Origin: a virus
UHGV virus genome: UHGV-1837213
Length of the DNA stretch: 27,443 bases
Strand: one strand, 5' to 3'
In this document: one piece after another, positions 1 to 27,443 of the stretch
Layout: every line of letters begins with the position of its first letter
How positions within the stretch are numbered: the first letter of the stretch is position 1
Translations under genes and position numbers: made by a program
The notes under the pieces: model-generated
What the model saw: the letters and a program-made list of their open reading frames with translations, nothing else
The model's database searches: none
What the model was told of the DNA's origin: nothing

Positions 1-65
1 CTTTCCAGAACCATACGAATCGCCCGCTGACGGACTTCGGGGGAAAAACGAGTATTTTTAGTCAT
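1..65 (-). CDS. IS3-family transposase OrfA, N-terminal fragment (truncated by window edge)
   Basis: ATG at 65-63 followed by an open frame to the window edge; N-terminal peptide as above. Confidence 0.65.
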   Translation of the reverse strand, partial: MTKNTRFSPEVRQRAIRMVLE

Positions 66-119
66 CCTGTTTACCTCTTTCTCAGGGAGTTTAGTCTCCA
101 GGATTTCCGGGGCGGTTCA
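1..119 (-). mobile_element. Partial IS3-family insertion sequence (IS629/IS1203-like), left terminus and start of orfA; element continues beyond the left window edge
   Basis: Minus-strand translation from the ATG at 65-63 gives MTKNTRFSPEVRQRAIRMVLE, which I recognise as the N-terminus of IS3-family OrfA (IS629/IS1203 group). The reverse complement of 111-119 is TGAACCGCC, consistent with an IS3-family terminus beginning with TG. No comparison to a reference was possible. Confidence 0.7.
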
Positions 120-3100
120 CATAAGCTGATCGGCTTTGTCCAGAGCCTTCTGGTATCCGGCTGCCAGTTTCTGTTGCGCTGCCTGTTCCTTCTTGGCCGC
201 ACGCTGCGAGGCGTTAGCTGATCGTTGGGCTGCTTTCTCGGCGGCTGCGGCATCCTGTTCACGAGCTTTAGTCAGTGCAGCAATGGCTGCGGCACGCTCT
301 TCATCGCTCATTTTCTCCAGAGAGCTGGCGCTGGATGCTTTCTGCAAATTAAGCTGCGTCTTGAGTTGTTTAGGCCCAATAATCGGCTTACCTTCGAAGT
401 CCATCATCGGAGTGCCGTCAGGCAAAGTACGTTGATAAGTCGCAGAATCCATCTGGTTTCGCATATATTGCGCCAGCGCCTTCTGAGCAGCTTTATCAGT
501 TGTACCTAACCCAAGAACAGTCCCCTGGTTTGACATTACGCCCTTACCAGTTTTGGCCGCGTTATCTCTCTCGAACTCTGCCTGAGTCAGCTCCTGAGCA
601 ACGGCTTCCAAATGCTCCTGATAACCACGAATACTGCCTTGCAGTTTCTGGATCTGCTCGGTATTTCCATCCTTTTTGGCTTTTTCAAGCTGATCATTAA
701 GAGTCGCAATTTGCTTCTCGGTCGCATTCTTACGAGAAGAAAGTGAATCAACCAGTTTTTGCGCAGGCTCCAGATAGCTTTTGTTTACCGTTTCACGTAA
801 CGGTGCCAATAGCTTGTTCTTTTCGTCATCTGAAAGTGAACCGTCATCATTGATTTTCTGGATCTTATCCAGAGCCTCTTGCCGGGCTTTCACGAATGTT
901 GCCGCGAAAATCTGGTTTTCCGCTCGAATTTTCTCAATCTGAGATTCGGCAGCCTCTTTAGCCAAACGCTTTGCTACAGCGCCGTCACCAAGAGCTATCG
1001 TGCCGGTTATCTTTTGATACTCCTCCTGATTTTTTTTCAGGCGTGCTTCGATGTCAGCCTTCGACTCTTTGTGAGTAATAACACCGGCAGAGTTAGATAC
1101 GTAATTAACACCCTCACCAGTTTTTAATGCTCGTTGATCAGCAAGAATCTGCTTTTCGAGCTTTTCTGCGCGGTCGGCCATTTGTGCACGTTTGGCCGCT
1201 GTCATCGCTTCTGGTATTTTCCTAATCTCGTCAACGACCTTTGAAGTTTCGCTGCGGAGCATGGTCATGTACGTGATTAGGCCAGCAACAGCTACAGTGG
1301 CAACTGTAAATGCTGCCCCTATAGGGTTTGCTGCAATGAACGCCGTTAATCCAGCAAAAGCGCCTTTAAGCCCCGTAATCGCCCCACGGATGGCGAAAAT
1401 AAGAGAGGGGATCGGAGCCAGCCCCATACGTGCCGCACGATTGAATCGAGTTACTGCTGTAGCGCCGAGGTTAAATGGAGTCTGTATGGCGGTCGCCATC
1501 GTGGCAAAGGTGCTAACCATCTGGCTCCCAGCGCCAACTACCCCCATGATCCCTGCTCGCATCAGTTTGAACGCAACCATCGCGGCCACGACCTTACCGA
1601 GATTAATTACCAGCTCTTGGTTCTTTGCTAACCATTGAGCAAGCTGACGCAACCCATCGATTGCCGTTGTTAACCCCGAACCTAAAGAATTGGCAAACGA
1701 AATCCCTTCGGCGCTATTCATGATTGAAGCCAGTTCTTTCATCCCCTTCGATAGAGAATCCAGATATCCGGCCTGACCAACCCGATCAGCAAATAACGTG
1801 AATGACGTCTGAAGTTGCGCCAGCGCACCTGTGTAGGTTTGCATCATGTCTTTCGCTGCGTTCTCATTCTCCGCACGCAGACCAACAAACATCAGAGACA
1901 ACGCCTGTTTTGCCTCAACCGTACCGCTGGCAACGGCTTTAGTCAGTTCCCCCATAGTGATGCCTGCGGCGTCTGCCATTGCCTGCATCGCGTTAGGAAC
2001 GGCTTCACCTAATTGCTGACGTAGCTCTTCCATTGACACAACGCCCTTACCGGACATCTGCTGAACGGCCACAGCCGCACGTTTCAACAGCTCACTATCA
2101 CCACCAAAACGAGCAACGGAGTCCACCAGCGCCTTCAGAGAACCATCGGTTGGATCTAAGCCAGCAGAACGAAACTTCACGAAGGAGTCTGTTAACGCCT
2201 GCATCGCGAACGGCGCATTTTGAGCCATGTCTACGATGTACTTCATATCATCAGCGGCAGCCTGGCCCGGGTTGGACTTCTCCTTATTCAACCCTCGAAG
2301 CATCACCCGCATACGTTCCATTTCGGCCGCAGCTTCAACAATAGGCTTCTGCCACCCAAACATGATGTCAGTAACCGTTCTGGCTGCATCTCCGATCTCG
2401 CCAAGCAGGAAAATGTTGCCACGCAGGCCAGAGAACATACCTCCTTCGTTACTTTTACCGCTATGGCCAGAAGCGCCGCTACGCCGCCCGCTACCACCAT
2501 CACCACTTCCAGATGTACGAACGCGTACCGGCTTGCTAATCAGTTGCTGACGTCCGATAACTTCGTCCATCTGCTCACGAACCTTTTTCAGTCCCTCGGC
2601 AGCCTGACTCGTTGTGACACCCCAATTACTGAGTCGCTTCGTCGTGGTATTAAGGCGCGTATTCATGCCACTCACGGACGCAGAGGCTTCTTTGACCTCC
2701 GTACCAAAGCGGCTTGCGCTTTTGCTTGCATAGGTCGCCCAATCAGAGAAATCATTTAGCTCTGATTGCACTTTACGTAATGACGCGGTGAGTTTATCTA
2801 CTGAAGAAGTTGTCGTATCGACGCGCTCAATCAGGGCTTTAAGACCAGAATTGAGGCTGGTGATGTTGCCACGCATTTTACGCGTAGCATCTGAAGCAAG
2901 CTCAAAACAGGCAGCTACATCCTGTAGTTTATCTGCCGTAGAATCGAGCTTGCTTTCCAGAACGCCAATGATACGGGCGACCGAACCCAAAGAGCGTTCA
3001 AAGGTTTGGATTTTTTGAGCAGGCTTTGTTACCTGCTCACCAAATCGAGTAAGCAGTTTCCCCGCACGATCGATTGACGCTGTAAACTGTTTGTCTTCCA

Positions 3101-3152
3101 GCGACAGGATAAACTCTACGTTTTGTGACATTCCCTTGTCATCCTCTGCCAA
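117..3152 (-). CDS. Tail tape measure protein, about 1011 aa; 3-prime end coincides with the IS terminus and may be truncated
   Basis: Very long ORF rich in Ala/Gln/Lys/Glu with coiled-coil character and a central hydrophobic Gly/Ala-rich segment. It sits directly downstream of the tail chaperone pair and major tail gene. Its stop codon TGA (119-117) is formed by the first bases of the IS end. An alternative start at 3131 (MSQNV, GAGGA upstream) is possible. Confidence 0.85.
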   Translation of the reverse strand: MAEDDKGMSQNVEFILSLEDKQFTASIDRAGKLLTRFGEQVTKPAQKIQTFERSLGSVARIIGVLESKLDSTADKLQDVAACFELASDATRKMRGNITSLNSGLKALIERVDTTTSSVDKLTASLRKVQSELNDFSDWATYASKSASRFGTEVKEASASVSGMNTRLNTTTKRLSNWGVTTSQAAEGLKKVREQMDEVIGRQQLISKPVRVRTSGSGDGGSGRRSGASGHSGKSNEGGMFSGLRGNIFLLGEIGDAARTVTDIMFGWQKPIVEAAAEMERMRVMLRGLNKEKSNPGQAAADDMKYIVDMAQNAPFAMQALTDSFVKFRSAGLDPTDGSLKALVDSVARFGGDSELLKRAAVAVQQMSGKGVVSMEELRQQLGEAVPNAMQAMADAAGITMGELTKAVASGTVEAKQALSLMFVGLRAENENAAKDMMQTYTGALAQLQTSFTLFADRVGQAGYLDSLSKGMKELASIMNSAEGISFANSLGSGLTTAIDGLRQLAQWLAKNQELVINLGKVVAAMVAFKLMRAGIMGVVGAGSQMVSTFATMATAIQTPFNLGATAVTRFNRAARMGLAPIPSLIFAIRGAITGLKGAFAGLTAFIAANPIGAAFTVATVAVAGLITYMTMLRSETSKVVDEIRKIPEAMTAAKRAQMADRAEKLEKQILADQRALKTGEGVNYVSNSAGVITHKESKADIEARLKKNQEEYQKITGTIALGDGAVAKRLAKEAAESQIEKIRAENQIFAATFVKARQEALDKIQKINDDGSLSDDEKNKLLAPLRETVNKSYLEPAQKLVDSLSSRKNATEKQIATLNDQLEKAKKDGNTEQIQKLQGSIRGYQEHLEAVAQELTQAEFERDNAAKTGKGVMSNQGTVLGLGTTDKAAQKALAQYMRNQMDSATYQRTLPDGTPMMDFEGKPIIGPKQLKTQLNLQKASSASSLEKMSDEERAAAIAALTKAREQDAAAAEKAAQRSANASQRAAKKEQAAQQKLAAGYQKALDKADQLM

Positions 3153-3525
3153 ATATTTGCATCAGTTGCTCTTTGGCGTCAGGGTCTGCCTTATCCTGGC
3201 TTGGATCGTAGACTTTATCTGTTACGACTGGTCTTCCAATCCTGAGTTGCAAACCCTCCATGAACGCCTTCACAGCCTCGCCATCCGCCTGGGACGCACG
3301 AGCGACTTGTAAGTTGCGGACATCCTCTTCCGCACGCAGACGGTCTATATTGCGACTGAGCATCCAGAACATCGTGAGAGGAACGTTCAGTAGCTCTAAT
3401 GGCGACACGGCGTAGTGAGCAACTACACGACTGAAATAGAATCCGAGATCTATTGAGACGGTCCTTGTCCCGGATTCATCGCGGGAAATTACTTTGCCCC
3501 TTCGCCAGCCGCTTTTTCGTTTTCT
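3139..3525 (-). CDS. Tail assembly chaperone frameshift extension (T-like part of a G/GT pair)
   Basis: This frame is open from 3525 to the stop at 3139. It is in the -1 frame relative to the upstream chaperone ORF and overlaps its last 11 codons. The overlap contains an A-rich slippery stretch (GAAAAAG). No good independent start or RBS was found. Confidence 0.5.
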   Translation of the reverse strand, partial: RKRKSGWRRGKVISRDESGTRTVSIDLGFYFSRVVAHYAVSPLELLNVPLTMFWMLSRNIDRLRAEEDVRNLQVARASQADGEAVKAFMEGLQLRIGRPVVTDKVYDPSQDKADPDAKEQLMQIFGRG

Positions 3526-3806
3526 TCATCAATCACTTCCATAGCGAAGGTGAAGATCTGCTGGAGTTGCGGAACAGTCAGTTTTTCAAGAACTTCGTCA
3601 GGTACTGAAGGGATAACCTTACGAACCAGATCTGCATAAGCTGTCACTTGCTCAACAGGAGACATGTTCATGAGATCTTTACCTTCCATCTGCTTGATGG
3701 AAACGAACAGACCTACCGTCATTTCAACGATGGGATATTCCTGACCGCCAAATTTGATGCTTTTCTTCGGAGGCAGAATGGAATCGAGATCGAGTAATTT
3801 GGTCAT
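3489..3806 (-). CDS. Tail assembly chaperone (gpG-like), 105 aa
   Basis: Small acidic ORF between the major tail protein and tape measure genes, with a downstream overlapping -1 frame ORF. The position is conserved in siphoviruses. Confidence 0.65.
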   Translation of the reverse strand: MTKLLDLDSILPPKKSIKFGGQEYPIVEMTVGLFVSIKQMEGKDLMNMSPVEQVTAYADLVRKVIPSVPDEVLEKLTVPQLQQIFTFAMEVIDEENEKAAGEGAK

Positions 3807-3815
3807 TGGTTAAAA

Positions 3816-3842
3816 TCCTTTTAAAAGAGAGGCCCATCCTGA
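3816..3842 (-). terminator. Hairpin with T-rich tail between the major tail and chaperone genes (probable attenuator)
   Basis: Inverted repeat AGAGGC...GCCTCT followed on the minus strand by CTTTTAAAAGG. Confidence 0.4.
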
Positions 3843-3861
3843 GCCTCTGCTTAATTACTGA

Positions 3862-4608
3862 TTAATCTGCGGGGTTAATCGTTACTGACTTAGTTGCCTT
3901 CTTACCACCGCTATTGCTGGTGAAGGAGATATTTGTAGAACCCTGCGCCACACCACGTACCAGACCCGTTTGATCTACCGTGGCCTTTTCCTGGTCTTCG
4001 GATTCCCAAACACCGGTTTTGTCTGCGGCATCAGCTGGAGTGATTTCGGCTGTCAGTTGCACAGTTTCTCCAGCTTTTACGGTTGGAGATTCCGGTGAGA
4101 TCGACACAGTTTTTACCGGTTTAGGACCGCTCATTTTGCCCAGAACGCCTTCATCATCCGGGTATGCGCTGAACTGAACAGAGAACACACGAACATCATC
4201 AGACTGGTAGGTCATAGTGAAGTTGCCCGCGGTTGCCGCTTTCGGGATGGTCAACACATAGTCGGTGGTGTCCTGCGGAGTCAGAACCAGCTCCTTCGCC
4301 ACATCAATCAGGTTAACGCCCTGTGCAGATGTGATCGTGACAGAGTTGTCATCTTCGCTCAGAGTAGAACCAGGCATCAGGTCAACCATGTTTTGGAGTA
4401 CAGACTCAGCCAGAGGCGCGGTGATGGTAATGTTGCGCCCCTGAACTAATTCGGAAATTACGGTCTGCCCCAACTGATCGACGGTGACTTTCAGCGTTTC
4501 AGTGGCTACTTCAACCTGAACACCACCTTTGGTGTAACCCAAATCCACACCACCAAACGACACCTTACAGGCACCAAGTTTGATGTTTTTTACATGGGTA
4601 TTAGACAT
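3862..4608 (-). CDS. Major tail protein with C-terminal Ig-like (Big_2-type) domain
   Basis: ORF track 3862..4644; the internal ATG at 4608 (MSNTHVKN) has a strong AAGGAG RBS. The C-terminal region (TVKAGETVQLTAEITPADAADKTGVWESEDQEKATVDQTGLVRGVAQGSTNISF) looks like a bacterial Ig-like group 2 domain. It is followed by a hairpin terminator/attenuator. Confidence 0.8.
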   Translation of the reverse strand: MSNTHVKNIKLGACKVSFGGVDLGYTKGGVQVEVATETLKVTVDQLGQTVISELVQGRNITITAPLAESVLQNMVDLMPGSTLSEDDNSVTITSAQGVNLIDVAKELVLTPQDTTDYVLTIPKAATAGNFTMTYQSDDVRVFSVQFSAYPDDEGVLGKMSGPKPVKTVSISPESPTVKAGETVQLTAEITPADAADKTGVWESEDQEKATVDQTGLVRGVAQGSTNISFTSNSGGKKATKSVTINPAD

Positions 4609-4682
4609 TGATGGAAAACTCCTTTTTCCGTTAATTCTACGCATTCATTGCGCTAATAGTAAGTATATACTTACTAATTGAG

Positions 4683-5066
4683 TTAATTCAATAAATAGCC
4701 AGCAAATTCAACAGGAATGCCTGCTTCTATTAATGCCCCATCATTTTTGGGATAAATGATTGGCATCGCCATCGGTCGTACAAGTCGAAAATAAACACCA
4801 CCAGATTCCGTTTCCTCTACTGGAAACATCTCAATGATTTTATTGGCTTTCTCAACCGTCGTAGTAATTGACGAACCACGCACAATTATTGTGAATGATT
4901 CGTGGTAAAAGCCCTGTAGCTCATGATCGATGCTGATACCGGTATTTGGGTTAATAAGCAGGACGCCAGATTTCACATTGGCAGGCAAGTAGTGACAGAA
5001 AATGTCAGTCCCGACCGTGCCAATCTTTGCCTTCTGCATCAAACTTGCAAACGCTTCAATAAACAC
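4683..5066 (-). CDS. Hypothetical tail/neck-associated protein (ORF track 4683..5189; start probably GTG at 5066)
   Basis: The long ORF overlaps the upstream gene by more than 120 nt. A GTG at 5066 lies just after the upstream stop and is preceded by GAGAGG. Confidence 0.5.
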   Translation of the reverse strand: MFIEAFASLMQKAKIGTVGTDIFCHYLPANVKSGVLLINPNTGISIDHELQGFYHESFTIIVRGSSITTTVEKANKIIEMFPVEETESGGVYFRLVRPMAMPIIYPKNDGALIEAGIPVEFAGYLLN

Positions 5067-5067
5067 A

Positions 5068-5541
5068 TTAACCTCTCGTAAATCCGGCTTTTCTGGCAGC
5101 CTCAAGAATCGCTTCTGAGAACTGCTTCTCGCTAATTTCCACCGCTCTTTCCAGAAAGTGTGGCCCAACACGGGGTTTAACACCGGCAATTGGTGGGTTT
5201 GTCACGTTCTTCATTCGAGAAAGATAACCGAGTCGGTATTTACCCAGCTCCATGTACTTAGCATAGTCACCGACTTCTACGCCCGGATGCCCCTGACGTG
5301 GTTTTGCTCCAGACACAGAAAGCTCAATGCGCAGCCCTGAATAACCTTCTTTAATCACCCTGGCAAAGATGGCTGTCTCCAGAGATCCGGTTTCCAGCGG
5401 GGCCATTGCACGGCTGAGACGCTCAACCAAACGCGCCAGCTTTTCCATGTCCCGAATAAGATATCGCTTAAATGCTTTCTGGCTGTTATTGAGTCTATTC
5501 CCCGCACGTTTGAACTGATGCGCATCATATTTCAGACCCAT
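5068..5541 (-). CDS. Hypothetical head-tail joining/neck protein, 157 aa
   Basis: ORF in the late operon between the head and tail genes; its start overlaps the upstream gene end. Basic protein. Confidence 0.55.
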   Translation of the reverse strand: MGLKYDAHQFKRAGNRLNNSQKAFKRYLIRDMEKLARLVERLSRAMAPLETGSLETAIFARVIKEGYSGLRIELSVSGAKPRQGHPGVEVGDYAKYMELGKYRLGYLSRMKNVTNPPIAGVKPRVGPHFLERAVEISEKQFSEAILEAARKAGFTRG

Positions 5542-5876
5542 ATATTCGCCCCCACTTCAAGATGCCCAGGTCTTCCTCGTAGCCCCCAGCGGCGATGAAC
5601 ACTGGACACCTTTAATTTTTGACCTTCAAGGATCAGCACATCATCAAGTTGTACAGCCGCTTCTAAAGGGACAACTAACACAGCATCAAACAGCTCCAGA
5701 CTCGCCTTACCACGACTACCAGAGCTATCAGCACGAACTGACGATTTCTCATTACTCTGTTCGAACTTAACCACGCCGACATTCGTCTTCCTGACGAATT
5801 GTAATTGCGCCTCGCCGTATACGTTCTTTGCGCCAAAGCGGTAGATCGCAATTTCTGTTTGCCATGAAATATTCAT
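5532..5876 (-). CDS. Hypothetical head-tail connector protein (ORF track 5532..5972; start probably ATG at 5876)
   Basis: The internal ATG at 5876 is preceded by GGAGAG at good spacing. The longer version would overlap the upstream gene. Confidence 0.55.
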   Translation of the reverse strand: MNISWQTEIAIYRFGAKNVYGEAQLQFVRKTNVGVVKFEQSNEKSSVRADSSGSRGKASLELFDAVLVVPLEAAVQLDDVLILEGQKLKVSSVHRRWGLRGRPGHLEVGANIWV

Positions 5877-5955
5877 GCTCTCTCCCTGTTGTTGTCGGTC
5901 GCTCTCATTACTGGCCAAAAACCCTTTCGACCAAAAGTAAATAATGCGACTGGCG

Positions 5956-6789
5956 TTACGCACGGCGAACAATCATACGGTTGTTGATGTAACTGACCAG
6001 CAAGCGCCAGGTACTACGAGCCACATGCACGTTTGCAGCTTTACCGGTACGGTACATGTTGGTTGTTTCACCGATGGACTCTGACAAAATGCCATCCTCT
6101 CGTGCTGCGGCTACATCATTGCCATTTGCGATCTCACACGCTTCGTTGACAACGGCAAGCATCAACGCTTCTTTGAAGTAGTCAGGGAACTCTTCAAACT
6201 TCTCCTGCGTCATCTTTTCCCAATCGACTAAATCATGCCGGTACGCTCCATCTGCTCCCCACGGAATGTCATACACATTCAGCATATTTTGAGGGCGATC
6301 GTATCGGTCAAAGTCGATACGTAGAATTTTGCGGATTGAGAACGGTAAAGTTTTAATTCGTCTGGTAGCCTCAATGAGACGCTTGCGCATTAAGCCTTCA
6401 CCATCCGACAGCAAAGTGTCCCCATTCAGCATATCGATCGCCTGCATTTGAGCATCAGCGACAGTTGCAAACGACTGTTCTGGTATCGACAGTTCAAAAC
6501 TATTCAGCAGAACATACATTTGCCGCTCTTCATGCGTCAGACCCGATGCAACAGCCTTCACAATGACGTACCGCAGATCTCGCTCTTTCTCAGAGAGCTG
6601 GTTATATTCAGCCGACACGACAACCGGAATCGACATTTGACCGCTGGTAATTTCTAGCGGCTCGCCATCAACGAGAATAGCCCCGGTGCTGTCCTTTACT
6701 GTGTAGGTAGCAGATTCGATATCCAGCACGTTGAAGGCAAATGAAAGGGAAACAGCTTCACCGCTACGATACGAGTCGATCTGCGCCAT
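5956..6789 (-). CDS. Hypothetical structural protein, 277 aa
   Basis: Long ORF in the late operon, translationally coupled to the neighbouring genes. Confidence 0.6.
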   Translation of the reverse strand: MAQIDSYRSGEAVSLSFAFNVLDIESATYTVKDSTGAILVDGEPLEITSGQMSIPVVVSAEYNQLSEKERDLRYVIVKAVASGLTHEERQMYVLLNSFELSIPEQSFATVADAQMQAIDMLNGDTLLSDGEGLMRKRLIEATRRIKTLPFSIRKILRIDFDRYDRPQNMLNVYDIPWGADGAYRHDLVDWEKMTQEKFEEFPDYFKEALMLAVVNEACEIANGNDVAAAREDGILSESIGETTNMYRTGKAANVHVARSTWRLLVSYINNRMIVRRA

Positions 6790-7223
6790 TACTCACCGCC
6801 TTGTGCTTTCAGGATGCCTTCAATCATCTCGACAATTCCTTTCGCTTTGACACCAACCTGATTACCAATCACACGTAGACCGGCAATGCCTTCATTGTCT
6901 GCAATTGACTCCAACTCTTCTCGTGTGAAAGTCTGGATCTGTTTGGCCGGTTCATCTGGTGTCCCACGTTTCATTGGCACAATGTCAGGTGCTGCTGGCT
7001 CGGTAATCAGGTCTGCGGTCAACTCGCCACGATCACTGTATGCGGCAGACGGAGAAACATTTTTGCCCTCGACTGTTGATGCTCGCATTGAGGCACAAAT
7101 CCTTTGCTGATCGATAAAAGGCAACTCCGCTACGGACACCCCGTTCTCGAACTGAACGCCGCACAACATTCCCGAATAACCGGAAAATTGCGGTTCTAAT
7201 AAAACAATTTTTGCTGGTTTCAT
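6789..7223 (-). CDS. Hypothetical structural protein, 144 aa
   Basis: ORF in the late operon; its stop overlaps the start of the downstream gene. Confidence 0.55.
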   Translation of the reverse strand: MKPAKIVLLEPQFSGYSGMLCGVQFENGVSVAELPFIDQQRICASMRASTVEGKNVSPSAAYSDRGELTADLITEPAAPDIVPMKRGTPDEPAKQIQTFTREELESIADNEGIAGLRVIGNQVGVKAKGIVEMIEGILKAQGGE

Positions 7224-7267
7224 AACGCATTCTCTCTACATGGGCGGCTTTCGCCGCCCAATATTGA

Positions 7268-8188
7268 TTATTCCTGTGCAGCAGTGACTTCTACGGTCGC
7301 TGTCGCTTTGTGGCTACCATCTTGGGTAGTAACCTCGATTGTGGCAGTACCAGCCGCAACACCAGTTACAACACCGGTTTCGCTGTCAACCGTTGCAAAC
7401 TCGGTATTTTTAGATTCCCAGGTAACGGTTTTATTTGTGGCTCCTGCCGGCTCGACATTTGCTGTCAGCTGAACAGTTTTGTTTGCCTCAACGGTTGTGC
7501 TATTTGGGTCGATTTCGACGCCGGTAACAGCCACAACAGGCGCAGTTACTTCCACCGTTGCAGTTGCCTTTTTGCTACCATCTTGGGAAACGATCTCAAT
7601 CGTCGCAGTGCCAACTTCTACACCAGTTACGTTCCCGCTCTGGTCTACCGTTGCCTTATCTTCATTTTTGGAAGACCAGGTAACAGCCTTATTCGTCGCA
7701 TTTGACGGCTGAACATTCGCTTTCAGACTGACTGATTTTCCTTTCTCAACAGAGGTTGAGTCTGGCGTTACCGTTACGGATTGAACGGCTACCGGATTTA
7801 CGGTGACTTCCACTGAAGCGGAAAGCTGGGTTTCCTGATCAGTTGCAGTAATTTTTACTTTGCCTGGGGCTACGCCAGTTACTAATCCAGTGCCGTTAAC
7901 GATTGCAATTTGGTCATTGGCTGACTTCCAGGTGAATGAACTGGCACTCTTACCCATACTAATACCTGCACTAAGTTGAACAGTTTTCCCAACCAAAACT
8001 GACGGTGAAGCCGGGGTTATGTTTACGGATTGGGAGAGGGGAACCGCCTGCAAACAAGCAGATAGCTGACTTTGTTGCCGCTCGGTTAAAGGTTCATCGG
8101 AGATAGAATTGGTAAATCCGGCACGGCACATATGCCCCGTAAAATCCGAAAATGCCTCTTCCGTAATCTTCATCTTTTGTTCTGGCAT
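7268..8188 (-). CDS. Ig-like (Big_2-type) repeat protein, probable head decoration or accessory surface protein
   Basis: Three tandem Ig-like repeats in the protein (each ending ...ATATVEVTA). GGAG RBS. Located immediately after the major capsid gene and a terminator hairpin. Confidence 0.75.
   Translation of the reverse strand: MPEQKMKITEEAFSDFTGHMCRAGFTNSISDEPLTERQQSQLSACLQAVPLSQSVNITPASPSVLVGKTVQLSAGISMGKSASSFTWKSANDQIAIVNGTGLVTGVAPGKVKITATDQETQLSASVEVTVNPVAVQSVTVTPDSTSVEKGKSVSLKANVQPSNATNKAVTWSSKNEDKATVDQSGNVTGVEVGTATIEIVSQDGSKKATATVEVTAPVVAVTGVEIDPNSTTVEANKTVQLTANVEPAGATNKTVTWESKNTEFATVDSETGVVTGVAAGTATIEVTTQDGSHKATATVEVTAAQE
7290..8020 (-). repeat. Intragenic tandem DNA repeats (about 270 bp each) encoding the Ig-like domains
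   Basis: Repeated nucleotide blocks are visible, e.g. ...ctaccatcttggg...gcagtaccag/gccaacttctacaccagttac..., matching the repeated protein domains. Confidence 0.6.
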
Positions 8189-8202
8189 TTCTCGCTCCTA
8201 CA

Positions 8203-8232
8203 AAAAGGGTGGGCGTATAGCCCACCCTTTAA
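8203..8232 (-). terminator. Rho-independent terminator/attenuator downstream of the major capsid gene
   Basis: GC-rich stem AAGGGTGGGC/GCCCACCCTT followed on the minus strand by TTTTTGTAGG. Confidence 0.6.
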
Positions 8233-8261
8233 CATAGATAACTGCTTATCTACTACACTGA

Positions 8262-9137
8262 TTAAATTTTTACATTGGTCAGTGCAGCGATAGCCTTATC
8301 GTGCTTATTCGCCAGAGAGCAGTACCACTTCACACGGGTACGTACTGCGTCTTTGTTCTGTACAGTACCAATGTTTTCAACAACGATACCTGCGTTGTCG
8401 CCGCCATACAGACCAGTAACGCCGTTCTCTTCTGACAGATGCAGGCAGTAGATGCTTGCTTTGCCAGAATCGGTCGGGATGAAGTCGTTGATAATGAACG
8501 GAACGCCGTTATGACACAGCATCGGACGACCGAAGTTCTCCATCATGATTTCAGACGGGCCTACGTTTACTGTACGCAGCAGCGCACGGTAAGCACGCAG
8601 GTGCTCTGAACGCATCATGATGCAGTCAGCACCAAGATCTTTCACCGCATCGACCAGTTCGTCGAACATGGAGAAAGTCATAGATGCACCTGCGATGTCG
8701 ATCTTCTGATCTTCATGCATCAGGCGTGGAATGCCGTCGAACGCTTTGCTGTTAGAGCTTGAGTCGCCCAAAATCAGGTTGCGACGGAACGCACGAGCCA
8801 GACCTTTAACTTTCTGGCGAACCTGAATTGCCAGTTGGTTATTAGTGTCTGACATGGTGGTTGCCAGGAATTTATCAACGTCTACGTCACCAGCCAGAAT
8901 ACGCAGTTTCGCTACATGTTCTGTGAAGGTTGCTGCACCTTCAGTGATGGTGTCGTTTACATCAATAAACGTGGCTTCGCTCAGAGTAGCCTCACGGTTG
9001 TACAGATATGCCTTTGAAGTAATTTTCATAAAAGGCAGGATGGCGAACAGGTCATCGCGATCGATAATAGTTTCGATCACACCCTGCTCAAGTTCGTTGT
9101 TAGACAGCTTTTCAGCTTCATCACGCAGTAATGGCAT
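8262..9137 (-). CDS. Major capsid protein, 291 aa
   Basis: Position after the scaffold gene and before the terminator and decoration gene; RBS AAGGGA; size and composition typical. Confidence 0.75.
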   Translation of the reverse strand: MPLLRDEAEKLSNNELEQGVIETIIDRDDLFAILPFMKITSKAYLYNREATLSEATFIDVNDTITEGAATFTEHVAKLRILAGDVDVDKFLATTMSDTNNQLAIQVRQKVKGLARAFRRNLILGDSSSNSKAFDGIPRLMHEDQKIDIAGASMTFSMFDELVDAVKDLGADCIMMRSEHLRAYRALLRTVNVGPSEIMMENFGRPMLCHNGVPFIINDFIPTDSGKASIYCLHLSEENGVTGLYGGDNAGIVVENIGTVQNKDAVRTRVKWYCSLANKHDKAIAALTNVKI

Positions 9138-9162
9138 CTATCAATTCCCTTTGATTTAGATG

Positions 9163-10050
9163 TTACTTAAGTCCAATTTTCCCCAGACCGGAGGCCAACT
9201 TATCCATAGTCGACTTGTTCTTCGGTCGGGATATTGTGTAGGTCGATTTGGAATGTGAGCCTACACCCTGCTTGGCTTCGCTACGCATCAATGCGTCAGC
9301 TTCCGGATCTGCCCGCACAATGCGTTCAATCGCGGATTCAAACGGCAACGGCTTACCTTCACCGTCAACCAGAACAGCTCGTTCTTTATGACCTGCCGGT
9401 TTGTCATAACCCACTACGCTACCGTCTTCACCCACTTCAAAATGAGAACCGTAGATCACGCGGGCTTTTGCCGGGGTCATCAGAACTTTGTCACGTAGGA
9501 AGAGAGAGTTACTGAAGGAAGCGCCCACGGTCATCTCGACTAATTGAGATTTCAGTGATGCGTTTTCACTTTCCAGTGCTGTATAACGTTCGTCACGCTG
9601 TGCCAGCTCTGCCTGGTGTGCTTCGATCATCTGTTTTTTAACAGCATCGAACTCACCACGACGCTCCAGTTCAGCTTGCTCCGCCTCACGACGTGCATTT
9701 TCTGCGGCCTGTTCAGCTTCTAAAAGCTGGCGAGCACGCGCCGGGTCGATATCACCGTACTGAGCAAGCTGATCGGCCAATGTGCGCTCTTTCTCTTTGC
9801 GCTTCATGTTCTCCTTCAGCAGTTCAGCACCAGCTTTCTTGGTTTTACGAAGTTCGGCCAGTAACTCTTCCTGAGTCATGCCAGCGTATTCGTCATCGCC
9901 CTTCGGCTGCTCTTTTTGTTCACCCTGTTTGTCAGGATCTTGTGTGCTCTGCTCATTATCAGCAGCTACACCGCCAGCGCCTCCACGCTCATGCGCTTCA
10001 GCGACATCCATCAGACCACGACGGGCCAAAAGCATTTGCCACAGATTCAT
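9163..10050 (-). CDS. Capsid scaffolding protein, 295 aa
   Basis: Highly charged, helical, coiled-coil-like sequence (AELERRGEFDAVKKQMIEAHQAELAQRDERY) between the portal and major capsid genes. Confidence 0.7.
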   Translation of the reverse strand: MNLWQMLLARRGLMDVAEAHERGGAGGVAADNEQSTQDPDKQGEQKEQPKGDDEYAGMTQEELLAELRKTKKAGAELLKENMKRKEKERTLADQLAQYGDIDPARARQLLEAEQAAENARREAEQAELERRGEFDAVKKQMIEAHQAELAQRDERYTALESENASLKSQLVEMTVGASFSNSLFLRDKVLMTPAKARVIYGSHFEVGEDGSVVGYDKPAGHKERAVLVDGEGKPLPFESAIERIVRADPEADALMRSEAKQGVGSHSKSTYTISRPKNKSTMDKLASGLGKIGLK

Positions 10051-10071
10051 AAAAATTCCTTTTGTTACTTA

Positions 10072-11646
10072 TCACTCGTTCTCTTGAGTAGATGAGTCCC
10101 CATTCCCTCGGGGTTGATCTTGCCCGCTTTCTTGGGCTGCACCACGATCATAAGTAAGTACTGACTTATTTTCAAGGGTATTTAGATCATTTTTTGGCGG
10201 AAAATTCAAGAGATCTTTATCAAATTCCTTTTTCATCGCCTCAGTAATGTTCGGGAAAATCTTCTCAATAAGCATTTCCATCTGGTGACGACGTACAGAG
10301 TCCGGTGCCTGAAGTAATGACAGTTTCTCGGCAACAGAAAATTCATCAGTAAGGCCACGAATATCGAAACTTTCTGGATACGCAATTAAAGAGTGGTCTT
10401 CGTCCAGATCTACCCCCATCCATTTCGCAACCAGTAGCATGATTTGGCGTTCAGCCCTTTCCAGACGCTCTGCTTTTGTGACAAGCAAGCTATTTACACG
10501 CTGGAAGTCATACATTTTTGCGGCACCAGATGAATTATCGATTCCCTGTGCGTTGTCCTGCTTCGTTCGCTCACCAGCTACACCAACTGAATGGTAGATT
10601 TCGTTAATCACCGTCTTAATCGTAGTGATGATCATCTGAGCTTGTTTCGGGTCTGGTGACAGATAAAACGGCTGGTTTCCACCTTCAGAATCGTAGGTGA
10701 AGACTCGCTTTGTGCCCATTTCAAGCACTTTAGTGTGGTTTTCATCACCAGGTAAAAGCGACTGTACCGGTATAGCCAACTGGCTAAATGTCTGATCCTG
10801 AATAATGGCATCAAGGTTTGACAGATAGTTTGCAACCGCACGATCAAGATAAGCGATATCATCGATCAACGATGGGCTGAAATACGGTGATTCACTTTCT
10901 CCAATACAATCAACAGGAAACACAGGAACTACGCCGAGATTATGCTCACCGCTATCCTCTAAAATAACTTTTGCCTGACGGCGACCTGCTCCACCAGCGC
11001 CCTTCTTCACTTCCTCACGGAACAGATACCACTCGTTTTGTGTCCACAGACGATAACGTTGGTATTCCTGACCTGTAGAAGTAAAAGGATCTGCGTCATC
11101 ACGAGCGACTTCCACAATTAACGCCCACAACATATTCCCGTCGTCGTCCCATGCCACATCCAGCATTTGCTGAGGTGAAATCCAGTAGGCGTAGGCGCGA
11201 GCATCTTTCTTTTTCTCGTCAGCTACTGACTCAACATCACCACTCATCGTGCTATCGACAACAACCCATATGCGACCGTAAATAGACGACTGCAAATCAA
11301 TGGCGGCCATAAATGAGTCAATAGAGGCATTCTGGCGAGTCGCACGTTTCCAGAAATTGCGGATCTGCTCTGGTGCCTCTTCGATATTTCTATGAATGTC
11401 TTCTTTAAAGAGATATTTGTTGATGAGGTTTACCACCTCACGAGTGTGGTTGAAGCGATAGGCACGCTCAACACGCTCCTTAAACTCCTGATCTCCCTCT
11501 TTAAAGTAACGAAAGATATTGTCTGTAAACCAACCACGCCCGCCAGCGTAAGTGCTGGCGAGGAAGTCCCAATGTTCTTTTTTCTTTTCGTATTCCGGGT
11601 GGCGTCGCGCCACCAGATCCTTAATTTGTTTGTCGTTCAATTCCAT
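10072..11646 (-). CDS. Portal protein, 524 aa
   Basis: Large ORF immediately downstream of the large terminase, with an acidic C-terminal tail; conserved position. Confidence 0.8.
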   Translation of the reverse strand: MELNDKQIKDLVARRHPEYEKKKEHWDFLASTYAGGRGWFTDNIFRYFKEGDQEFKERVERAYRFNHTREVVNLINKYLFKEDIHRNIEEAPEQIRNFWKRATRQNASIDSFMAAIDLQSSIYGRIWVVVDSTMSGDVESVADEKKKDARAYAYWISPQQMLDVAWDDDGNMLWALIVEVARDDADPFTSTGQEYQRYRLWTQNEWYLFREEVKKGAGGAGRRQAKVILEDSGEHNLGVVPVFPVDCIGESESPYFSPSLIDDIAYLDRAVANYLSNLDAIIQDQTFSQLAIPVQSLLPGDENHTKVLEMGTKRVFTYDSEGGNQPFYLSPDPKQAQMIITTIKTVINEIYHSVGVAGERTKQDNAQGIDNSSGAAKMYDFQRVNSLLVTKAERLERAERQIMLLVAKWMGVDLDEDHSLIAYPESFDIRGLTDEFSVAEKLSLLQAPDSVRRHQMEMLIEKIFPNITEAMKKEFDKDLLNFPPKNDLNTLENKSVLTYDRGAAQESGQDQPRGNGDSSTQENE

Positions 11647-11672
11647 TTGAATAACCTTAGATAATTACTTAC

Positions 11673-12929
11673 CTATCGAGAACCACCAAGAATAACACGG
11701 TTTTTGACTGGATACCTACGATGTACTGGATAGCCCAATGCGTCTGCACTATGCTCAATGCCACCTGTCTTATCCATATCTCGTGTTCCAGGCTTGTAGA
11801 TGACTTTTTCCAGTGAATCAATCAAATGCTTGCACTTCGGATCGATATACAGCCGGATATCTCCAGATGCGGACATCAGCATTCGGTTAACAGCATTAAC
11901 ACGATCCGCAATTGGCGGGTGCTTTTTCGAATAATCGACACGTAAGAATCCCTTCTCTTTGAATATGTCTACGTCAGACTCCCCACGAGCATGTTGGCGA
12001 TAAGCACCTGCCGGATCTGGAAATACCGTTACCTGTGATTTCCAGCGCCAGAAGCGTCTCTCAAGCTCATCACAAACTTCTGCCGTGTTAGAGGAAAAGA
12101 GCACCAATTCATCAATTGCCCATAGCTCACCATTTGGCTGAGGTTGCAAAATTACGGAAGACATCGGGTCAATGTTGAAGTCCTGCCCTACCCATATAGG
12201 CAACCGAGGGTTGAACTGAAGCGGTTTTACATGCACGTTACGATCGAACGGGTAGTAAACGCGCCCGGACATGTTCTCAAAGCTCGCCAGGTACTCCTGA
12301 GCGAACGATTTCGGGTCCATATCGTTCTTAGCAGCTTCAATTTCCGCCGTAGGCACAAACGGAGAATCGGCAGTTACAAACTGCCAGCTCTTCCACTGTC
12401 CCTTTCTTTGCAGCTCTACGTTCTGGCCTATAGTCCACAGTTTGTGAAATTCCGAGAAGCCTTTTGGCGTACCAATGATCAGTGCACCGCCGCGTGTCGA
12501 TGAAAGAGTAGGTCGTAACACCTTGTACCAGGTGTCAGCCTTCATATCCTGAAATTCATCAAGCACTACAAAATGCAACGCTACGCCGCGCAGAGTGTCA
12601 GGCTTATCAGCACCTTTGAGGGCGATCTCCGAACCGTTCTTCAACACGATTGTCATCGTGGTGTCGTTCTTTTTCCTAACCCACTTACGAGGCAGAACTT
12701 CCTGTAGATCGTCCCACAAAATCTGGCGAGCCATCTGGTAAGTAGGAGCGACATACCAGACCCTTTGCTTTTTTTCCTTTGCCGCCGCACGAATAATAGT
12801 GGAGATCGACAACCGGGATTTTCCCCAGCGTCGACCAGCACAAACAACTTTAAATCGATGCGGAGACTGGAAGACTTTCATCTGTCCAGAATGCAGTTGC
12901 ACAAGACTGAGCGAGGACGGGATTGCCAT
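11673..12929 (-). CDS. Terminase large subunit, 418 aa
   Basis: N-terminal P-loop-like motif VVCAGRRWGKS; its start overlaps the small terminase stop (TGATG); followed by the portal gene. Confidence 0.85.
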   Translation of the reverse strand: MAIPSSLSLVQLHSGQMKVFQSPHRFKVVCAGRRWGKSRLSISTIIRAAAKEKKQRVWYVAPTYQMARQILWDDLQEVLPRKWVRKKNDTTMTIVLKNGSEIALKGADKPDTLRGVALHFVVLDEFQDMKADTWYKVLRPTLSSTRGGALIIGTPKGFSEFHKLWTIGQNVELQRKGQWKSWQFVTADSPFVPTAEIEAAKNDMDPKSFAQEYLASFENMSGRVYYPFDRNVHVKPLQFNPRLPIWVGQDFNIDPMSSVILQPQPNGELWAIDELVLFSSNTAEVCDELERRFWRWKSQVTVFPDPAGAYRQHARGESDVDIFKEKGFLRVDYSKKHPPIADRVNAVNRMLMSASGDIRLYIDPKCKHLIDSLEKVIYKPGTRDMDKTGGIEHSADALGYPVHRRYPVKNRVILGGSR

Positions 12930-13561
12930 TATTCGTCCTCCCCTTCACTTCCATCATCTGTCGCATCAAATTCGCTTAGAGCTTCTTCTTCCAACGTCTC
13001 AAGCAATTCGTCATCGATGATTTCAGGCTCGTCGTCTTCCTGACGTAATTTCGCCACCTGGGAAGGCGTAAGCTCACCAAATACCAGGTTCGGAATTTCT
13101 TCCTCGTCATTTTCCGCATGATCCATGCCCAATGCTTTGGACGAAACTTCAAAGCATTTTGCAAGGGTATTACTGGCTCTCTGTAAGCTCTTGAGAGAAT
13201 CCTCAATCGCCCCTAAAGGCTTACCCTCACGTTTGGCCGTAGTGACTTCGACCATCACCATCTGCCCCAACGCATACGCCCAGCCGTCATAACGTGTACG
13301 ACGTTCTTCTATCTTTTCCGCACGGGCTTTAGCGCGAAGCTCTGCGTCAGATTTAAGAGACTCACGAACCATCTTCCCAACAGAGTCCGCGCCTTTCTCT
13401 AATCCTCGCTTTTTGAAATGTCTGGAGAGTGTTTCACGACGAATGCCGTACTCTTCCTCCAGCTTTGAGAGTGTATATTCGCCTGACGTCCATTTGGCTT
13501 CAGCTTCGGCCCACTCCGCTGGTGTCAGGCGAGTTTTTACCTCGTCTTTTTCGACCGTCAT
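12929..13561 (-). CDS. Terminase small subunit (DNA-binding), 210 aa
   Basis: HTH-like N-terminal region and strongly acidic C-terminus; translationally coupled to the large terminase. Confidence 0.7.
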   Translation of the reverse strand: MTVEKDEVKTRLTPAEWAEAEAKWTSGEYTLSKLEEEYGIRRETLSRHFKKRGLEKGADSVGKMVRESLKSDAELRAKARAEKIEERRTRYDGWAYALGQMVMVEVTTAKREGKPLGAIEDSLKSLQRASNTLAKCFEVSSKALGMDHAENDEEEIPNLVFGELTPSQVAKLRQEDDEPEIIDDELLETLEEEALSEFDATDDGSEGEDE

Positions 13562-13631
13562 AGATCCCTCTAAAACACACAGAGCGCGTCCATGCGCTCT
13601 AAAACAACTTGTTTACTGCATCTGCTAACCA

Positions 13632-13662
13632 ACTTGTTTTCTGGGGTGTTTAATTAGGTCTG
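13632..13662 (-). promoter_or_regulatory. Copy of the conserved promoter/leader element upstream of the small terminase gene
   Basis: Minus-sense CCTAATTAAACACCCCAGAAAACAAGTTGGTT, similar to the elements upstream of the small acidic genes. Confidence 0.45.
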
Positions 13663-13673
13663 GCATGTCTTAC

Positions 13674-13736
13674 GAAGCCTGCTTCCGTATATATTTAATA
13701 AGTTACTTATTATTTATATATACAGAAGCAGGTCTT
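13674..13736. promoter_or_regulatory. Large nested inverted repeat upstream of the terminase genes
   Basis: Arms of about 18 bp (GCCTGCTTCCGTATATAT / ATATATACAGAAGCAGGT) flank a central palindrome ATAAGTTACTTAT. Confidence 0.5.
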
Positions 13737-13756
13737 TAAATAAGCTCCCAGACCGA

Positions 13757-14023
13757 TTACATCACCAGTAACTTCGCTTTGGCTCGACCTAAAGTAGTTA
13801 ACCCAAGAGTTCGGCGGTGATAGCGATTGTCACTGCGTTGGCGCGTATGCCCTTTCTCCACCAGCCCCTTTTTTATCAGAGCGCGAATTGAGAACTGGAT
13901 ACTTTGCTTGGTTGTCTTGTACGGCAAAACTTCAAGCAATTCGTCCAGGTCAAGTAGATGACCTCGCTCATAACCGAGATTGAGCGTTTTGATGATGTCC
14001 TTTTGTTTATCGGTTAACGTCAT
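13757..14023 (-). CDS. Small basic protein, possible winged-helix DNA-binding protein, 88 aa
   Basis: Last gene of the coupled operon. Basic C-terminus with HTH-like segment KQSIQFSIRALIKKGLVEKG. Confidence 0.5.
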   Translation of the reverse strand: MTLTDKQKDIIKTLNLGYERGHLLDLDELLEVLPYKTTKQSIQFSIRALIKKGLVEKGHTRQRSDNRYHRRTLGLTTLGRAKAKLLVM

Positions 14024-14032
14024 GGCAAATCC

Positions 14033-14923
14033 TTATGCCGGTAAAGCAATTTCTAACGGTTTATCCAAAGGTTGTTTGTCGAATGCCAGCAGTGGCAGCG
14101 TGTCAGGCAGTCGACGACCAAAGTCAGGGTTTCGATACACACCATACAACGGAGACGTAAAGCTCAGGTTGTGAATGTCCTTGAGCAGCTTCACAATGCT
14201 GGCCTCGTCCACCAGACTGTCGGCAATGTCCTGAATCGTCGTGCCACGATTCCGCCCAGCTTTTGCCAGGGAACTGTTCTTGTGGTAGTCCGCCACCAGA
14301 TCACGCAGTGCACGGCGACGACGAGACTCGCTCATAGCGAACAACTCTTTGACGATCGCCTCGTTATCACCCGGGTCGGAGCGGAAATGGCGCTGGAACA
14401 CACGCAGTGCACTTTCATAGCTCTTCGGTCGCTCAGGGCGGATGAACTTAAACCCTGCTTTCATGGCGAAGGGATTGTATTTGCTCATCGATGACTGGAT
14501 CTCAATGATTGGCCGGTCATGCATCCTGCTAACCAGGTTAATCATTCGATAAGAGACGCCTACGCCACGATACTGAGTATCCACAACTGAGCGACTGATC
14601 ACCGCAAAGTTGTTATTCACGTACCGGCCCCAGTACTGGTTAGCCACGGTGGTATTGGTGGTTGGTTTCAACTTAGGAAACATGCGATGGCGAGGTGCCA
14701 GCAGAAGTTTCGGGTAAGCCATAACCACGACGCCCACCAGACGGTCATCAAGTTCGCAGCGATAGTAAGTTGGCGCGAAAGGTTTGCCGTCTGTTTTGTA
14801 GTGAAGCGACTTAAGAGCGTGCCAGTCCTCTACAGTTCCCTTTGTGACAGTCATTCGCTCCAGAAAGTCCAGATGACGCGGAAACTCTTCAGGGCGGTAG
14901 CGTTTGATGATGATATCTGCCAT
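14033..14923 (-). CDS. GNAT-like acyltransferase-fold protein (ORF track 14033..14932; ATG at 14923)
   Basis: Motif VDTQYRGVGVSYRMIN resembles GNAT motif A (Q/R-x-x-G-x-G/A) preceded by a hydrophobic strand VVVMAY. Start coupled to the upstream stop, with AGGTGA RBS. Fold assignment is by eye only. Confidence 0.55.
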   Translation of the reverse strand: MADIIIKRYRPEEFPRHLDFLERMTVTKGTVEDWHALKSLHYKTDGKPFAPTYYRCELDDRLVGVVVMAYPKLLLAPRHRMFPKLKPTTNTTVANQYWGRYVNNNFAVISRSVVDTQYRGVGVSYRMINLVSRMHDRPIIEIQSSMSKYNPFAMKAGFKFIRPERPKSYESALRVFQRHFRSDPGDNEAIVKELFAMSESRRRRALRDLVADYHKNSSLAKAGRNRGTTIQDIADSLVDEASIVKLLKDIHNLSFTSPLYGVYRNPDFGRRLPDTLPLLAFDKQPLDKPLEIALPA

Positions 14924-14928
14924 GTCGA

Positions 14929-15183
14929 TCACCTGCGCTCGATATTGGCATTGATGAAATCCAGGCGAAGAGACTCCATCGCCCCTACCATGACATACGG
15001 GCGCCCGCCGTTATGCCAGCAATCAAGAACACTACCGTCGTTGTTGATCATCAACAGCGCCAGGCTCTGGCTTTTTCCTTCTCTGGCGTGCTGAAGTGCT
15101 TCTTCCAGCAGGCGGATGACTTCCACGTTGTTGTTATCAGTCTCTTTCGATGGCTTCAGCTCTACGATCTTCAAATCAGGCAT
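14929..15183 (-). CDS. Hypothetical small protein, 84 aa
   Basis: ORF overlapping both neighbours within the operon. Confidence 0.5.
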   Translation of the reverse strand: MPDLKIVELKPSKETDNNNVEVIRLLEEALQHAREGKSQSLALLMINNDGSVLDCWHNGGRPYVMVGAMESLRLDFINANIERR

Positions 15184-15814
15184 ATTCCACCTTCACGCGT
15201 TCTTTGTAGTGCTTGGTGATCTGCATATCCGGGCGCAGCGCGTTCTTCAGGTCTTCGTGAGTCGTCGCCACCATTACCGTCGCACCAACCTTTCGAGCGG
15301 CACGCTGGAGGTTAGACGCCACAACCTGAGCGGTTACACGGTCTAGAACAGCGCCGAACTCGTCAGCAGCCCATACTTTAGCGCCTGACTCAATCAGTTT
15401 GGCAATCTTGAGACGATATTTCTGGCCGTCTGACATTTCAGAAGGCTTGCGAACAAACAGATATGCATCGTTCAGACCAGCCATAGATAACAACCCAAGC
15501 GCATCACTGGTCGTTTTGCCCAACTGATCGATGACGTTAACCTCATTATCGAAGGTAAAATCATCGATGGAGGCTACAGACAGCCCTTCATCCTTCATCT
15601 GTCGTTGCAACTCGCGCAGCACAACGGATTTGCCGGAACCGGATTGGCCGGTGATGTACACCACATCGCCCTGCTTCACTTCCAGCTCCAGATTGTCGTA
15701 AAGCGTCCACTCTTTTTCGTCCAGGCCAAGCCCGAACGACTCAGCGATTTCCAACGTGCGCGTGGTTTTATTTACGCGTGTCTGAAACGATACGTTGATG
15801 ATGTATTTGCTCAT
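15176..15814 (-). CDS. Soluble ABC-type ATPase, 212 aa
   Basis: Walker A GQSGSGKS, signature-like SDGQKYRL, Walker B VWAADEF, H-loop TTHED. No transmembrane domain. Start overlaps the upstream stop (ATGA). Confidence 0.8.
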   Translation of the reverse strand: MSKYIINVSFQTRVNKTTRTLEIAESFGLGLDEKEWTLYDNLELEVKQGDVVYITGQSGSGKSVVLRELQRQMKDEGLSVASIDDFTFDNEVNVIDQLGKTTSDALGLLSMAGLNDAYLFVRKPSEMSDGQKYRLKIAKLIESGAKVWAADEFGAVLDRVTAQVVASNLQRAARKVGATVMVATTHEDLKNALRPDMQITKHYKERVKVEYA

Positions 15815-16479
15815 GCAGCCATCTCCCCGGAAGAGATCTTCTCCGCATATGCCACAAATGCGTCTACCCCGCTTTCTCCCGTCATTTCTTCCATATGGGC
15901 AAGCAAATCACCAACAACAATGGCAGAGCCAGCAGGGAGCGTTTTAAAGCCCAATACGTCGACAACACGTACTTCTTCCGCTGCAACTTCACGACTGATC
16001 TCGGTGTGTTCATCCTTCTGTCGTTTAGTTTCTTCGCCAAGATCGATAACTAGCGAGTCGGTGTCCATTTCTTCTGTCATACTGCCAACGAGAACATTCA
16101 ACTCACGCTCTTCGAAGCCGAAAACCTCGATATCGTCCAGAACAAGCGACTCAAGCTCTTTCTGTAGCTTAATTGCATCGTAATCAATGCTGGCAAGTCG
16201 GTTATCTTCAAGGCGCTTTGCACGTACCTCGTCATCACTCAGATCATCACGAACAATAACCGGTACGCGCTCAAGTCCAGCAAAAATTGCAGCCTCACGG
16301 CGGCCGTGGCCAGTAATAATTACGTCGTTCTTATCGACCGTAATTGGCTGGTCAAATCCGCGCTTTTTAATGGCTGCGGCCAGATCTCTGATCTGCTGTT
16401 CATCATGCTTTTTGGCATTCATCTCATAGGGAATAAGATCTGCCGGGTCGCGATATACGATTTCAAACTTTTTGGTCAT
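15811..16479 (-). CDS. ParB-like nuclease domain protein, paralog 2 (ORF track 15811..16512; ATG at 16479)
   Basis: ParB/sulfiredoxin-type motif ITGHGRREAA; acidic C-terminal half. The start overlaps the upstream stop (TAATG) and is preceded by an AAGGAG RBS. Confidence 0.75.
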   Translation of the reverse strand: MTKKFEIVYRDPADLIPYEMNAKKHDEQQIRDLAAAIKKRGFDQPITVDKNDVIITGHGRREAAIFAGLERVPVIVRDDLSDDEVRAKRLEDNRLASIDYDAIKLQKELESLVLDDIEVFGFEERELNVLVGSMTEEMDTDSLVIDLGEETKRQKDEHTEISREVAAEEVRVVDVLGFKTLPAGSAIVVGDLLAHMEEMTGESGVDAFVAYAEKISSGEMAA

Positions 16480-17159
16480 TACATACGCTCCTTGTAGTAG
16501 TCGACCAGCCACACCAGAGCCTCACCAGCGTTCTCCATTTCATTACCGGTGTTAATAGCCTGCTCTTTGATGATGTTTTTTATGGTTTCTGCAACACGAT
16601 CTGACGCATCGAAAGTTACTTTGAAGCGCATGGTCTGATGTTCCGCACCCACACGTTCGGTTTTCTCTCGTTTGTCGGTATCGACAGGCTCATCACTACC
16701 ACGAGACAACGCCTCCAGTGCTTCAAGGTCGATTGCCGCCTCTTTTGCTAAAACCATCGAGATTTCGTCGTCATACGGAGCGATTTCAGACAGTTGATAG
16801 TCAAGTTCTGACTGAATTTCTTCAATGAAGCGTTGCAATGCGATTTGGTCGTCTTCACCGTATCGCTCGTTGTCCACCAGTGACATCTGTTTAGCTACGA
16901 CATCGCTAATTTTGCCCACAGAAAGCACCGGAACCGTTGAAATTCCTTGCTCAATAGCAGCACGCCAGCGATGTTCACCGCCGAGGATTTCAAAAAATCC
17001 ATCTTCAAGTTCACGAGCCAAAATTGGCTTAAAAAAGCCCAATTTTTCGATAGAACCTTTCAGTTTTTCAAAATTCTGCGCACCAACCGAATTGGTGTTC
17101 CAGGTATTCGGGCGAAGGTTGGCAACATCAACCTGCAAAATCGTGATTTTTACATCCAT
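16479..17159 (-). CDS. ParB-like nuclease domain protein, paralog 1 (ORF track 16479..17177)
   Basis: Motifs LRPNTWNTN and ILGGEHRWRAA are typical of ParB N-terminal domains. First gene of the operon, divergent from the helicase gene. Confidence 0.75.
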   Translation of the reverse strand: MDVKITILQVDVANLRPNTWNTNSVGAQNFEKLKGSIEKLGFFKPILARELEDGFFEILGGEHRWRAAIEQGISTVPVLSVGKISDVVAKQMSLVDNERYGEDDQIALQRFIEEIQSELDYQLSEIAPYDDEISMVLAKEAAIDLEALEALSRGSDEPVDTDKREKTERVGAEHQTMRFKVTFDASDRVAETIKNIIKEQAINTGNEMENAGEALVWLVDYYKERM

Positions 17160-17177
17160 TTTATTGCTACAATCCAC

Positions 17178-17195
17178 TAAGTAATCACTTACTTA
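17178..17195. promoter_or_regulatory. Palindrome TAAGTAATCACTTACTTA in the divergent promoter region
   Basis: Inverted repeat AAGTAA-TCAC-TTACTT lies just upstream of a perfect TATAAT (about 17197-17202) for the plus-strand helicase gene. Similar TAAGTA/TACTTA palindromes recur elsewhere. Confidence 0.45.
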
Positions 17196-17241
17196 TTATA
17201 ATAGCCAAATAACATACAAAAGGCACTAAGGAAAGAGGTTT

Positions 17242-18801
17242 ATGACTGTTCGGATTGTATCTAACGCAGTAAATGCGCTTATTTCTGGCGCAGATGACAA
17301 GGTAAAGCAACTGGTGCAGCAAATGTTGAGCTACGAAGTCGAGACTGGCGACTGGAAGGGCACAAGCACGATGTTCAACTGGAGTAAAAACTCGTTCCCT
17401 GCTGGCTTTGCCAAGCCTGTAGCGGCGAACTTGAACAAGGCGGGCATCAAATGTGTTCATATCCGCAAACACAAAGCCCCGGCGCTTGGTAAACCAAATC
17501 CGGCGGTTAACCCATTCCCATACAATCCTGATTATGCGTATCAGGATCAGACTGTGGAAACACTGGTTCGAGAGGGAATGATGATTGCGCAGATCGCTAC
17601 TGGTGGCGGGAAATCTAACGTTGCCTGCAAAGCAGCTGCACGTATCGGTCGAATGACATTATTTTTAACAACCCGCTCTGTTCTGATGTTTCAAATGGCC
17701 GAAAACTTCCAGAGATCCATCGACTACCGCGCCGAAAATGGCGAACCGTGGTTAAAGGGCCAAAAGGTTGGAGTCATTGGCTCGGGTGAGTTCCAGGTAT
17801 CACGACATATCAACGTCGCTACAGTTCAAACTCTGGCAAGTTTCCTTGAAGAACCACCACGCGATGCAACACCAGATAAAAAGAGCTACCACCTCAAACG
17901 TCGGGAGCTAGTGAAACGCTTCCTTTCAAGTGTGTCTCTGCTTATTCTGGAAGAAGCGCATGAGTCTTCAGGCTCTAATTTCTATGACATTGCCAGATTA
18001 TGTGTGAACGCAGACTATCGTCTGGCGCTTACAGCCACGCCGTTCATGAAGGATTCGACGGAAGCCAACATGCGCCTGATGGCGGTGGCCGGGCGAATTG
18101 AAATTAAAGTCACAGAAAAGTATCTGATTGATCGAGGCATTCTGGCAAAGCCGTACTTCCTTTATCATAAAGTTGCCTACAAGCCAGACGAGGCCAGAAT
18201 CAAGGCCGAACTTGCCAACAAACACCTCAATTTTAGAGTTGGTATGAGCACCGCCTACCAAAAGGCTTATCAGTTGGGGATCGTGTATAATTTGGGACGT
18301 AACGAGGCCATAGTGCGCGAGGCATTGCTTTATAAGCAACATTCACTCAACTGCATGACTCTGGTTCGTCTTAAACGCCACGGGCAAATCCTGATGGAGA
18401 TGATGAAGGAGTCAGGTCTTAAAGTTGATTTCATCTATGGGGAATCTAACCAGACGACAAGGCAAGCAAAGCTGAATAGTTTAGCGTCTGGTGAAATAGA
18501 TGTTTTAATAGGCTCGACTATTCTGGATGTTGGTGTTGATGTGCCAAGCGTTGGTGCGGTCATTCTTGCTGGTGGTGGGAAAGCAGAAGTTGAAATGAGA
18601 CAGCGTGTCGGTCGTGGCTTACGAGCCAAAAAAAATCAGGCAAACGTGTGTTTTATCACTGATTTCATTGACATTAGCAACAAATACCTGTTGTCTCACT
18701 CTTATGAGCGAAAACACATCATCGACACCACACCTGGCTTTGCAGAAGGTGTATTGCCTATTGATGGAGCATTCGATTTTGGAGTTCTGAAACGAGATTA
18801 G
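17242..18801 (+). CDS. Superfamily 2 (DEAD/DEAH-box-like) helicase, 519 aa
   Basis: Motif I ATGGGKS, motif II LILEEAHES, motif III LALTATPF, motif VI QRVGRGLR. RBS AAGGAAAGAGG. N-terminal domain of about 110 aa of unknown function. Confidence 0.85.
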   Translation: MTVRIVSNAVNALISGADDKVKQLVQQMLSYEVETGDWKGTSTMFNWSKNSFPAGFAKPVAANLNKAGIKCVHIRKHKAPALGKPNPAVNPFPYNPDYAYQDQTVETLVREGMMIAQIATGGGKSNVACKAAARIGRMTLFLTTRSVLMFQMAENFQRSIDYRAENGEPWLKGQKVGVIGSGEFQVSRHINVATVQTLASFLEEPPRDATPDKKSYHLKRRELVKRFLSSVSLLILEEAHESSGSNFYDIARLCVNADYRLALTATPFMKDSTEANMRLMAVAGRIEIKVTEKYLIDRGILAKPYFLYHKVAYKPDEARIKAELANKHLNFRVGMSTAYQKAYQLGIVYNLGRNEAIVREALLYKQHSLNCMTLVRLKRHGQILMEMMKESGLKVDFIYGESNQTTRQAKLNSLASGEIDVLIGSTILDVGVDVPSVGAVILAGGGKAEVEMRQRVGRGLRAKKNQANVCFITDFIDISNKYLLSHSYERKHIIDTTPGFAEGVLPIDGAFDFGVLKRD

Positions 18802-18803
18802 TT

Positions 18804-19082
18804 ATGAGTGAAAAGAAAACAACTTACTGTCAGGTAGCATTGTCTGATAAGGCCAATGACAAACTTGGAAAGTTTCAAGTGAAACTAAAAGAAAAAAATA
18901 TCAAAATGTCTAAGGCTGAAGTCATAAATACCATTCTGGAACAATTGACAATGGCCGACTTTGACAAGGTTATATCTTCTGTCGGGGCTTCCGCTAAGAC
19001 TCGTGAGAAAATCATGCGTATCTATGAGAACTCTAATATGACAAAGGAAGATCTCGAAACGCTATTAAGCAGATTAAAATAA
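18804..19082 (+). CDS. Hypothetical small protein, 92 aa
   Basis: ORF starting 2 nt after the helicase stop; Lys-rich. Confidence 0.55.
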   Translation: MSEKKTTYCQVALSDKANDKLGKFQVKLKEKNIKMSKAEVINTILEQLTMADFDKVISSVGASAKTREKIMRIYENSNMTKEDLETLLSRLK

Positions 19083-19108
19083 TCACGCTATCAATTAGGG
19101 AGACAAAG

Positions 19109-19573
19109 ATGAAGTCTCCCATACTGTTCACTTTCTGTTCTAAAACTATCATGAAATACTCGCTTCTCCCTCTACTAACGTTACCAGTGTTGATGCTTAC
19201 CGCGTGCCAATCACGCCCAATATCAATCCATGACGCCAAACCAGCACCGCAGGCCAAAGTGTTCAAGTATCAAAGCGCAGCGCCAGCTACGTTGGTGGTA
19301 ATGAGAGACACAGGTTTTGTAGGAGCTGGATGTGATGCTTCCATTTTCATCAACGGCGAAACTGTCGCAAAACTGGCTACAGGCGAAAAAGCGACTTTCC
19401 ATTTAAATGCCGGAGAATTAATTGTGGGTGCATCTCTTGAAGGTGCAGGTTTATGTGCTCTAAACCCCGCTCGTCAAGAGCGAGAAACGACTCTGAAGAA
19501 TGGAGACACAAAAGCGTTCAGGGTGTTCACCAGCAATTCTGGTGACATCGACATTCTGCCAACAACTCTGTGA
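19109..19573 (+). CDS. Putative lipoprotein, 154 aa
   Basis: AGGGAG RBS. Signal peptide with lipobox-like LTAC (Cys as predicted lipidation site). An alternative start at 19151 (MKYSLLPLLTLPVLMLTAC) would give a canonical short lipoprotein signal. Confidence 0.65.
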   Translation: MKSPILFTFCSKTIMKYSLLPLLTLPVLMLTACQSRPISIHDAKPAPQAKVFKYQSAAPATLVVMRDTGFVGAGCDASIFINGETVAKLATGEKATFHLNAGELIVGASLEGAGLCALNPARQERETTLKNGDTKAFRVFTSNSGDIDILPTTL

Positions 19574-19577
19574 TGAC

Positions 19578-20102
19578 ATGACAACCAAAGATATTACCTA
19601 CGGTATCCAAGCTGAACTCTGGCCGCGAGATTACACTAACGTTGAAAAACTACTGATGTTCTGGCGCAGAGAACAAATTCCTGTAAGGGTCACTCTCGAA
19701 GATGGCCAGGCGTTTTGCATGTACGTTTATGGCCTCATGCCATCTCGTAACAAAGTTGACCTTTGCCCAGCCCCTTTTGACAAAGAAAATCGTATAAGGC
19801 TCCCACTTGAACGCATTAGTACAATTGAATCAGGTGTGGTTGACAGTATCGCTCACGATTTCAAAGGTCGACTAACAGTTCACCCTGATTATGTCGATAA
19901 TCGGCCATCACGCCGCGATTTTTTTGCAATTTGCAACCAAGCCTACAAAGCAAACAAATCTATAAGGGTGTACATGGCGGATGGCCGTGAAATTGAGGGG
20001 GTGTCAGCAGGCGCAGATGCTTGTCAGGTTACACTACGTGTCGAGAACGGTAGAAAAATAGTTGTTTTGTTCGATTGGGTTGAACGAATTTTGCCTTTTT
20101 GA
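19578..20102 (+). CDS. Hypothetical protein (ORF track 19500..20102; start probably ATG at 19578)
   Basis: The longer ORF overlaps the lipoprotein gene by 74 nt. The ATG at 19578 follows the lipoprotein stop. Confidence 0.5.
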   Translation: MTTKDITYGIQAELWPRDYTNVEKLLMFWRREQIPVRVTLEDGQAFCMYVYGLMPSRNKVDLCPAPFDKENRIRLPLERISTIESGVVDSIAHDFKGRLTVHPDYVDNRPSRRDFFAICNQAYKANKSIRVYMADGREIEGVSAGADACQVTLRVENGRKIVVLFDWVERILPF

Positions 20103-20105
20103 GTT

Positions 20106-20414
20106 ATGAAATCGATATTGTTACCACCATTATTTTTACTTTGCTCAGTTGCGGCAAATGCAATGGACTATAAGCCTGTCATTCAGTCGCTGATGAATGA
20201 CGTGTGCTCAACGTCTCAGAATGTATCAGTTTGCATGTATCAATTTTCGGCAGCCGTAAAAGCAGGAAAAGCGATAGGTGAGAATGTGGAACTGTGTAAG
20301 AAAGTGGCAAATGAAGAACGGGCAATGTTGGATTGCGAATCTAGCGAGTCATCGGCACAGTTCGTTGATGCGCTATTTGACACCAATCGTAAGGCTGTAG
20401 AGTCTGTTCAATAA
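20106..20414 (+). CDS. Small secreted (probably periplasmic) Cys-containing protein, 102 aa
   Basis: N-terminal signal peptide MKSILLPPLFLLCSVAANA; followed by a strong terminator. Confidence 0.6.
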   Translation: MKSILLPPLFLLCSVAANAMDYKPVIQSLMNDVCSTSQNVSVCMYQFSAAVKAGKAIGENVELCKKVANEERAMLDCESSESSAQFVDALFDTNRKAVESVQ

Positions 20415-20425
20415 ATCTATAAGGT

Positions 20426-20456
20426 TAATAACCGGCTAAGTCCGGTTATTATTTTT
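20426..20456 (+). terminator. Rho-independent terminator
   Basis: Stem TAATAACCGG/CCGGTTATTA with loop CTAAGT, then TTTTT. Confidence 0.7.
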
Positions 20457-20604
20457 CACATCACTTCTTTATATCTATAAATAAAATAATCTAAATATAT
20501 ATAAGGTCGAAAGCCGGAATCGATTATTTATTTAGGGAACACCTTCGACGATCTCGCTTTTATTTCTAGGACTTTCATCCCTGCAAAAAATTTTAAAAAA
20601 ACAC

Positions 20605-20632
20605 TTGCAATCTTTTTTCGCGTATCGATAAT
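20605..20632 (+). promoter_or_regulatory. Sigma70-type promoter for the AT-rich cassette
   Basis: TTGCAA, 16-nt spacer, GATAAT, preceded by an A/T tract; located about 65 nt upstream of the ATG at 20698. Confidence 0.55.
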
Positions 20633-20697
20633 TGAACTCGTCGAAAGCGAAGACGCTAACGACAATAAATTTTAAATTTACATAAGGAAAAATTATC

Positions 20698-21348
20698 ATG
20701 GCTAACATTATCATTTCTAAAAAATCCATCATTGAAGCTGCTTCCATTGTATCCGATGAACTGCGCGAAAAAGCAGATCTGGCAACTCAAACATATAACG
20801 AACATTATAAAAATGGTACGCACACTAAAGCAGACAAAGCAAATATGCAAGCTGCGACCACTAAACTTGCTTACTTCATCAACAACGTCGTAAACGCAGT
20901 AGAAGACGAAAAATTATGCTCTGTTTTCTACTATGCGATTAAAGCAAGCAAACAAGCGCCAGAAGTATTTTTTCGTGATGCAATGACTAATAGTTATTCT
21001 CTGGAAAAACTGGTTTATCTGGTTAAATCAATTAAATCTGGTAAATGCGTTTATTCCATCGCTGATATGTCTGGATCTCGTGTATTCGCTTTAATCGATA
21101 TGATTAACGACGAGATCGACACGTTCACCAATGGCGCTGTTTTCGATTTAATGAATGAAGCTAAAAAAGCGTGTGAAATTAAATTGGACGCTGGCTATAC
21201 TCAAGCCAACCAGTTGATCAATCTTTGCGAACGTCTTGGACTTGTTGAAAAAGTCAAAGGAGCTGGGAGTGCGAAAGCTGGTACTCAGCAATATCGCTTC
21301 ATTAAAAATGATTTCTACAATTATTTAGCTGATGCTTTCAAAGCGTAA
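20698..21348 (+). CDS. Hypothetical protein, 216 aa, in low-GC cassette
   Basis: AAGGAAAAA RBS. Codon usage is AT-rich with third-position A/T preference, distinct from the flanking genes. Confidence 0.7.
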   Translation: MANIIISKKSIIEAASIVSDELREKADLATQTYNEHYKNGTHTKADKANMQAATTKLAYFINNVVNAVEDEKLCSVFYYAIKASKQAPEVFFRDAMTNSYSLEKLVYLVKSIKSGKCVYSIADMSGSRVFALIDMINDEIDTFTNGAVFDLMNEAKKACEIKLDAGYTQANQLINLCERLGLVEKVKGAGSAKAGTQQYRFIKNDFYNYLADAFKA

Positions 21349-21360
21349 TTAATGGAATCA

Positions 21361-21379
21361 AGCGCCCACTATGGGCGCT
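21361..21379 (+). repeat. 19-bp hairpin AGCGCCCACTATGGGCGCT (copy 1, intergenic)
   Basis: Perfect 8-bp stem with 3-nt loop. An identical copy at about 21857-21875 forms the cassette terminator. Confidence 0.6.
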
Positions 21380-21396
21380 TTAAAGGAGCTTTGAAA

Positions 21397-21600
21397 ATGG
21401 TCAGCTATGACAAGATCCGCGCGGAATATCGCGCAAAGTATCGCGCTTATAAACTAGAATTAATCGATGATTTAATCGCGCAACGCGACCAATTAAATTT
21501 TACGTTTTCTGATTTGCTTAACAGCAAGCGAGATTGCAAGCGCAAACGTGAATACTTACGTTTAAGCGCATTAATCGGAAAACTTCAAAATTCTATTTAA
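21397..21600 (+). CDS. Hypothetical small basic protein (ORF track 21352..21600; start probably ATG at 21397)
   Basis: The ATG at 21397 is preceded by AAAGGAG. The longer ORF would read through the hairpin. Confidence 0.5.
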   Translation: MVSYDKIRAEYRAKYRAYKLELIDDLIAQRDQLNFTFSDLLNSKRDCKRKREYLRLSALIGKLQNSI

Positions 21601-21620
21601 TTTTTTTAAGGAGCTTAATC

Positions 21621-21851
21621 ATGTTTGTTCTTATCGCTGGCGTTAACGTCCATAACGAATATTATGTTAATCGCATCGCTGGGATCGCTGGTTACGCTGG
21701 GCGCGCAGTCGAGTTTATCGATGAAACAACGCGTAAAATTGATTTATTGAGCGACCAGGAGCGAAAAAAAGCAGACGTGAACGACGCTGATATATTTTTA
21801 ATGTTAAAAGCGTTTGTAGAAATGGGATTTAAAATCAGTTTACACAAATAA
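21621..21851 (+). CDS. Hypothetical small protein, 76 aa
   Basis: Strong TAAGGAG RBS; followed immediately by a terminator. Confidence 0.6.
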   Translation: MFVLIAGVNVHNEYYVNRIAGIAGYAGRAVEFIDETTRKIDLLSDQERKKADVNDADIFLMLKAFVEMGFKISLHK

Positions 21852-21856
21852 AATCG

Positions 21857-21884
21857 AGCGCCCACTATGGGCGCTTTTTTCGTT
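21857..21884 (+). terminator. Rho-independent terminator (hairpin copy 2 plus T-run)
   Basis: AGCGCCCACTATGGGCGCT followed by TTTTTTCGTTT. Confidence 0.75.
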
Positions 21885-21901
21885 TCCAATACTTCCACAA
21901 T

Positions 21902-21930
21902 AACGCGCCATTGATGGCGCGTTTTTTATT
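21902..21930 (+). terminator. Second tandem terminator hairpin
   Basis: Stem AACGCGCCAT/ATGGCGCGTT followed by TTTTTTATT. Confidence 0.6.
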
Positions 21931-22342
21931 GTCTTTAACTCACTCCAACAACATAAAAATAAGCGCCAAAATAACGCCATAAACGCGCTTTTATATCCTT
22001 ACCAGTACATACCCATTACTTAACACATTAACGCGCTTAAAACGCGTTATATTGCGCTATAGCGTATGGTTAATCATTGGCTTTTAGTCTTGCTATGTGA
22101 TCCGCGTTTATTTGTCGGCGCGGATCGGCATTTTGTTTTGTTCCGTATCCGCTCGCGTATTATGTGCGCGTGATTTTTCACATAATCACACCACTTAATC
22201 ACGTATGTGATTATGCTACGAAAGAAATCTGGATGTCTCAGGCGACGAAAGTCATCATAATTTTCCCCGCTCGCCTGTCCGACAACCGCTGGTTGGATTC
22301 CACCAGCTTCCCGATGTTTTTTTCTACATAAAGGCGAATGCA

Positions 22343-22456
22343 GCCGTTTCCCGAAAAAATCCTGGCCGTTTCCCGTCGGCTCATGAATACGTTCCTCGCC
22401 GTTTCTGAAAATTTCCCTGCGGCAGCTGGTGGCTATAGAGAAAGGGCCGTTTCTGG
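22343..22456 (+). repeat. Iteron-like direct repeats (4 copies of GCCGTTTC(C/T)(C/T)G)
   Basis: Copies start near 22343, 22365, 22398 and 22446, all in the same orientation. Confidence 0.6.
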
Positions 22457-22468
22457 CCCTCTTCTCAG

Positions 22469-22951
22469 TTACACGCCATCAAGGATGTGGATGCGGTTGC
22501 TTGCGTATACATTCAGCATAAAGTTAGCGCAAAACAGTTTCCATGTATCAACGCCAGCGGTATACGTAATGTTTTTGCATTTAATCGCATTGTTGGCGAT
22601 CCGCATCCCCTGCGATACTGCTTCATCGTCGGAAAATTTGAACGACGATTGAGTTTTAATCCAGACAGAAATCTGCGTAGCGAACTCAATCAGCTTGGAC
22701 TGGCAGAATCGCCCGGAGCGCACCGGAAAGACGAACGTTCCGAATCCAGAATTTACCACATATGCTTTCTCAAATACCCGCGAGTAACGACGATTGCCAA
22801 TGATGTCGCGTGCAATAATGCATTTTTCTTGTGCTGACAGTTCTACCGTCTCATTGTCGCGCCATGCACCAAGTACTCGTTTTTCAATGTCAGAGAACGT
22901 TACAGCGATATTGCCATGTGCGGGTGCGTTTACAGTAGCGATAAAATTCAT
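22469..22951 (-). CDS. Hypothetical protein, 160 aa
   Basis: AAGGA RBS 8 nt upstream of the ATG; preceded by the conserved promoter/leader element. Confidence 0.6.
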   Translation of the reverse strand: MNFIATVNAPAHGNIAVTFSDIEKRVLGAWRDNETVELSAQEKCIIARDIIGNRRYSRVFEKAYVVNSGFGTFVFPVRSGRFCQSKLIEFATQISVWIKTQSSFKFSDDEAVSQGMRIANNAIKCKNITYTAGVDTWKLFCANFMLNVYASNRIHILDGV

Positions 22952-22972
22952 GATTAATTCCTTATCGTAAAT

Positions 22973-23005
22973 AACAAATTGTTTTCTTGTTGGTGTTAAT
23001 TATCG
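22973..23005 (-). promoter_or_regulatory. Conserved promoter/leader element, copy A
   Basis: Minus-sense CGATAATTAACACCAACAAGAAAACAATTTGTT with a -10-like GATAAT, and TTGACG about 15-16 nt upstream. Confidence 0.55.
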
Positions 23006-23124
23006 TTGTACGAATAAGGCGTCAAAGTGGAAAGTTGCGGTAGCCGGACGGGAACAGGTGGGTTTGTCGGTTGCCTGGAGGTAAGAGGTTGGTGTTTTTA
23101 GCCTGCGGGAAACAGGATGGTCAT

Positions 23125-23152
23125 TTAAGGCCACCAGCATTGGTGGCCTTAA
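23125..23152 (-). terminator. Hairpin terminator containing a Chi octamer (minus orientation)
   Basis: TTAAGGCCACCA-GCAT-TGGTGGCCTTAA, 3 nt after the stop of the 93-aa gene; contains CCACCAGC. Confidence 0.5.
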
Positions 23153-23155
23153 TCT

Positions 23156-23437
23156 TTAGTGGAGCAGACCGATGTCGATGGTATCCCCTGAATCATCCAC
23201 ACGGATCATCAGCATGGCAAAGGCGTTTAGTGGATAGCTTGCGTGCCATTCAGGGAAGCGGTCATCTCGCATGAAGTCGGCAATGTCGTAAACGCATCCC
23301 TCAAAGTGGAAGAATCGCGTGCTTACCTGCTCGTCATAATCCACATGATCCATTTCTTGCTGTTCTGTTTCCGGCAAGTCCAGCCATGATTCAAGAAATA
23401 CATTTTGTGCTTTAGGGGTAATGGTGAAATCAGTCAT
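23156..23437 (-). CDS. Small strongly acidic protein, 93 aa (ORF track 23156..23569; ATG at 23437)
   Basis: The conserved element lies inside the longer ORF. The ATG at 23437 is preceded by TGAGGA. About 19 Asp/Glu against 5 Lys/Arg. Confidence 0.6.
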   Translation of the reverse strand: MTDFTITPKAQNVFLESWLDLPETEQQEMDHVDYDEQVSTRFFHFEGCVYDIADFMRDDRFPEWHASYPLNAFAMLMIRVDDSGDTIDIGLLH

Positions 23438-23457
23438 GAGCATATCCTCACTGCGTA

Positions 23458-23489
23458 AACATGTTGTTTTCTTGTTGGTGTAATTATCG
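23458..23489 (-). promoter_or_regulatory. Conserved promoter/leader element, copy B
   Basis: Minus-sense CGATAATTACACCAACAAGAAAACAACATGTT. Confidence 0.55.
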
Positions 23490-23595
23490 CAGTGTAGATA
23501 AGGCATAAAAGAAGTTAATACAGGCTGAATACACAAGAAAGGTTCTGGAAGTTGATAGCCAGGTTTCAAACTAACCTTCGGTTATTAAAAGTCAT

Positions 23596-23623
23596 TTAAG
23601 ACCACCAATGCTGGTGGCCTTAA
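23596..23623 (-). terminator. Hairpin terminator containing a Chi octamer (plus orientation)
   Basis: TTAAGACCACCA-ATGC-TGGTGGCCTTAA. Same stem as the 23125 copy but with the loop inverted; contains GCTGGTGG. Confidence 0.5.
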
Positions 23624-23626
23624 TAA

Positions 23627-23770
23627 TTATCGCCCGATTACGCTAAGGATCTTTTCCTCAACTGATTTGTTGTTGCGACTAAACTGCCTTGCGTATCTGA
23701 TGACAGAAGAGGCGTTTTGCTTTCTGACCATCTCGGCTCTTTCCTTCAGGCGTTTCTTGAAATCGCCCAT
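23627..23770 (-). CDS. Possible small basic protein, 47 aa (below the ORF-track size cutoff)
   Basis: ATG 2 nt after the stop of the 124-aa gene. Peptide MGDFKKRLKERAEMVRKQNASSVIRYARQFSRNNKSVEEKILSVIGR. Stop immediately before the hairpin at 23596. Weak RBS. Confidence 0.3.
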   Translation of the reverse strand: MGDFKKRLKERAEMVRKQNASSVIRYARQFSRNNKSVEEKILSVIGR

Positions 23771-23772
23771 AT

Positions 23773-24147
23773 TTACCACCAGGCGCAGAAGGTCAGTCTG
23801 TTATTGTGAAAGTCGTGGTTCTTAATCAGATCTTCCACAAGCTCTTTCAACTCCCCCACATCATGCCAGTAACCTTCATCGTACTCCTGACTGCCGAAGA
23901 AAAAACCTTCCCGGGTAGGCAAGTACTCTTCGCAATTACTTTCGTTTATGTGCATCAAATGAGCCTTCAGAAAACAAATGTCATTCATCGTTAATTCTAA
24001 AAGCTCACAATTTTCGACTTCACCTACGTTGCGCTCCATCCACCCAACGAGCGCATTGAACTTACGGAAGTAAGCAACCTGCTTTCTGGATGCCTCGTTA
24101 TTCAGATCGTTTTTAGGCTGTGTCTCGATATAGATATCAAGTCCCAT
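23773..24147 (-). CDS. Small strongly acidic protein, 124 aa (ORF track 23773..24189; ATG at 24147)
   Basis: AAGGAA RBS 7 nt upstream of the ATG at 24147; acidic composition. Confidence 0.6.
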   Translation of the reverse strand: MGLDIYIETQPKNDLNNEASRKQVAYFRKFNALVGWMERNVGEVENCELLELTMNDICFLKAHLMHINESNCEEYLPTREGFFFGSQEYDEGYWHDVGELKELVEDLIKNHDFHNNRLTFCAWW

Positions 24148-24204
24148 GATGGTTTCCTTATTAAGTTGCTTCAGTGAAATCATTTTCACAAATCAGATAA
24201 GGCA

Positions 24205-24225
24205 GAAAACAAATTGTTATCTGGC
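24205..24225. promoter_or_regulatory. Degenerate or inverted copy of the conserved element core (copy C)
   Basis: AGAAAACAAATTGTTATCTGG, containing the palindrome AACAA-A-TTGTT. Confidence 0.35.
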
Positions 24226-24231
24226 TTAATA

Positions 24232-24256
24232 AAATGGCGCGGTTTACGCGCCATTT
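24232..24256 (-). terminator. Rho-independent terminator after the 131-aa gene
   Basis: Stem AAATGGCGCG/CGCGCCATTT followed on the minus strand by TTTTATT. Confidence 0.6.
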
Positions 24257-24264
24257 AAAGAGGA

Positions 24265-24660
24265 TTAAGCGAATACGCTTTCAGGGATTAAGGTGTCGGC
24301 AGGAATGCCAGAGGTAATGCGCAGGCCGTACTGACCAATCCAGGTAGTGTTGGTATTCAGGTTGGAGGCGAATACGGTGTTAACCATATTCATCATGGTT
24401 TCAAACACCTCTTCATCAACCTGGCGGAAGTAGCTCTCGATTTTCAGCAGCAGCGGGTCAGTTGCATCGAGAATGGACTGGTATTGAGTCGCGTACTCGC
24501 CGTCGGAGTCATCACCTTTACGCACGATCGTACTGGCCTGTACTTCGGCGCCAGTTTCGGTGTTGTACGTAACAACGGTGATTTTTGCCACATTCTTACC
24601 TTCGGCGGTTTCAGAGGCATAGTAAACATCAACTGTCAGTTTTTCGCGTTTAATGGTCAT
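24265..24660 (-). CDS. Hypothetical acidic protein, 131 aa (ORF track 24265..24726; ATG at 24660)
   Basis: GGAGA RBS upstream of the ATG at 24660. A sigma70-like promoter TTGTAA-17-TAGAAT overlaps the palindrome GTAAGTATGTACTTAC (about 24704-24719). Confidence 0.6.
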   Translation of the reverse strand: MTIKREKLTVDVYYASETAEGKNVAKITVVTYNTETGAEVQASTIVRKGDDSDGEYATQYQSILDATDPLLLKIESYFRQVDEEVFETMMNMVNTVFASNLNTNTTWIGQYGLRITSGIPADTLIPESVFA

Positions 24661-24723
24661 TTCACTCTCCGTAGTGTATTGGTTATTTTTATATTCTATG
24701 ATCGTAAGTATGTACTTACAATA

Positions 24724-24752
24724 CAAAAAAGCCCCGTAAGGATGGCGGGGCT
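24724..24752 (-). terminator. Rho-independent terminator after the 103-aa gene
   Basis: Stem AGCCCCG/CGGGGCT followed on the minus strand by TTTTTTGTAT. Confidence 0.7.
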
Positions 24753-24786
24753 GTCGTACTGTCGACTAATTACCACTTGCACATTA

Positions 24787-25098
24787 TCAGGCTATTGCCA
24801 TCACTGATGCTCTCTGAATCTCTTGCTGGGCCACGCGGTTAACTTCCATCAAGGCCAGTTCGAGCTGATGTTCCGGCCACATTCTTTGAAATGCCACCCA
24901 GCCTTTTCCACGCTGGCGACGAACATTCATTACATAACGAGTAAAGGTGTTTTTATCGAAAGACACCGCTGTTTCACGGAACAGACGAATAGAGGTTCCA
25001 TTGGCAACGATGTCCAGCAAAGTTAATTGAGCAACCAGCGCAGGCTTCTCTTTTCTCTTCTGGTCTTTGTCCAGACCAAGAACCAATGATTTTTTCAT
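24787..25098 (-). CDS. Small basic protein, 103 aa (ORF track 24787..25128; ATG at 25098)
   Basis: GGAG RBS 5 nt upstream of the ATG at 25098. Basic composition, possibly nucleic-acid binding. Confidence 0.55.
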   Translation of the reverse strand: MKKSLVLGLDKDQKRKEKPALVAQLTLLDIVANGTSIRLFRETAVSFDKNTFTRYVMNVRRQRGKGWVAFQRMWPEHQLELALMEVNRVAQQEIQRASVMAIA

Positions 25099-25110
25099 CA
25101 CAACTCCGTA

Positions 25111-25144
25111 AACAACTTGTTTTCTCAATGGCGTAAATAATACC
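25111..25144 (-). promoter_or_regulatory. Conserved promoter/leader element, copy D
   Basis: Minus-sense TGGTATTATTTACGCCATTGAGAAAACAAGTTGTT; extended -10-like TGGTATTAT with TTGTAG upstream. Confidence 0.5.
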
Positions 25145-25224
25145 AGTAAGAAAACGGCTACAAAGCATAATGATCAGGTGCATGATCGATATGCAGGTTC
25201 TTCCCTGCGGCTATAGAGAAATTA

Positions 25225-25241
25225 AGCCAGCAATGCTGGCT
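25225..25241 (-). terminator. Hairpin terminator after the 109-aa gene
   Basis: Stem AGCCAGC/GCTGGCT followed on the minus strand by TAATTTCTCT. Confidence 0.45.
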
Positions 25242-25251
25242 TTGGTTGGGA

Positions 25252-25581
25252 TTACGCGAATACCTCAAGAAACTCCTGAACGTCCCAATGCTGGACGAGG
25301 TGAAGATAGACCTTAGAAATCACGTCATTTTCGCTATCGCATGTGAAGTAGTACTTCTGGCTGCGGTTGTATGTGTCCACACAAAATTCGCTCATATCCA
25401 TAAAGTCAGCATCTTCACCCATGTCGCAAATCATCAAAGCAGGTGCATCATCACGAGTCATCAGCTCAAGCACCCACCGCGAATTGATCAGAGTGGAAGA
25501 CCAACCTTCCAGCTCATAGAACTGGTCAAACTCTTTTTGAGTCAATTTCTTGATTTGGTTGATGTCGATATGTGCAAACAT
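25252..25581 (-). CDS. Small strongly acidic protein, 109 aa (ORF track 25252..25602; ATG at 25581)
   Basis: AAGGA RBS 7 nt upstream of the ATG at 25581. About 21 Asp/Glu against 8 Lys/Arg. Shares an RDD...ADFM-like segment with the 93-aa protein. Confidence 0.6.
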   Translation of the reverse strand: MFAHIDINQIKKLTQKEFDQFYELEGWSSTLINSRWVLELMTRDDAPALMICDMGEDADFMDMSEFCVDTYNRSQKYYFTCDSENDVISKVYLHLVQHWDVQEFLEVFA

Positions 25582-25594
25582 AAAGCAATCCTTA

Positions 25595-25626
25595 AACAAC
25601 ATGTTTTCTTGATGGTGTTATTATCG
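25595..25626 (-). promoter_or_regulatory. Conserved promoter/leader element, copy E
   Basis: Minus-sense CGATAATAACACCATCAAGAAAACATGTTGTT. Confidence 0.55.
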
Positions 25627-25944
25627 CAATAACGCACAGGCGAAAAAGGATTTTATTCCGGTGAATGTGGTTTTGGCAGTGAGTTTTCAGGTTCAGTACC
25701 GAGAACACTTTTTACATTATTCTGATTTAGTGGCCGAAGGTGGCTGGTGGGCAGAATAATCATCTCCCCGAAAACCTACTGAAATCGATTGTGACCCGTT
25801 GGCTGTCTGGCACAATTACGCTGTAGCTGGGCATTCAGAGGGAATCCAGCGGTAAGTAAGTTCGCCTGCACGTGAGCGCCTCTCTTCTTCCCGCACATTA
25901 CAGGTGGGTAGCCGCAACTCTCCCTCACGCTATACCGGTACGCC

Positions 25945-26076
25945 GCCGTTCCTGAACCGGCATCGAGCCTTTTCCCGAAACCCACACAGGCAACTCGACC
26001 GTTTCCCTGAAAACCTCCAGCCGTTCCCCGAAGGCAACCCAGCCGTTTCTGTAGCGGGATGCAACCTTTTCCCTGT
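25945..26076 (+). repeat. Iteron-like direct repeats (6 copies) with about 22-bp periodicity
   Basis: Copies of (G)CCGTT(T)CC(C)GAA-like sequence starting near 25945, 25967, 25997, 26020, 26042 and 26065. Confidence 0.6.
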
Positions 26077-26130
26077 ATGGACCGAAGGCTGACCGTAGGG
26101 GTGTTACGGGGGATAAAATCAGGAGTTGAA

Positions 26131-26161
26131 TAAATACGAAAAAGGAGGCGACACCCCTCCT
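26131..26161 (-). terminator. Putative terminator at the end of the skewed ORF-free region
   Basis: Minus-sense AGGAGG-GGTGTCG-CCTCCT followed by TTTTTCGTATTT. Confidence 0.45.
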
Positions 26162-26990
26162 TCCCTCCCCACTTATACATACCTGGCTTCTTCGCTATAC
26201 ATGTTGTGTTTTATCTGTCTCAACCTCTCTATAGGCGTTAATGCTCACTCCTTCCAGAATGTTCTATACGGCGACTATTTCTGTTGGTGAATTGGGCGTG
26301 TTGTTCTCTCTGTCGGTGTAAATGGTTTCGTTCGTTTTGCGGTGGTTCTTCTATGGGGTGTTCTCGTCGTTTTGGTGATTGTTCTTCTCCGTGTATGGAG
26401 TAATGGCAGGTGGGCGATTGCTTTCGTTATTGTGTTTGAGTTGTTTGTCTGGAGTGTGTGAAAGGCTTTTGTAGTTATTCGTGTATTGGGTAATGGCGTT
26501 TCCCGTGATTGTTATGTTTCGTGTCTTTTGGGATTGAGAGAAACCTTGCGGTTACAGGCTTCGTTGGGGTTTCAGCGGTTCAGGTGTTTCTTCGCTGTTT
26601 GGGTAATGGCGTGTCGTGGGTATCGCGCGTATGAATGTTTTCGGATTGCCTGTGAAAGTTAGGTTGGTTGTCCGGTAGCCTGGGGAGAAGAGGTGGGTCT
26701 TTTCGGTAGCCTGCCATAAAGAGGTTGGTTGTTTTGGGGAATGGCATGTGTGTTATTTAGTTGTTTTGTTATGCCTGAAAATAAGTTGTTTATATGGTTG
26801 TGTAACGCAACGGGAACGATTTTGAGCGTGTGTTTTTGTTGGTAGTGTGTTGGGTCGTCTGTGGTGAAAATTGGACGCTGTGGCGCTGTCTGCTGCGTAG
26901 AATTACGGGTATAAGCAGTGATGTGTGAAAACGTCAATTTTTTAGACCAAATCGGATGAAAGCGTTGATGTTTCGTTGATCTGTTATTCA
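26162..26990 (-). ncRNA. Candidate long untranslated transcript or structural DNA element; ORF-free with extreme strand skew (G+T rich on plus, C+A rich on minus)
   Basis: No convincing ORF on either strand. One sampled 60-nt stretch was about three quarters G+T. Bounded by a copy of the conserved element (about 26991-27011) and a terminator-like hairpin. Internal short repeats such as GGGTAATGGCG and CGGTAGCCTG. Transcription is inferred, not shown. Confidence 0.3.
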
Positions 26991-27011
26991 GTTGTTTTCT
27001 TGATTGTATAA
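26991..27011 (-). promoter_or_regulatory. Conserved promoter/leader element, copy G
   Basis: Minus-sense TTATACAATCAAGAAAACAAC at the upstream edge of the skewed region. Confidence 0.4.
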
Positions 27012-27143
27012 ACAACTATAACTTATTGATATTTAAGGATGTGATTGCGGGTATGGAAGGGGAGTAGTGGCGATCAACGGATTCTTATAGAAAAGAATCA
27101 AATTGTGACCGCCATTATCAACGGTTTGAATCTGTTTGCAGAT

Positions 27144-27443
27144 TTACCAGTTCCAGCACTCAAGCCCTTCAACGACCGGCGCACCACAATCAAAATGTAC
27201 AGAGTCAAAGCCTACATCAAGTACTTTCTGAATGTTAGCAATCGCGCCTTCGGATATACCATATCGACGCAAGTCGTCTTTCCAGACATCATCCTGTAAC
27301 CCGGCGTGGACAATACAACCGCCGTCAATTTGCGAAACCCAATCCAGCTCATTGCTTGCGATCATGAATCGGCGAGCATCTTCCTCTGATGTATGAGATG
27401 AGCTGATCAATGCCACCTGGTAGGCTTGGGTAATGTTCAACAT
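27144..27443 (-). CDS. Hypothetical acidic protein, 99 aa; start codon at the last bases of the window
   Basis: ORF with ATG at 27443-27441; its upstream region is outside the window, so the start cannot be verified. Confidence 0.45.
   Translation of the reverse strand: MLNITQAYQVALISSSHTSEEDARRFMIASNELDWVSQIDGGCIVHAGLQDDVWKDDLRRYGISEGAIANIQKVLDVGFDSVHFDCGAPVVEGLECWNW

Follow-up and report, generated by a model that had tools for sequence, protein, structure and literature searches.

Recurrent TARGTA/TACYTA palindromes in an SSU5-like phage-plasmid as putative dispersed operators of a prophage repressor

The window analysed here, which is the whole 27,443-nucleotide stretch of UHGV virus genome UHGV-1837213, belongs to an SSU5-like phage-plasmid from E. 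coli/Shigella and carries a recurrent palindrome in which the hexamers TARGTA and TACYTA are separated by exactly 2 or 6 bases (N2 or N6 form). Computation establishes that this motif exists, that its geometry is fixed and where it lies (between genes and at promoters), together with its conservation and distribution. We consider the palindromes to be probably (roughly 55%) the dispersed operators of one global prophage repressor, as in the C1 system of phage P1; that a protein binds them, that binding represses and which protein binds are points that we infer.

The palindrome spans 14 bp in the N2 form and 18 bp in the N6 form, with conserved outer bases. A 109-kb Shigella plasmid that is near-identical to the window contains 15 copies of the N2 form and 11 of the N6 form, where chance would yield approximately 0.17 TARGT/ACYTA pairs at spacing 4 and 0.18 at spacing 8. 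Inverted TARGT/ACYTA pairs occur at these two spacings only, apart from a few nested pairs at 0 or 1, and N2 and N6 are the sole two spacings across the whole family (spacing-4/spacing-8 counts of 17/13 in SSU5, 21/13 in Klebsiella and 7/17 in Cronobacter), with about 25-30 copies per 105-110-kb genome. The Shigella plasmid is 83% coding, and 27 of its 28 non-overlapping sites are intergenic (p = 3e-20). In the window, the TAAGTA hexamer is present 17 times against 8.0 expected, a count reached by 0 of 100 shuffles, and the paired arrangements are likewise far above chance: 3 against 0.00 for TAAGTA-N0-8-TACTTA, 4 against 0.06 for TARGT-N4-ACYTA, and 2 against 0.05 for TARGT-N8-ACYTA.

The original prediction had listed four TAAGTA/TACTTA palindromes with spacers of 1, 2, 2 and 6 bases and had proposed a regulator shared among promoters. 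All four sequences exist, and the coordinates given for sites 2 and 4 are exact, while the 18-mer of site 1, AGTAAGTATATACTTACT, is located at 4658-4675 and not at 4656-4673. Site 3 is not a TAAGTA copy; it reads TAAGTtACTTA (13699-13709), with arms of 5 bases and a left hexamer of TAAGTT, and belongs to a different element, a 58-bp hairpin repeat. Spacers of 2 and 6 bases represent a fixed two-state feature rather than noise. A motif scan of the window adds three copies that had been missed, at 8235-8252, 10151-10168 and 11658-11675 (Table 1). The proposal of a shared regulator gains support from a motif that is genome-wide, almost exclusively intergenic and conserved across genera, and that overlaps promoter-like hexamer pairs facing the downstream genes.

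Table 1. Palindrome copies and the inverted repeat upstream of the terminase genes in the window
Feature	Position	Sequence	Location	Promoter-like elements
Site 1	4657-4676	TAGTAAGTATATACTTACTA, perfect 20-bp palindrome	between head/tail gene (4683-5066, -) and major tail gene (3862-4608, -)	overlaps TTGAAT (4691-4686)-18-TATACT (4667-4662), - strand
Site 1 core	4660-4673	TAAGTATATACTTA = TAAGTA-TA-TACTTA, N2 form		
Weak copy	8235-8252	TAGATAACTGCTTATCTA, 14/18 positions match	between major capsid gene (8262-9137, -) and next gene; directly upstream of terminator-like hairpin (8227-8211, -)	none predicted
Copy	10151-10168	TAAGTAAGTACTGACTTA, 17/18 match	inside 3' end of portal gene (10072-11646, -)	fills spacer of TTGAAA (10175-10170)-17-TATGAT (10152-10147)
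Copy	11658-11675	TAGATAATTACTTACCTA, 16/18 match	26-base gap between large terminase and portal genes; takes in terminase stop codon	
Inverted repeat	13674-13734	CCTGCTTCCGTATATAT...ATATATACAGAAGCAGG	upstream of small terminase gene	
Site 2	17178-17195	TAAGTA-ATCACT-TACTTA, N6 form	divergent region between ParB-like operon (16479-17159, -) and helicase operon (17242-18801, +)	ends 1 base before perfect TATAAT (17197-17202) facing helicase gene
Site 4	24704-24719 (core 24705-24718)	GTAAGTATGTACTTAC	upstream of 131-aa gene without assigned function (24265-24660, -); directly downstream of terminator-like hairpin	overlaps TTGTAA (24721-24716)-17-TAGAAT (24698-24693), - strand

Promoter matches overlap three of the window sites, and the arrangements are conserved. 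At site 1, the palindrome and the -35 hexamer are kept in SSU5, Klebsiella and IMG/VR loci, and the downstream leader has diverged; site 2 is kept upstream of the helicase-facing TATAAT in SSU5, Klebsiella and other loci, and site 4 in SSU5 (93170) and Klebsiella (79772), where the terminator-promoter context is the same. The copy inside the portal gene occupies the spacer of an internal promoter that serves scaffold and capsid genes and that matches the consensus at 10 of 12 positions and is the best promoter match within bases 1-14000, and this arrangement is found in every lineage examined. In relatives, the copy between the terminase and portal genes corresponds to a perfect or near-perfect palindrome (Klebsiella type, GATAAGTAAGTACTTACCTATC; Cronobacter type, GATAGGTGGTTAACTACCTATC), and the weak copy has its counterparts at 34829 in the Shigella plasmid and 5472 in SSU5.

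The mean sigma-70 matrix score near the sites is 6.1 bits toward the downstream gene, compared with 4.1 bits on the antisense strand (Wilcoxon p = 5e-4) and 1.9 bits at random positions, with 29 of 56 sites above the 95th percentile of random positions; approximately half are no better than random positions as sigma-70 promoters. Measured from the palindrome centre, the start of the -10 hexamer ranges from -4 to +22, so that different sites overlie the -10, the spacer or the -35, and this variable register is typical of an operator and not of a position-locked activator box. Several of these promoters are near consensus (e.g., TTGAAA-17-TATGAT) and would fire in the lysogen unless repressed. 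The genes that the sites face are lytic, both early and late, with roles in replication, nucleotide metabolism, recombination, head, tail and lysis, and the motif recurs at equivalent positions in relatives from Salmonella, Klebsiella, Cronobacter and Providencia whose flanks diverge. Upstream of plasmid-maintenance and lysogen-expressed genes the sites are missing: among the lysogen-expressed Cyrano genes, parA and repA, only the XRE gene described below has its own site in the preceding 300 bases; one site lies 235 bases upstream of hicA (CYRAN_51) and adjoins a divergent UvsY-like gene.

In the operator reading, an element-encoded dimeric DNA-binding protein would recognise the TARGTA/TACYTA pair, would occupy the sites in the plasmid (lysogenic) state and block RNA polymerase at many points at once, and would also limit its own synthesis, so that its loss or inactivation would free all promoters together. 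The most likely binder, as judged from sequence, is an XRE-type helix-turn-helix repressor of 126-129 aa (CYRAN_45 in phage Cyrano), the gene of which is adjacent to the integrase gene outside the window and which matches Pfam HTH_19 at 19.7 bits, below the curated cut-off of 30.2. The XRE gene has the promoter TTTACA-16-TAATAT, followed by CG and a nested GTAAG(C/T)ACTTACC at about +1, an arrangement shared by the E. coli, Klebsiella and Salmonella-type elements, among which repressor identity is only 56-70%. This nested copy may be a signature of autoregulation; in the Cronobacter immunity region, no clean copy of the motif of that lineage was seen. The XRE and integrase module is carried by ~865 plasmids, whose taxonomic range coincides with that of the element, and is transcribed at 10 times background in the Cyrano lysogen (PMC9928086). 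SSU5, which has been described as virulent (PMC5427195), retains the sites despite missing the module. Additionally, the inner bases of the motif differ by lineage (AGTACT; G(C/T)TAAC in Cronobacter; TTTAAA in the Providencia type), and the recognition helix of the XRE protein shifts with them (GYKNANNLSLIKSGK, GYENANNLSNIKTGR and GYSSHNNISMLKSGK), which suggests that site specificity is element-encoded; this covariation comprises three lineages only, among which every protein has diverged, and to that extent counts against the operator reading.

The layout resembles known systems of dispersed repression. P1 is the archetypal phage-plasmid, and its C1 operators are, like the palindromes here, numerous and scattered over a ~100-kb plasmid-prophage, at lytic and repressor-control promoters, with at least 15 distinct sites annotated in P1 (AF234172). 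As for C1, the motif copies here lie at lytic promoters genome-wide and the repressor promoter carries a putative operator. However, the C1 operators are asymmetric 17-mers and C1 is a 283-aa protein unrelated to XRE, whereas the motif here is symmetric; moreover, P1 late genes use a separate activator (Lpa), whereas one symmetric motif serves early and late genes here. A tblastn search for a C1 homologue in the window, the Shigella plasmid, SSU5 and Cyrano yielded nothing better than E = 5, and the likeness is therefore one of working principle and not of family membership. In mycobacteriophage L5 (the gp71 'stoperators') and Streptomyces phage phiC31 (conserved inverted repeats), the whole prophage is silenced through 20-30 repressor sites in short intergenic gaps of early and late operons; the phiC31 sites are palindromic, and those of L5, which are asymmetric and orientation-dependent, act as blocks to elongation, not initiation. 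Neither system is related to the present one in hosts, proteins or sequences. Operators of the 434/P22 type share with this motif a palindrome with conserved outer bases and a small XRE-type binder (a candidate here), but the lambdoid operators, which are unrelated in sequence, form clusters in two immunity regions, whereas the present sites are dispersed.

Several observations count against the operator reading. One rigid dimer is hard to reconcile with two spacings that differ by 4 bp. No promoter is expected at the copy at 8235-8252, between a stop codon and a terminator, which might act as an L5-like roadblock. A TTG -35 is in register at only ~20% of sites, and this scarcity, together with the random-like scores of half of the sites, would fit activator-dependent promoters too. 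Finally, an 88-aa winged-helix protein encoded at 13757-14023, directly upstream of the terminase genes, is an equally available candidate binder, which weighs against the assignment to the XRE protein.

A possible, clearly less favoured, explanation is that the palindrome is the box of a lytic-cycle activator that replaces the -35 contact, as Lpa does at the -22 box of P1 late promoters. The P1 promoters contain AAGT(G/T)ACTT, centred ~9 bases before the -10, and thus share the AAGT/ACTT half-site with the T-AAGT-A...T-ACTT-A found here; in both, the palindrome lies just upstream of the -10 and the -35 is often absent. The right arm of the N6 form overlaps a TATnAT-like hexamer, which places the palindrome centre near -20. 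The 88-aa protein, as candidate activator, is present in all lineages including SSU5, which grows lytically with every site kept and no XRE module, and its recognition helix is invariant, as is the outer half-site of the motif. The structure predicted for it is a winged-helix fold with the DNA-binding domain of LexA as its nearest match, which is weak (E >= 0.14) and derives from a single-sequence model with a pLDDT of 72.5, and the N6 form (spacing 8) has the geometry of a LexA box, GT-N8-AC. An activator could also use a site at +1 of the repressor promoter to shut off the repressor in lytic growth. However, the unfixed distance to the -10, the promoters already near consensus at -35 and -10, and the same box before early and late genes, which would leave no temporal order, argue against an activator, and owing to the symmetry of the flanks the '-10' signal may in part be the palindrome itself, which counts against the operator reading too. 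The sites do not fit a P1 Lpa-dependent late promoter in the strict sense: the -22 box has an arm spacing of 1 base, a fixed 4-base gap to a TAnnnT -10 and ~11 sites before late genes only, whereas the sites here have spacings of 4 or 8, a -10 distance of -4 to +22, and about 25-30 copies before all lytic genes. In the four sequences searched for C1, tblastn revealed no Lpa homologue either (best E 0.9), and the scanned window proteins all fall in PHROGs other than phrog_1704, that of Lpa.

A more speculative combination, which we regard as rather unlikely, is that two element proteins read one half-site, the XRE protein on the 14-bp and nested forms and the 88-aa protein on the N8 spacing, which would create a competition switch at every lytic promoter. 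The 88-aa protein would then act, in the manner of P1 Lpa, as the master activator of lytic promoters that are weak without it, and SOS induction would proceed through a LexA-controlled integrase transcript running antisense into the converging repressor gene. The motif is not itself an SOS box: no copy fits the LexA consensus CTGT-N8-ACAG, with which the N8 form shares GT-N8-AC only, and the single CTGT-N8-ACAG in the window is inside a gene, at 24969.

Binding by a conserved Enterobacterales transcription factor of the host is very improbable. The RcsAB box TAAGAATATTCCTA and the NarL heptamers TACYYMT resemble the half-site, and this likeness to NarL/RcsB-type sites is what speaks for a host factor, with the many host genera of the element sharing these regulators; however, the spacing and orientation are unlike those consensus sequences, and the inner half of the motif differs between element lineages in related hosts. 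Moreover, the ideal 18-mer is at or below chance across 185,579 species-representative genomes (4 matches in 596 Gb), and hence is not a common chromosomal site; one of these matches is on a 92-kb Kluyvera contig, which is probably such an element.

Equally little probability attaches to partition or global-silencer sites for the two ParB-N-domain proteins encoded beside site 2 (15811-17159). Dispersed palindromes have precedents in the 12 KorB operators on RK2 and the dispersed SopB centromeres on N15, and both proteins (Pfam E = 3e-13 and 1.5e-8) are kept in all lineages. However, 25-30 sites far exceed known centromere sets, no helix-turn-helix was detected in the two proteins beyond ParB_N, a separate ParA-type partition module exists elsewhere in the element, and the ParB-like proteins are transcribed with lytic genes from a motif-bearing promoter.

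RNA hairpins (for termination, processing or stability) or selfish REP/MITE-like repeats are the most improbable reading, since the palindromes, which often lie in short gaps 1-18 bases past a stop codon and fold better than shuffled controls (z -1.8 to -4.1), form only weak, AU-rich hairpins (-3.7 to -7.5 kcal/mol), are in many cases upstream of the predicted -10 and thus not transcribed from the adjacent promoter, lack conserved pairing in the inner 6 bases of the N6 form, shared flanks and target duplications, and hold matching positions across genera. An intrinsic terminator or structured RNA was likewise rejected: there is no G+C-rich stem with a U-tract, the terminator scan omits the sites, and the window has no Rfam match.

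SSU5-like phage-plasmids are common in clinical Enterobacterales. The group takes in S. Typhi pHCM2, Y. pestis plasmids related to pMT1, and hundreds of plasmids from Klebsiella, E. coli and Enterobacter, some with resistance genes. Literature searches found no account of how their ~100 kb of lytic genes are silenced or induced. An operator motif, about 25-30 putative regulated promoters and a named candidate repressor would make this question experimentally addressable, and the motif provides a sequence signature for annotating promoters and typing immunity groups in the family.

The sequence upstream of the small terminase gene was rejected as a member of the motif family; it is a 58-bp imperfect inverted repeat with TAAGTtACTTA at its centre. 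As RNA, it folds at -30.5 kcal/mol (z = -9.8), and it is present in 3 copies in the Shigella plasmid, 3 in SSU5 and 2 in the Klebsiella plasmid. Its centre, AAGT(T/G)ACTT, is that of the P1 late-promoter -22 box (literally AAGTTACTT in the window) and is the only P1-type box there (13700-13708), followed by a poor hexamer. The SSU5 record ends at the centre of this repeat.

The four palindromes originally reported, built on the half-site TAAGTA, are all present in the window, and shuffles rule out chance or an AT-rich background as their source: TAAGTA occurs 17 times versus 8.0 expected, and TAAGTA-N0-8-TACTTA three times versus 0.00 expected. Sites 2 and 4 lie exactly where they were reported, whereas site 1 has the reported sequence at different coordinates; its 16-mer is found again at site 4 with one mismatch. 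Site 3 has arms of only 5 bases and is the centre of a far longer inverted repeat; as a member of a family of 58-bp hairpin repeats, it is rejected as a copy of the motif. Scans with degenerate models reveal six motif copies in the window, with fewer than 0.2 expected.

Positions of the motif sites and other features in the window and, where named, in other records (L numbers denote retrieved DNA)
Feature	Position	Strand	Remark
Site 1, upstream of major tail gene	4658-4675		18-mer; perfect palindrome 4657-4676
Site 2, helicase/ParB promoter region	17178-17195
Site 3, upstream of terminase	13699-13709		centre of 58-bp repeat
Site 4	24704-24719
Motif copies, degenerate scans	4660, 8235, 10151, 11658, 17178, 24705
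Copy after capsid gene	8235-8252		between capsid stop codon and terminator
Promoter TTGAAT-18-TATACT	4691-4662		on site 1
Promoter TTGAAA-17-TATGAT	10175-10147		best match in bases 1-14000
Promoter TTGTAA-17-TAGAAT	24721-24693		on site 4
Perfect TATAAT	17197-17202		begins just past site 2, which ends 1 base before
Major tail leader hairpin	4639-4654		between site 1 and ribosome-binding site
58-bp imperfect inverted repeat	13674-13734		upstream of small terminase gene
88-aa protein gene	13757-14023	-	directly upstream of terminase genes
ParB-N operon	14033-17159	-
FljA homologue	19578-20102	+	helicase operon
Degenerate tandem duplication	22973-23630		~480 bp
Hairpins TTAAGGCCACCAGCATTGGTGGCCTTAA	23125-23152, 23596-23623		28 bp
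Gene between hairpins	23156-23569
G+T-rich stretch	26200-26660		ORF-free
TGGGTAATGGCG	26487, 26600		exact copies
XRE gene promoter	Cyrano immunity region, L009 32575-32826; Klebsiella plasmid 17340-17943
LexA box CTGTATAAGTAAACAG	L004 ~2330-2345; NZ_CP034066.1 107029-107044		29 bases upstream of integrase gene
LexA box CTGTTCATTTATACAG	L003 ~3811; record 58710		before UmuD/HumD-like gene

The window carries head and tail genes (tape measure, major tail, capsid, portal, terminase) on the minus strand and, beyond these, a ParB-like/ABC operon, a divergent helicase operon and small genes without assigned function. Across bases 13000-25500, identity is 97-99% to SSU5-group plasmids and phages of E. 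coli and Shigella and approximately 80% to Salmonella phage SSU5 and Klebsiella phage-plasmids; approximately 800 PLSDB plasmids match. Genome-wide tests were performed on the near-identical complete Shigella sonnei plasmid NZ_CP034066.1 (109,082 bp), which was assembled together with SSU5, most of phage Cyrano, which is carried by E. coli LF82, a Klebsiella plasmid, 100 kb of a Cronobacter plasmid and a Providencia plasmid.

With the exception of a few nested pairs at 0 or 1, inverted pairs of TARGT and ACYTA are almost confined to spacings of 4 and 8 bases (N4 and N8). This pattern is shared by the window, the elements from Shigella, SSU5, Klebsiella and Cronobacter, and those IMG/VR loci that were checked; in the Providencia plasmid, the same N8 peak stands over scattered single pairs at other spacings. 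The Shigella plasmid contains 15 N4 and 11 N8 pairs, with approximately 0.17-0.18 of each expected, and the corresponding counts are 17 and 13 in SSU5, 21 and 13 in Klebsiella, 7 and 17 in Cronobacter, and 2 and 5 in Providencia. No spacing peak is observed for the reversed orientation or for direct repeats of the half-sites. As hexamers, these pairs are TARGTA-N2-TACYTA and TARGTA-N6-TACYTA; thus, the spacers of 2 and 6 that had made a single binding mode appear uncertain are two legitimate states of one motif, and the spacer of 1 is something else. Many sites contain nested quarter-sites TAAG/CTTA, and the ideal Klebsiella site is an 18-20-bp perfect palindrome, (A)TAGGTAAGT/ACTTACCTA(T).

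The sites are almost entirely intergenic. Although 83% of the Shigella plasmid is coding, 37 of 39 matches with at most two mismatches lie outside annotated genes, as do 27 of the 28 non-overlapping sites (p = 3e-20); the sole genic site, at the 3' end of the portal gene, occupies the spacer of an internal promoter. Sites lie upstream of the gene after primase, the DnaB-like operon, ThyX, NrdA, SbcD-like, SSB, UvsY-like and CobS/DNA polymerase III genes, of the tRNA cluster, methyltransferase and holin, and of the tail fibre, minor tail, major tail, scaffold/capsid and portal genes. None is found before repA, parA or the toxin-antitoxin genes, nor before the genes listed as transcribed in the Cyrano lysogen (PMC9928086), bar the XRE gene and one site near hicA. 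The latter, although 235 bases upstream of hicA, is part of the divergent promoter of the UvsY-like gene, which leaves the XRE repressor gene as the one real exception.

Three of the matches from a promoter scan of the window fall on motif sites. A sigma-70 matrix built for this analysis was run on 56 sites drawn from three genomes. Toward the downstream gene, the best promoter that overlaps a site scores 6.1 bits, compared with 4.1 for the reverse direction (Wilcoxon p = 5e-4) and 1.9 at random positions, and 29 of the 56 sites exceed the random 95th percentile. About half of the sites therefore lie on credible sigma-70 promoters and the rest on weak promoters or none, for example the copy after the capsid gene. 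The -10 element starts between -4 and +22 from the palindrome centre, so the part of the promoter under a site can be the -10, the spacer or the -35. In the alignment of N8 forms the flanks are symmetric, A-rich on the left and T-rich on the right, and TTG is in register at only ~20% of sites.

The motif is present at matching positions in SSU5 (~82% nucleotide identity). Among the 80 IMG/VR loci listed, each taken around the large terminase gene, almost all those of the E. coli, Salmonella and Klebsiella types keep the helicase/ParB, terminase/portal, portal-internal and major-tail copies. At the major tail gene, the upstream palindrome is conserved together with a -35 of TTGAAT or TTGAAC, and the leader has diverged. 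A short hairpin in this leader differs in sequence between lineages and keeps the same shape (AGCGCAATGAATGCGT in the window, GGCACCGTGAAGGTGCT in SSU5, GTGTCGAAATGACAC in Klebsiella), which suggests that the 5' leader is structured and maintained by compensatory change. In lineages with a terminase 81-90% identical, the outer hexamers are kept and the inner six bases are changed, to TAGGTA-G(C/T)TAAC-TACCTA in the Cronobacter/Enterobacter sp. type and TAGGTA-TTTAAA-TACCTA in the Providencia type.

The favoured reading of these sequence data is that the motif would form a network of dispersed operators by which a prophage repressor silences lytic promoters. It is favoured because the register of the sites is variable, near-consensus promoters must stay off in a plasmid-borne prophage, lysogen-expressed genes are excluded, the repressor gene carries a copy at +1, and a virulent member, SSU5, is without the repressor module. 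The repressor is most probably CYRAN_45, accession WP_001282576.1, a 128-aa XRE-type helix-turn-helix protein (PHROG 8, E = 1e-11; Pfam HTH_19 below the curated cut-off) encoded outside the window, whose profile gives nothing significant in a sequence search against the PDB. Its gene, convergent with that of the integrase, is transcribed in the lysogen of Cyrano (PMC9928086); SSU5, which has been called virulent (PMC5427195), lacks CYRAN_41 to 46, the XRE gene among them. Homologues with an adjoining integrase are found in 865 plasmids, whose taxonomic profile matches that of the element. The XRE gene promoter is conserved across genera as TTTACA-16-TAATAT, CG and then GTAAG(C/T)ACTTACC, a nested motif copy at approximately +1, and the E. 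coli type has a second nested copy 61 bp upstream. The recognition helix, GYKN(A/P)NNLSLIK(S/K)G(K/R), is invariant among repressors only 56-70% identical, all with the AGTACT-type motif, and differs where the inner motif differs (GYENANNLSNIKTGR in Cronobacter, GYSSHNNISMLKSGK in Providencia); for these divergent lineages the XRE gene was studied through the Cronobacter and Providencia plasmids rather than the IMG/VR loci. Going beyond the sequence statistics, we infer the mechanistic steps: the XRE repressor, bound at dispersed sites, would silence lytic promoters and would limit its own promoter.

A good LexA box lies upstream of the integrase gene, outside the window, and the integrase transcript would run antisense into the overlapping, converging XRE repressor gene. 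The box points to a possible route of SOS induction, consistent with the 39-fold induction of Cyrano by ciprofloxacin. Another good LexA box, also outside the window, precedes a UmuD/HumD-like gene.

The main rival, that the motif is an activator or promoter-specificity box, is considered less likely; in its favour, annotated P1 late promoters contain AAGT(G/T)ACTT, the same half-site, many sites have no -35, and a winged-helix protein is universal in the family. This 88-aa protein (PHROG 900, function unknown) is present in every lineage including SSU5, at 55-100% identity, with an almost invariant helix, TTKQS(I/M)QFS(I/L)RALIKKG, and a variable wing. Modelled from its sequence alone (pLDDT 72.5), the protein is a winged helix; LexA DNA-binding domains match the model best, at Foldseek probabilities of 0.94-0.99 but E values of at least 0.14, and LexA, BlaI and DtxR DNA-binding domains are the closest to it. 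The protein is a candidate late regulator. A tblastn search of the window, the Shigella plasmid, SSU5 and Cyrano finds no homologue of Lpa, the P1 late-promoter activator, or of the P1 immunity repressor C1. The operator and activator readings are not exclusive, since one half-site could serve two proteins.

A host factor reading the motif is very improbable: the ideal 18-mer has four exact matches in 596 Gb of species-representative genomes, at or below chance, which argues that the putative factor is encoded by the element. Binding of the motif by ParB-like proteins is given equally little credence. The FljA-like protein is rejected as the binder, being absent from the Providencia plasmid and not found within the 21-kb TerL-centred loci of the retrieved L085-L090 lineages, all of which carry the motif. 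The N8 form has its GT-N8-AC geometry in common with LexA boxes, but the sites contain no CTGT-N8-ACAG and are not LexA boxes; an RNA hairpin is dismissed by weak folds, absent U-tracts and no Rfam match.

Dispersed repressor sites are a kind of system known from the C1 operators of P1; the L5 stoperators and the conserved inverted repeats of phiC31 are of the same kind. Full-text searches on SSU5 and phage-plasmid regulation return nothing on the motif or an immunity system of the SSU5 family, and those with the motif sequence return primer noise only. Neither the motif with its two-state geometry nor the proposed regulator appears to have been described.

The repeat around site 3, CCTGCTTCCGTATATAT...ATATATACAGAAGCAGG, folds as RNA at -30.5 kcal/mol (z = -9.8), and its centre, AAGT(T/G)ACTT, equals the -22 box of P1 late promoters. 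The Shigella plasmid has three copies (7.2, 40.3 and 70.8 kb), SSU5 likewise three and the Klebsiella plasmid two. The centre of the repeat is where the SSU5 record ends, and the Cyrano BLAST match stops at the Cyrano record end, at the same window position. The repeat may serve as a terminator, as a packaging or end site, or as a late promoter.

Several further features were observed. The full-length FljA homologue (Pfam PF03614, E = 1.5e-84) occurs in the E. coli, SSU5, Klebsiella and Cronobacter elements; FljA is the phase-1 flagellin repressor, and its family consists of mRNA-binding translational repressors. The homologue may let the element alter host flagellin expression. The operon with two ParB-N-domain proteins, common to all lineages, is distinct from the element's ParA partition module, which lies elsewhere, and, per the annotation of the near-identical Shigella plasmid, also contains an ABC-type ATPase and unnamed genes. 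Searches of the window return no tandem repeats and no Rfam families. The degenerate duplication comprises three repeat families spaced 471-485 bases apart, and each copy is closed by a TTAAGGCCACCAGCATTGGTGGCCTTAA hairpin, the two hairpins enclosing a gene. The G+T-rich stretch (GC skew +0.27, AT skew -0.34), in which sequences nearly like TGGGTAATGGCG lie close to its exact copies, may represent either a non-coding RNA or a group of binding repeats.

Follow-up and report, generated by a model that had tools for sequence, protein, structure and literature searches.

In phages such as lambda and SPP1, the cos or pac site lies upstream of the small terminase gene, and in case of lambda, cosN with its partial two-fold symmetry is followed by cosB and then by the Nu1 gene. 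Dispersed palindromes occur on other phage-plasmids and plasmids as well, namely as the sopC-type sites of N15 and the KorB operators of RK2, and the C1 operators of P1 are likewise dispersed. SSU5-like phage-plasmids are frequently found in E. coli, Salmonella, Klebsiella, Enterobacter and, as pMT1, in Yersinia pestis. Some of them carry resistance genes, and to our knowledge there is next to no work on how they are regulated, packaged and replicated in the lytic cycle. We here describe a large inverted repeat in a stretch of 27,443 nucleotides of such an element (UHGV virus genome UHGV-1837213, hereafter the window). Across a 701-bp query around the repeat, the window is 100% identical to Escherichia phage CMS-2020a (CP053388.1), and its relatives include Cyrano (pLF82), Salmonella phage SSU5, Klebsiella phage-plasmids and pMT1.

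At first sight the locus resembles the lambda cos region, as a symmetric site is positioned directly upstream of the small terminase gene with short repeats in between, and as two GenBank records break inside it. However, there are three copies here, the centre is A+T-rich, the short repeats are common to unrelated promoters, TerL belongs to another Pfam family, and the ends are known from record boundaries alone. The palindrome is one of three orthologous copies of a family-specific element, and our literature search found no paper describing a three-copy element, these repeats, or the termini of SSU5 or Cyrano.

The inverted repeat and its surroundings

The 88-aa ORF and terS, both on the minus strand, are 195 bp apart, and the repeat is located in this gap. 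Its 17-nt arms, which are separated by 21 nt, pair at 16 of 17 positions (94% complementary; Table 1). An inner pair (13688-13703 / 13705-13720) is 88% complementary. This structure is real and strongly non-random: DNA of positions 13668-13742 folds with -15.1 kcal/mol versus -3.3 +/- 1.7 kcal/mol in 200 shuffles (z = -7.1, none of the 200 as good), the minus-strand RNA of 13560-13760 folds with -74.3 kcal/mol (z = -8.2), the arm sequence is seen twice in the window (once per arm) where 0.05 chance occurrences are expected, and no other close inverted repeat of the entire window ranks higher. An Rfam search of the repeat gave chance microRNA-hairpin matches only (18.7-21 bits, thresholds 70-211). 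An earlier sequence-only reading had described arms of about 18 bp around an AT-rich palindrome, a position between upstream genes and the terminase genes, and an adjoining conserved promoter element. All three points are borne out, the relevant genes being all on the minus strand and related copies of the promoter element occurring elsewhere in the window; the outer pair of inverted motifs had not been listed. The nested cruciform that was also claimed exists in the lineage of the window but is not a trait of the family, as the spacers of many relatives are no more self-complementary than shuffled A+T-rich sequence.

Table 1. Coordinates of the features at the repeat, and of the palindrome copies in complete elements. 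Positions refer to the window unless another record is named.
Feature	Position	Strand	Remark
portal	10072-11646	-	
terL	11673-12929	-	
terS	12929-13561	-	210 aa; PHROG 867 'DNA binding domain'; first late-operon gene; terminase small subunit in the Cyrano annotation
Canonical terminator-like hairpin	13570-13601	-	GAGCGC-loop-GCGCTC with T-run TGTGTGTTTT; between promoter-like element and terS ribosome-binding site
Operator-like palindrome, copy 1	13603-13614		AACAACTTGTTT
Operator-like palindrome, copy 2	13628-13639		ACCAACTTGTTT; within promoter-like element
Promoter-like element	13628-13656	-	TAATTAAACACCCCAGAAAACAAGTTGGT (also given as TAATTAAACACCCCAGAAAACAAGTTGG)
Outer motif GGTCTGG	13657-13663		inverted partner of CCAGACC
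Left arm	13678-13694		CCTGCTTCCGTATATAT; first 14 nt are the half-site conserved in the family
A+T-rich spacer	13695-13715		nearly palindromic itself in the CMS-2020a/window lineage
Sequence inside spacer	13698-13710		ATAAGTTACTTAT
Right arm	13716-13732		ATATATACAGAAGCAGG; one mismatch to left arm (C.A on plus strand, G.U on minus-strand RNA)
Outer motif CCAGACC	13748-13754		pairs with GGTCTGG
88-aa winged-helix protein gene	13757-14023	-	last gene before palindrome
ParB_N-domain proteins	15811-16512, 16479-17177	-	~2-3.5 kb upstream of repeat
Site A			upstream of PHROG 2500 protein / DnaB-type helicase / primase operon
Site B			upstream of terS; the window copy
Site C			just after N6-adenine methyltransferase gene
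CMS-2020a copies	28806-28860, 61526-61580, 91622-91676		55/55 identical, window copy and variant, respectively
SSU5 copies	33458, 78304, record ends		
IMG/VR loci near a contig end	L019, L026, L045, L049, L057, L096		

Following the minus strand from the palindrome towards the late genes, the promoter-like element comes first, followed by two AACAAnnTTGTT palindromes, a terminator-like hairpin, and the ribosome-binding site and start of terS. The promoter/operator motif has 18 matches in the window (4.2 expected; none of 100 shuffles reaches 18). Small genes have it directly in front of their start codons (22973, 23458, 25111 and 25595); the copies at 24208 and 26780 are weaker, and a further one precedes parA in the full element (L010:30855-30875). 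The two AACAAnnTTGTT copies between palindrome and terS thus belong to a motif that is present at six or more other promoters of the window and before parA. Its palindromes are located at 13603-13614, 13628-13639, 22973-22984, 23458-23469, 24208-24219, 25111-25122, 25595-25606 and 26780-26791, and they are embedded in a conserved promoter-like arrangement, ..TAAYACC..AAGAAAACAAnnTGTTT, that directly precedes many small genes, parA and terS. All of these sites look as if they were operators for a single master regulator, in the manner of the dispersed C1 operators of P1. The hairpin at 13570-13601 is kept in Klebsiella and pMT1, and its stem shows a compensatory change in Cronobacter. A promoter followed by a short leader, a terminator and the late genes recalls lambda pR'-tR', and this layout suggests that the late operon may be under antitermination or attenuation control.

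On the other side of the palindrome, every relative examined has the 88-aa winged-helix gene immediately before site B. The winged helix is predicted (pLDDT 72.5), and a fold search with it returned generic winged-helix neighbours only, with E of 0.14 or worse; PDB sequence searches with this protein and TerS gave nothing usable. Further upstream, genes for two ParB_N proteins, an ABC-type ATPase and a 299-aa protein are found. Pfam detects in both ParB_N proteins an N-terminal ParB domain only and no helix-turn-helix. The gene string at 14033-17177 on the minus strand plus the 88-aa gene (ParB_N, ParB_N, ABC-type ATPase, 84-aa gene, 299-aa gene, 88-aa winged-helix gene) keeps its order upstream of the terminase out to Xenorhabdus and Moellerella elements, and in some distant lineages the 84-aa gene is missing or replaced. 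This string may have a role in packaging or defence.

Three orthologous copies with frozen arms

Three copies of the core palindrome are present in each of the three full elements that were scanned, namely CMS-2020a, SSU5 and Cronobacter sp. JZ38, and in the latter the genes that flank the copies are only ~73% identical. The three sites separate three parts of the SSU5 genome, namely a late block that includes parA, one block for DNA metabolism and one for regulation. Scanning IMG/VR with an arm-spacer-arm pattern gave at least 120 matches, and all matches listed belong to one of these three sites. In gene direction, an ACACC..CCAGAA promoter-like element comes after every copy, and most lineages have TCTGG...CCAGA at each of the three sites, 13-21 bp beyond the arms. 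The distance between the palindrome and the promoter-like element differs between the sites. Site A is ~1 kb from parAB.

BLAST searches with the palindrome alone also gave matches in three other plasmids (L005, L006 and L007). The two that were mapped by their flanks, L005 and L007, are remnants of known sites. One remnant is a site-A fragment beside an IS3 element in the unrelated conjugative IncF plasmid NZ_CP062888.1 (L007:4001-4062). The other is an intact site C in pRHB17-C02_4 (L005:4001-4092), a 70-kb phage-plasmid derivative whose listed annotation has no terminase or head genes and only remnants of tail fibres. Both remnants are traces of recombination between phage-plasmids and plasmids. 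Like REP/BIME, ERIC and MITE palindromes, the element is a repeated intergenic palindrome of ~100 bp at operon borders, but its listed copies are confined to three orthologous loci. Since this holds for the 120 IMG/VR matches listed and for the mapped plasmid remnants, and since no target duplications were seen, a mobile palindrome of the MITE or REP kind is rejected. At site A (L010:28861-28971 and the IMG/VR site-A loci), the sequence on the right side is unrelated between lineages from a few bases off the arm onwards, and the other side is conserved. The palindrome there thus marks the edge of a variable cargo region, which is located between parAB and the replication operon.

Conservation was analyzed in a sample that had been drawn independently of the palindrome, using as anchor an 18-mer adjoining terS (GTCATAGATCCCTCTAAA), which gave 78 loci with 41 unique site-B sequences. 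The repeat is present in all 41. Eleven of the 14 half-site positions are invariant on both arms, whereas positions 6, 8 and 9 vary on one arm and are not compensated on the opposite arm. In 12 of the 41 sequences, position 6 does not pair on either strand, the common variant at position 9 forms a G.U on the sense RNA, and in the common Klebsiella form three of the ten G+C-rich stem-base positions are non-Watson-Crick. The 14-nt flank beside the arm exists in 16 versions in the same sample. Between the half-sites, the spacer has 25-29 nt and 89% A+T across relatives and is variable in sequence. In Cronobacter, the arms are kept although the spacers are different and not palindromic. Two-fold symmetric half-sites that are conserved and that vary without compensation at three positions are what would be seen with an operator, and the mixture of frozen and drifting positions would not result from selection for base pairing alone. 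It therefore fits a site recognised by a sequence-specific protein more closely than it fits a simple hairpin. A contrast is provided by the small terminator ahead of terS, which evolves by compensatory change in Cronobacter, unlike the arms of the large repeat. Part of the conservation could also stem from gene conversion among the three copies, in combination with recombination of one element with another. The 18-mer itself has an exact match in a 291,867-bp viral contig (IMGVR_UViG_3300034117_001582), in which there is no palindrome and the sequence on the palindrome side is unrelated.

Possible functions of the palindromes

What could be the function of these palindromes? We tentatively favour the possibility, to which we give somewhat less than an even chance, that the palindrome is a protein-bound boundary or regulatory element beside the late promoter. 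The element consists of two inverted 14-nt half-sites, CCTGC[T/G/A]T[C/T][C/T]GTATA, with the A+T-rich spacer in between and TCTGG/CCAGA outside, and its three copies head three co-directional gene blocks, i.e. the late/packaging block, the replication block and a block of small genes. It would be read as double-stranded DNA by a sequence-specific protein that binds dimerically or pairwise and whose gene is probably on the phage-plasmid itself. The bound protein would mark and insulate the block boundaries, and its target at site B would be the late promoter, which begins ~20 bp downstream. The transcript of the repeat also forms a hairpin, and a T-tract makes the sister copies A and C terminator-like. 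As site B has no such tract, its boundary function would have to come from the bound protein together with the independent canonical terminator before terS. The anatomy, the number of copies, their orthology, the conservation pattern and the unequal tails were observed; that a protein binds, which one it is, and that it insulates or regulates is what we infer. Candidate binders are the 88-aa winged-helix protein, TerS, and the two ParB_N proteins.

There are counterpoints also to this protein-bound reading. The longer spacers of distant relatives, 44-100 nt, are awkward for a rigid dimer, and a divergent Klebsiella lineage has unrelated palindromes at the positions of sites A and B. The different distances between palindrome and promoter-like element argue against an activator with a fixed geometry. 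It had been suggested before that the repeat is a late-operon operator. A role in protein binding is indeed favoured for the large palindrome, but the classical operator-like sites are the two adjoining AACAAnnTTGTT copies, which recur at other promoters. A nearly invariant short cis-element in three copies at block borders offers a starting point in the search for the protein by which these blocks are controlled or processed. It can be used as a typing marker and to recognise degraded elements, it may explain break points in assemblies, and at site A it marks the border of the variable cargo.

Alternatively, the palindromes could function purely at the RNA level, as terminators, RNase III processing sites or 3' stabilisers at the ends of gene blocks, with the conservation being due to descent and gene conversion. 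The repeat forms a stable stem-loop with a G+C-rich base, as expected for a terminator, and the above-mentioned folding of the minus-strand RNA and the G.U variant at position 9 agree with a function in the transcript. All three copies follow the last gene of a block, as Rho-independent terminators do, and within 9 nt in gene direction there are on average 6.1 T at site A and 5.5 T at site C, compared with 3.8 and 3.0 on the opposite side. Moreover, the position is taken by a canonical terminator in one lineage and by unrelated hairpins in another. Sites A and C therefore look like intrinsic terminators in gene direction, but site B does not. There, 3.0 T in gene direction and 3.8 T on the opposite side mean that no T-tract exists on either side, and a terminator scan reported only a hairpin at 13580-13601 and not the large palindrome. 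The bidirectional terminator that the sequence-only reading had considered is therefore not supported at this copy. In contrast to Rho-independent terminators, and to the tR' of the lambda late leader, whose promoter-leader-terminator arrangement resembles the one before terS, the arms here are frozen in sequence: 11 of 14 positions do not change, the three that drift are not compensated, and the non-Watson-Crick positions of the Klebsiella form fall into the stem base, whereas the small terminator before terS changes by compensation. Loops of 25-100 nt, which in relatives fold no better than shuffles, would be poor terminator loops. It is thus unlikely that an RNA hairpin accounts for the element by itself.

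It is also conceivable, albeit on balance unlikely, that the three palindromes are working DNA-processing sites of a protein specific for these phage-plasmids, serving as three packaging starts or lytic origins, with the terS-proximal copy giving rise to the virion ends of SSU5. If this were true, it would be a multi-site system for the initiation of packaging or replication that is undescribed for the clinically widespread family of SSU5, pHCM2, pMT1 and pLF82.

The narrower version, in which terminase cuts in or near the A+T-rich centre of the terS-proximal copy, either as a cos site or as the pac start of a headful series, appears doubtful to us. The other two copies would then remain uncut as they lack the terS-specific neighbouring sites, or they would be extra pac starts. 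The position directly upstream of terS is the classical one for such sites, and an inverted repeat persists there in relatives whose TerS is only 50-60% identical. In addition, the linear GenBank records break inside the palindrome, that of SSU5 at 13695|13696 and that of Cyrano at 13694|13695, and this point, 62 nt past the previous stop codon, is not a conventional place to cut a record. However, a single cos site would not be expected to occur three times in a genome, and one of the other two copies is identical at 55/55 positions; the flanks of the three copies differ, and a composite site could still be unique. The joined ends of SSU5 correspond exactly to the circular plasmid form with no bases lost or duplicated, and an overhang of A+T only would be unusual. 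TerL has Terminase_6N, Terminase_3 and weak TerL_ATPase matches in Pfam and is not of the cos type of lambda, HK97 or P2. Its remote relatives, at ~25% identity, are from T5-like, Jersey-like and Kagunavirus phages, and the TerL family therewith leaves the packaging mode unsettled.

Assembly may have contributed to the record ends. Among the 120 IMG/VR matches listed, six are within 250 bp of a contig end versus roughly one expected, which is a mild enrichment in a count that is blind to contigs ending inside the palindrome. An assembly break is therefore a fair alternative explanation for the SSU5 record ends. The Cyrano record was probably re-oriented to match SSU5, as the Cyrano paper contains a comparison with SSU5 and no end mapping. 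The record ends thus are the only direct hint of a packaging site, and a weak one. Of the packaging-initiation site proposed from the sequence, the position before terS and the record ends inside the repeat stand, but the three copies, the seamless junction, and a TerL that is not of a classical cos type speak against a unique cos site.

As lytic replication origins, three of them in a 105-kb genome, the palindromes would consist of inverted boxes bound by an initiator, and the A+T-rich stretch between these boxes would melt easily. The layout agrees, since conserved inverted boxes flank a spacer of ~89% A+T and variable length, and site A is directly upstream of the operon for the PHROG 2500 protein, the DnaB helicase and primase. 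Herpes simplex oriS/oriL share the inverted conserved boxes, the A+T-rich centre and the occurrence in several copies per genome, but this is a likeness of layout alone. Two of the three copies have no adjoining replication gene, and the GC skew mainly follows the orientation of the genes and contains no origin signal, so that we regard this function as improbable.

Dispersed centromere or loading sites for a ParB-like protein, by analogy to the sopC-type sites of N15 or the KorB operators of RK2, seem more improbable still. Common to these systems are a few near-identical palindromes that are scattered over the plasmid at operon heads, and ParB-family genes on the element; here these would be the genes for the two ParB_N proteins, and site A is close to parAB. 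A degraded phage-plasmid that has lost the structural genes keeps an intact site C. Yet the half-sites are separated by 25-29 bp of A+T-rich spacer and do not form a contiguous palindrome of 13-16 bp as in case of ParB or KorB sites, the ParA is of the small type with a ~119-aa partner, and the ParB_N proteins, whose link to the palindromes is putative, have no helix-turn-helix according to Pfam.

Other candidates were rejected: an IHF site in the spacer, as its consensus was unmatched by inspection; a telomere-resolution site like telRL of N15, as the spacer of relatives is not palindromic and the plasmid records are circular; and a recombination site of the dif/cer or lox type, as the likeness to Xer half-sites is weak by eye and three symmetric copies would scramble a genome whose gene order is conserved.

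Distant relatives

In elements whose TerS is 50-60% identical, inverted arms are found at the same position with a shared TTCC core and changed neighbouring bases. A TerS scan of genome contigs gave four close loci only. The spacers of Moellerella and Xenorhabdus, at ~90-100 nt, are those that fold no better than shuffles. Shared frozen arms are characteristic of the core SSU5 group. In one lineage of Klebsiella michiganensis, a small canonical terminator replaces the right arm, and this, together with the unrelated Klebsiella palindromes, suggests that some hairpin or terminator at block borders may be the older feature across the wider family. The palindromes in question, from the divergent K. 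pneumoniae GCA_022968745.1, are strong and are located at site B (L146:1914-2000) and site A (L149:1328-1500), with the sequences AATAACGGCAT..ATGCCGTTATT and GGTTAATGCTAATGTAcgcATACATTAGCATTAACC.

Follow-up and report, generated by a model that had tools for sequence, protein, structure and literature searches.

In this study, we found that a block of minus-strand genes beside the terminase genes of an SSU5-type phage-plasmid is a real, widely conserved and uncharacterised phage module, which most likely modifies phage DNA chemically around replication and packaging and does not serve plasmid partition. We place the probability at about 0.5 that the block encodes an ATP-dependent, acyl-CoA-using acyltransferase acting on phage DNA with ParB helpers. 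This reading is based on the unity of the ABC and GNAT proteins as one enzyme, on gene contexts of DNA metabolism and modification, on ParB linkage across phyla, on intact motifs and on published precedents. Domain identities, catalytic motifs, the split and fused forms of the enzyme, conservation and gene contexts were established directly. The window, that is, the whole analysed stretch of 27,443 nucleotides (UHGV virus genome UHGV-1837213), is 99% identical to Escherichia phage CMS-2020a. All six minus-strand open reading frames at 13757-17177 were confirmed, with the following layout.

17242-18801, plus strand: DEAD/ResIII helicase (DEAD E 1.5e-14, ResIII E 1.8e-14, Helicase_C E 4.4e-13)
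From 17178: divergent intergenic region of 64 bp, upstream context
16479..17177, minus strand: ParB1, with a ParB/Srx-fold NTP-binding N-domain, an acidic linker and a conserved C-terminal segment of ~55 aa
15811..16479, minus strand: ParB2, paralog of ParB1 with the same N-domain, linker and C-terminal segment
15176..15814, minus strand: soluble ABC-type ATPase, 212 aa, N-terminal half of a split ABC-GNAT enzyme
14929..15183, minus strand: 84-aa open reading frame, occupying a variable cargo slot flanked by ABC and GNAT
14033..14923, minus strand: GNAT-fold acyltransferase, C-terminal half of the split enzyme
13757..14023, minus strand: 88-aa probable winged-helix protein, conserved last gene of the block
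13678..13732, no strand: AT-rich palindrome of 55 nt between block and terS, context
13580..13660, minus strand: promoter-like element, palindromes and GC hairpin just before terS
12929-13561, minus strand: TerS-like gene (phrog_867 E 2.2e-100), downstream context
11673-12929, minus strand: TerL, the large terminase (Terminase_6N E 3.1e-9, Terminase_6C E 3.2e-4), downstream context

The earlier note described these genes as translationally coupled, and every junction reads as it stated. TAATG joins the ParB1 stop (TAA 16481-16479) to the ParB2 start (ATG 16479-16477); with this coupling, the start of ParB2, formerly placed at a longer GTG frame, is corrected to 16479, giving 222 aa. ATGA at 15814-15811 comprises the ParB2 stop and the ABC start, and the ABC and 84-aa frames overlap by 8 nt (ATGCCTGA, 15183-15176). 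The 84-aa frame ends with TGA at 14931-14929. The candidate starts of the GNAT gene are GTG 14932 (a GTGA overlap) and ATG 14923, the latter preferred because it fits the 296-aa homologues. The ATG of the last gene, at 14023, is preceded by a 9-nt spacer with AAGGA.

The proposal that these genes form one module, unlike a standard partition or packaging cassette, agrees with their conservation. The gene order was kept in ~80 close relatives and also where the GNAT protein was only 40-45% identical, so the module is more than a chance arrangement; the co-occurrence analysis clearly showed the genes to be co-conserved. The conserved unit comprises five genes, encoding ParB1, ParB2, the ABC ATPase, the GNAT-fold protein and the small probable winged-helix protein, and not the six first proposed. 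The 84-aa frame (phrog_796, function unknown) is exchangeable cargo and not a core member. It is present in 38 relatives, whereas the slot is empty in 20, where the ABC and GNAT genes overlap directly. In another 22 the frame is replaced by ~540 nt of inserted sequence with the gene of a 183-aa HExxH protein, and different genes again occupy the slot in nickie, L002, L003 and RHEph10. These four also carry a gene of 83-113 aa at the position of the 88-aa protein. The latter (phrog_900, E 1.9e-45) had been called a small DNA-binding protein; the gene stands, while the assignment comes down to weak winged-helix matches (Sta1/Lrs14, E 0.0025-0.004; LexA_DNA_bind, E 0.072; a PADLOC CARF-associated winged-helix protein, E 4.5e-5). 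It is probably a winged-helix protein and a candidate regulator.

The ATPase is ABC-type and not ParA-type, as first noted (ABC_tran, E 5.3e-13). Its motif set is complete, with Walker A GQSGSGKS, signature MSDGQ, Walker B D151-E152 and H-loop H186, and no gene for a membrane partner was found within the block. The adjoining protein has a true GNAT fold beside the ParB/Srx proteins, again as first noted, and carries a helical insertion or extension at residues ~170-258. The GNAT family retains the acyl-CoA loop R-x-x-G-x-G/A/S, and catalytic motifs are intact in the ABC, GNAT, ParB1 and ParB2 proteins. A profile search with the GNAT protein recovered 956 relatives, many of them proteins of 440-500 aa with an N-terminal ABC ATPase, to residues ~1-220 of which our ABC ATPase is orthologous. 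The order ABC then GNAT is found in hundreds of viral and archaeal proteins, one of which has an intein inside the ABC part. By this homology the two proteins are halves of one widespread enzyme, a relationship that lay beyond the view of the earlier note and is the key fact added to it. Both halves are orthologous, in the same order, to the COG2401-type proteins that annotators label [quoted passage not shown] (e.g. MK0520), although here the enzyme is split into two genes with the cargo slot between them. No paper on that fused family was found.

The two ParB-like paralogs were also borne out, with Pfam ParB_N in both (E 3.3e-13 in ParB1, 1.5e-8 in ParB2). They share 22% identity in the paralog alignment, in which the ParB1 motifs G66-G-E-H-R70 and D102-N103 are invariant; ParB2 has G57-H-G-R60-R61 and D92-N93. 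ParB1 matched phrog_723 (E 2e-79) and the N-domains of Spo0J/ParB/Noc structures in the PDB (E 2.6e-9), and its AlphaFold model is confident for residues 9-105, the remainder having pLDDT <50. ParB2 matched phrog_930 (E 1.2e-112), the N-terminus of the phrog_498 "DNA methyltransferase" (E 5.3e-32) and that of PADLOC MTase_II (E 2.7e-17), and on these matches resembles the ParB domain of phage ParB-methyltransferase fusions.

The enzyme was repeatedly found among genes of DNA metabolism. A 1260-aa protein (35 blocks of the collection listed, 24 contigs read) joins the ABC-GNAT unit to a family-B DNA polymerase and adjoins Prim-Pol and RecA; a second polymerase-fusion cluster exists. In Nonlabens phage P12024S the gene of the enzyme is flanked by primase and helicase, in Enterococcus phage 9184 it follows a DNA polymerase, and in a further case it is part of an SPbeta-like replication module. 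The helicase gene upstream of the block is a conserved neighbour, divergent from ParB1 also in L002, L003, nickie, RHEph10 and JGB6. SAM-methyltransferases share a co-directional gene string with the enzyme, as does a Mom-like gene (26.4 bits, just under the Pfam Mom cut-off of 27.1). A Formyl_trans_N gene is directly downstream of it in Gordonia, Burkholderia and Porphyromonas phages; the Burkholderia case is a Mu-like phage, in which the position follows the tail-fibre genes, where Mu carries mom.

The adjacency to terminase genes pointed out before was found well beyond the window. terS-terL is immediately downstream of the block in all relatives examined, and the order ParB, ABC(-GNAT), a few small genes, TerL and portal recurs in unrelated phages of Streptococcus, Gordonia, Leptospira, Pseudomonas and Rhizobium (ParB, ABC(-GNAT) and terminase in Streptococcus 315.4, Gordonia Sisko, Leptospira LE4 and the whole SSU5/nickie/RHEph10 clade). 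It occurs in integrating prophages and in phages without a known plasmid stage. The core enzyme adjoins TerL-like genes in L008, L013 and L016, and is also present in contigs whose best genome matches are archaeal MAGs. Among 72 IMG/VR contigs of this kind, the fused gene directly follows TerL in 34, its commonest position, and has TerL within three genes in 41; none of the 72 has a ParB gene near the fused enzyme. A packaging accessory could account for these positions. On this alternative, which is possible but unlikely, the ParB pair would bind near cos/pac, for example at the 13678-13732 palindrome, and leave the DNA itself unmodified. The ABC-GNAT proteins would then aid the terminase in starting or controlling packaging, for example by clearing or acetylating concatemer proteins or by regulating TerS, TerL or portal. 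The palindrome (17-nt arms 94% complementary, inner arms 16 nt) occurs once in the window, is kept in SSU5-like relatives while its flanks diverge, and contains the linear record ends of SSU5 and Cyrano (window equivalents 13696 and 13695). It may be a site of protein loading or a cos/pac element, and we treat it as context that may not belong to the module. Between it and terS, a promoter-like element (TAATTAAACACC...) is accompanied by two copies of an AAACAA-N-TTGTTT palindrome, at 13602-13614 and at 13627-13639, and by a GC hairpin that carries a U-rich tail (13580-13601; found by repeat search and matched by a terminator-like scan), in which relatives show compensatory changes from GAGCGC/GCGCTC to GAGCAC/GTGCTC. 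These elements separate the block from the terminase operon; the motif of this region has 18 strand-matches against 4.2 expected and also precedes minus-strand small open reading frames at 22.9-26.8 kb. However, a separate TerS candidate is present, and neither fusion to a replicative polymerase, nor a place between primase and helicase genes, nor pairing with formyl- and methyltransferases would be expected of a packaging factor. Moreover, terminase adjacency does not discriminate between the readings, since DNA-modification genes commonly sit by terminases, which co-occur in 19% of the contigs mined in a thymine dioxygenase survey (PMC13229309).

It is distinctly unlikely, too, that the enzyme serves host takeover or anti-defence as an ATP-driven acetyltransferase of proteins or small molecules, with nucleoid-associated proteins, defence proteins or a metabolite as targets and ParB only targeting it to DNA-bound substrates. 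GNATs acetylate proteins and small molecules far more commonly than nucleic acids, which counts against DNA modification, and the best structural matches of the GNAT protein are generic GNATs (RimI, Naa10/50, Gcn5 and Sulfolobus Pat, protein N-terminal or lysine acetyltransferases). Family members match canonical acetyl-CoA GNAT Pfam families, among which Pfam Mom is absent, and the adjacent variable slot holds accessory-type cargo. Mom is a GNAT enzyme that acylates N6-adenine in dsDNA; that of phage Mu glycylates it using Gly-tRNA (PMC13219725, which also cites TmcA). Neither sequence nor profile comparison relates the present family significantly to Mom (hhalign probability 0.3%), and this too we count against DNA modification. 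The family keeps the acyl-CoA loop and is coupled to an ATPase, whereas Mom works alone with a charged tRNA.

TmcA/NAT10 is an ATP-dependent RNA cytidine N4-acetyltransferase. The likeness would be one of logic, in that an NTPase works with an acetyl-CoA GNAT, as a coupled module or within one fusion protein, to acylate an exocyclic amine of a base, as proposed here. However, TmcA/NAT10 has a helicase-type P-loop with DUF1726, a tRNA-binding domain and an RNA substrate, and no homology to it beyond the GNAT fold was detected. It is improbable that the ABC and GNAT proteins, which a formyltransferase would assist in some phages, have aminoacyl-tRNA or RNA as their substrate like TmcA, Fmt and GNAT toxins: the ATPase is ABC-type, no RNA-binding domain was detected, and the ParB partners, polymerase fusion and terminase and replication neighbourhoods point to DNA.

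For the ParB proteins, a close parallel is offered by the ParB-dependent phage thymine dioxygenases (5mYOX/ParB pairs; O'Toole et al., PNAS 2026, PMC13229309). There, the dioxygenase is activated on dsDNA by its cognate phage ParB, a protein that has nucleotide-binding and C-terminal domains and lacks a DNA-binding one. Both systems have such a ParB, often near terminase genes, beside an enzyme that acts, or here is proposed to act, on DNA. They differ in that the partner is an Fe/2OG dioxygenase there and an ABC-ATPase/GNAT here, and in the number of ParB proteins, one there and two paralogs here; the dioxygenases need theirs for activity on dsDNA, and the enzyme here may do so. PMC12839542 describes DpdB as a ParB-like ATPase that supports DpdA and is needed for base insertion, and fusions of ParB folds occur with methyltransferases in phages and, in one bacterial protein, with an acetyltransferase (PMC12704722). 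These share a ParB/Srx-fold NTPase coupled to a DNA-modifying enzyme, as the ParB2 matches recall; however, the block has no transglycosylase or methyltransferase, and its ATP-using partner is a separate ABC ATPase.

The four functions offered in the earlier note included partition and host defence, which the comparative evidence disfavours, and DNA modification, which it favours. Since the module is part of the conserved backbone of the phage, a role in host defence is unlikely. Partition, with ParB1 and ParB2 as centromere binders and the ABC ATPase in place of ParA, would draw on the two ParB-fold proteins with their NTP-binding domain and GxxR and (D/E)N motifs, the phage-plasmid element, the nearby palindrome and the annotators' label "partition proteins", but is highly improbable because a separate ParA-like gene, followed by small genes, is present in SSU5 ~30 kb away, the block has no ParA, no ParB-type HTH centromere-binding domain was detected in either paralog (TIGR00180 score of ParB1 43, below the cut-off of 58.45), a GNAT has no place in partition, and the module or its core enzyme is also found in integrated Streptococcus prophages, Gordonia and Leptospira phages and the archaeal-matched contigs.

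Some findings count against DNA modification as well. No modified base has been reported or shown in SSU5-type phages. In the streptococcal phages ParB and ABC are kept and no GNAT was detected, so some role of the ATPase must be acyltransferase-independent; the 72 contigs lack a nearby ParB, and the position of their fused gene directly after TerL also fits packaging.

With DNA modification as the preferred reading, we infer DNA as the substrate, the helper role of the ParB proteins, the chemistry and the biological pay-off. The catalytic core would consist of two subunits, a soluble ABC ATPase that dimerises around ATP and a GNAT acyltransferase with an intact acyl-CoA loop. ParB1 and ParB2 may be activators or DNA-loading factors that bring the enzyme to double-stranded phage DNA or hold it there. 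ATP hydrolysis would drive DNA clamping, scanning or base exposure, and the GNAT would move an acyl group, probably acetyl, onto a DNA amine, most simply an exocyclic base amine. The small winged-helix protein would be a regulator, and the 84-aa frame is unrelated cargo. The module would parallel the ParB-dependent thymine dioxygenases, DpdA/DpdB, Mom and TmcA, and its modification may mark phage DNA during replication and packaging and shield it against host nucleases.

The sequence from 13500 to 17500 has 99.1% identity to Escherichia phage CMS-2020a and 85% identity to Salmonella phage SSU5, which makes the window part of an SSU5-type phage-plasmid. The block is the head of a long minus-strand array that extends downstream through the terminase genes. 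The genes in this region are arranged as follows.

64 bp upstream of ParB1, divergent: DEAD/ResIII helicase
16479-17177, minus strand: ParB1
15811-16479, minus strand: ParB2
15176-15814, minus strand: ABC ATPase
14929-15183, minus strand: 84-aa ORF
14033-14923, minus strand: GNAT protein
13757-14023, minus strand: 88-aa probable winged-helix (wHTH) protein
12929-13561, minus strand: TerS-like gene, downstream of the block
11673-12929, minus strand: TerL, downstream of the TerS-like gene
past TerL, minus strand: 524-aa ORF, situated where related phages have portal
beyond the 524-aa ORF, minus strand: more large ORFs, the last of 1011 aa

All six block ORFs, and the junctions from which the earlier note had read one coupled unit, are present in the sequence. 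ParB1 and ParB2 join through TAATG and ParB2 and the ATPase gene through ATGA, the ATPase gene and the 84-aa ORF overlap by 8 nt, and the GNAT start is coupled either by a GTGA overlap or through an ATG 6 nt past the stop codon. The last block gene is preceded by a 9-nt spacer containing AAGGA.

The order helicase (opposite strand), ParB1, ParB2, ABC, GNAT, wHTH, TerS and TerL is invariant in 80 close IMG/VR relatives, truncated contigs aside, in neighbourhood samples skewed by the limit of the locus searches to the "best 80". The same order is kept at a GNAT identity of 40-45% in one Ectothiorhodospira contig, one Piscirickettsiaceae contig, Pseudomonas phage nickie, Rhizobium phage RHEph10 and Xanthomonas phage JGB6. 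The slot between ABC and GNAT, equivalent to 14924-15175 of the window (e.g. 7453-8004 in locus L220 and 7456-8004 in locus L240), varies. Among the best 80 relatives it contains the 84-aa ORF in 38 and a 183-aa HExxH protein in 22, and it is empty in 20, where the ABC gene itself overlaps GNAT. In distant relatives, the slot is filled by other small genes, among them those for gp49-like, RyR-domain, DUF2829 and membrane proteins. Therefore, five genes are core and one is exchangeable: the coupling of six genes stands, and the fixed membership of the 84-aa ORF does not. The junction of ABC and GNAT is a hot spot of accessory-gene exchange. The protein of ~183 aa that replaces the 84-aa ORF in Klebsiella-type relatives has a WHEALH motif (HExxH, metallopeptidase-like). 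Homologue searches with ParB1 alone and with a ParB1 profile matched nearly exclusively near-identical Klebsiella and E. coli clusters.

As had been read from the sequence, the ATPase is of the ABC type; its motif set is complete, with Walker A (GQSGSGKS, 56-63), the signature MSDGQ (127-131), D151-E152 and the H-loop (H186). It scores 50.2 bits against ABC_tran (cut-off 25), which places it in the ABC ATPase superfamily. A transporter role was rejected; no permease or membrane protein gene occurs in the block or is conserved beside it, and the "ABC transporter" names in the records are propagated labels. The assignment of the GNAT-like protein is upheld by both its GNAT fold and its acyl-CoA pyrophosphate-binding loop (Q/R-x-x-G-x-G/A), present as R122-G-V-G125-V-S. 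G125 is invariant in 47 diverse members, and R122 and G125 are both invariant in the 37-member split family. The Acetyltransf_1, 7 and 10 models are matched by 27-29 of the 47 family members (best E 3.4e-9); the window protein itself falls below the Pfam threshold (E 0.038). No Pfam, NCBIfam or PADLOC model names it, and PHROGs and GenBank records label it "ABC transporter". Searches of the PDB with the GNAT sequence and the GNAT profile returned nothing meaningful, and its structural matches are generic GNATs. The protein is 296-299 aa long with a helical insertion and has a fixed position in the backbone. GNAT toxins of the TacT/AtaT type are small stand-alone proteins of ~170 aa that are encoded beside an antitoxin and are mobile and patchy in distribution. 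A toxin-antitoxin role was rejected on the size of the block protein, its fusion to or obligate pairing with an ABC ATPase, and the conservation of the backbone. PADLOC returned generic ATPase and MTase-N-terminus matches and no defence system known to it. As for the small DNA-binding protein of the earlier note, the 88-aa gene is real, and its DNA-binding assignment comes down to weak winged-helix matches.

An exhaustive search with the GNAT-family profile recovered 956 relatives. Many of these are single polypeptides of 440-500 aa, in which the GNAT part lies at ~200-480 and an ABC ATPase (Pfam ABC_tran) is N-terminal. The fused N-terminus is collinear with the window ABC protein down to the F-G-L-G-(I/L)-D-E segment and the Walker A region, the ABC motifs are kept in the fused relatives, and the split ABC and GNAT ORFs match an HMM of the fused proteins in complementary ranges. 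On this sequence evidence, the ABC and GNAT proteins of the window are the two halves of one enzyme, in the same order as in the fused proteins. Annotators have labelled the fused architecture [quoted passage not shown] (COG2401-type). The fused form is encoded in more than 350 viral contigs, and among cultured phages 89 records have a match to the fused protein or, at a minimum, to its ABC half. The family extends over several bacterial phyla, with archaeal MAGs among its closest genome matches. In a 1260-aa viral protein, ABC-GNAT is fused to a family-B DNA polymerase with its exonuclease and polymerase domains (10001-13783 in both L172 and L173); 35 blocks of the collection list it, and in the 24 contigs that were read its neighbours are Prim-Pol, RecA and a 5'-3' exonuclease. 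There is a second cluster of PolB-ABC-GNAT fusions (P0178), and one ABC-GNAT member (P0168) has an intein inside the ABC part. A literature search on the SSU5-ParB-ABC module, ATPase-acetyltransferase fusions and COG2401 found no paper on the module.

ParB1 and ParB2 belong to the ParB/Srx superfamily, scoring 49.9 and 35.0 bits against PF02195 (cut-off 26.3 bits), and match ParB, Spo0J and Noc structures in the PDB. The GxxR (box II) and (D/E)-N-x-x-R (box III) motifs are present, with G67, R70, D102 and N103 invariant over 10 orthologs and paralogs. In both proteins, an acidic linker connects a confident N-domain, which has the GxxR and D-N motifs, to a common C-terminal segment of ~55 aa, with no HTH. 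The Pfam scan matched no HTH family in either, and both fall under the TIGR00180 cut-off of 58.45 bits (43.3 and 43.0 bits). ParABS membership was rejected on these results, together with the ABC type of the block ATPase and the absence of ParA from the window. A Pfam search with the C-terminal segment gave no match, and AlphaFold confidence there is below 50; a ribbon-helix-helix fold, hinted at by a beta-alpha-alpha pattern, was not adopted on these grounds. The architecture of ParB1 and ParB2 fits that of the helper-type ParB of phage DNA-modification modules. Restriction of the ParB pair to the SSU5/nickie clade was also considered, and was overturned by loci from Streptococcus, Gordonia, Leptospira and Pirellulales.

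Streptococcus prophage 315.4 has, in order, ParB (E 1.8e-31 to the ParB-pair profile), ABC, an 89-aa gene, an ASCH-domain gene, a DUF5681 TerS-like gene, TerL and portal, and no GNAT is detectable in this locus. Its ParB and ABC genes without GNAT lie at 4486-6490 of L257, and the ASCH-domain protein is encoded two genes on (E 1.1e-5). ASCH/PUA-like domains are linked to the recognition or hydrolysis of N4-acylcytosine, and this gene is a possible hint at the chemistry. At the left end of the Gordonia phage Sisko record, ParB (gene 1), ABC-GNAT (gene 2), Formyl_trans_N (gene 3) and terminase (gene 4) follow one another. Leptospira phage LE4 has a ParB-like gp14, ABC-GNAT as gp15, three small genes, TerL and portal. 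In a set of 72 viral contigs whose proteins have their closest genome matches in Bathyarchaeia and Nitrososphaeria MAGs, the fused gene comes right after TerL on the same strand in 34, and TerL is at most three genes away in 41. No ParB is present in these 72 contigs, and 20 of them stop directly after the fused gene, which provirus trimming could account for.

ABC-GNAT genes also occur in replication modules: Nonlabens phage P12024S has one between its primase and helicase genes, Enterococcus phage 9184 has one after a DNA polymerase gene, and an SPbeta-like module has one alongside DnaB and a DHH protein. In one gene string, DnaB is followed in order by ABC, several SAM-methyltransferases, a borderline Mom-like gene (26.4 bits against Pfam Mom, cut-off 27.1) and GNAT. 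Directly downstream of the fused gene, three unrelated phages carry Formyl_trans_N.

L258, 1814-2464: Formyl_trans_N, gene 3 of Gordonia phage Sisko
L262, 5089-5703: Formyl_trans_N, gp30 of Burkholderia phage phiE255
L260, 5086-5559: Formyl_trans_N of a Porphyromonas phage

The Sisko copy is mis-labelled "tRNA-methyltransferase", and in the Mu-like phiE255 the pair follows the tail-fibre genes, where Mu carries com and mom. The common denominator of the ABC-GNAT contexts is DNA metabolism, and several of the partners transfer small groups.

TmcA, in which an ATPase is coupled to a GNAT, acetylates cytosine N4 in RNA. By analogy, ABC-GNAT may work like TmcA. However, the TmcA/NAT10 ATPase domain is of the helicase type (PF05127) whereas that of the block is of the ABC type, and the window enzyme is not a member of that family. 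The GNAT enzyme Mom acylates adenine at N6 in dsDNA (PMC13219725). Membership of the Mom family (PF25680) was rejected; hhalign of the family profile against Mu Mom gave a probability of 0.3%, none of the 47 members matches Pfam Mom, and the likeness is at the fold level only. The GNAT family has invariant or near-invariant H44-Y45, within a D-W-x2-L-x3-H-Y-K motif, and R114 on strand beta-4 (protein encoded at 14033-14923). In Mom (1878-2603 of L256), W48, H58-Y59 and R111 are reported as essential or strongly needed (PMC13219725), and from the sequences the motif and R114 appear to parallel these residues. Thymine dioxygenases are activated, specifically on dsDNA, by cognate phage ParB-like proteins that have nucleotide-binding and C-terminal domains and lack a DNA-binding domain; in the same survey, 19% of the mined contigs have terminases and 27% have ParBs (PMC13229309). 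The block is a candidate for such a ParB-dependent module: its ParB architecture fits, and the adjacency of ParB and enzyme is conserved across phyla in ABC(-GNAT) loci. The ParB fold is widespread in phages, where it is fused to methyltransferases, and a bacterial ParB-acetyltransferase fusion binds GTP (PMC12704722). DpdA is supported by DpdB, a ParB-like ATPase (PMC12839542).

Because the contexts are those of DNA metabolism, the published ParB, Mom, DpdB and TmcA systems follow a comparable logic, and ParB1 and ParB2 fit the helper architecture, we propose that the block encodes a putative ATP-dependent acyltransferase that would transfer an acyl group from acyl-CoA onto phage DNA with the assistance of the ParB pair (probability about 0.5). 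These functional statements are drawn from homology, fusions and neighbourhoods. Confidence is kept at this level because no modification is known in this phage group, there is no relationship to Mom by sequence, the structural matches are generic, and the streptococcal phages keep ParB and ABC without GNAT. It is safer to say that the module probably acts on DNA in coordination with replication or packaging. A more speculative extension is that the split ABC-GNAT is the founding member of a large, so far unrecognised class of ATP-driven DNA acyltransferases encoded by bacterial and archaeal viruses. Such enzymes might place an undescribed acyl mark (e.g. acetyl) on an exocyclic base amine, with elaboration by a formyltransferase in some phages, delivery by a ParB-fold clamp in some lineages and direct fusion to the replicative polymerase in others.

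A role as a packaging accessory also fits, in view of the tight linkage to TerL, but it leaves the polymerase fusion and the formyltransferase and methyltransferase partners unexplained. Protein acetylation by the GNAT part is possible. A plasmid-partition system is very unlikely, since the module is present in phages without a known plasmid stage and SSU5 has a ParA-like gene with small downstream ORFs ~30 kb away (L264, 497-1162; SSU5 record 30497-31162), which is probably the real plasmid-partition locus. In RHEph10, a ParA-like gene lies a few genes past the helicase. The block is best classed as a putative ParB-assisted phage DNA-modification module, whose enzyme would be an ATPase-coupled acyltransferase without prior characterisation.

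The 195-bp gap between the block and terS contains three features.

13678-13732: AT-rich palindrome of 55 nt, conserved in SSU5-like elements while its flanks diverge
13602-13660, minus strand: promoter-like element with two AAACAA-N-TTGTTT palindromes, ~65 nt upstream of terS
13580-13601: GC hairpin GAGCGC-ATGGAC-GCGCTC and its U-rich tail, directly ahead of the ribosome-binding site of terS

The linear GenBank records of SSU5 and Cyrano end inside the 55-nt palindrome (window-equivalent 13696 and 13695), for which the possibilities include a cos/pac site, a site of protein loading and a break point of the assembly; it is also a candidate parS-like site for ParB. The promoter-like element belongs to a conserved element of ~32 nt, (A)TAATTAACACCAACAAGA-AAACAA-N-TTGTTT, that also stands in front of several small minus-strand ORFs at 22.9-26.8 kb (copies at 13602-13660, 22972-22984, 23457-23469, 24207-24219, 25110-25122, 25594-25606 and 26779-26791), ~11-25 nt upstream of the start codon where this is evident. 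Its palindromic core has 18 strand-matches against 4.2 expected, and the element looks like a phage-specific promoter with an operator. The GC hairpin, which has compensatory substitutions in relatives (GAGCAC...GTGCTC), is a probable terminator or attenuator ahead of the terminase genes. Together, these features suggest that the block is a separate transcription unit that ends before a regulated terminase promoter. They are also candidate binding sites for the wHTH protein or the ParB pair.

Elsewhere in the window, G+C is 0.37-0.39 at 20000-22000 and ~0.47 in the rest, which suggests recently acquired cargo around the 216-aa ORF at 20698-21348; a Pfam search with this ORF gave no match. A 200-aa protein encoded at 19500-20102 (plus strand) matches Pfam Flag1_repress, the FljA-type repressor of phase-1 flagellin, with an E of 2.5e-84, and therefore the phage-plasmid may interfere with flagellin expression in its host.

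SSU5-type phage-plasmids occur widely among clinical Enterobacteriaceae, with many records from Klebsiella. In phage-plasmids as a class, antibiotic-resistance genes are often present (PMC9600943). The ABC-GNAT family is large and mis-annotated everywhere as "ABC transporter", and we found no publication on it. Roles of the ParB fold outside chromosome segregation, as an activator of phage DNA-modifying enzymes, were shown only in 2025-2026. The block would widen this activation principle to acyl transfer and add an ATP-driven step. If the DNA is modified, the module would represent a new anti-restriction strategy and a potential tool enzyme.

Follow-up and report, generated by a model that had tools for sequence, protein, structure and literature searches.

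The C1-controlled operons of phage P1 are repressor-controlled lytic operons of a plasmid prophage, in which a strong promoter is silent in the plasmid-prophage state and the products act after induction or infection. Intercistronic hairpins, such as the REP sequence in malE-malF and the papB-papA stem-loop, act as stabilisers or attenuators within single operons. Morons, as Juhala et al. (2000) and Hendrix et al. are said to have described them, are promoter-gene-terminator insertions in lambdoid late operons. In the PeSL cassettes of T4-type phages (Arbiol et al. 2010, PMC2839356; Comeau et al. 2014, PMC4122927) repeated stem-loop motifs flank small ORFan genes, gene gain, loss and replacement map to the repeats, and the stem-loops double as terminators. 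Here we analyse a locus that resembles each of these systems in part. The window, that is, the whole stretch of DNA analysed (27,443 nucleotides, virus genome UHGV-1837213), is an SSU5-type (SSU5/pHCM2/pMT1) phage-plasmid, a group that is common in clinical Enterobacteriaceae and carries resistance genes, while its regulatory circuitry is essentially uncharted. Positions 20605-21930 form a discrete unit comprising an upstream terminator, a sigma70-like promoter, three genes (g1, g2 and g3), a 19-nt hairpin that occurs twice, and a second terminator. A sequence-only reading of the window had proposed a terminator and a sigma70-like promoter upstream of the genes and two tandem terminators downstream, all of which were recovered at the following positions.

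20426..20456, + strand: T0, intrinsic terminator of the helicase-to-FljA-like operon, which insulates the cassette; 10-bp stem (20426-20451) with four GC pairs and a T-run
20496..20507, + strand: upstream conserved block 0, ATATATAAGGT; from conservation, 95% or more across 81 distinct upstream regions
20526..20548, + strand: upstream conserved block A, ATTTATTTAGGGAACACCTTCGA, centred at about -106 from the predicted transcription start; from conservation
20558..20578, + strand: upstream conserved block B, TTTTATTTCTAGGACTTTCAT, centred at about -71; from conservation
20585..20632, + strand: predicted promoter with a UP-like A/T tract (20585-20601), -35 TTGCAA (20605-20610), 16-nt spacer and -10 GATAAT (20627-20632); from hexamers and conservation
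20640..20663, + strand: predicted two-tier stem-loop of the 5' leader, GTCG-AA-AGCG-AAGA-CGCT-AA-CGAC; from folding and covariation
20698..21348, + strand: g1, 216 aa, phrog_1513; N-terminal helical domain (8-114), flexible linker and C-terminal winged helix (130-216)
21361..21379, + strand: HP1, internal hairpin copy, then TTTAAAGGAG, with a T-run that enters the g2 ribosome-binding site; exact repeat, -15.6 kcal/mol
21397..21600, + strand: g2, 67-aa basic (pI 9.7) predicted helical protein, phrog_6145 by PHROG match; accessory cassette
21621..21851, + strand: g3, 76 aa, phrog_1585, modelled ferredoxin-like/ACT-like fold; accessory cassette
21857..21881, + strand: HP2, terminal hairpin copy plus T6, intrinsic terminator; stem-loop 21856-21876 with T6
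21902..21929, + strand: T2, second terminator, AACGCGCCATTGATGGCGCGTT followed by T6, which belongs to the hairpin family but has diverged; 21902-21923 with T6, -16.8 kcal/mol

The three genes had also been read as lower in GC than their neighbours and different in codon usage, and both observations stand. The GC content of g1, g2 and g3 is 0.376, 0.382 and 0.394, respectively, against 0.471 +- 0.037 for the 33 other open reading frames (ORFs) of the window taken as genes (z about -2.1 to -2.6); the longest run in the window with GC below 0.40 extends over 20.2-22.2 kb, and the intergenic DNA at 20420-20697 has a GC content of 0.306. The GC3 of g1 is 0.336 against 0.487 +- 0.060. Codon usage in g1 departs from that of its neighbours towards a high codon adaptation index (CAI; 0.444, with weights after Sharp & Li 1987), which is the fourth highest among 36 ORFs and falls among the values for the capsid and tail genes; the values for g2 and g3 are 0.24 and 0.30. 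A CAI this high at a low GC3 suggests that g1 is strongly expressed. The unit is thus, as proposed, an autonomous and compositionally distinct transcription unit with its own promoter and terminator and a deviant base composition.

It could be argued from this anatomy of promoter, genes, terminator and low GC that the unit is a moron, an acquired and independently expressed module that confers exclusion, abortive infection or a toxin-antitoxin function on the lysogen. The genes are small and uncharacterised, as in morons, and the presence of g2 and g3 is variable. In addition, lytic phages plate 10- to 100-fold less efficiently in the presence of a whole Klebsiella SSU5-like plasmid, an effect to which no gene has been assigned (PMC8969562). 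It should be emphasized, however, that comparison with known relatives never shows g1 as an insertion. The gene and its promoter region were present in all 94 related loci examined, in an unchanged position and with the low GC retained (0.37-0.42, flanks 0.40-0.51), and in a remote lineage (L099) g1 has a GC content of 0.414 next to a flank of 0.545. Even homologues that are only ~30% identical keep the synteny (ParB-ParB, then helicase ... g1), as read from the contigs that encode them, the viral-contig locus search having given none. In PLSDB, g1 occurs in 815 plasmids, among them pMT1 of Y. pestis and pHCM2 of S. Typhi, and its distribution over genera mirrors that of the SSU5-type capsid gene, with respective plasmid counts of 346 and 340 in Klebsiella, 91 and 91 in Enterobacter, 62 and 62 in Yersinia, 49 and 49 in Salmonella, and 25 and 25 in Citrobacter. 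Among complete E. coli genomes 241 of 5,426 (4.4%) contain g1, every time on a plasmid. All three genes are confined to the SSU5-type family, an exhaustive profile search of 1.8 billion representatives returning only 23 matches, all of the same family; in contrast with morons, g1 is not common to unrelated phages. Purifying selection on g1 is strong (omega 0.05-0.10, dS 1-2.5). Comparative sequence data thus indicate that g1 is a core gene of the family and that the three-gene unit is an ancient, family-specific, fixed operon and not a recent foreign insertion. The sequence-only reading had named, as observations that would count against it, the same composition in all relatives and an assigned core function; the former is what we find for g1 with its promoter region, and no core function has been assigned.

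Expression in a lysogen also bears on the moron interpretation. Published RNA-seq data are available for E. coli LF82 lysogenized by Cyrano, a close relative (91-97% identical), and the values given here thus describe one lysogen and one relative, which is without g2. In LB, CYRAN_113 (g1) and CYRAN_112 (g3) had log2(FPKM+5) values of 2.3-2.8, the floor being 2.32, while the upstream operon CYRAN_114-118 was expressed at 7-9. Normalised counts were 5.9 for CYRAN_113 and 5.0 for CYRAN_112, where the median of the background was 9.8 and the cutoff for morons was 49, and both genes are missing from the published list of LF82 morons. The proposal that the unit is independently expressed in the lysogen is therefore contradicted for g1 and g3, and a role in exclusion, abortive infection or toxin-antitoxin activity, which fits poorly with silence in the lysogen, found no support. 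None of the three proteins matched PADLOC or toxin-antitoxin families, g1 occurs alone or with varied partners, and no obligate toxin-antitoxin pair exists because 13 of the 94 loci hold g1 alone. We therefore regard the moron interpretation as very improbable, and for g1 as largely refuted; horizontal acquisition as an accessory module does not apply to g1, and survives only in that g2 and g3 are swappable cassettes. This removes a tempting mis-annotation, as a moron or defence cassette, from one of the most distinctive loci of the family, in favour of what appears to be a core, lysogeny-silent, high-output operon with an orphan winged-helix protein and private cis sites.

In macrophages at 6 h CYRAN_113 and CYRAN_112 rose to about 5.6, alongside the silent lytic-type genes CYRAN_75, 90, 91 and 119. 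From the silence of g1 and g3 and their co-variation with other silent genes we infer that they behave as lytic genes and not as lysogeny-expressed morons. Searches of the literature on SSU5, pHCM2 and the Klebsiella elements found neither lytic-cycle transcriptomics nor functional reports on the locus. An alternative explanation is that host H-NS silences the locus as an AT-rich island, and that the unit is expressed conditionally, for example in macrophages, as a lysogenic-conversion module instead of a lytic one. The regulatory DNA, with its GC content of 0.306, contains A-tracts, AT-richness is held in every lineage without amelioration, and the context of the -10 element, TCGATAATT, resembles the motif TCGATAAATT, to which Lang et al. 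in 2007 reportedly ascribed high affinity for H-NS. The apparent ~10-fold rise in macrophages would fit such a module; many silent lytic-type genes rise likewise, however, and part of the signal may be read-through from the induced upstream operon. Furthermore, a neighbour at 18804-19082 is just as AT-rich, and its homologue CYRAN_117 shows good expression in the lysogen; the conserved blocks upstream of g1 also point to a specific regulator. Silencing by H-NS is in any case compatible with a lytic role. We consider a conversion module of this kind quite unlikely.

The region upstream of g1 contains the sequences on which such a specific regulator might act. T0 (-12.6 kcal/mol) is conserved among relatives, and in the Cyrano RNA-seq data the signal falls ~35-fold from CYRAN_114 to CYRAN_113. 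The promoter call is based on conservation because the hexamers match at just 9 of 12 positions and a scan gave 19 such sites, near the 13.7 +- 4.4 expected. The AAAAA, CTTG and TCGATAATT elements of the promoter are at least 95% conserved in the 81 distinct upstream regions, and the layout in Pectobacterium is alike (TTGAAA-16-TATTAT). Block A is retained from E. coli to Pectobacterium and in lineages with ~30% identical g1; block 0 has a relative, TCTATAAGGT, at 20416-20425 and is present in three copies in L099. Blocks 0, A and B are each unique in the 108-kb Cyrano genome, and no phage-wide operator was found when that whole genome was searched with shared 11-mers and scanned for the promoter blocks with mismatches allowed. 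As judged from these comparisons, the upstream blocks are private to the g1 locus. The likeness to the C1-controlled operons of P1 is limited in this respect, as no operator common to other promoters of the element was found in the Cyrano genome; the three-gene operon also lacks homology to P1 genes. No LexA box was seen by eye in the promoter region. Fis sites at rrnB-like positions were considered and rejected, the spacing being similar (-71, -106, -138) with no recognisable Fis consensus. The predicted leader stem-loop has moderate support from comparative folding: 9 of 11 relatives fold alike (-5 to -10 kcal/mol), 94% of cells in the stem are paired compared with 12-40% in slid controls, and the closing pair is A-U in 20 sequences, G-C in 6 and unpaired in none, although five of the eight pairs are invariant and independent covariation events are few. 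No Rfam family was matched within the window.

The hairpin, AGCGCCCACTATGGGCGCT, which the sequence-only reading had noted at 21361 and 21857, is an exact 19-nt repeat (21361-21379 and 21857-21875), of which none is expected by chance. In T0, HP2 and T2 a GC-rich stem-loop is followed by a U-tract of at least five, as in rho-independent terminators, whereas in HP1 the stem is followed by TTT and then AAAGG. The same distinction is seen across relatives. Nearly all SSU5-type loci have a hairpin copy 15-25 nt (usually 17 nt) past the g1 stop, and internal copies have an interrupted T-run and a ribosome-binding site (TTTAAGGAGCTT), never T5 or longer, while the hairpin at the end of the array (the final copy, or the final pair if in tandem) is followed by T5-7 in 84 of 84 non-redundant regions. 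The internal joint can be described as hairpin plus TTTAAAGG and the terminal one as hairpin plus T6. The position of T2 is taken by a third perfect hairpin copy in L094-L097, and in L099 an ACGCGCC/GGCGCGT hairpin lies immediately after g1. HP1 is a cassette joint and probably acts as a 3' stabiliser or attenuator. Similar to the REP and papB-papA elements, it is a stable hairpin, GC-rich and lacking a full U-tract, located just after the first cistron, a placement that, by analogy, would give differential expression within one operon; it differs from them in that the same sequence is reused as a true terminator by the addition of T6, and in that the sequence, and not the structure alone, is invariant.

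The products of the three genes had been described as unrecognisable, and they remain so: searches of Pfam, NCBIfam, PADLOC and PDB sequences gave nothing above threshold, and the PHROG matches are to uninformative families. Single-sequence and family-profile searches of the PDB with g1-g3, including remote homologues, were empty or insignificant, and Pfam scans of remote g1 homologues gave nothing. The C-terminal 87 residues of g1, however, model with moderate confidence as a canonical H1-S1-H2-H3-S2-S3 winged helix, the fold of ArsR/SmtB, MarR, PadR and TubR. Unlike these proteins, g1 carries its winged helix C-terminal to a 115-residue helical domain without a specific match, the winged-helix domain is acidic overall (pI 4.96), and there is no sequence-level membership in any of the four families: no relatives were found outside the SSU5-type family, no Pfam or NCBIfam profile was matched above threshold, the family profile gave no match among PDB sequences with E up to 10, and structure searches gave no full-length relative. 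The acidity of the modelled domain could indicate protein-protein contacts instead of DNA binding. Conservation peaks on the putative recognition helix and the wing, and the invariant Thr and Gln that the model places on this helix favour DNA binding. A T4 MotA/AsiA-like sigma-appropriation pair formed by g1 and g2 was considered in view of a similar domain layout, and was set aside as it had neither structural nor sequence support.

If g1 binds DNA, it may do so for DNA transactions other than transcription, as a cis-site binder acting at a lytic origin, centromere or packaging site in the flanking repeats. P1 kilA-repL, a repressed lytic replicon, offers an analogue. In all lineages g1 adjoins helicase and ParB-like genes, direct repeats (TATAAGG-type) lie with the conserved blocks upstream of it, and a ~540-bp non-coding stretch downstream contains GCCGTTTCY iterons (four exact copies at 22343-22454), a motif also present in remote lineages. 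The codon adaptation of g1 for abundance, its silence in lysogeny and the occurrence of TubR among the fold matches of its winged helix are consistent with such a role. These fold matches are generic, however, and g1 has no homology to Rep, ParB, ParR, TubR or terminase small-subunit families; the plasmid RepA, ParA and terminase of Cyrano are encoded elsewhere, and the iterons may serve another protein. We thus hold a function in DNA transactions to be rather improbable.

On balance we lean towards a model in which the operon is off in the plasmid prophage and suited to strong expression when it is switched on soon after infection or induction, with g1 as an abundant nucleic-acid-binding protein. 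The promoter would be actively repressed in lysogeny, by the repressor of the element, by another factor at the private blocks, or by H-NS. After derepression, the 5'-terminal stem-loop would stabilise the mRNA. HP1, as it has no full U-tract, would pass part of the transcription and protect the g1 segment at its 3' end, so that more g1 than g2 and g3 would be produced, and transcription would be halted at HP2 and T2 ahead of the convergent gene. The winged helix of the abundant two-domain g1 protein would recognise nucleic acid, the likeliest targets being the conserved DNA blocks beside its own gene, and g1 may regulate or organise the lytic or establishment programme at an early stage, with g2 (small, basic and helical) and g3 (ACT-like) as interchangeable modulators. 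If g1 is indeed an early regulator or an organiser of cis sites, it would offer a way into the lysis-lysogeny or replication switch of these phage-plasmids.

The model also includes exchange of the downstream genes. The identical hairpins and Shine-Dalgarno joints would serve as short homologies through which cassettes are deleted, duplicated and exchanged between co-resident phage-plasmids. The hairpin is confined to the g1 locus in 92 of 94 viral-contig occurrences, cassette boundaries all coincide with it, and comparison of the loci indicates that only g2 and g3 are accessory, being gained, lost and duplicated as hairpin-bounded units. PeSL motifs, in contrast, have a strong sigma70-like early promoter and number dozens over hyperplastic regions, whereas the SSU5-type joints consist of hairpin and Shine-Dalgarno sequence, are promoterless and form one array of one to three copies per genome. 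The SSU5-type cassettes, moreover, all lie under one promoter (20605-20632), downstream of one conserved core gene, in a temperate phage-plasmid, recombination at the joints being deduced from comparative data. The g2/g3 array would thus add a compact case of hairpin-mediated cassette shuffling outside the T4-type phages.

The hairpin stem is perfect in 161 of 163 copies and is invariant although synonymous divergence is saturated, while inversion of the loop (TAG flip) is tolerated, as expected of a dyad-symmetric duplex site. This invariance could reflect frequent recombination between phage-plasmids rather than function. Because of the stem invariance, the tolerance of loop inversion and the near-exclusive association with g1, there is nevertheless a slim chance that the palindrome AGCGCCCA-NNN-TGGGCGCT is a cassette-exchange site or a DNA/RNA binding site, possibly for dimeric g1, and that with g1 and the private upstream sites it makes up a dedicated system for capturing and differentially expressing interchangeable effector genes early in infection. 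Such a system would be an integrase-less, single-promoter analogue of a cassette array. Identity of the hairpin with an integron attC site was rejected because 19 nt is too short for one and an integrase context is lacking.

Of the 94 loci, 29 have g2 as the sole gene in the slot downstream of g1, 26 have g3 or g3' alone, and 20 combine g2 with one of these two; 13 have no further gene, 5 a diverged g2-type gene and 2 a g3'-hairpin-g3 tandem. These classes leave out one locus (L013), which has a different terminator. The notion, taken from genus totals, that every element has at least one small gene was dropped in view of the 13 loci with g1 alone. g2 is found in 517 plasmids, is absent from Cyrano and many others, and is present as a 32%-identical version in the 62% lineage; its omega is about 0.07. 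The true start of g2 is at 21397, giving 67 aa as in all homologues, and not the hairpin-overlapping ATG at 21352. Its only Pfam match, to DUF6899, is sub-threshold, and we recommend abandoning the label 'MIT family metal ion transporter / CorA' that phrog_6145 (SSU5_119) carries.

By megablast the window falls among the SSU5-type phage-plasmids. Its identity is 97-98% with Escherichia phage CMS-2020a and 91-97% with phage Cyrano (pLF82) and PhiR41_1, falling to ~82% with Salmonella phage SSU5 and Klebsiella elements. Downstream of the helicase lie genes for a 92-aa protein, a lipoprotein, an FljA-like protein and a small secreted protein, followed by the three-gene cassette g1-g3.

Features of the window, with the scan that found each signal
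117-17177, minus strand: virion genes and ParB-like gene block
from 17242, plus strand: block with a DEAD-box helicase as first gene
18804-19082: gene after the helicase (92-aa protein), GC 0.358, as AT-rich as the cassette
19578-20102: FljA-like gene, immediately before the cassette; Pfam Flag1_repress, E 2.5e-84, and a weak Hfq-like match
20426-20451: upstream terminator, T0 (terminator scan)
20605-20632: promoter TTGCAA-16-GATAAT (promoter scan)
20698-21348, plus strand: g1, 216 aa
21397-21600, plus strand: g2, 67 aa
21621-21851, plus strand: g3, 76 aa
21856-21876 and 21902-21923: downstream terminators (terminator scan)

The sequence-only reading had described the cassette as a moron of deviant composition, bounded by a terminator, a sigma70-like promoter and tandem terminators and containing a duplicated hairpin. 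The scans recovered all of these signals, although the promoter call rests on conservation, since the hexamer match by itself is not unusual (19 such sites against 13.7 expected). The hairpin AGCGCCCACTATGGGCGCT is present exactly at 21361 and 21857, its only two copies in the window, where none is expected by chance. The compositional difference also holds: GC is 0.376, 0.382 and 0.394 in g1, g2 and g3 against 0.471 +- 0.037 in the other ORFs, and the GC3 of g1 is 0.336 against 0.487 +- 0.060. The codon adaptation index of g1, computed with weights after Sharp & Li 1987, is 0.444, fourth of 36 ORFs and beside the capsid and tail genes, while those of g2 and g3 are ordinary. Given this high index, the odd codon usage of g1 looks at least as well explained by selection for expression as by foreign origin.

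The proposed independent expression is contradicted by the transcriptome of E. coli LF82, host of Cyrano, which shares the promoter, g1 and g3 with the window and is without g2. In the RNA-seq data of Misson et al. (PMC9928086), 14 Cyrano genes are listed as prophage genes at least 5-fold over local background, and CYRAN_113 and CYRAN_112, the homologues of g1 and g3, are not among them. In LB g1 stands at 2.78 and 2.32 log2(FPKM+5), where 2.32 equals zero (S1 Table, PMC9928086), and in three other conditions at 2.8-3.9, with g3 similar; both reach ~5 at 6 h in macrophages, a rise common to the otherwise silent lytic-type genes CYRAN_75, 90, 91 and 119 (PMC9928086). The adjoining upstream operon, CYRAN_118-114, is at 7-9 (PMC9928086), a drop of ~35-fold in vivo across T0, and a good-looking sigma70 promoter is thus held off in the plasmid-prophage state. 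In the lysogen RNA-seq of this one strain the expression of g1 and g3 is that of the lytic genes, and no other evidence tells so strongly against a moron as their silence there. That this AT-rich, silent cassette is a conditional module silenced by H-NS seems improbable. It is CYRAN_117, the homologue of the 92-aa gene, that is 12-fold above background in the lysogen, unlike the cassette, making the 92-aa gene the one in this region that fits the expression definition of a moron; judged by eye, its product might be a small putative DNA-binding protein.

Horizontal acquisition, also claimed, is at odds with the distribution of g1. By tblastn the gene occurs in 815 PLSDB plasmids, including Y. 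pestis pMT1 and S. Typhi pHCM2, and genus by genus its counts agree with those for the SSU5-type major capsid protein. Clinically relevant plasmids carry the locus very widely, and sharp tests of it are now possible.

PLSDB counts of g1 and of the SSU5-type major capsid protein
Klebsiella: g1 346, capsid 340
Escherichia: g1 217, capsid 200
Enterobacter: g1 91, capsid 91
Yersinia: g1 62, capsid 62
Salmonella: g1 49, capsid 49
Citrobacter: g1 25, capsid 25

Among complete E. coli genomes g1 is found in 241 of 5,426, never on the chromosome. Nearly all full-length members of the 102 clustered homologues lie on contigs of ~105-112 kb, and just 23 proteins came back from an exhaustive profile search over 1.8 billion representatives. 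The order helicase ... FljA-like, gap, g1, small gene, convergent 160-aa gene is kept in all the elements examined, down to a Klebsiella lineage at 50% and a Pectobacterium plasmid at 39%. Two homologues of ~30% identity, reached by the exhaustive search only, show ParB-ParB, a divergent helicase, a 400-500 bp gap and g1, with zero genes between helicase and g1 in one of them; in this synteny g1 is the anchored element and its upstream neighbours are the variable ones. The gene is of low GC throughout (0.37-0.42 in 94 loci; 0.414 against 0.545 in a high-GC relative), and its dN/dS is 0.05-0.10 at dS 1-2.5. Such comparisons indicate a core gene, not an insertion. Two very divergent SSU5-like elements, L100 (Logan SRR21979619, host of ~33% GC) and L099 (SRR22361136, host of ~54% GC), keep the ParB-ParB, divergent helicase and g1 frame together with the upstream blocks, and make the family much wider than enterobacterial phage-plasmids.

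What survives of the moron proposal is an autonomous unit with accessory small genes; it is neither a moron nor a recent acquisition, and the original idea of a moron with toxin-antitoxin or exclusion function is now highly improbable. The best-supported reading, towards which we lean, is an operon that is core, repressed in lysogeny and of high output. It would be driven by a strong promoter whose upstream sites are private to it, and a 5' stem-loop would stabilise its mRNA; the codon-adapted first gene, g1, would encode a winged-helix protein, perhaps an early or lytic regulator or organiser; the internal hairpin would pass part of transcription and stabilise the g1 segment; optional small genes would come next, and the tandem terminators would shield the convergent gene.

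The promoter region is strongly conserved. At least 95% conserved over 81 distinct upstream regions are T0, an A-tract, the CTTG of the -35, the Shine-Dalgarno sequence, three blocks (ATATATAAGG; ATTTATTTAGG-AACACCTTCGA; TTATTTCTA-GACTTT), TCGATAATT covering the -10, and the leader segment TCGAAAGC...GCTAACGA. The upstream blocks can also be made out in Pectobacterium and the 30% lineages, and ATATATAAGG stands three times in one of those lineages. In the 108-kb Cyrano genome blocks and extended -10 are found at this locus only, and no phage-wide operator matching the promoter was found in that genome. Fold prediction gives a two-tier leader stem-loop, starting ~7 nt past the -10, in 9 of 11 relatives. 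Over 26 distinct leaders pairing holds in 94% of cells against 12-40% in slid controls, and the closing pair is either A-U (20 sequences) or G-C (6), a clean switch; with five of the eight pairs invariant, covariation lends moderate support to the predicted structure. FljA is a translational repressor that binds mRNA leaders; the FljA-like gene is syntenic in most relatives and the Cyrano lysogen expresses its homologue. Its product could conceivably be linked with the conserved leader of g1 or with the hairpin as RNA.

The accessory character claimed for the module applies to g2 and g3, which are optional, and fails for g1, which is core. Alignment of relatives shows that SSU5 lacks g3 and that the g2 gap of Cyrano runs exactly from the internal hairpin copy (21361-21379) to the g3 ribosome-binding site. 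Both small genes are confined to the SSU5-type family, g2 in 517 plasmids and g3 in 368, counting g3', the <60% form of pMT1 and pHCM2.

Content of the slot behind g1 (95 in total, counting the window, with Pectobacterium plasmid L013, whose terminator differs, left out of the 94 loci)
g2 only: 29 loci
g3 or g3' only: 26 loci
g2 with g3 or g3': 20 loci
g1 alone, single hairpin as terminator: 13 loci
diverged g2-type ORF, 62% lineage: 5 loci
g3'-hairpin-g3 tandem, three hairpins: 2 loci

In 84 non-redundant regions the GCGCCCA/TGGGCGC stem is perfect in 161 copies and imperfect in 2, with a 3-nt loop of CTA (130), TAG (19, at both positions) or other sequence (12). TAG, the exact reverse complement of CTA, occupies its 19 of 161 copies in several lineages (L003, L004, L011, L021, L023, L031 and others); the swap amounts to inversion of the palindrome and suggests strand switching or arm recombination at an extruded hairpin. 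Behind internal copies comes an interrupted T-run that runs into AAGGAG, behind terminal copies T5-7. The second terminator (21902-21929) lies where some lineages have a third perfect copy, and it is similar to the terminator of g1 in a remote lineage. T0 has drifted to another stem in the 49% and 39% lineages, yet the hairpin is unchanged in the 49% lineage. With dS of at least 1, its invariance needs constraint or homogenisation. Searching 2.9 million viral contigs for the exact 19-mer gave 94 stretches, 92 at the cassette locus and two elsewhere, the latter being terminators in an unrelated tail-gene context. On L103 (12915-12933) and L190 (minus strand) a 65-aa gene closing a tail/baseplate-like block is followed by the exact 19-nt hairpin, and these contigs lack both g1 and the convergent 160-aa gene. 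At the cassette locus the hairpin marks the cassette joints. The closest published parallel is the shuffling of promoter-early stem-loop (PeSL) cassettes in T4-type phages; here, unlike there, the joints carry no promoter and a single short array stands behind a core gene. New here are this promoter-less, hairpin-jointed array and an orphan winged-helix family.

The products, earlier called unrecognisable, have largely stayed so. The g1 protein, in phrog_1513 (unknown function), was modelled at pLDDT 77.5 as a long helical hairpin plus three helices (residues 8-114), a low-confidence linker (115-128), and a C-terminal H-S-H-H-S-S winged helix with a last helix; BFVD held no full-length structural match. 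In an alignment reaching 21% identity D164, T168, Q169 and G181 are invariant, Q172 nearly so, and they cluster where the putative recognition helix begins. With an acidic winged-helix domain (pI 4.96), g1 is likely, but not certain, to bind nucleic acid. The 67-aa g2 protein is basic and predicted helical, with sub-threshold similarity to DUF6899 only; its 'MIT family metal ion transporter / CorA' label (phrog_6145, SSU5_119) is unsupported for a soluble helical protein without such similarity and is a propagated mis-annotation. A low-confidence model of g3 is ferredoxin-like (beta-alpha-beta-beta-alpha-beta), nearest to ACT domains, in line with a weak NCBIfam match to an ACT protein. The family search matched none of the three to defence or toxin-antitoxin families.

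Iteron-like GCCGTTTCY repeats near the cassette bear on another reading, in which the g1 protein binds these neighbouring sites for replication, segregation or packaging; we consider it unlikely. With at most one mismatch the motif occurs 29 times against 11.7 +- 3.4 expected, and remote lineages have it in the corresponding position; the repeats may represent an origin, a centromere or a site of pac type. Four exact direct copies (22343, 22365, 22398 and 22446, within 22343-22454) sit in the ~540-bp non-coding stretch from the cassette terminators to the convergent gene, and a second cluster at 25945-26050, of 22-bp periodicity, lies within a doubtful ORF where GC peaks. Just past the terminators, 21896-22054 holds three direct copies of CA(C/A)A(A/T)TAACGCGC and several inverted repeats of AACGCG type, partly conserved in SSU5, pMT1 and pHCM2.

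Follow-up and report, generated by a model that had tools for sequence, protein, structure and literature searches.

A predicted promoter with a 13-bp palindrome, a probable control site, is repeated at the head of about 20 gene units in SSU5-like phage-plasmids

The plasmid prophage P1 is reportedly controlled by one repressor, C1, whose operators are dispersed over the genome. These operators, asymmetric 17-mers (ATTGCTCTAATAAATTT), are short and overlap the promoters of many scattered operons, including those of the replicative helicase and of late-function regulators, and some promoters carry two of them. In lambdoid phages, the dyad-symmetric operators of CI and Cro flank or overlap core promoters, form fixed-spacing pairs and are clustered in one immunity region. 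At the RNA level, T4 RegA, one small phage protein, lowers many early mRNAs via a short A/U-rich leader motif (selected consensus AAAAUUGUUAUGUAA), its sites overlapping the start codon, and Salmonella FljA is said to act on the 5' leader of fliC, its one known target. On IncP plasmids, palindromic KorA and KorB operators occupy varied positions at many promoters of one replicon, and the cooperative action of the two proteins co-ordinates replication, maintenance and transfer functions (PMC2665229 for KorA).

The window analysed here, a 27,443-nt stretch of viral DNA (UHGV-1837213), belongs to an SSU5-like phage-plasmid and is 98% identical to phage Cyrano of E. coli LF82. The initial annotation had listed seven copies of a promoter/leader element with the palindromic core AACAA-N-TTGTT, and all seven were found in their places. 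The core is part of a 13-bp dyad, AAACAAnTTGTTT, usually with a one-sided extension giving AGAAAACAA. The repeated element consists of a promoter and this palindromic control site and heads about 20 gene units in SSU5-like phage-plasmids. The best explanation is that it marks the members of a regulon confined to a single SSU5-like phage-plasmid clade and acts in cis. No account of such a dyad or cassette regulon was found in the searchable literature.

A motif search over the complete element and related genomes revealed the dyad genome-wide and clade-wide, beyond the region first described. Allowing at most one mismatch, 8 copies were found in the window (0.15 expected; Table 1), 18 in Cyrano (0.77 expected), 20 in SSU5 (0.3 expected), 21 in a divergent Klebsiella plasmid and 598 in 80 related viral loci totalling 1.42 Mb. 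Nearly all of these dyads are intergenic and upstream of genes. The pattern TTGTTTTCTTGNTGGTGT, with at most 3 mismatches, matched the plus strand of the window 5 times (22979, 23464, 25117, 25601 and 26992) versus 0.11 expected. Eight exact matches to the 9-mer AGAAAACAA were counted in the window (0.43 expected); two of them fall in coding sequence (near 18814 and 23969), and the copy at 25601, being AGAAAACAT, is not among them. Two dyads had been overlooked, namely a second terS site at 13602 and the one at 26779 in the ORF-free region. The copy near 26991 consists of the left half CAAGAAAACAAC only, the right half being missing, and the copy near 24205, taken for a degenerate inverted one, is a full dyad situated upstream, not downstream, of its own promoter's -10 box.

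The full cassette, about 85 bp long, has the layout [AAACAAnTTGTTT-TCT]-GCCTTTT-N9-(TGn)GATAAT-aACACCAAcAAGA-[AAACAAnTTGTTT]-ribosome-binding site-ATG. All promoter and transcription-start coordinates are inferred ones; on them, the dyad occupies about +8 to +20 in some cassettes and about -44 to -32 in others, and further cassettes have one in each place. Sites at both places are exactly 51 bp apart (38 loci), and the members of other pairs, including the two terS dyads measured by their centres, are 25 bp apart (44 loci). A -10-like hexamer (A at position 2, T at position 6 and at least 4/6 matches to TATAAT) was found at 16 of the 24 downstream-type sites; it is mostly GATAAT or TATTAT and in 13 of the 16 cases stands 13-14 nt upstream of the dyad. 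TGn directly precedes the hexamer at 10 of the 24 sites. Only 4 of the 24 possess a -35 hexamer (at least 4/6 matches, spacing 16-18 bp), and a simple scan for the sigma-70 consensus calls no cassette promoter. Judged from its sequence, the cassette promoter is best read as one of the host sigma-70 type, in which a good -10 box, extended in many cases, is not accompanied by a proper -35 box.

The conserved core may precede or follow the -10 box and occurs in either orientation. Dyads of opposite orientation stand just upstream of GCCTTTT-N9-GATAAT at 5 sites in Cyrano and SSU5 and at most sites in the Klebsiella lineage; in the E. coli and Salmonella lineages, +8 to +20 is the sole dyad position of most cassettes. 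The upstream-type dyads, that of the 124-aa gene among them, lie between the terminator of the preceding gene and the -10 box and would therefore not be transcribed from their own promoter. The placement of the dyad is anchored to the -10 box, and its distance to the start codon varies (11-42 nt); for the copies in the window it is 11-40 nt rather than the 20-40 nt given earlier. The units, described before as one per copy, are mono- or bicistronic, with hairpin terminators between them. The conservation downstream of the -10 box does exceed that of an ordinary promoter, as had been pointed out.

Table 1. Cassettes, dyads and candidate regulator genes in the window
Feature	Position	Strand	Details
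Hairpin in the terS leader	13572..13600	-	AGAGCGCatggaCGCGCTCT + GTGTGTTTT; between dyads and terS ribosome-binding site
terS (late operon) control region	13602..13657	-	-10-like CTAATT 13652-13657; leader AAACACCCCAGA; dyads 13627-13639 and 13602-13614
88-aa MarR/PadR-like winged-helix protein, candidate trans factor	13757..14023	-	encoded directly upstream of terS control region
92-aa protein, CYRAN_117 homologue, candidate trans factor	18804..19082	+	strong lysogen expression
FljA-family protein (PF03614), candidate trans factor	19578..20102	+	within motif-less uvsW operon, expressed in lysogens
Cassette of 160-aa gene (ATG 22951)	22972..23004	-	-10 GATAAT 22999-23004; leader AACACCAACAAGA; dyad 22972-22984 AAACAATTTGTTA, 1 mismatch
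Cassette of 93-aa gene (ATG 23437)	23457..23488	-	TGC + GATAAT 23483-23488; leader ACACCAACAAGA; dyad 23457-23469 AAACAACATGTTT
Upstream-type cassette of 124-aa gene (ATG 24147)	24182..24222	-	dyad 24207-24219, with both AGA/TCT flanks 24204-24222; then GCCTTATCTGATT; extended -10 TGTGAAAAT 24182-24190
Cassette of 103-aa gene (ATG 25098)	25110..25145	-	TGG + TATTAT 25137-25142; leader ACGCCATTGAGA; perfect dyad 25110-25122
Cassette of 109-aa gene (ATG 25581)	25594..25628	-	TGC + GATAAT 25620-25625; leader AACACCATCAAGA; dyad 25594-25606 AAACATGTTGTTT
Extra dyad within ORF-free unit	26779..26791	.	minus strand AAACAACTTATTT, 1 mismatch
Half cassette heading ORF-free CA-rich unit	26989..27012	-	TTTATACAATCAAGAAAACAAC; left half-site AGAAAACAA only, without right half

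The element precedes both terS and the skewed ORF-free region, in agreement with the initial annotation. The hairpin of the terS leader has the appearance of an attenuator or a terminator within the leader, and SSU5 and the Klebsiella relative have a hairpin at the equivalent place with a different stem sequence. The extra dyad of the ORF-free unit has counterparts at position 94605 of Cyrano and position 90740 of SSU5.

Dyads are kept at orthologous promoters (terS, parA, dnaB, cobT, nrdB and others) in Cyrano, SSU5 and the divergent Klebsiella plasmid, the flanks having diverged. This occurrence at the same promoters bears out the earlier view of gene-proximal regulatory DNA and speaks against a mobile or REP-like repeat, whose copies would be at variable insertion points. 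In the Klebsiella lineage most dyads occupy the upstream position, where they are not transcribed, and this favours recognition at the DNA level; the leader there retains the left half alone, AAGAAAACAAC. A Moellerella relative has no dyad and shares the promoter backbone and the host family order.

Per-gene RNA-seq values for the LF82 lysogen (PMC9928086, table S1) place the first genes of 15 motif units at a median of about 7.5 FPKM versus a background median of 9.8. The exception is parA, which bears a dyad and yet is expressed in lysogens (50 FPKM). The motif-less uvsW, CYRAN_117 and CYRAN_114 genes are expressed in the same lysogen (PMC9928086).

The reading that we prefer, and to which we give about an even chance, is that the dyads are operators of a phage-plasmid repressor, flank sigma-70-type promoters without a -35 box and silence the phage genes in the plasmid state. 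A dimeric regulator encoded by the phage-plasmid would recognise the dyad on double-stranded DNA and, bound at either of the two positions or at both, would block the binding or escape of RNA polymerase. About 20 transcription units, comprising small early genes, the replication helicase, cobT, nrdB, tciA, a methyltransferase and the terS late operon, would thus be kept off during replication in the plasmid state, and release of the regulator would switch all of them on together. The operator fits best among the three options put forward by the initial annotation, of which the regulatory and gene-proximal character of the element also stands, and the phage-specific polymerase or sigma factor finds no support. 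The core has a two-fold symmetry far above chance, takes two positions flanking the core promoter, forms fixed-spacing pairs and abuts or overlaps the inferred core promoter in either orientation, and the targets other than parA are silent in the lysogen. The symmetry is imperfect, however: the left half and its AGA flank are clearly better conserved than the right half, the stronger half reading AGAAAACAA, so that the equal constraint on both half-sites expected of a dyad-symmetric repressor operator was not found. About three quarters of the flanked sites are oriented along the direction of transcription, and this bias, together with the left/right asymmetry, would suit single-strand recognition too.

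As operators of one repressor, the dyads would resemble those of C1 in serving many scattered operons of a plasmid prophage, a helicase gene and late functions among them, from short promoter-overlapping sites that are sometimes doubled. They differ from the P1 sites in their 13-bp dyad core, and no C1 homologue was seen in the phage-plasmid. The terS late operon would be controlled directly here, whereas P1 uses an Lpa-like activator; C1 is the known repressor of P1, whereas the binding proteins here are candidates only. The IncP operators are alike in being palindromes at varied positions on one replicon, but their sequences and proteins are different and they belong to conjugative plasmids, not phages. 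As for the lambdoid operators, the likeness lies in the dyads around core promoters and in the fixed spacing of paired sites, which suggests cooperative binding. Unlike them, the dyads are dispersed through a genome of about 105 kb, and the clade as a whole shares no CI-like gene, SSU5 having no CYRAN_45.

The lack of a -35 box and the silence in lysogens would also fit dependence on an activator. In that case the dyad would bind a lytic-phase regulator that replaces the missing -35 box, and the units would be silent in lysogens for want of it; possible activators are the 88-aa winged-helix protein beside terS and CYRAN_37. The upstream dyad is centred near -38, the classical position of a class II activator, and the winged-helix gene, close to background in lysogens, is expressed there as poorly as the targets. 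It nevertheless seems rather improbable that the promoters work in this way, because in most cassettes of the E. coli and Salmonella lineages the sole dyad is so placed that protein bound to it should impede transcription, the extended -10 box of many promoters should let them fire unaided, and the recognition helix of the winged-helix protein is unchanged in Moellerella and in distant relatives without the dyad. A promoter for a phage-specific RNA polymerase or sigma factor, a site for a host factor and a mobile repeat are, taken together, very improbable. The conserved stretch from -12 to +20 is comparable in length to T7-type promoters, but the -10 box resembles that of sigma-70 promoters (GATAAT, in many cases preceded by TGn), the core is found on both sides of it and in both orientations, and the 126 annotated features of Cyrano include no gene for an RNA polymerase or sigma factor. 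The absence of the motif from the Moellerella relative and the orthologous positions of the copies also speak against this group of readings.

Another alternative, which we regard as unlikely, places the regulon at the RNA level. The transcript start A-C-C-A-A-c-A-A-G-A-A-A-A-C-A-A-n-U-U-G-U-U-U would be an RNA operator bound by an FljA-family tandem-Sm protein, which would block translation and destabilise the mRNAs, much as FljA reportedly does in Salmonella at the fliC leader. The window encodes a full-length match to PF03614 (E 2.5e-84, 281.7 bits, cut-off 24), for which a structure model predicts two tandem Sm/Hfq-like domains, an RNA-type fold. Cyrano and SSU5 share its gene, which is expressed in lysogens (log2 7-8), and the homologues of Klebsiella and Moellerella also score above the PF03614 cut-off. 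The gene was found in 835 PLSDB plasmids, 345 of them from Klebsiella; this genus is non-motile, which argues for a target inside the element and not for the host flagellin. FljA-like regulators stop the translation of fliC mRNA (PMC2652032). In the fliC case, as in the one proposed here, the target site follows the transcription start and precedes the ribosome-binding site, and target mRNA is at a low level in the presence of the regulator. The A- and C-rich leaders lack structure (folding z from -0.02 to +0.9, none significant), the better-conserved A-rich left half persists alone in Klebsiella and Moellerella leaders, and the most diverged FljA homologue (Moellerella, 23% identity) coincides with the loss of the dyad.

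What speaks against RNA recognition is that the upstream-type dyads are conserved at fixed spacing though untranscribed from their own promoter, and that binding to a single strand leaves the six-for-six complementarity of the halves unexplained. The site is also tied to the -10 box and not to the start codon, and the FljA-like protein is just 36% identical in a lineage where the dyad is unchanged. The verified Salmonella fliC leader (AUCAAGUUGUAA) shows no significant likeness, its best match being CATCAAGTTGTAA with 0.09-0.2 such matches per leader expected by chance; besides, fliC has no counterpart of the promoter-upstream dyads, and FljA has a single known target versus about 20 here. The resemblance of the leader motif to the RegA consensus is superficial: RegA sites lack the promoter anchor seen here, the RegA protein is not of Sm fold, and no such DNA dyad is known from T4. 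A putative leader hairpin showed no stable fold and almost no compensatory variation, and an Rfam search with the whole window gave no family match at the gathering score. The 5'-UTR target proposed by the initial annotation may hold for the CA-rich part of the leader but cannot account for the upstream, untranscribed copies.

It is doubtful that the FljA-family protein is the master regulator of SSU5-like phage-plasmids, acting via AGAAAACAA(nTTGTTT) on about 20 units through the RNA leader and possibly through DNA too. If it were, the lysogeny of very common enterobacterial plasmid prophages, with Y. pestis pMT1 and S. Typhi pHCM2 in their number, would be held by a protein of Hfq-like fold and not by a helix-turn-helix repressor. 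The flagellar phase-variation repressor FljA of Salmonella would then be a domesticated copy of a phage regulator, and the CA-rich 860-nt non-coding unit headed by the half-site could act as a decoy of the FljA-family protein.

Comparison of the clade proteins with the phylogenetic profile of the dyad gave no match that is clearly DNA-binding. Of the window's own gene products, the one that agrees best with the expression data is the FljA-family protein, and the one best suited to bind DNA is the winged-helix protein; both are candidates, the former being the most interesting one for the dyad-binding protein. The 92-aa homologue of CYRAN_117 may be ribbon-helix-helix-like, as judged by eye only. 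ParB-like genes are also present in the window.

The element that the initial annotation had described as some 30 bp repeated at least seven times is real: its pattern has 5 matches in the window against 0.11 expected, and two further copies assigned to it are present as well. The inventory stood only in part, as two dyads had been overlooked and one listed copy comprises the left half alone (Table). The element is built around a 13-bp palindromic core, AAACAAnTTGTTT, hereafter the dyad. With up to one mismatch allowed and expected values obtained from shuffles, there are 8 dyad sites in the window (0.15 expected), 18 in Escherichia phage Cyrano (0.77 expected), 20 in SSU5 (0.3 expected), 21 in a Klebsiella plasmid and 598 in 1.42 Mb of sequence from 80 IMG/VR loci that surround FljA-like genes, including loci whose FljA-like protein drops to 55% identity. 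Nearly all of these sites are intergenic. Orthologous dyads in diverged surroundings were found across genomes at terS, parA, the dnaB-like helicase gene, cobT, nrdB, tciA, the DUF4942 methyltransferase gene and small genes. The 9-mer AGAAAACAA is strongly over-represented (8 occurrences against 0.43 expected, 21 against 1.5, 15 against 0.9 and 16 against 0.57) and behaves as the strong half-site of the dyad.

Among the large plasmids of Escherichia, Klebsiella, Salmonella, Enterobacter and Yersinia, those of the SSU5-like phage-plasmid type belong to the most common, and they bear resistance and virulence cargo. The comparison set comprised Cyrano, SSU5, a divergent Klebsiella plasmid (NZ_CP065827.1) and a Moellerella plasmid (NZ_CP129024.1). 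Cyrano, an SSU5-like phage-plasmid that E. coli LF82 carries as pLF82, is 98% identical to the window over 22400-27443, its plus strand corresponding to the minus strand of the window. The major structural proteins of the Klebsiella plasmid are 72-90% identical to those of the window, its terS is 59% identical and its FljA-like protein only 36%; the terL of the Moellerella relative is 80% identical. In the window, tail and head genes are followed by terS and a ParB/ABC/winged-helix operon; then come the uvsW operon, which is divergent, and a minus-strand block of small genes. The Moellerella relative has kept the promoter backbone and the CA-rich leader, and a search of its plasmid gave zero dyads, which makes the dyad a feature of the Escherichia-Salmonella-Klebsiella-Yersinia branch. 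The module of ParB, ParB-like nuclease, ABC ATPase, a 299-aa protein, an 88-aa winged-helix protein, terS and terL, with the divergent UvsW helicase, is kept on viral contigs of about 100-118 kb (loci L364-L443). The G+C content of these contigs ranges from 33% to 64%, which places SSU5-like phages in a much wider group; the high-G+C contigs carry ACTTGGG/CCCAAGT inverted repeats before terS in place of dyads.

Features of the window discussed in the text (window positions)
Feature	Position	Strand	Remark
terS	12929-13561		
terS-leader hairpin	13572-13600	minus	
Dyad	13602		overlooked in the initial annotation
Dyad	near 13632		in the initial annotation
Inverted repeat	13675-13735		
88-aa winged-helix gene	13757-14023		candidate (b)
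Conserved module (see text)	13757-17177		
92-aa protein gene (CYRAN_117 homologue)	18804-19082		candidate (c)
FljA-like gene	19578-20102	plus	candidate (a)
Dyad, upstream-type	24204-24222		near 24205 in the initial annotation
131-aa gene	24265-24660		
Promoter region of 131-aa gene	24662-24790	minus	TTGTAA-17-TAGAAT
Short direct repeats	25760-26100	plus	C-rich stretch
ORF-free unit	26139-27012	minus	about 860 nt
Strong terminator	26139-26165		end of ORF-free unit
Dyad	26779		overlooked in the initial annotation
Half-site	26991		left half only
DUF5983 gene	27144-27443	minus	99-aa product

Two classes of site were distinguished. The alignment of 24 downstream-type sites of Cyrano and SSU5, in which the dyad follows the -10 box, gave the consensus ttt..GCCTTTT-N9-(TGn)GATAAT-aACACCAAcAAGA-AAACAAnTTGTTT-Aa; a PWM was built from 200 distinct sites. 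A -10-like hexamer is present in 16 of the 24 sites, 13-14 nt before the dyad in 13 of these 16, and TGn in 10 of the 24, while a -35 match at proper spacing occurs in only 4. A consensus sigma-70 scan did not call the cassette promoters. If transcription starts about 7 nt past the hexamer, the dyad would span approximately +8 to +20, and the 5' end of the mRNA would be CA-rich, reading ACCAAcAAGAAAACAA. Dyad and start codon are 11 to 42 nt apart, and this variation indicates that the promoter, rather than the ribosome-binding site, sets the position of the site.

In upstream-type sites the dyad lies reversed just before the GCCTTTT block, at about -44 to -32 relative to the putative start, in the layout AAACAAnTTGTTT-TCT-GCCTTTT-N9-TGnGAAAAT. 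Both classes are present at the promoter of Cyrano gene 101, just past the window end. The centres of an upstream and downstream pair are exactly 51 bp apart in 38 related loci, and the two terS dyads keep a spacing of exactly 25 bp in 44 loci. The Klebsiella plasmid carries the dyad unchanged, mostly as upstream-type copies that follow the terminator of the gene before and precede the -10 box, and its leader retains only AAGAAAACAAC, the right half being gone. This comparison separates two parts of the element, the dyad and an A/C-rich initial transcribed region. The dyad can occupy either side of the core promoter, including DNA outside the transcript of its own promoter.

It is more likely that the dyad is recognised as DNA. 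Its two halves are exactly complementary, both orientations and both sides of the -10 box are used, untranscribed copies are conserved, and paired sites keep a fixed spacing; moreover, no significant RNA structure was found, the leaders folding no better than shuffles (z from -0.02 to +0.9), and compensatory change is practically nil. Recognition of the element as RNA, or at least as a single strand, would suit the better preservation of the left half and AGA than of the right half, the orientation with transcription of about three quarters of the flanked sites, and the persistence of the left half alone in leaders. For the dyad, such recognition is less likely than recognition at the DNA level; the leader RNA may have a separate or additional role. 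An RNA hairpin made by the dyad was rejected on the same shuffle-level folding; G10-to-A variants are common and uncompensated, with only one compensated case. The Rfam search of the window gave no family match. A mobile repeat and a T7-type promoter were both rejected as the identity of the element.

Repression by a dyad-binding regulator is the simpler reading, because the -10 boxes are good and often extended, and because in the E. coli/Salmonella branch the dyad mostly lies only downstream of the start. The main alternative is an activator that would replace the missing -35 box. In the LF82 RNA-seq data, the first genes of 15 motif-headed units have a median of about 7.5 FPKM, and the phage-plasmid background median is 9.8 (PMC9928086, table S1). 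The exception is parA, which carries the dyad yet is expressed in lysogens. Its promoter (Cyrano 29259, outside the window) has a perfect dyad, and its expression in lysogens is 50 FPKM, increasing to log2 10; downstream of this dyad there is a GATAAT box, so transcription from a second promoter may escape the control. Two candidate regulators are encoded in the uvsW operon, which is expressed in lysogens and whose plain TATAAT promoter lacks the motif.

Several proteins were considered as binders. Candidate (a), the FljA-like protein, is a full-length relative of FljA, the Salmonella flagellar phase-1 repressor, and is modelled as two tandem Sm/Hfq-like domains; no solved structure matched it by sequence. 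Its gene is a core gene of SSU5-like phage-plasmids, found in 835 PLSDB records, among them Y. pestis pMT1 and numerous plasmids of the non-motile genus Klebsiella. FljA blocks translation of fliC mRNA via its leader (PMC2652032), and this known action makes candidate (a) attractive. Homology of the element to the fliC leader was rejected: with the Salmonella leader verified, PWM scores are at chance level. Candidate (b), an 88-aa MarR/PadR-like winged-helix protein whose gene adjoins the terS sites, is 78% conserved in the Klebsiella lineage and near background in lysogens. It was rejected as binder, since Moellerella and about 45 distant loci, all of which lack the dyad, share its recognition helix TTKxSxQFSxRAL. 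Candidate (c), a 92-aa protein, is strongly expressed in lysogens. As a ribbon-helix-helix repressor it lacks Pfam and PDB support and its AF2 model is poor (pLDDT 57); its putative DNA-contact strand differs among lineages that share the dyad. Candidates (d), the homologues of CYRAN_37 and CYRAN_62 outside the window, fit the presence/absence profile of the four genomes, with which the FljA-like protein is also compatible. CYRAN_45, a 'putative repressor', was discarded, as it is missing from SSU5, which carries the dyad.

The closest functional likeness is to the dispersed C1 operators of the phage-plasmid P1 and to the KorA/KorB operators of IncP plasmids, where one regulator likewise governs many scattered promoters through short repeated sites; the sequence, symmetry and protein all differ. 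The literature searched contained no account of operators, promoters or a lysogeny regulator in SSU5-like elements, no link between these elements and FljA, and no description of their lysis-lysogeny switch. The element would thus be a phage or plasmid operator regulon, less ordinary if the regulator is an Sm-fold protein, which has a minority chance. The dyad maps the controlled units, about 20 per genome with the late operon included, and provides a handle for experiments and a signature by which the clade can be recognised in sequence data. Were the Sm-fold FljA relative the binder, the origin of the Salmonella phase-variation repressor would be explained too.

Some observations concern individual units. 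The 99-aa product at the window end matches DUF5983 (E 6.9e-11). The promoter of its gene, past the window end, has upstream and downstream dyads 51 bp apart in Cyrano and SSU5, which makes this the most heavily guarded unit; in Cyrano an extra lysogen-expressed gene, CYRAN_102, missing from the window, is inserted after it. The 131-aa gene is the sole small gene of the block with a canonical sigma-70 promoter and has no dyad; despite this promoter, expression of the Cyrano homologue in lysogens is close to background.

In the terS leader, both dyads are followed by a G+C-rich hairpin and a T run, which by sequence resemble a leader terminator; antitermination or attenuation may therefore be a further control on the late operon. 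A hairpin occupies the corresponding position in SSU5 and in the Klebsiella plasmid, but its stem sequence differs. An inverted repeat whose 18-bp arms, ATATACGGAAGCAGGCTT and AGACCTGCTTCTGTATAT, enclose an AT-rich centre (2 matches against 0.00 expected) lies between the terS promoter and the winged-helix gene. Similar sequences are found before terS in SSU5, Klebsiella and Moellerella, the last having related copies at three places. The repeat may serve as a terminator in both directions, as part of a late promoter or as a signal for packaging.

The ORF-free unit, whose sense strand is 38% A and 30% C, starts with a half-site cassette and holds one further dyad and GCCATTACCC repeats. AACAA has a density of 11.6 per kb in it, compared with 6.1 +/- 2.5 in shuffles of matched composition; a search of the region for tandem repeats gave none, and enrichment of ARN repeats was dismissed as no higher than composition predicts. 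A 166-bp stretch of the unit is 80% identical to SSU5 DNA, which the neighbouring genes are not. Possible identities of the unit are a long non-coding RNA, which might act as a decoy for the regulator, and an origin. In a C-rich stretch where Cyrano has a doubtful annotated ORF (CYRAN_104), there are short direct repeats, ACGCCGCCGTTCCTGAACCGG...CCTTTTCCC and TCCCCGAAAACCT-like, which look like iterons.

Follow-up and report, generated by a model that had tools for sequence, protein, structure and literature searches.

Two copies of one hairpin in the accessory region of a phage-plasmid carry the Chi octamer of the enterobacterial host, counted here as exact matches to 5'-GCTGGTGG-3', on opposite strands, which raises the question of whether this mirror-image arrangement is a protective device or a by-product of how the region evolves. 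A sequence-only reading of the locus had raised the former as a possibility. We favor the latter, with a probability of about 0.62 for the explanation as a whole: gene-end hairpins are copied, cassettes are inserted and deleted at them, and inversion of the hairpin loop leaves the orientation of Chi as a by-product. The DNA analysed, referred to here as the window, is a stretch of 27,443 nt from an SSU5-like phage-plasmid of E. coli (pLF82/phage Cyrano type). It matches pLF82/phage Cyrano, pTIC, and many phage-plasmids of E. coli and Shigella at 98-100% identity, and its closest relatives have E. coli and Shigella as hosts. Phage-plasmids of the SSU5 type are common among clinical Enterobacteriaceae, with resistance genes among their cargo, and the gene turnover in their accessory region and their coexistence with RecBCD have been little studied. 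The whole element encodes ~125 proteins, and the depositors' annotation of Cyrano includes RecA/UvsX-like, UvsY, gp32-like SSB, SbcCD-like, RuvC, and UvsW genes. The region around the hairpins is variable, with gene content that is unlike between the E. coli-type elements, SSU5, the Klebsiella relative, and other relatives, and with seven small genes that have no Pfam match. A Pfam search with ten small proteins gives no match and PHROGs returns only families of unknown function, while Rfam (at gathering thresholds) and tRNA scans across the window find nothing. The features discussed below are listed in Table 1.

Table 1. Coordinates of the features of the window (position 1 is its first nucleotide)
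Feature	Position	Strand	Description
Chi	2123..2130	-	region of minus-strand structural genes, probably coding-sense; strand and gene from annotation of related records and the pattern of Cyrano's coding Chi
Chi	10991..10998	-	region of minus-strand packaging/structural genes, probably coding-sense; strand and gene from related annotation
Chi	13858..13865	-	region of minus-strand genes, probably coding-sense; strand and gene from related annotation
Chi	18568..18575	+	inside plus-strand UvsW-like helicase gene, sense
Intergenic Chi	22300..22307	-	3' arm of Chi/near-Chi palindrome 22288-22307, GCTGGTTGG-ATT-CCACCAGC
Iteron-like array 1	22343..22455	+	GCCGTTTCCC units, 22-bp spacing
Intergenic Chi	22425..22432	+	within iteron-like array, ~10 nt from stem-loop 22443-22460
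Direct repeat copy 1	23120..23153	.	34 nt = GTCAT + hairpin + T; from alignment break-points
Hairpin 1	23125..23152	-	TTAAGGCCACCA-GCAT-TGGTGGCCTTAA; 12/12 pairs; 4-nt loop, AUGC in minus-strand RNA
Chi, hairpin 1	23131..23138	-	sense strand of the genes; would act on RecBCD heading to higher coordinates
Cassette interior	23154..23590	-	spacer, promoter/operator repeat, gene B
Gene B	23156..23437	-	93-aa ORFan, phrog_1845; third-codon-position variation
Promoter/operator-like repeat	23457..23511	-	upstream of gene B; GATAAT ... AAGAAAACAAnTTGTTTA
Direct repeat copy 2	23591..23624	.	34 nt; from repeat search and alignment break-points
Hairpin 2	23596..23623	-	TTAAGACCACCA-ATGC-TGGTGGCCTTAA; stem of hairpin 1, loop inverted
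Chi, hairpin 2	23610..23617	+	would act on RecBCD heading to lower coordinates
47-aa gene, CYRAN_109 homolog	23627..23770	-	stop codon precedes hairpin 2
Intergenic Chi	25743..25750	+	loop of 9-bp inverted repeat, 25716-25760
Iteron-like array 2	25967..26051	+	orientation as array 1

The sequence-only reading had described two copies of a 12-bp stem with reverse-complementary loops that place Chi on opposite strands, and this anatomy is confirmed on direct inspection: the loops are exact 4-nt reverse complements, so Chi reads on the minus strand in hairpin 1 and on the plus strand in hairpin 2. The stem of hairpin 2 has a single A.C mismatch on the plus strand, which is a G.U pair in the minus-strand RNA, and the RNA of hairpin 1 has a dG of -23 kcal/mol (z -3.6). 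A comparable hairpin pair appears in none of 100 shuffles of the window. Each hairpin is preceded at 3 nt by a TAA stop codon, that of gene B for hairpin 1 and that of the 47-aa gene for hairpin 2, and the lysogen expresses CYRAN_109, the gene immediately preceding hairpin 2, at six times the background (PMC9928086). Hairpin 1 is an ancient gene-end stem-loop with orthologs in SSU5, Klebsiella, Yersinia, Enterobacter, Citrobacter, and Cronobacter, and its outer stem differs in sequence across genera (TTAAGG/CCTTAA versus GAGAG/CTCTC) while the pairing is kept. The SSU5 ortholog, GGCCACCA-TGC-TGGTGGTC followed by TTTTAT (UUUUAU in RNA), has the canonical form of a terminator. In the window, TTAA stands in the place of the U-tract and pairs with an upstream TTAA, and the stem grows from 8 to 12 bp; because of this replacement, the termination efficiency of the window hairpins is uncertain. 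On the gene strand, UUAAAUGA comes after hairpin 1 and AAAUGACUUUUAAU after hairpin 2, and since neither is a proper U-tract, efficient intrinsic termination is doubtful. A terminator scan flags hairpin 2 on the minus strand and hairpin 1 on the plus strand only. The hairpins thus share with intrinsic terminators a GC-rich stem-loop directly after a stop codon, a U-tract in the SSU5 ortholog, and a 10-bp stem that serves dozens of unrelated bacteria as a classical terminator, and they differ from them by the TTAA behind the window hairpins. We infer from these features a function in termination or at the 3' end, and the window hairpins may act as 3'-end stabilizers or processing sites instead of terminators.

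The unit shared by the two copies is wider than the stem and spans 34 nt, including the 5' flank GTCAT; because this flank is direct in both copies, the loop alone is inverted. Alignments with relatives break exactly at 23153 and 23591, with an overlap equal to the 34-nt repeat, and these end-points, seen directly in the alignments, define a presence/absence cassette of 471 bp that consists of the promoter/operator, the 93-aa ORFan, and one hairpin. In PLSDB, ~450-720 SSU5-like plasmids match this region; the cassette is present in ~88 close plasmid relatives, and exactly 471 bp are missing in ~130 of ~220 E. coli-type plasmids. The absence is also precise in relatives L006, L007, L012, L017, L027, and others. 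Other modules occupy the same hairpin: relatives L008 and L127 carry an extra ~1-kb insert at hairpin 1 beside gene B, and L018 has an insert of similar ~1-kb size in place of the gene B cassette. The promoter repeat at 25595-25649 is in turn the end-point of another indel, of ~370 bp. The promoter/operator motif recurs upstream of at least 12 genes, with at least five copies in the hairpin region, and contains a palindromic operator-like element. Its reading as a promoter comes from a -10-like hexamer and from its position; the match to a -35 element is poor, and a generic promoter scan shows no enrichment. Other types of mobile or repeated hairpin were considered and rejected. The repeat is shorter than an integron attC site (34 nt versus a palindrome of at least ~57 nt) and lacks GTTRRRY or RYYYAAC cores, and a REP/MITE-type inverted insertion, or a hairpin inserted both ways, does not agree with the direct GTCAT flank in both copies and the absence of core sites.

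In the explanation that we favor, both hairpins would be copies of one conserved terminator-type stem-loop in the minus-strand transcripts of small genes, and together with 5 nt of common flank they would form the 34-bp direct repeat that bounds the 471-bp module. Homologous recombination between the repeat copies would delete the module and probably also insert it, a mechanism suggested by the end-points of the indels rather than by observed circles or recombinants. This hairpin and the repeated promoter/operator would also be the places where other modules are swapped, and with such exchange the region would evolve like the hyperplastic regions of T4-type phages that are flanked by promoter-early stem-loop (PeSL) cassettes (Arbiol et al., 2010, PMC2839356; Comeau et al., 2014, PMC4122927). 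In both cases, the small ORFans of a hyperplastic region lie between repeated stem-loop and promoter or promoter-like motifs, these motifs contain the end-points of insertions, deletions, and replacements that distinguish close relatives, and T4-like recombination proteins are encoded. Unlike the PeSL phages, the element here is a siphovirus phage-plasmid and not a T4-type myovirus, its stem-loop and promoter/operator lie 85-98 nt apart instead of forming one compact motif, its promoter has no good -35 and has a palindromic operator-like element, and its stem is CCACCA/TGGTGG with Chi and not polyG/polyC. PeSL shuffling also involves mini-circles that arise from recombination of flanking motifs. 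A short regulatory hairpin is the end-point of cassette gain and loss, a mode documented before mainly in T4-type phages.

The polymorphism of the loop was observed directly in a survey of 55 hairpin copies from 36 related contigs. The loop is GCAT in 20 copies and ATGC in one in the context of hairpin 1, GCAG in four and CTGC in one where a single hairpin is present, and CTGC in two and GCAG in one in the context of other cassettes. At least three independent flips are required, with both GCAT/ATGC and GCAG/CTGC found at one same locus, and because loops flip this often among the related contigs, the opposite orientation of the Chi pair is a by-product, not a device. The inner stem is CCACCA/TGGTGG, and when its two neighboring loop bases are GC, one strand contains Chi. 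Inversion of the 4-nt loop, by template switch or arm recombination, shifts Chi to the other strand and would give the two copies their opposite orientations. Loops are likewise inverted in the minute inversions of chloroplast hairpins. Loop inversion is a documented outcome of template switching (Monttinen and Loytynoja, 2022, PMC8794818), and the cases described there share with the hairpins here a loop replaced by its exact reverse complement, an unchanged stem and flanks, and recurrence of the change in the sequences of close relatives. The difference here is a possible functional side-effect, the flipped polarity of Chi. A trivial mutation can reverse the polarity of a Chi site, and ordinary mutational dynamics of hairpins can produce a striking 'mirror-image' arrangement, which calls for caution when such arrangements are interpreted.

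A census of Chi in the window gives nine sites, five in the accessory region and four elsewhere, versus 0.65 expected from dinucleotide shuffles. The five local sites within ~3.45 kb had been counted correctly before, including three placed near 22293, 22424, and 25743, whose exact starts are 22300 (minus), 22425 (plus), and 25743 (plus); the earlier count elsewhere was two instead of four, and its total seven instead of nine. The clustering claimed from these sites is weak in this element: for five Chi in 3.45 kb, the scan-statistic P is 0.08 in the window and 0.10-0.12 in the whole element, and it rises to 0.47 when both hairpins count as one event. The Chi density of the window is not different from the 1 per 4.6 kb of E. 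coli (Poisson P=0.15), an outcome that the sequence-only reading had itself named as counting against it, as far as density is concerned. All five local Chi are intergenic, and they are the sole intergenic ones among the 25 of Cyrano. No motif beyond the octamer, which would hint at another binding site, is common to the nine sites.

Across the family, Chi itself is abundant. It is among the three most frequent octamers of pTIC, Cyrano, SSU5, and the Klebsiella relative, at ~5 times its one-mismatch neighbors (in pTIC, 25 Chi versus a mean of 4.7 for 24 such neighbors), and genomes contain 25-31 Chi versus 4.5-7.5 expected from an order-2 Markov model. On average, one Chi is found every 4.3-4.5 kb in the E. 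coli-type elements, every 3.3 kb in SSU5, and every 4.1 kb in the Klebsiella relative. These counts indicate that Chi is selected element-wide and kept at a host-like density, with exposure of the DNA to RecBCD as the most likely cause, although RecBCD as the selective agent is our inference. Because the element carries T4-like recombination proteins by annotation, a dependence on RecBCD and Chi is not obvious. The enrichment agrees with that known from phages with DNA exposed to RecBCD: P1 has 50 Chi in 94.8 kb, and the lambdoid LLS has 23 (Zheng et al., 2025, PMC12315714; Bobay et al., 2013, PMC3784561). In these phages, as here, few if any octamers outnumber Chi, which is far above the expectation from composition and is not explained by neighboring octamers; they are also temperate, and P1 is likewise a plasmid prophage. 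In contrast, they have ~1 Chi per 1.9 kb and not the host-like 1 per 3.3-4.5 kb found here, LLS has an orientation bias (20:3) that is absent here (13:12), and part of the Chi of this element lies in intergenic hairpins. Chi-rich lambdoids lack a Rec module, whereas this element carries its own recombination genes by annotation; Chi enrichment, known from P1 and some lambdoids, reaches the SSU5-like family despite such genes.

These results bear on the proposal that the opposite pair and the cluster are selected to block RecBCD from either side and thereby protect linear replication or packaging intermediates. Chi acts on RecBCD by polarity, and with a minus-strand site on the left and a plus-strand site on the right (22300/22425 and 23131/23610), RecBCD from either side would meet an active Chi first. 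Close opposite pairs also occur in the homologous region of Klebsiella (75501-/75645+, 76256+/76351-, 78124+/78173-) and of Enterobacter (491-/660+, 1270+/1365-, 2759+/2813-). The homologous accessory region holds the densest Chi window in 4/4 genomes examined, and the cluster of the Klebsiella relative, eight Chi in 3.65 kb, is significant (P ~0.002). Every intergenic Chi of Cyrano lies in the hairpin region, and a concentration of Chi near origins and packaging sites has been reported (Bobay et al., 2013, PMC3784561), which also counts for protection. However, both loop orientations are found at a single locus among close relatives, ~60% of the E. coli-type relatives have a single hairpin only, and the clustering in this element is not significant. 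The strands are balanced (13+/12- in Cyrano, 19+/12- in SSU5, 11+/16- in Klebsiella), unlike the 20 of 23 Chi that point one way in LLS. Orientation domains related to replication or packaging were also sought and rejected: the best two-arc partition gives P 0.22-0.58 in four genomes, and the switch points disagree. The terminase genes are ~10 kb away, no DNA end is known at the hairpins, and hairpin arms with template switches make inverted octamer pairs without selection. The specific enrichment of Chi and the invariance of the hairpin 1 site (see below) thus agree with the protection idea, while its orientation, density, and strand balance do not, and we consider it unlikely that the arrangement is a selected shield.

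The individual sites differ in their conservation, and the evidence for selection on each site is mixed. Seven diverged lineages share an unchanged Chi in hairpin 1, while the other arm of its stem varies. By hand count, the hairpin 1 core has six changes, all in its 12 non-Chi positions (P ~0.05), and three of the six are on the opposite arm, where two break a pair and one leaves a wobble; the partner base of the T of Chi is A, C, or G across lineages. The site seems to be under its own constraint. Coding was rejected as the cause of the conserved ATGCTGGTGG. The loop-ATG ORF is 46 aa long here and 58 aa in five other genera, nonsynonymous changes dominate in it, and its variable columns are distributed 11/11/10 by codon position, whereas the real gene that adjoins it shows substitutions of 4/5/11; without a coding signature, this ORF does not explain the conservation of the hairpin 1 Chi. 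In Klebsiella and Enterobacter, Chi is also present at another hairpin locus that shares the hairpin 1 core. SSU5, Klebsiella, Enterobacter, Citrobacter, and Cronobacter have a Chi in the orientation of the 22300 site, at a distance that varies, and Yersinia has lost it. In contrast to the invariant hairpin 1 site, the 22425 site is repeatedly lost: it is kept in Klebsiella, Enterobacter, and Citrobacter and lost at least six times by different single changes (SSU5, Yersinia, Cronobacter, L007, L012, and L018). Some hairpin copies, in L022 and L018, have also lost Chi.

Such losses would be expected if the arrangement were pure coincidence, that is, if a TGGTGG stem with GC at the loop edge had produced a functionless Chi, followed by duplication and loop inversion, and if the excess reflected chance and ancestry. 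A pattern scan of GTDB returned mostly unrelated terminators, which we took as a null sample and not as relatives, and among these unrelated bacterial hairpins with the same stem, Chi is present in 10 of 83 (12%), equal to the chance expectation of 2/16. Counting the hairpin pair as one event, with its scan P of 0.47, points the same way. Coincidence is nevertheless an improbable account, given the family-wide rank of Chi among octamers, the Chi at the second Klebsiella and Enterobacter locus, and the invariance of the hairpin 1 site in spite of a changing partner base. In addition, with the hairpins collapsed, intergenic Chi arose independently three times within ~1.9 kb of non-coding sequence, versus an estimated ~0.08 expected from composition.

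Chi in the border hairpins could also have a role in the exchange itself, as a Chi-activated PeSL that stimulates RecBCD-RecA exchange and drives cassette gain and loss. The end-points of the indels coincide with the Chi-bearing 34-bp repeat. After Chi recognition by RecBCD, the RecA-loaded 3' end terminates at Chi, and by this mechanism it would fall within the repeat. With 34 bp, the repeat is also about as long as the shortest homology reported to support RecBCD-dependent recombination in E. coli. On the other side, the promoter repeat, where other indels end, is devoid of Chi, the element brings UvsX/UvsY-type recombination genes of its own, and T4 recombination of this type handles homologies of <50 bp (PMC2839356). 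We regard a Chi-driven hotspot as very improbable. It is also improbable that Chi is kept deliberately in the gene-end hairpins, with the cassette borders as two-polarity RecBCD signals and preferred exchange sites and with loop inversion as a reversible switch. If this were true, gene-end hairpins would be the only intergenic places that tolerate the G-rich octamer, a Chi-terminated 3' end inside the 34-bp repeat would favor cassette exchange at the borders, and terminator, Chi, and recombination site would be combined in one element, which is undescribed so far.

The surroundings of the other local Chi sites are diverse. A common origin of all of them as relics of one hairpin module was rejected, since the flanks of the 22300 and 22425 sites have no significant similarity to it. 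The stem-loop at 22443-22460, close to the 22425 site, follows a 160-aa gene, and the two iteron-like arrays flank the region on either side. The downstream flank of the 25743 site matches that of hairpin 2 at 14 of 24 positions (P ~0.002), and this Chi, which lies inside a conserved island (GGCTGGTGGGCAG) in the alignment with Klebsiella, may be a decayed copy of the hairpin 2 module.

Both hairpins (see table) have the anatomy described in the sequence-only reading: they share a 12-bp stem, their loops are exact reverse complements of each other, and Chi consequently falls on opposite strands, minus at 23131 and plus at 23610. The likeness spans 34 nt (23120-23153 and 23591-23624), and because the 5' flank GTCAT is in direct orientation within both copies, the element is a direct repeat with the inversion confined to the loop. 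The minus-strand RNA folds into 12 pairs at each hairpin (dG about -21 to -23 kcal/mol; z = -3.6 and -4.4), and the one mismatch of hairpin 2, A.C on the plus strand, is G.U in this RNA. On the minus strand a gene ends in TAA 3 nt ahead of each hairpin, and the one at hairpin 2, CYRAN_109, is among those transcribed above background in the lysogen (Misson et al., PMC9928086). The SSU5 ortholog of hairpin 1, which follows the orthologous gene, reads GGCCACCA-TGC-TGGTGGTC then TTTTAT and is predicted to be a canonical intrinsic terminator, and dozens of unrelated bacteria have the same 10-bp stem in classical terminators, between an A-tract and a T-tract. TTAA has replaced the T-tract in the E. 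coli lineage; by pairing with a second TTAA upstream it lengthens the stem from 8 to 12 bp, and how efficiently this form terminates is uncertain. The outer stem varies in sequence across genera with its pairing kept, which supports selection on the structure.

Features in the window (positions in nt; lists of single positions are Chi octamers)
Feature	Position	Strand	Sequence or context
Hairpin 1	23125-23152		TTAAGGCCACCA-GCAT-TGGTGGCCTTAA
Hairpin 2	23596-23623		TTAAGACCACCA-ATGC-TGGTGGCCTTAA
93-aa ORFan, phrog_1845	23156-23437	minus	hairpin 1 after its stop
47-aa gene, CYRAN_109	23627-23770	minus	hairpin 2 after its stop
Operator-like palindrome	22973-23027, 23457-23511, 25111-25165, 25595-25649, 26991-27014	minus	A(A/G)GAAAACAAnTTGTTTA
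Chi	2123, 10991, 13858, 22300, 23131	minus	
Chi	18568, 22425, 23610, 25743	plus	
Small hairpin of near-Chi and Chi complement	22288-22307		GCTGGTTGG-ATT-CCACCAGC
Iteron-like arrays	22343-22455, 25967-26051	same orientation	GCCGTTTCCC, 22-bp spacing
30-nt tandem repeats	23035-23124 (three copies), 26670-26730 (two copies)		(T)CGGTAGCCTGG..AAGAGGT.GGT
Repeated units	26385-26615		GGGTAATGGCG

Judged by sequence, the window and its ~110-kb plasmid relatives are SSU5-like phage-plasmids. Plasmid pTIC (MF554642) is 100% identical to the window over 22000-26000, pLF82 (deposited also as Escherichia phage Cyrano) is 98.5% identical there, and many ~110-kb E. coli and Shigella plasmids show ~99% identity to the first 25 kb. 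In order, the window contains the tape-measure gene, head and terminase genes, a UvsW-like helicase and small hypothetical genes on the minus strand.

The best-supported reading is that a terminator-type gene-end hairpin also acts as a short direct repeat, through which a cassette would be gained or lost. Alignments of relatives (IMG/VR, GTDB, metagenomes) break at exactly 23153 and 23591, overlapping by the 34-nt repeat, and these relatives have one hairpin only, with the left flank of hairpin 1 joined to the right flank of hairpin 2. The whole 22960-23800 segment is present in 88 PLSDB records, and ~130 E. coli-type PLSDB records match it in two pieces spanning 370 bp, so that exactly 471 bp are missing from them; a single hairpin is found in ~60% of close relatives. 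The missing unit consists of a spacer, the promoter/operator-like repeat at 23457-23511, the 93-aa gene and one hairpin copy. Two related contigs (L008 and L127) have an extra ~1-kb insert at hairpin 1 with hairpin copies on both sides, and a third (L018) has a ~1-kb insert between its hairpins in place of the cassette. A second indel, of ~370 bp, has an end-point in the promoter repeat at 25595-25649. The 93-aa gene and hairpin 1 are an old combination, shared by Yersinia pMT1, Salmonella, Enterobacter, Citrobacter, Cronobacter and Klebsiella; hairpin 2 with the 47-aa gene was seen in the E. coli type only. A further indel, 21392-21603, is missing from several close relatives (L014, L017, L022, L024) and lies upstream of convergent terminators. 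In a contig labelled as a Bacillota MAG (JAEWTL010000044.1), the SSU5-like two-hairpin locus is, around the sites checked, ~98-100% identical to the window; this contig probably comes from an enterobacterial phage-plasmid and was mis-binned.

The opposite Chi orientations had been suggested as a possible protection from RecBCD from either end, but neither the loop polymorphism nor the polarity statistics nor the test for clustering within the element supports a dedicated two-way shield. With CCACCA/TGGTGG as the inner stem, GC at the two adjacent loop bases always creates Chi; it is present in 10 of 83 (12%) unrelated hairpins with the same stem, exactly the 2/16 expected by chance, and loop inversion shifts it to the opposite strand. 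We grouped 55 hairpin copies from 36 related contigs by flank context and found the loop to be polymorphic inside one and the same context: GCAT (20 copies) and ATGC (one) at hairpin 1; GCAG (four), CTGC (one) and ATGC (three) in the single-hairpin context; CTGC (two) and GCAG (one) in the other-cassette context. Three or more independent flips are needed to account for these variants. Template-switch mutation is documented to invert the loops of hairpins (PMC8794818), and together with the recurrent flips this argues that the mirror-image Chi orientation arose by loop inversion, as the product of a frequent, neutral-looking mutation.

Chi is enriched, but element-wide. The window holds nine, against 0.65 expected from dinucleotide shuffles; the five in the accessory region had been correctly counted from the sequence, and those at 13858 and 2123 had been missed. 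There are 25 Chi in pTIC (113 kb, ~1 per 4.5 kb, octamer rank 2), 25 in Cyrano (108 kb, ~1 per 4.3 kb, rank 3), 31 in SSU5 (103 kb, ~1 per 3.3 kb, rank 1) and 27 in the Klebsiella relative (110 kb, ~1 per 4.1 kb, rank 1). Trinucleotide composition predicts 4.5-7.5 in the first three, and the 24 one-mismatch neighbours of Chi average 4.7 in pTIC. The family density is close to the 1 per 4.6 kb of E. coli, and the nine sites in the window are no excess over it (P=0.15). The strands are even (13:12 in Cyrano), and a two-domain test found no significant orientation domains. These counts place the SSU5-like family with the known Chi-rich phages P1 and LLS (PMC12315714, PMC3784561), from which it differs in its lower Chi density, lack of polarity and own recombination genes. 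Outside the window, five consecutive minus-strand Chi occupy the interval that separates the Pol III alpha gene from the RepA region in Cyrano (47-68 kb; four of five antisense to genes) and SSU5 (47-59 kb), and the structural module of Cyrano has seven of its eight Chi on the plus strand; the two-domain test was not significant.

The proposed clustering in the accessory region is not significant within this element, where five Chi in 3.45 kb give a scan P of ~0.1, or 0.47 with the duplicated hairpin counted once. All five are intergenic and are the only intergenic Chi of Cyrano. The densest 3.5-kb stretch of Chi lies within the homologous region in four of four genomes (pTIC, Cyrano, SSU5 and the Klebsiella relative, the last with eight in 3.65 kb; P ~0.002), and a regional excess of intergenic Chi of both polarities across genera is a real but unexplained feature.

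Evidence from single sites on Chi maintenance is mixed. Klebsiella keeps sites orthologous to 22425, 23131 and 25743 at 76-78% overall identity. Chi 22425 sits in a generally conserved iteron-like block and has been lost through six different single changes (SSU5, Yersinia, Cronobacter and contigs L007, L012 and L018). The hairpin-1 Chi is invariant in seven lineages, while the base facing its T varies (A, C or G) and further changes fall on the opposite arm; the core shows no change in the eight Chi positions against six in the 12 others (P ~0.05, hand count). Coding does not explain this conservation, since the minus-strand ORF starting at an ATG in the hairpin-1 loop (23000-23140; open in six genera, with 46 aa here and 58 codons in five other genera) shows no coding signature, with 11/11/10 substitutions over codon positions; it was rejected as a gene and is open through strand composition. 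Several more Chi lie in or beside terminator hairpins in other genera, often as close opposite-orientation pairs; selection for both polarities is one reading of this, and another is that inverted repeats and template switching naturally give rise to such pairs. The hairpin's Chi is probably maintained within the element-wide, host-like Chi load. The Klebsiella (L133, 5040-5135) and Enterobacter (L138, 2740-2835) relatives have a second locus at which a terminator hairpin shares this core, GCCACC-loop-GGTGGC then TTTT on the gene strand, again with Chi at the loop-stem junction, 49-54 nt from an opposite-orientation Chi inside the upstream gene.

In the promoter/operator-like repeat the palindrome AAGAAAACAAnTTGTTTA comes after a -10-like GATAAT. 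A dozen or more genes have this repeat 7-81 nt upstream, in sense orientation, and it is the source of the element's most frequent octamers (AGAAAACA, 26-29 times). In Cyrano the palindrome occurs at 12 or more intergenic sites, directly downstream of GATAAT/TAATAA, and the combination is probably a regulon-wide promoter/operator. The architecture is functionally like the PeSL (promoter-early stem-loop) cassettes of T4-type phages (PMC2839356, PMC4122927), but here stem-loop and promoter repeat are 85-98 nt apart, the promoter has no good sigma-70 consensus, and the carrier is a siphovirus phage-plasmid, though one annotated with UvsX/UvsY/UvsW/gp32/gp46-47-like genes.

The iteron-like motif is clustered in the whole element at its two arrays only, which flank the small-gene cassette region and are kept in Klebsiella, SSU5, Yersinia, Enterobacter, Citrobacter and Cronobacter relatives; they are candidates for an origin, a partition site or a regulator site. 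The ~0.9 kb at 25780-26670 has no convincing gene and no Rfam match, shows a strong plus-strand excess of G+T (GC skew +0.27, AT skew -0.34), holds the repeated units listed in the table and is 68% conserved with SSU5; the ORF annotated there in Cyrano, CYRAN_104, is not called by RefSeq. Of the two sets of 30-nt tandem repeats, the first separates hairpin 1 from the next promoter, and the second is at the 3' end of an ORF that is itself doubtful.

Follow-up and report, generated by a model that had tools for sequence, protein, structure and literature searches.

Results

Gene content and layout of the locus

The window analyzed here, a stretch of 27,443 nucleotides, belongs to an SSU5/pHCM2-like phage-plasmid and shares 98-99.9% identity with E. 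coli plasmids and with phage Cyrano. The locus of interest contains six open reading frames. All six lie on the minus strand, their lengths are those originally predicted, and they agree with the RefSeq calls for a 98.9% identical plasmid. From upstream to downstream they are gF109 (25252-25581; 109 aa, net charge -13, pI 4.3), gE103 (24787-25098; 103 aa, basic, +8, pI 10.5), gD131 (24265-24660; 131 aa, net -9, pI 4.3), gC124 (23773-24147; 124 aa, net -12, pI 4.7), gB47 (23627-23770; 47 aa, basic, +8, pI 11) and gA93 (23156-23437; 93 aa, net -15, pI 4.1). Two more minus-strand genes belong with them. The array's last cassette, g160 (22469-22951; 160 aa, basic), lies outside the region first described, and an upstream member of the island (27144-27443) encodes an acidic protein of 99 aa (net -10) that contains a DUF5983 domain.

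The original prediction described an array of genes for acidic proteins, each a single-gene unit with its own promoter, ribosome-binding site and hairpin. Four of the genes (gA93, gC124, gD131 and gF109) do encode acidic proteins, but the basic gB47 and gE103 are interspersed among them. We found five transcription units (gF, gE, gD, gC-gB and gA); every one has a promoter and a Shine-Dalgarno site and is closed by a hairpin. The single-gene arrangement holds for gA, gD, gE and gF, but gC and gB form one unit: gB begins 2 nt past the gC stop codon and no hairpin separates the two.

Promoters, leader module and terminators

An AAGGA/GGAG-type Shine-Dalgarno site is present 6-9 nt upstream of the ATG of each gene. 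Extended -10 promoters (TGnGATAAT-like) precede gA, gC, gE and gF, and gD131 has a sigma-70 promoter (TTGTAA-17-TAGAAT) at 24693-24721 on the minus strand. A conserved promoter/leader module of about 75 nt is common to gA, gE, gF and the adjacent g160, and was found by nhmmer upstream of all four at E <= 1e-16. Upstream of gF (25582-25658, minus strand; E = 3e-19) it contains repeat families D3-D5 and consists of TGCGATAAT (extended -10) followed by ACACCATCAAGAAAACA and the Shine-Dalgarno site, while upstream of gA (23438-23521, minus strand; E = 3e-19) TGCGATAAT is followed by ACACCAACAAGAAAACA. The copies belonging to gE (E = 1e-18) and g160 occupy 25099-25174 and 22952-23035, respectively, again on the minus strand. 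The promoter half of the module, without the leader half, is present at gC (24148-24215, minus strand), where GCCTTATCT is followed by TGTGAAAAT (extended -10) and a D3 copy spans 24182-24215. Elsewhere in the 108-kb genome the module was found only upstream of CYRAN_87, CYRAN_101 and CYRAN_58. The products of CYRAN_101 (DUF5983) and CYRAN_58 (DUF7238) are acidic, and CYRAN_58 is followed by a gene for a 91-aa protein with a net charge of -15. The copy that precedes the Cyrano gene for the 99-aa DUF5983 protein is diverged (E = 3e-6, Cyrano 93124-93185).

A structured leader RNA was considered and rejected, as the four leaders folded no better than shuffled sequences (z = +0.2, -0.35, +0.75 and +0.9). 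What is conserved is therefore the sequence itself, either as an operator or as a motif of single-stranded RNA. Rfam returned no match for the whole window at gathering thresholds, or for 25600-27150 at E <= 1.

G+C-rich hairpins of -21 to -25 kcal/mol follow gF, gE, gD, gB and gA, all on the minus strand. Those 3' of gE (24730-24752; GCCCCG stem, then TTTTTTG) and gD (24232-24256; GGCGCG stem, then ATTTTATT) are intrinsic terminators. The hairpin 3' of gF (25224-25242) has 8 bp and a weak T-tract, and the 12-bp hairpin 3' of gB (23596-23623) is a near-copy (D8) of the 12-bp hairpin 3' of gA (23125-23152; TTAAGGCCACC...GGTGGCCTTAA). A hairpin also follows g160, at about 22442-22461 on the same strand. 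Most cassettes have one regulatory design in common: a weak -35 and extended -10 sigma-70 promoter, a conserved C+A-rich leader without structure, a Shine-Dalgarno site and, after the gene, a closing hairpin.

Acidity of the encoded proteins

Net charges of roughly -13 to -14 had been predicted for the 93-, 124- and 109-aa proteins, close to the values we obtained (-15, -12 and -13, respectively). Expressed per residue, the charge is -0.16 for gA, -0.097 for gC and -0.12 for gF. Strong negative charge kept across the family, as in the DNA-mimic class, was found for all three: the family medians are -14 for gA, -12 for gC and -14 for gF, and the gC family is acidic throughout, the charge per residue being -0.05 or lower in 83% of its members. 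The 131-aa protein, also predicted to be acidic, is only mildly so (net -9), as is its small family (about -0.05 per residue).

Phage Cyrano, which is near-identical, has 123 annotated CDS; 11 of them carry a net charge per residue of -0.09 or less, a class that includes gA, gC, gF and the neighboring 99-aa protein. At the locus, 4 of 11 consecutive genes belong to this class (hypergeometric p ~0.009, for a threshold picked after seeing the data), and the class accounts for 4 of 7 module genes compared with 11 of 123 genes genome-wide (p ~0.001). The acidity of gA, gC and gF is therefore exceptional relative to the element's own proteome, and clustered, which supports an anti-defense explanation. 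The region as a whole is best explained as the center of an accessory island of about 5-7 kb, made up of small, independently transcribed gene cassettes that encode mutually unrelated small proteins, among which strongly acidic ones are over-represented.

Searches for known families

None of the six proteins matched Pfam at E <= 0.01, and the NCBIfam and PADLOC models gave no match for the locus proteins. PHROGs returned only families of unknown function (PHROG 7645 for gF109 and PHROG 5125 for gE103). Homology to structural or metabolic proteins, which would have spoken against the original prediction, did not appear: no annotated family was matched by any locus protein. A relevant match to Ocr was not found in Pfam or in phmmer and profile searches of all PDB sequences, and the ArdA (PF07275), ArdB/KlcA (PF03230, Antirestrict) and PF08401 profiles did not match gC124; ArdA and ArdB/KlcA were encountered only as neighbors of gC homologues. 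No known anti-defense gene lies within the island, and the window is without ArdA, ArdB/KlcA and ArdC. This lack of sequence match to known anti-defense families counts against the anti-defense explanation. A DefenseFinder survey reported few anti-defense genes in SSU5-group elements (bioRxiv 10.1101/2025.09.12.675607), and our search of the literature on DUF5983, DUF1877 and SSU5 anti-defense found no functional study of these proteins.

The 93- and 109-aa proteins had been proposed to be paralogues that share an RDD...ADFM segment. This resemblance proved to be due to chance (BLASTP E = 3.8, hhalign probability 0.2%), and hhalign probabilities of 0.2-0.3% led us to reject paralogy for every pairing of gA, gC and gF. 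Two other assignments were set aside. NCBI records label gA93 "ABC transporter" in error, since the protein has 93 aa and no ABC-transporter match. A similarity of gF109 to potato multicystatin (phmmer E = 1e-4, with no single stretch passing) disappeared with the family profile and is compositional.

Conservation and turnover of the cassettes

gA93 is a core gene of SSU5-like phage-plasmids of Escherichia, Salmonella, Klebsiella, Yersinia, Enterobacter and Cronobacter, and gE103 is kept in SSU5 and in Klebsiella relatives. The gC-gB cassette is missing from SSU5 and from Klebsiella pJN2-26. gF109 is an orphan confined to SSU5-like elements of E. coli, with 10 homologues among 5.8 billion proteins, each at least 74% identical. 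At the gF position, the module of SSU5 drives genes for 72-aa (net -12) and 71-aa (net -8) proteins instead, and that of pJN2-26 drives 70- and 72-aa counterparts (net -10 and -9). Genes in the gF position thus turn over between relatives while acidity persists, the proteins behind the module in Salmonella and Klebsiella relatives being different but equally acidic. For gA93 and gF109, which have no informative relatives, composition and context are what suggest an anti-defense role.

The gC124 family

Searches with gC124 yielded 79 homologues, with identities down to 29% and with conserved motifs: a near-invariant N-terminal MGLD, YFRKxN and PTxEGFFFGSxEYDExY. The family is widespread in mobile elements across many phyla. 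Conservation is strongest at aromatic, glycine and basic residues (MGLD, YFRKxN, GFFFGS) and not at acidic ones, a pattern that looks less like a generic surface imitating DNA than like a specific site for binding or catalysis and that counts against the anti-defense explanation.

Structure prediction, proposed originally as a check for DNA-mimic folds, gave one reliable model, that of gC124. The AF2 model of gA93 was unreliable (pLDDT 61). That of gC124 was confident (pLDDT 93.5) and showed weak fold resemblance to YfbM (DUF1877, PDB 1ryl) and to DMP12 (PDB 3w1o), the latter with a Foldseek probability of 0.35. Sequence identity to DMP12 and YfbM was 10-15%. The DUF1877 model matched 0 of 59 gC family members, and the gC family profile, searched against PDB sequences, retrieved neither 1ryl nor 3w1o even at E = 10.

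ArdA, ArdB/KlcA or ArdC neighbors a gC homologue (within 2 genes or 2 kb) in ten sampled loci, which comprise three metagenomic element types and 7 of 80 reference-genome loci, the latter six proteobacterial and one from an unclassified rumen bacterium. The homologues lie within two genes of ArdA, directly before ArdB/KlcA, beside ArdC or, in one locus, at 1.9 kb from a homologue of ArdA. These neighborhoods give gC124 independent, comparative evidence of an anti-restriction setting. Phage homologues of gC are found amid ligase, dUTPase and ribonucleotide-reductase genes, so that a role in nucleotide or DNA metabolism would fit gC too.

Expression in the lysogen and in macrophages

Published RNA-seq of a Cyrano lysogen gives FPKM+5 values of 12.8 for gF, 17.0 for gD, 5.7 for gC, 6.7 for gA and 57.9 for gB, with an element median of 9.8 and a moron cut-off of 49, i.e. 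5-fold (PMC9928086). The acidic genes are thus at background in the lysogen (PMC9928086 S1 Table), and gB47 (CYRAN_109) is the sole gene here to be transcribed, at about 6-fold over background (PMC9928086 Table 1, S1 Table). In macrophages the acidic genes rise by 2-4 log2 units, compared with 0-1.5 for most structural genes at 1 h (PMC9928086). Background levels in the lysogen followed by a rise under macrophage stress fit conditionally expressed phage genes and not lysogenic-conversion genes. Because maintenance genes and many other Cyrano genes show the rise as well, it is only a weak guide to timing.

Discussion

The small acidic proteins of this locus are credible candidate inhibitors of host defenses. 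The original proposal to this effect is partly supported: it gains from the conserved acidity, the silence of the genes in the lysogen, and the Ard-type neighborhoods and weak DMP12-like fold resemblance of gC124, and it is set back by the failure of the proteins to match Ocr, ArdA or ArdB. The explanation that we tentatively prefer, at slightly less than an even chance, is a co-induced island of cassettes whose acidic proteins block host proteins that act on DNA, restriction-type defenses foremost. The acidic genes are silent during carriage as a plasmid and would be turned on jointly upon entry of the genome into a new cell, or upon induction. Their products would be stoichiometric inhibitors that bind DNA-acting proteins of the host, with restriction-type defenses as the first targets and nucleoid proteins as possible ones. 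Binding may occur through electrostatic imitation of DNA, and gA93 and gF109 may share the role suggested for gC124.

A bolder form of the anti-defense explanation is possible, if doubtful. Here the gC124 family would be an unrecognized anti-restriction or DNA-mimic family of phages, plasmids and integrative elements, spread over many bacterial phyla and some archaea, and the SSU5 island would be an exchangeable anti-defense array, co-switched through the one common promoter/leader module. If so, gA93, gF109 and the Salmonella and Klebsiella replacements would be further lineage-specific inhibitors.

Acidity is the common denominator of the proteins, and it would also suit host-takeover factors that bind HU, H-NS or RNA polymerase and so remodel the host chromosome or relieve silencing of the incoming AT-rich DNA. 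Silence in lysogeny and a rise under stress are consistent with such a role, and DMP12, a DNA mimic of Neisseria that binds to HU, is the sole functionally characterized structural neighbor of gC124. We nevertheless consider this unlikely: the neighbors of gC homologues in conjugative elements are specifically ArdA, ArdB and ArdC, not nucleoid-protein genes. The distinction from an anti-defense role is also not sharp, as Ocr-type mimics bind several DNA-binding proteins.

The phage neighborhoods described above could instead mean that gC124, and perhaps others, are small accessory subunits or enzymes of phage DNA or nucleotide metabolism, with acidity incidental. Phage early regions mix metabolic and anti-host genes, however, so the context is non-specific. 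Members of the SSU5 family can do without the gC cassette, gC homologues occur in integrative and conjugative elements without metabolic neighbors, and no enzyme family was matched, all of which make a metabolic role quite unlikely.

The layout of the cassettes, autonomous units each with its own promoter and terminator, is that of classical morons, and the locus varies between relatives, as would suit lysogenic-conversion or superinfection-exclusion genes that benefit the carrier host. With the acidic genes at or below the element background in the lysogen, gB47 alone passing the published threshold, and no defense-system model matched, we regard this as very unlikely. That gC/gB, gF/gE and gA/g160 are toxin-antitoxin-like or addiction pairs for plasmid maintenance is highly improbable, for although small acidic and basic proteins alternate, gB follows gC so closely and is transcribed in the lysogen, and the element has several toxin-antitoxin systems elsewhere, the supposed partners other than gC-gB are separate units with terminators between them, BLASTP found no gB-like partner among the neighbors of gC homologues, the acidic "antitoxins" are off during plasmid carriage, which is when they would be needed (gC at 5.7 against a median of 9.8 FPKM+5), and no toxin-antitoxin family was matched.

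Phage-plasmids of the SSU5/pHCM2 type are frequent in clinical Escherichia, Shigella, Salmonella Typhi, Klebsiella and Yersinia pestis (pMT1). If the island is a counter-defense toolkit, it would help to explain how SSU5-type elements establish themselves in new hosts, and several new inhibitor families would be gained. The most useful lead is gC124, which combines a confident model, clear motifs, presence in many phyla and repeated adjacency to ArdA, ArdB and ArdC; these features make it directly testable by standard restriction-alleviation assays. The common promoter/leader module offers a handle on the regulator that times expression of the island.

Among known systems, Ocr (T7 gp0.3) inhibits type I restriction-modification and BREX by mimicking DNA, and the acidic proteins of the locus resemble it in being small (about 100-120 aa), very acidic products of separately promoted phage genes. 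ArdA is likewise an acidic DNA mimic. Homologues of gC124 are immediate same-strand neighbors of ArdA, ArdB/KlcA and ArdC, in runs of small genes by integrase or relaxase genes, but gC124 itself falls outside all three families; it also differs from DMP12 and from YfbM/DUF1877 in having no profile match to either. In organization the island resembles the anti-defense islands of plasmid leading regions and phage early regions, which likewise cluster small genes, mostly of unknown function, that evolve fast, have individual regulation and pass between relatives. It differs from them in that its element is a non-conjugative phage-plasmid with no known anti-defense gene as an anchor, and in that its cassettes have in common a specific double-stranded-DNA sigma-70 promoter/leader module.

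Organization of the array

By sequence, the window belongs to a phage-plasmid of the SSU5/pHCM2 type, because the 2.7 kb around the array is 98-99.9% identical to ~180 E. coli plasmids of ~110 kb (typed IncFIB, non-mobilisable) and 98.5% identical to Escherichia phage Cyrano, with diverged copies in Klebsiella, Enterobacter, Yersinia, Salmonella and Cronobacter. The first half of the window is given over to head, tail and terminase genes, and ParB-like, helicase and regulator genes come next; the acidic array sits within a minus-strand series of small hypothetical genes.

Six ORFs, all on the minus strand and named here with the length of their products in amino acids, occupy 23156-25581. Start codons were those with a Shine-Dalgarno site and are consistent with the RefSeq annotation of a near-identical plasmid. 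Acidic proteins are encoded by gF109 (25252-25581; net charge -13, pI 4.3), gD131 (24265-24660; -9, pI 4.3), gC124 (23773-24147; -12, pI 4.7) and gA93 (23156-23437; -15, pI 4.1), and basic proteins by gE103 (24787-25098; +8, pI 10.5) and gB47 (23627-23770; +8, pI 11). A seventh minus-strand gene, g160 (22469-22951), follows gA93, encodes a basic protein and shares the upstream element of gA93, gE103 and gF109. Strong hairpins (-21 to -25 kcal/mol, RNAfold) lie just past the stop codons of gF109, gE103, gD131, gB47, gA93 and g160; RNAfold found none between gC124 and gB47, which are 2 nt apart. The original prediction of an array of small acidic genes was substantially correct in its ORFs, charges and hairpins. 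Its description of every gene as acidic and monocistronic overlooked two basic proteins and the bicistronic gC-gB unit, but the other units do have their own hairpins.

Net charge per residue is -0.09 or lower in 11 of 123 Cyrano coding sequences, and four of these are gA93, gC124, gF109 and the gene for a neighboring 99-aa protein (27144-27443). The acidic class thus accounts for 4 of 11 consecutive genes here (p ~0.009, with the threshold picked post hoc).

A shared promoter/leader module

Copies of a ~75-nt element, the module, were found upstream of g160, gA93, gE103 and gF109. It comprises a conserved GCCTTAT-type stretch near -30, an extended -10 (TGCGATAAT), ACACCAaCAAGAAAACA at the predicted transcript start and, last, a Shine-Dalgarno site. 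gC124 has only the promoter half in common, and gD131 has a separate sigma-70 promoter. A module profile compared to the whole Cyrano genome recovered the four array copies at E <= 1e-16 and only three more, upstream of CYRAN_87, CYRAN_101 (the acidic DUF5983 protein) and CYRAN_58. Acidic-class genes make up 4 of the 7 module genes, compared to 11 of 123 genome-wide (p ~0.001). Module leaders folded no better than shuffled sequences; therefore, conservation is at the sequence level, and either an operator or a single-stranded RNA recognition/translation element would fit.

The copy before CYRAN_58 is a distant second one (Cyrano 58553-59380, locus L004 8553-9380, outside the window; E = 3e-4). 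The acidic CYRAN_58 protein (DUF7238; 138 aa, net -13) is followed by a 91-aa protein (net -15) that is the most acidic in the Cyrano genome. This distant copy suggests a dispersed regulon.

Turnover among relatives

The order g160 - gA93 - gD131 - gE103 is retained in the Salmonella relative SSU5 and the Klebsiella phage pJN2-26. The slot of gF109 is occupied by two other proteins in SSU5 (72 aa, net -12; 71 aa, net -8) and by two others in pJN2-26 (70 aa, net -10; 72 aa, net -9). These replacements are preceded by a clear module copy (E 1e-14 to 1e-16), and more small acidic proteins lie upstream. Because the genes differ between relatives, yet charge and control element stay alike, the results argue that acidity is the property under selection in the cassettes.

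The gC-gB cassette is absent from both SSU5 and pJN2-26. Near-identical 39-nt segments at 23120-23158 and 23591-23629 each contain a 12-bp palindromic hairpin (TTAAGGCCACC...GGTGGCCTTAA), one copy ending the gA unit and the other the gC-gB unit; given the absence of the cassette from these relatives, the duplication may be its insertion joint.

The 99-aa protein (27144-27443, minus strand, net -10) matches DUF5983 (E = 7e-11), as does its SSU5 counterpart (E = 1.5e-22), which is flanked by acidic proteins of 63 aa (-6) and 78 aa (-9). Therefore, the acidic island reaches past 23156-25581 and past the window. Between g160 and gA93, SSU5 carries on the opposite strand a 90-aa protein annotated 'repressor-like' (SSU5_116, locus L016 3774-4046) that is not present in the E. 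coli window. Its only helix-turn-helix match is weak and under the Pfam cut-off (HTH_60, E = 0.003); this protein is a candidate for local regulation of the module.

Non-coding region and repeats

On the minus strand, 25650-27040 comprises ~1.35 kb without a convincing gene; it is empty in RefSeq, and CYRAN_103/104, annotated there in Cyrano, look spurious. The region opens with a partial promoter/leader motif (26993-27009), continues with ~750 nt in which the minus strand is extremely C+A-rich and G-poor (plus-strand GC skew +0.4 to +0.53, AT skew down to -0.6; 28-nt repeats at 26385, 26475 and 26588), and finishes with a G-rich segment of ~500 nt. The region keeps its position, its skew and 68-70% sequence identity in SSU5 and pJN2-26. 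Rfam gave no match even at E <= 1, and the RNA-seq signal was about zero in the LF82 lysogen (PMC9928086). Possible readings are a long non-coding RNA, an origin/iteron-like region, and a site of packaging or recombination.

A ~36-nt repeat (GGTAGCCTGG..AAGAGGTTGGT-like) occurs as two tandem pairs, one between gA93 and g160 (23064-23127) and the other within the C+A-rich region (26669-26735). Two 31-nt GC-rich palindromes with a T-tract (GAGCGCCCACTATGGGCGCTTT; 21351-21381 and 21847-21877), 90% identical and 496 nt apart, are probably duplicated terminators of the adjoining plus-strand gene block.

Relationships of the array proteins

None of the array proteins matched Pfam, NCBIfam or PADLOC, every one falls in a PHROGs family of unknown function, and single-sequence and profile searches of all PDB sequences gave no credible match. 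gA93 has 35 relatives, exclusively in SSU5-like elements; the name 'ABC transporter' attached to it is a wrong annotation. gF109 has 10 relatives, all named ones from E. coli, and gD131 has 28 representative relatives in a family of mild acidity. The proposed paralogy of the 93- and 109-aa proteins failed in BLASTP and profile-profile comparison. Kinship of gC124 with gA93 or gF109 failed in the same comparisons.

The gC124 family has 79 relatives, with identity as low as 29%. Charge is negative throughout (median -12; 83% of members at or below -0.05 per residue). N31, G81 and F84 are invariant, and M1-G2-L3-D4, Y26, R28, K29, P77, F82, F83, G85, Y89 and Y93 nearly so. Most of these positions are aromatic, glycine or basic, and they could mark a specific binding or catalytic site in place of DNA mimicry. 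Fold comparison scored the gC124 model at 7.4 against the DapD N-terminal domain, 6.3 against YfbM (DUF1877) and 5.8 against the Neisseria DNA mimic DMP12; Foldseek returned the same three, with no match under E = 0.03. Among predicted viral structures, ten matches at E < 0.001 included jumbo-phage proteins, all uncharacterised. DMP12 is reported as a novel fold that binds HU by imitating DNA (PMC3643605); the modeled likeness of gC124 to it is suggestive only. Takeover of the nucleoid or of transcription remains a rival reading of the acidic array proteins.

Genomic context of gC124 homologues

An E. coli island is arranged as integrase - 133 aa - gC-like - 63 aa - ArdA - ... - LPD29 - DUF1281. 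A metagenomic integrative/conjugative element reads TraG_N ... integrase - 124 aa - 87 aa - gC-like - ArdB/KlcA, the last 12 nt downstream of the gC-like gene, then a polyvalent-protein metallopeptidase - ... - TraI_2 relaxase. A third locus reads DUF3577 - ArdA - gC-like - 169 aa - ArdC. In seeded searches, ArdC lay 0.5-0.8 kb downstream of gC relatives at five loci, ArdB immediately downstream at one and ArdA 1.9 kb upstream at one. Scanning one genome per species confirmed 98 relatives, in Proteobacteria, Actinobacteria, Firmicutes, Bacteroidota and archaea (Methanobacteriaceae, DPANN). Pfam families recurring within two genes on each side were the ArdC N-domain (5), its metallopeptidase partner (4), ATP-dependent DNA ligase (5) and dUTPase/dCTP deaminase (5).

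The strongest support here for a counter-defence role comes from the placing of gC homologues next to three unrelated anti-restriction families, in arrangements that are independent of one another; the evidence is by association and covers one of the four acidic proteins, gC124. In large virulent phages, homologues lie within early, nucleotide-metabolism regions, and an accessory role in DNA or nucleotide metabolism is another rival reading.

Expression

Published RNA-seq of the Cyrano lysogen LF82 in overnight LB culture (PMC9928086, Table 1, S1 Table) gives FPKM+5 values of 12.8 for gF109, 17.0 for gD131, 5.7 for gC124, 6.7 for gA93 and 57.9 for gB47, relative to an element median of 9.8 and the authors' moron cut-off of 49; among these genes only gB47 is on their moron list. 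In macrophages, a stress and SOS condition, log2 increases were +4.3 for gF109, +3.1 for gA93, +3.0 for g160 and +2 to +3 for both gD131 and gC124, compared to 0-1.5 for most structural genes at 1 h (PMC9928086). Many maintenance genes rose as well (PMC9928086), so the increase is a weak sign that the array genes form an early, derepressed class. The data argue against a role in lysogenic conversion. Two further rival readings are disfavored: toxin-antitoxin pairs by the units having terminators of their own, by the missing conserved partner and by silence in the plasmid state, and morons by expression.

gB47 is transcribed ~10-fold above gC124 in the lysogen despite starting 2 nt past the gC124 stop, pointing to an internal promoter within gC124, to a stable RNA left by processing or to a small RNA missing from the annotation.

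Interpretation

The array is best read as an island of exchangeable, co-regulated cassettes that would encode inhibitors of host proteins acting on DNA, made upon entry or induction. The predicted anti-defence function is supported in part: gC124, some of whose homologues adjoin ArdA, ArdB or ArdC, plausibly has an anti-restriction role; for gA93 and gF109 we infer it from charge, shared control and turnover; and the case is weakest for gD131. DNA mimicry is a reasonable candidate mechanism.

The array protein families are uncharacterised, and we found no treatment of them in the literature searched. Small acidic phage proteins are already a known kind of anti-defence candidate; what is new here amounts to details that merit experiment, and not to a new category: the gC family, the module common to the cassettes and a turnover that preserves charge.

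Follow-up and report, generated by a model that had tools for sequence, protein, structure and literature searches.

The window and its element

The DNA analysed here, referred to as the window, is a stretch of 27,443 nucleotides from a virus (UHGV-1837213) that contains two arrays of short direct repeats in its right-hand part. Array A (22343..22412, + strand, three units) and array B (25945..26078, + strand, six units) flank a variable cassette of small genes. The genes flanking the arrays are all small and on the minus strand, and each has a near-identical promoter and leader. A 160-aa gene (phrog_1641; 22469..22951, minus strand) lies between array A and a group of 30-nt repeats with a promoter. 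The AF2 model of the 160-aa protein has a pLDDT of 88 and no significant fold match. A gene of the opposite orientation (20698..21348, + strand) encodes a 216-aa protein (phrog_1513) that combines a helical domain at its N-terminus with a winged helix at its C-terminus.

Over its right-hand 5.5 kb the window shares 98% identity with Escherichia phage Cyrano (the pLF82 phage-plasmid) and 94-97% with other E. coli SSU5-like phage-plasmids, and a 1-kb stretch that includes array B matches E. coli plasmid CP091393.1 at 100% identity. The window is evidently part of an SSU5-like phage-plasmid. A phage-plasmid lifestyle had been guessed in the initial annotation, and the match to Cyrano together with the whole-element annotation of that phage bears this out. 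In the 108-kb Cyrano genome the virion genes have been mapped, the ParA operon lies at 29.3 kb and RepA at 60.6-61.7 kb, and the region under study corresponds to 93-99 kb. The element itself encodes helicase, primase, Pol III alpha, SSB and UvsW/UvsY. Neither a lytic origin nor a centromere is annotated in the records examined. No description of the repeats of the two arrays was found in the searchable literature.

Two arrays of phased direct repeats

The units of array B begin at 25945, 25967, 25998, 26020, 26042 and 26064, and those of array A at 22343, 22365 and 22398. Read directly from the sequence, the spacings are 22, 31, 22, 22 and 22 bp in array B and 22 and 33 bp in array A. Every copy is on the + strand, and both arrays share the motif (G/A)CC(G/T)TT(Y)C, which has a longer form like (G/A)CC(G/T)TT(Y)CC(C)(T)GAA in array B. 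The unit is about 15 nt long, with the consensus GCCGTTTCCC(T)GAAAA and a partial TTC-N2-4-GAA dyad. GCCGTTYC occurs 8 times in the window against 1.9 expected, a count that 0 of 100 shuffles reached, and 7/8 matches are inside the two arrays. With a PWM built from the nine units, the units score 13.4-19.5 and the best site elsewhere in the window 11.9. In the whole Cyrano genome (108 kb) the motif clusters at arrays A and B only. The six phased, same-oriented copies first noticed at 25945-26076 are real, then, on the agreement of spacing, strand, PWM and shuffles. Tandem Repeats Finder reported neither array because the spacers differ. Two motif copies 13-17 nt apart were also sought in IMG/VR by a pattern scan, which gave only chance matches and coding microsatellites. 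A PLSDB search with a synthetic five-unit array found SSU5-like plasmids only, suggesting that the motif is common to no foreign replicon there.

Four copies had originally been counted at 22343-22456. Three of these (22343-22410) stand as the units of array A. The fourth match, at 22446, falls in a hairpin loop (hairpin at 22444..22459, minus strand). This hairpin resembles a terminator of the 160-aa gene; it follows the stop codon of that gene and reads GGGCC-AGAAAC-GGCCC then TTTCTCT. The hairpin was read from the sequence and was not listed by the terminator scan. Its stem shows a compensatory change among relatives, GGGCC/GGCCC versus GGGGC/GCCCC. Because the match lies in the loop of such a hairpin, it may not be a true unit and array A is counted as three units.

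An inverted copy had also been reported at 23101-23115 (GGGAAACAGG). It scores below 9 with the PWM and belongs instead to a separate conserved 30-nt repeat family, CGGTAGCCTGG-N8-AGAGGTGGGT. Three copies of this family lie at 23035..23126 (+ strand), upstream of the promoter of the 160-aa gene, and a second cluster lies at 26661..26734 (+ strand). The distance from 30-nt cluster to array is about 670-690 bp for both array A and array B. The family is kept in relatives, and a K. quasipneumoniae lineage has it expanded as 36-nt tandem units. The regions of array A and array B have only the array and the 30-nt family in common. Simple duplication was considered as the source of the two regions and rejected, as their interiors are without similarity.

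Conservation of the arrays in relatives

Both arrays recur in SSU5, in pHCM2 and in Klebsiella, Enterobacter, Citrobacter, Kluyvera and Buttiauxella elements. The 1-kb region with array B matches 718 PLSDB plasmids from Klebsiella, Escherichia, Enterobacter, Salmonella, Citrobacter and Cronobacter, as well as 12 phage records, SSU5 among them, and almost always carries no annotation in the matched records. In SSU5, pHCM2 and the Enterobacter, Citrobacter and Kluyvera elements (about 67% identity over the region) the spacing is 22/31/22/22/22 in array B and 22/34 in array A. Array B has a regular 22-bp form in Klebsiella pKPHS1-type plasmids and fewer units in Buttiauxella. Both arrays are present in nearly all of 79 IMG/VR loci, and nearly all have the spacing 22/31/22/22/22 in array B and 22/33-34 in array A.

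Column identity is 87% in the motif versus 67% in the spacers of array B, and 97% versus 82% in array A; the flanks reach 53-76%. In the consensus of unique arrays from the 79 loci the cores are invariant and the spacers variable. Absence of the repeats from related elements had been named at the outset as an argument against the proposal; what was found is the arrays in diverged relatives, with cores better conserved than spacers. Since the motif core is the same in all lineages, a comparison of its changes with those of a candidate binder has no power.

Copy number ranges from 2 to 6 units across relatives, and the two most diverged lineages have 2 or 3 units left. Whole units are lost cleanly: unit 4 is missing in PhiR41 and units 2-3 in a Citrobacter plasmid. 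A K. quasipneumoniae lineage has spacings of 24/12 and 26/10/24, still near whole helical turns. Spacing near whole turns combined with drifting copy number fits protein sites on one face of the DNA. The arrays also have what is generally expected of phased direct repeats: at least three copies in the same orientation, spacing near whole turns and a conserved non-coding core. In a Serratia-like lineage the arrays are degenerate and the 216-aa protein is kept. In Yersinia pestis pMT1-like contigs array A is kept and other genes occupy the place of array B. Among relatives the arrays lie 1.5 to 4.5 kb apart, a range that reflects differences in the gene cassette they enclose. The arrays are unchanged across plasmids typed as IncFIB, rep_cluster_763 and rep_cluster_488, and so are part of the conserved backbone and not of the plasmid replicon.

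Transcription context

Both arrays follow terminators on the minus strand. An intrinsic terminator found by the terminator scan (26139..26165, minus strand) lies immediately upstream of array B on that strand. It ends a CA-rich non-coding transcription unit, with array B just past it in the minus-strand sense, and its stem is kept in Klebsiella as TGGAG/CTCCA. Array A is just downstream, on the minus strand, of the hairpin that follows the 160-aa gene.

Array B and this terminator are spanned by an ORF in the Cyrano annotation, CYRAN_104 (25776..26180, minus strand). As a candidate gene it was rejected: the translated product would be unusually full of Gly, Arg and Cys and matches no family, PGAP omits it in relatives, and relatives carry 22-bp and 10-bp indels and whole-unit losses within it. 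CYRAN_104 is not a gene. The arrays are non-coding.

Minus-strand -10-like hexamers (TATAGC, TATGTA) lie 10-12 nt past each array. Neither ends in the conserved T, and their -35 partners are poor, which counts against a promoter role, and there is no annotated gene on the minus strand downstream of array A. In the LF82 lysogen transcriptome, CYRAN_104 over array B has a value of 14, the downstream gene 13 and the upstream CYRAN_103 the floor value of 5 (PMC9928086). Reads over array B, with CYRAN_103 at the floor, are compatible with a start point near array B.

The region 26180-27000 is 800 bp of conserved non-coding DNA with a GC skew of +0.4 to +0.5 and an AT skew of about -0.5. Its minus strand is CA-rich, and it lies between an early-type promoter and the terminator preceding array B. 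It is silent in the LF82 lysogen (PMC9928086). The ORF at 26659-27015 (CYRAN_103) is probably open simply through base composition.

A candidate binder

The 216-aa protein is the most likely binder of the arrays on the evidence of proximity and fold. Its gene adjoins array A in every lineage examined; in the Serratia-like lineage it is inverted and sits just downstream of the array remnant. Homologues with as little as 54% identity keep the predicted recognition helix unchanged or almost so, in parallel with the invariant core of the motif. The gene has a value of 5.9 in the LF82 lysogen, near the expression floor (PMC9928086 S1 table). With so little expression there, a complex would be expected mainly after induction, and if the 216-aa protein is the binder, the arrays would be unoccupied in the plasmid state.

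The arrays and replication

The initial annotation had read the arrays as an iteron-type replication origin or a partition centromere and had proposed a search of the full element for a Rep initiator or a ParA/ParB pair. RepA and a ParA/RHH operon were indeed found; both are distant from the arrays, and the motif clusters at neither. Cyrano RepA is an initiator of the Rep3 type. The 21-bp iteron CTCTCTATAGTGGATA is present in more than 20 copies on both sides of repA, with DnaA-box-like sequences, 34-38 kb from the arrays, and has no similarity to the array motif GCCGTTTCCCGAA. This RepA-flanking region, with its unrelated repeat, is the plasmid origin, and the arrays are not the replication iterons of the plasmid, so that the iteron-origin reading was not sustained.

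The arrays are nevertheless like Rep3/RepFIB iteron origins (the RepA locus of the element itself, P1 oriR/incA, R6K) in that same-oriented repeats recur every 21-22 bp, the core is conserved while spacers and copy number vary, and there is more than one cluster. Unlike those origins they are unrelated in sequence to the RepA iterons of the element, have no adjacent rep gene, DnaA box or A+T-rich region, and are conserved across different replicon clusters. A DnaA box (TTATNCACA) was not found in the window and a scan for IHF sites found none near the arrays. No A+T-rich unwinding element lies beside them; array B is the most G+C-rich stretch nearby (58-60%). The GC-skew analysis of the whole element suggested at the outset was uninformative, as cumulative skew in Cyrano climbs throughout, with no turn that would mark an origin. 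A TCTATAC(C)-like motif is present at 25927-25936 and 22321-22330, 10-15 nt left of the arrays, in several lineages. This motif is similar to the left half of the RepA iteron (CTCTCTATAGTGG); the best-conserved positions of the iteron differ.

We wondered whether the arrays could instead form an origin or enhancer of lytic-cycle replication, at which an initiator, possibly the 216-aa protein, binds and the two clusters cooperate. Six direct repeats phased at 22 bp are the classic iteron layout, and initiator-binding repeats occur in the phage origins of P4 and SPP1 and as the ori iterons of lambda and the oriE iterons of T4. Two-site phage origins (P4 ori and crr, SPP1 oriL and oriR) likewise have two repeat clusters a few kb apart and belong to phages with their own replisome. 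Here the clusters are 3.6 kb apart in large, conserved, repeat-rich and terminator-shielded non-coding regions. The element has its own replication genes, yet the records examined annotate no lytic origin. The silence of the 216-aa gene in the lysogen, its place in the same + strand gene block as UvsW and the retention of the arrays irrespective of replicon type also agree with a lytic origin. In two-site phage origins, however, one cluster lies inside or beside the gene for an initiator, with an A+T-rich region after it, and the arrays have no such neighbours. Phage initiators and origins are usually located at the helicase/primase module, which is about 60 kb away. The missing DnaA box and unwinding element, the high G+C content of array B, a GC skew with no switch and the survival of only two units in some lineages also count against this reading. 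We consider a lytic origin unlikely.

A broader proposal is that the arrays, together with the 30-nt clusters about 680 bp away, are cis sites of an undescribed nucleoprotein system of SSU5-type phage-plasmids. In one version they would be a lytic-cycle origin with a new winged-helix initiator; in another they would form a boundary or looping complex that delimits the exchangeable cassette, the 216-aa protein being a new array-binding family. We think it quite unlikely that such a system is at work.

The arrays and plasmid partition

The partition operon of the element encodes a small ParA and, after it, a 119-aa protein that has an RHH-like core and a basic tail. This RHH protein (ParG-like, a homologue of CYRAN_29) is unusually conserved, at 91-100%. 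In the LF82 lysogen the values are 133 for RepA, 50 for ParA, 89 for the RHH protein and 96 for the repressor (PMC9928086 S1 table). In Cyrano parA is about 66 kb from the arrays. No CCGTTTCC cluster was found near parA in Cyrano, where the adjacency of a type Ib system would place one, and no repeat array is visible next to it. A Cyrano gene near the arrays but outside the window (89738-90838), annotated as septum site-determining protein MinD, was considered as a second ParA and rejected, as it encodes an Mrp/ApbC-type iron-sulfur carrier ATPase (PF10609, E 2.4e-102).

A natural plasmid-only remnant of an SSU5-like element, p3RM15112 of E. albertii (CP043255.1, 62 kb), keeps both arrays, RepA and ParA/RHH, and has two apparent copies of the ~216-aa gene as judged by annotated position and length. 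It has lost the virion, terminase and ParB-like genes and the ATPases.

The arrays may be considered as remote centromere-like maintenance sites bound by the RHH protein or a TubR-like winged-helix protein. N15 is a phage-plasmid with centromere sites far from its par operon. Short direct-repeat clusters, here in two groups, are also found in tubC/TubR (type III), parC/ParR (type II) and parH/ParG (type Ib), and cooperative binding by a winged-helix or RHH protein would be expected of such centromeres as of the arrays. The lack of a visible array next to parA in Cyrano, the conservation of both the RHH protein and the motif, the expression of that protein in the lysogen and the retention of array A in pMT1-like contigs and of both arrays in p3RM15112 are all consistent with this idea. 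The retention may, however, reflect recent descent, and array B is lost in the Y. pestis contigs. Unlike direct-repeat centromeres, the arrays have no adjacent motor gene, and the element has no TubZ-type or second ParA motor. In RHH centromeres, repeats of 4-11 bp are normally packed closely together beside the operon; the arrays have a wider spacing of 22-33 bp and lie 66 kb from parA. The winged-helix candidate, for its part, is not expressed in the plasmid state. A remote centromere is distinctly improbable on this evidence.

An RNA-level role

Arrays acting as RNA, either as a sponge for an FljA/Hfq-like or CsrA-like protein or as a C-rich + strand rut region, would fit the excess of C over G on the + strand (skew -0.15 to -0.21) and the GGA-type motifs in the minus-strand copies. 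An RNA-binding regulator of the FljA family is encoded 2.2 kb away on the + strand, and in SSU5-type relatives a small + strand gene reads towards array B. Against this, the arrays fold no better than shuffled sequence on either strand (z +1.23 and +0.40) and have no Rfam match at the gathering score or with E below 1; they are not structured RNA. Both lie past terminators on the strand of the flanking genes, lysogen read density is low, and strict helical-turn spacing with an invariant core of 10-15 nt is atypical of rut sites. We regard an RNA element as very unlikely.

The ParB-like proteins

Two genes with a ParB_N domain (16479-17177 and 15811-16512, both minus strand; together 15811..17177) belong to a late, terminase-side operon, and their products had been offered as candidate binding partners of the arrays. 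The N-terminal domain PF02195 ParB_N is the sole domain matched. Against TIGR00180 parB_part the two proteins score 43.3 and 43.0 bits, where the NCBIfam cut-off is 58.45. Both keep the GxxRxxA box (GGEHRWRAA, GHGRREAA); their C-terminal halves are acidic, and no recognisable HTH or DNA-binding domain was found in them. No ParA lies beside the genes; the neighbours are ABC-type ATPases and terS.

The whole operon (13757-17177, minus strand) encodes two ParB_N proteins, an ABC ATPase, an 84-aa protein, an ABC-type ATPase and an 88-aa winged-helix-like protein directly upstream of terS/terL. The lytic Pseudomonas phage nickie has the same operon order beside its terminase, and homologues occur in ~110-kb phages of Rhizobium, Stenotrophomonas and Xanthomonas; from ParB_N to terS/terL it looks like a conserved terminase-side module. 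Nickie also has a repeat-rich non-coding gap of 1.1 kb, but the motif there is another one and is not regularly phased. In the LF82 lysogen the ParB-like CYRAN_119 is at the floor (5.0) and CYRAN_120 at 9.5, with terminase genes at 7-8 (PMC9928086 S1 table).

Arginine-rich-box ParB_N proteins encoded in the window recall ParB-parS systems (P1 ParB boxA/boxB, Spo0J/Noc, KorB OB), and we take GTTTC in the array motif to be shared with parS half-sites. Unlike those systems, which have 16-bp palindromes, the arrays are direct repeats with a weak internal TTC/GAA dyad, and palindromic parS-type sites were not seen. An HTH ParB and an adjacent ParA with plasmid-state expression were not found either, and the same proteins occur in lytic phages. 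Because the match is to ParB_N only, the operon is late, lysogen levels are low and p3RM15112 has arrays without these genes, the ParB-like proteins are poor plasmid-centromere candidates. They are unlikely to use the arrays as a partition site, and the initial pairing was abandoned. Their genes are part of a late terminase-side module also present in lytic phages, not a plasmid partition system. As with CYRAN_104, the public-record annotation (here of the 'ParB' genes) is corrected.

Loading of the two proteins at the arrays during lytic growth, in a DNA-organising or packaging-linked system with the two ABC-type ATPases, would suit the retained GxxRxxA boxes, the shared window, the late operon with its small winged-helix protein and terS/terL, and the site-specific loading known for ParB-family clamps, and would carry the initial pairing over to the lytic cycle; it is very improbable given the missing DNA-binding domain, the acidic C-terminal halves, the direct-repeat motif, p3RM15112 and the lytic relatives that have the same operon with no CCGTTTCC arrays in the regions examined.

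A model for array function

It is probable that, in general terms, the arrays are phased binding sites for a lineage-specific DNA-binding protein. In the role we favour for them, they would control transcription or act as boundaries at either end of the variable early cassette, because the spacers are insulated by terminators, promoter-like sequences follow within 10-12 nt and lysogen reads cover array B.

The full model, comprising array binding, the binder and transcription or boundary control, is put forward tentatively, as plausible more than probable. One sequence-specific DNA-binding protein of the SSU5 lineage would recognise both arrays at the DNA level, the likeliest being the 216-aa winged-helix protein, which is conserved and has its gene beside array A. 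One dimer may occupy each unit of about 15 nt. Spacings of about one, two or three helical turns would place all units on one face of the helix, where 3-6 protomers could assemble cooperatively into a nucleoprotein complex. Such complexes would sit in poorly transcribed spacers just after terminators, at both ends of the cassette, and may control transcription at the ends of this variable set of small, individually promoted genes. For the weak promoter-like sequences 10-12 nt further along the minus strand, the arrays could serve as operators or upstream activator sites; alternatively, they could be paired boundary or looping sites. Array B, with six sites over 130 bp, has more than most promoters use, which counts against the transcription model.

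SSU5-like phage-plasmids are frequent in clinical Escherichia, Klebsiella, Salmonella and Enterobacter and may carry resistance genes, and their switch from plasmid maintenance to lytic growth is poorly mapped. Two cis elements, both distinct from the RepA iterons and the par locus, and one candidate protein are now available.

Other repeats and features near the arrays

Four copies of GGGTAATGGC(G) lie at 26398, 26487, 26601 and 26738, and relatives have more. The reverse complement of this repeat, CGCCATTACCC, loosely resembles the array core. Left of array A is a 617-bp convergent intergenic region whose A+T-rich part (21950-22060) contains AACGCGCC and TAGCGCG boxes; Buttiauxella has additional tandem copies of GCGTTTTAGC in this intergenic region. 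Two strong + strand terminators are present at 21856-21876 and 21902-21923.

Nine Chi sites (GCTGGTGG or its complement) occur in the 27 kb, at 2123, 10991, 13858, 18568, 22300, 22425, 23131, 23610 and 25743. Two are beside the arrays and two within terminator hairpins. The Chi site in array A is not strictly conserved in relatives.

The promoter/leader motif AAGAAAACAANNTGTT is found at 13618, 13643, 18813, 22988, 23473, 24203, 24223, 25126 and 25610, mostly on the minus strand. Within it is the palindrome AACAAnTTGTT, and GATAAT -10 boxes immediately precede it. Cyrano has 21 copies versus 1.2 in shuffles, those upstream of terS and parA included. The motif presumably resembles the Salmonella fliC 5'UTR bound by FljA. 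A 200-aa protein (19500-20102, + strand) that is conserved in SSU5-like elements matches PF03614 FljA, the phase-1 flagellin repressor (E 2.5e-84), and has a weak Hfq-like C-terminal match. In LF82 the gene for this protein is expressed in the lysogen and at higher levels in macrophages (PMC9928086).
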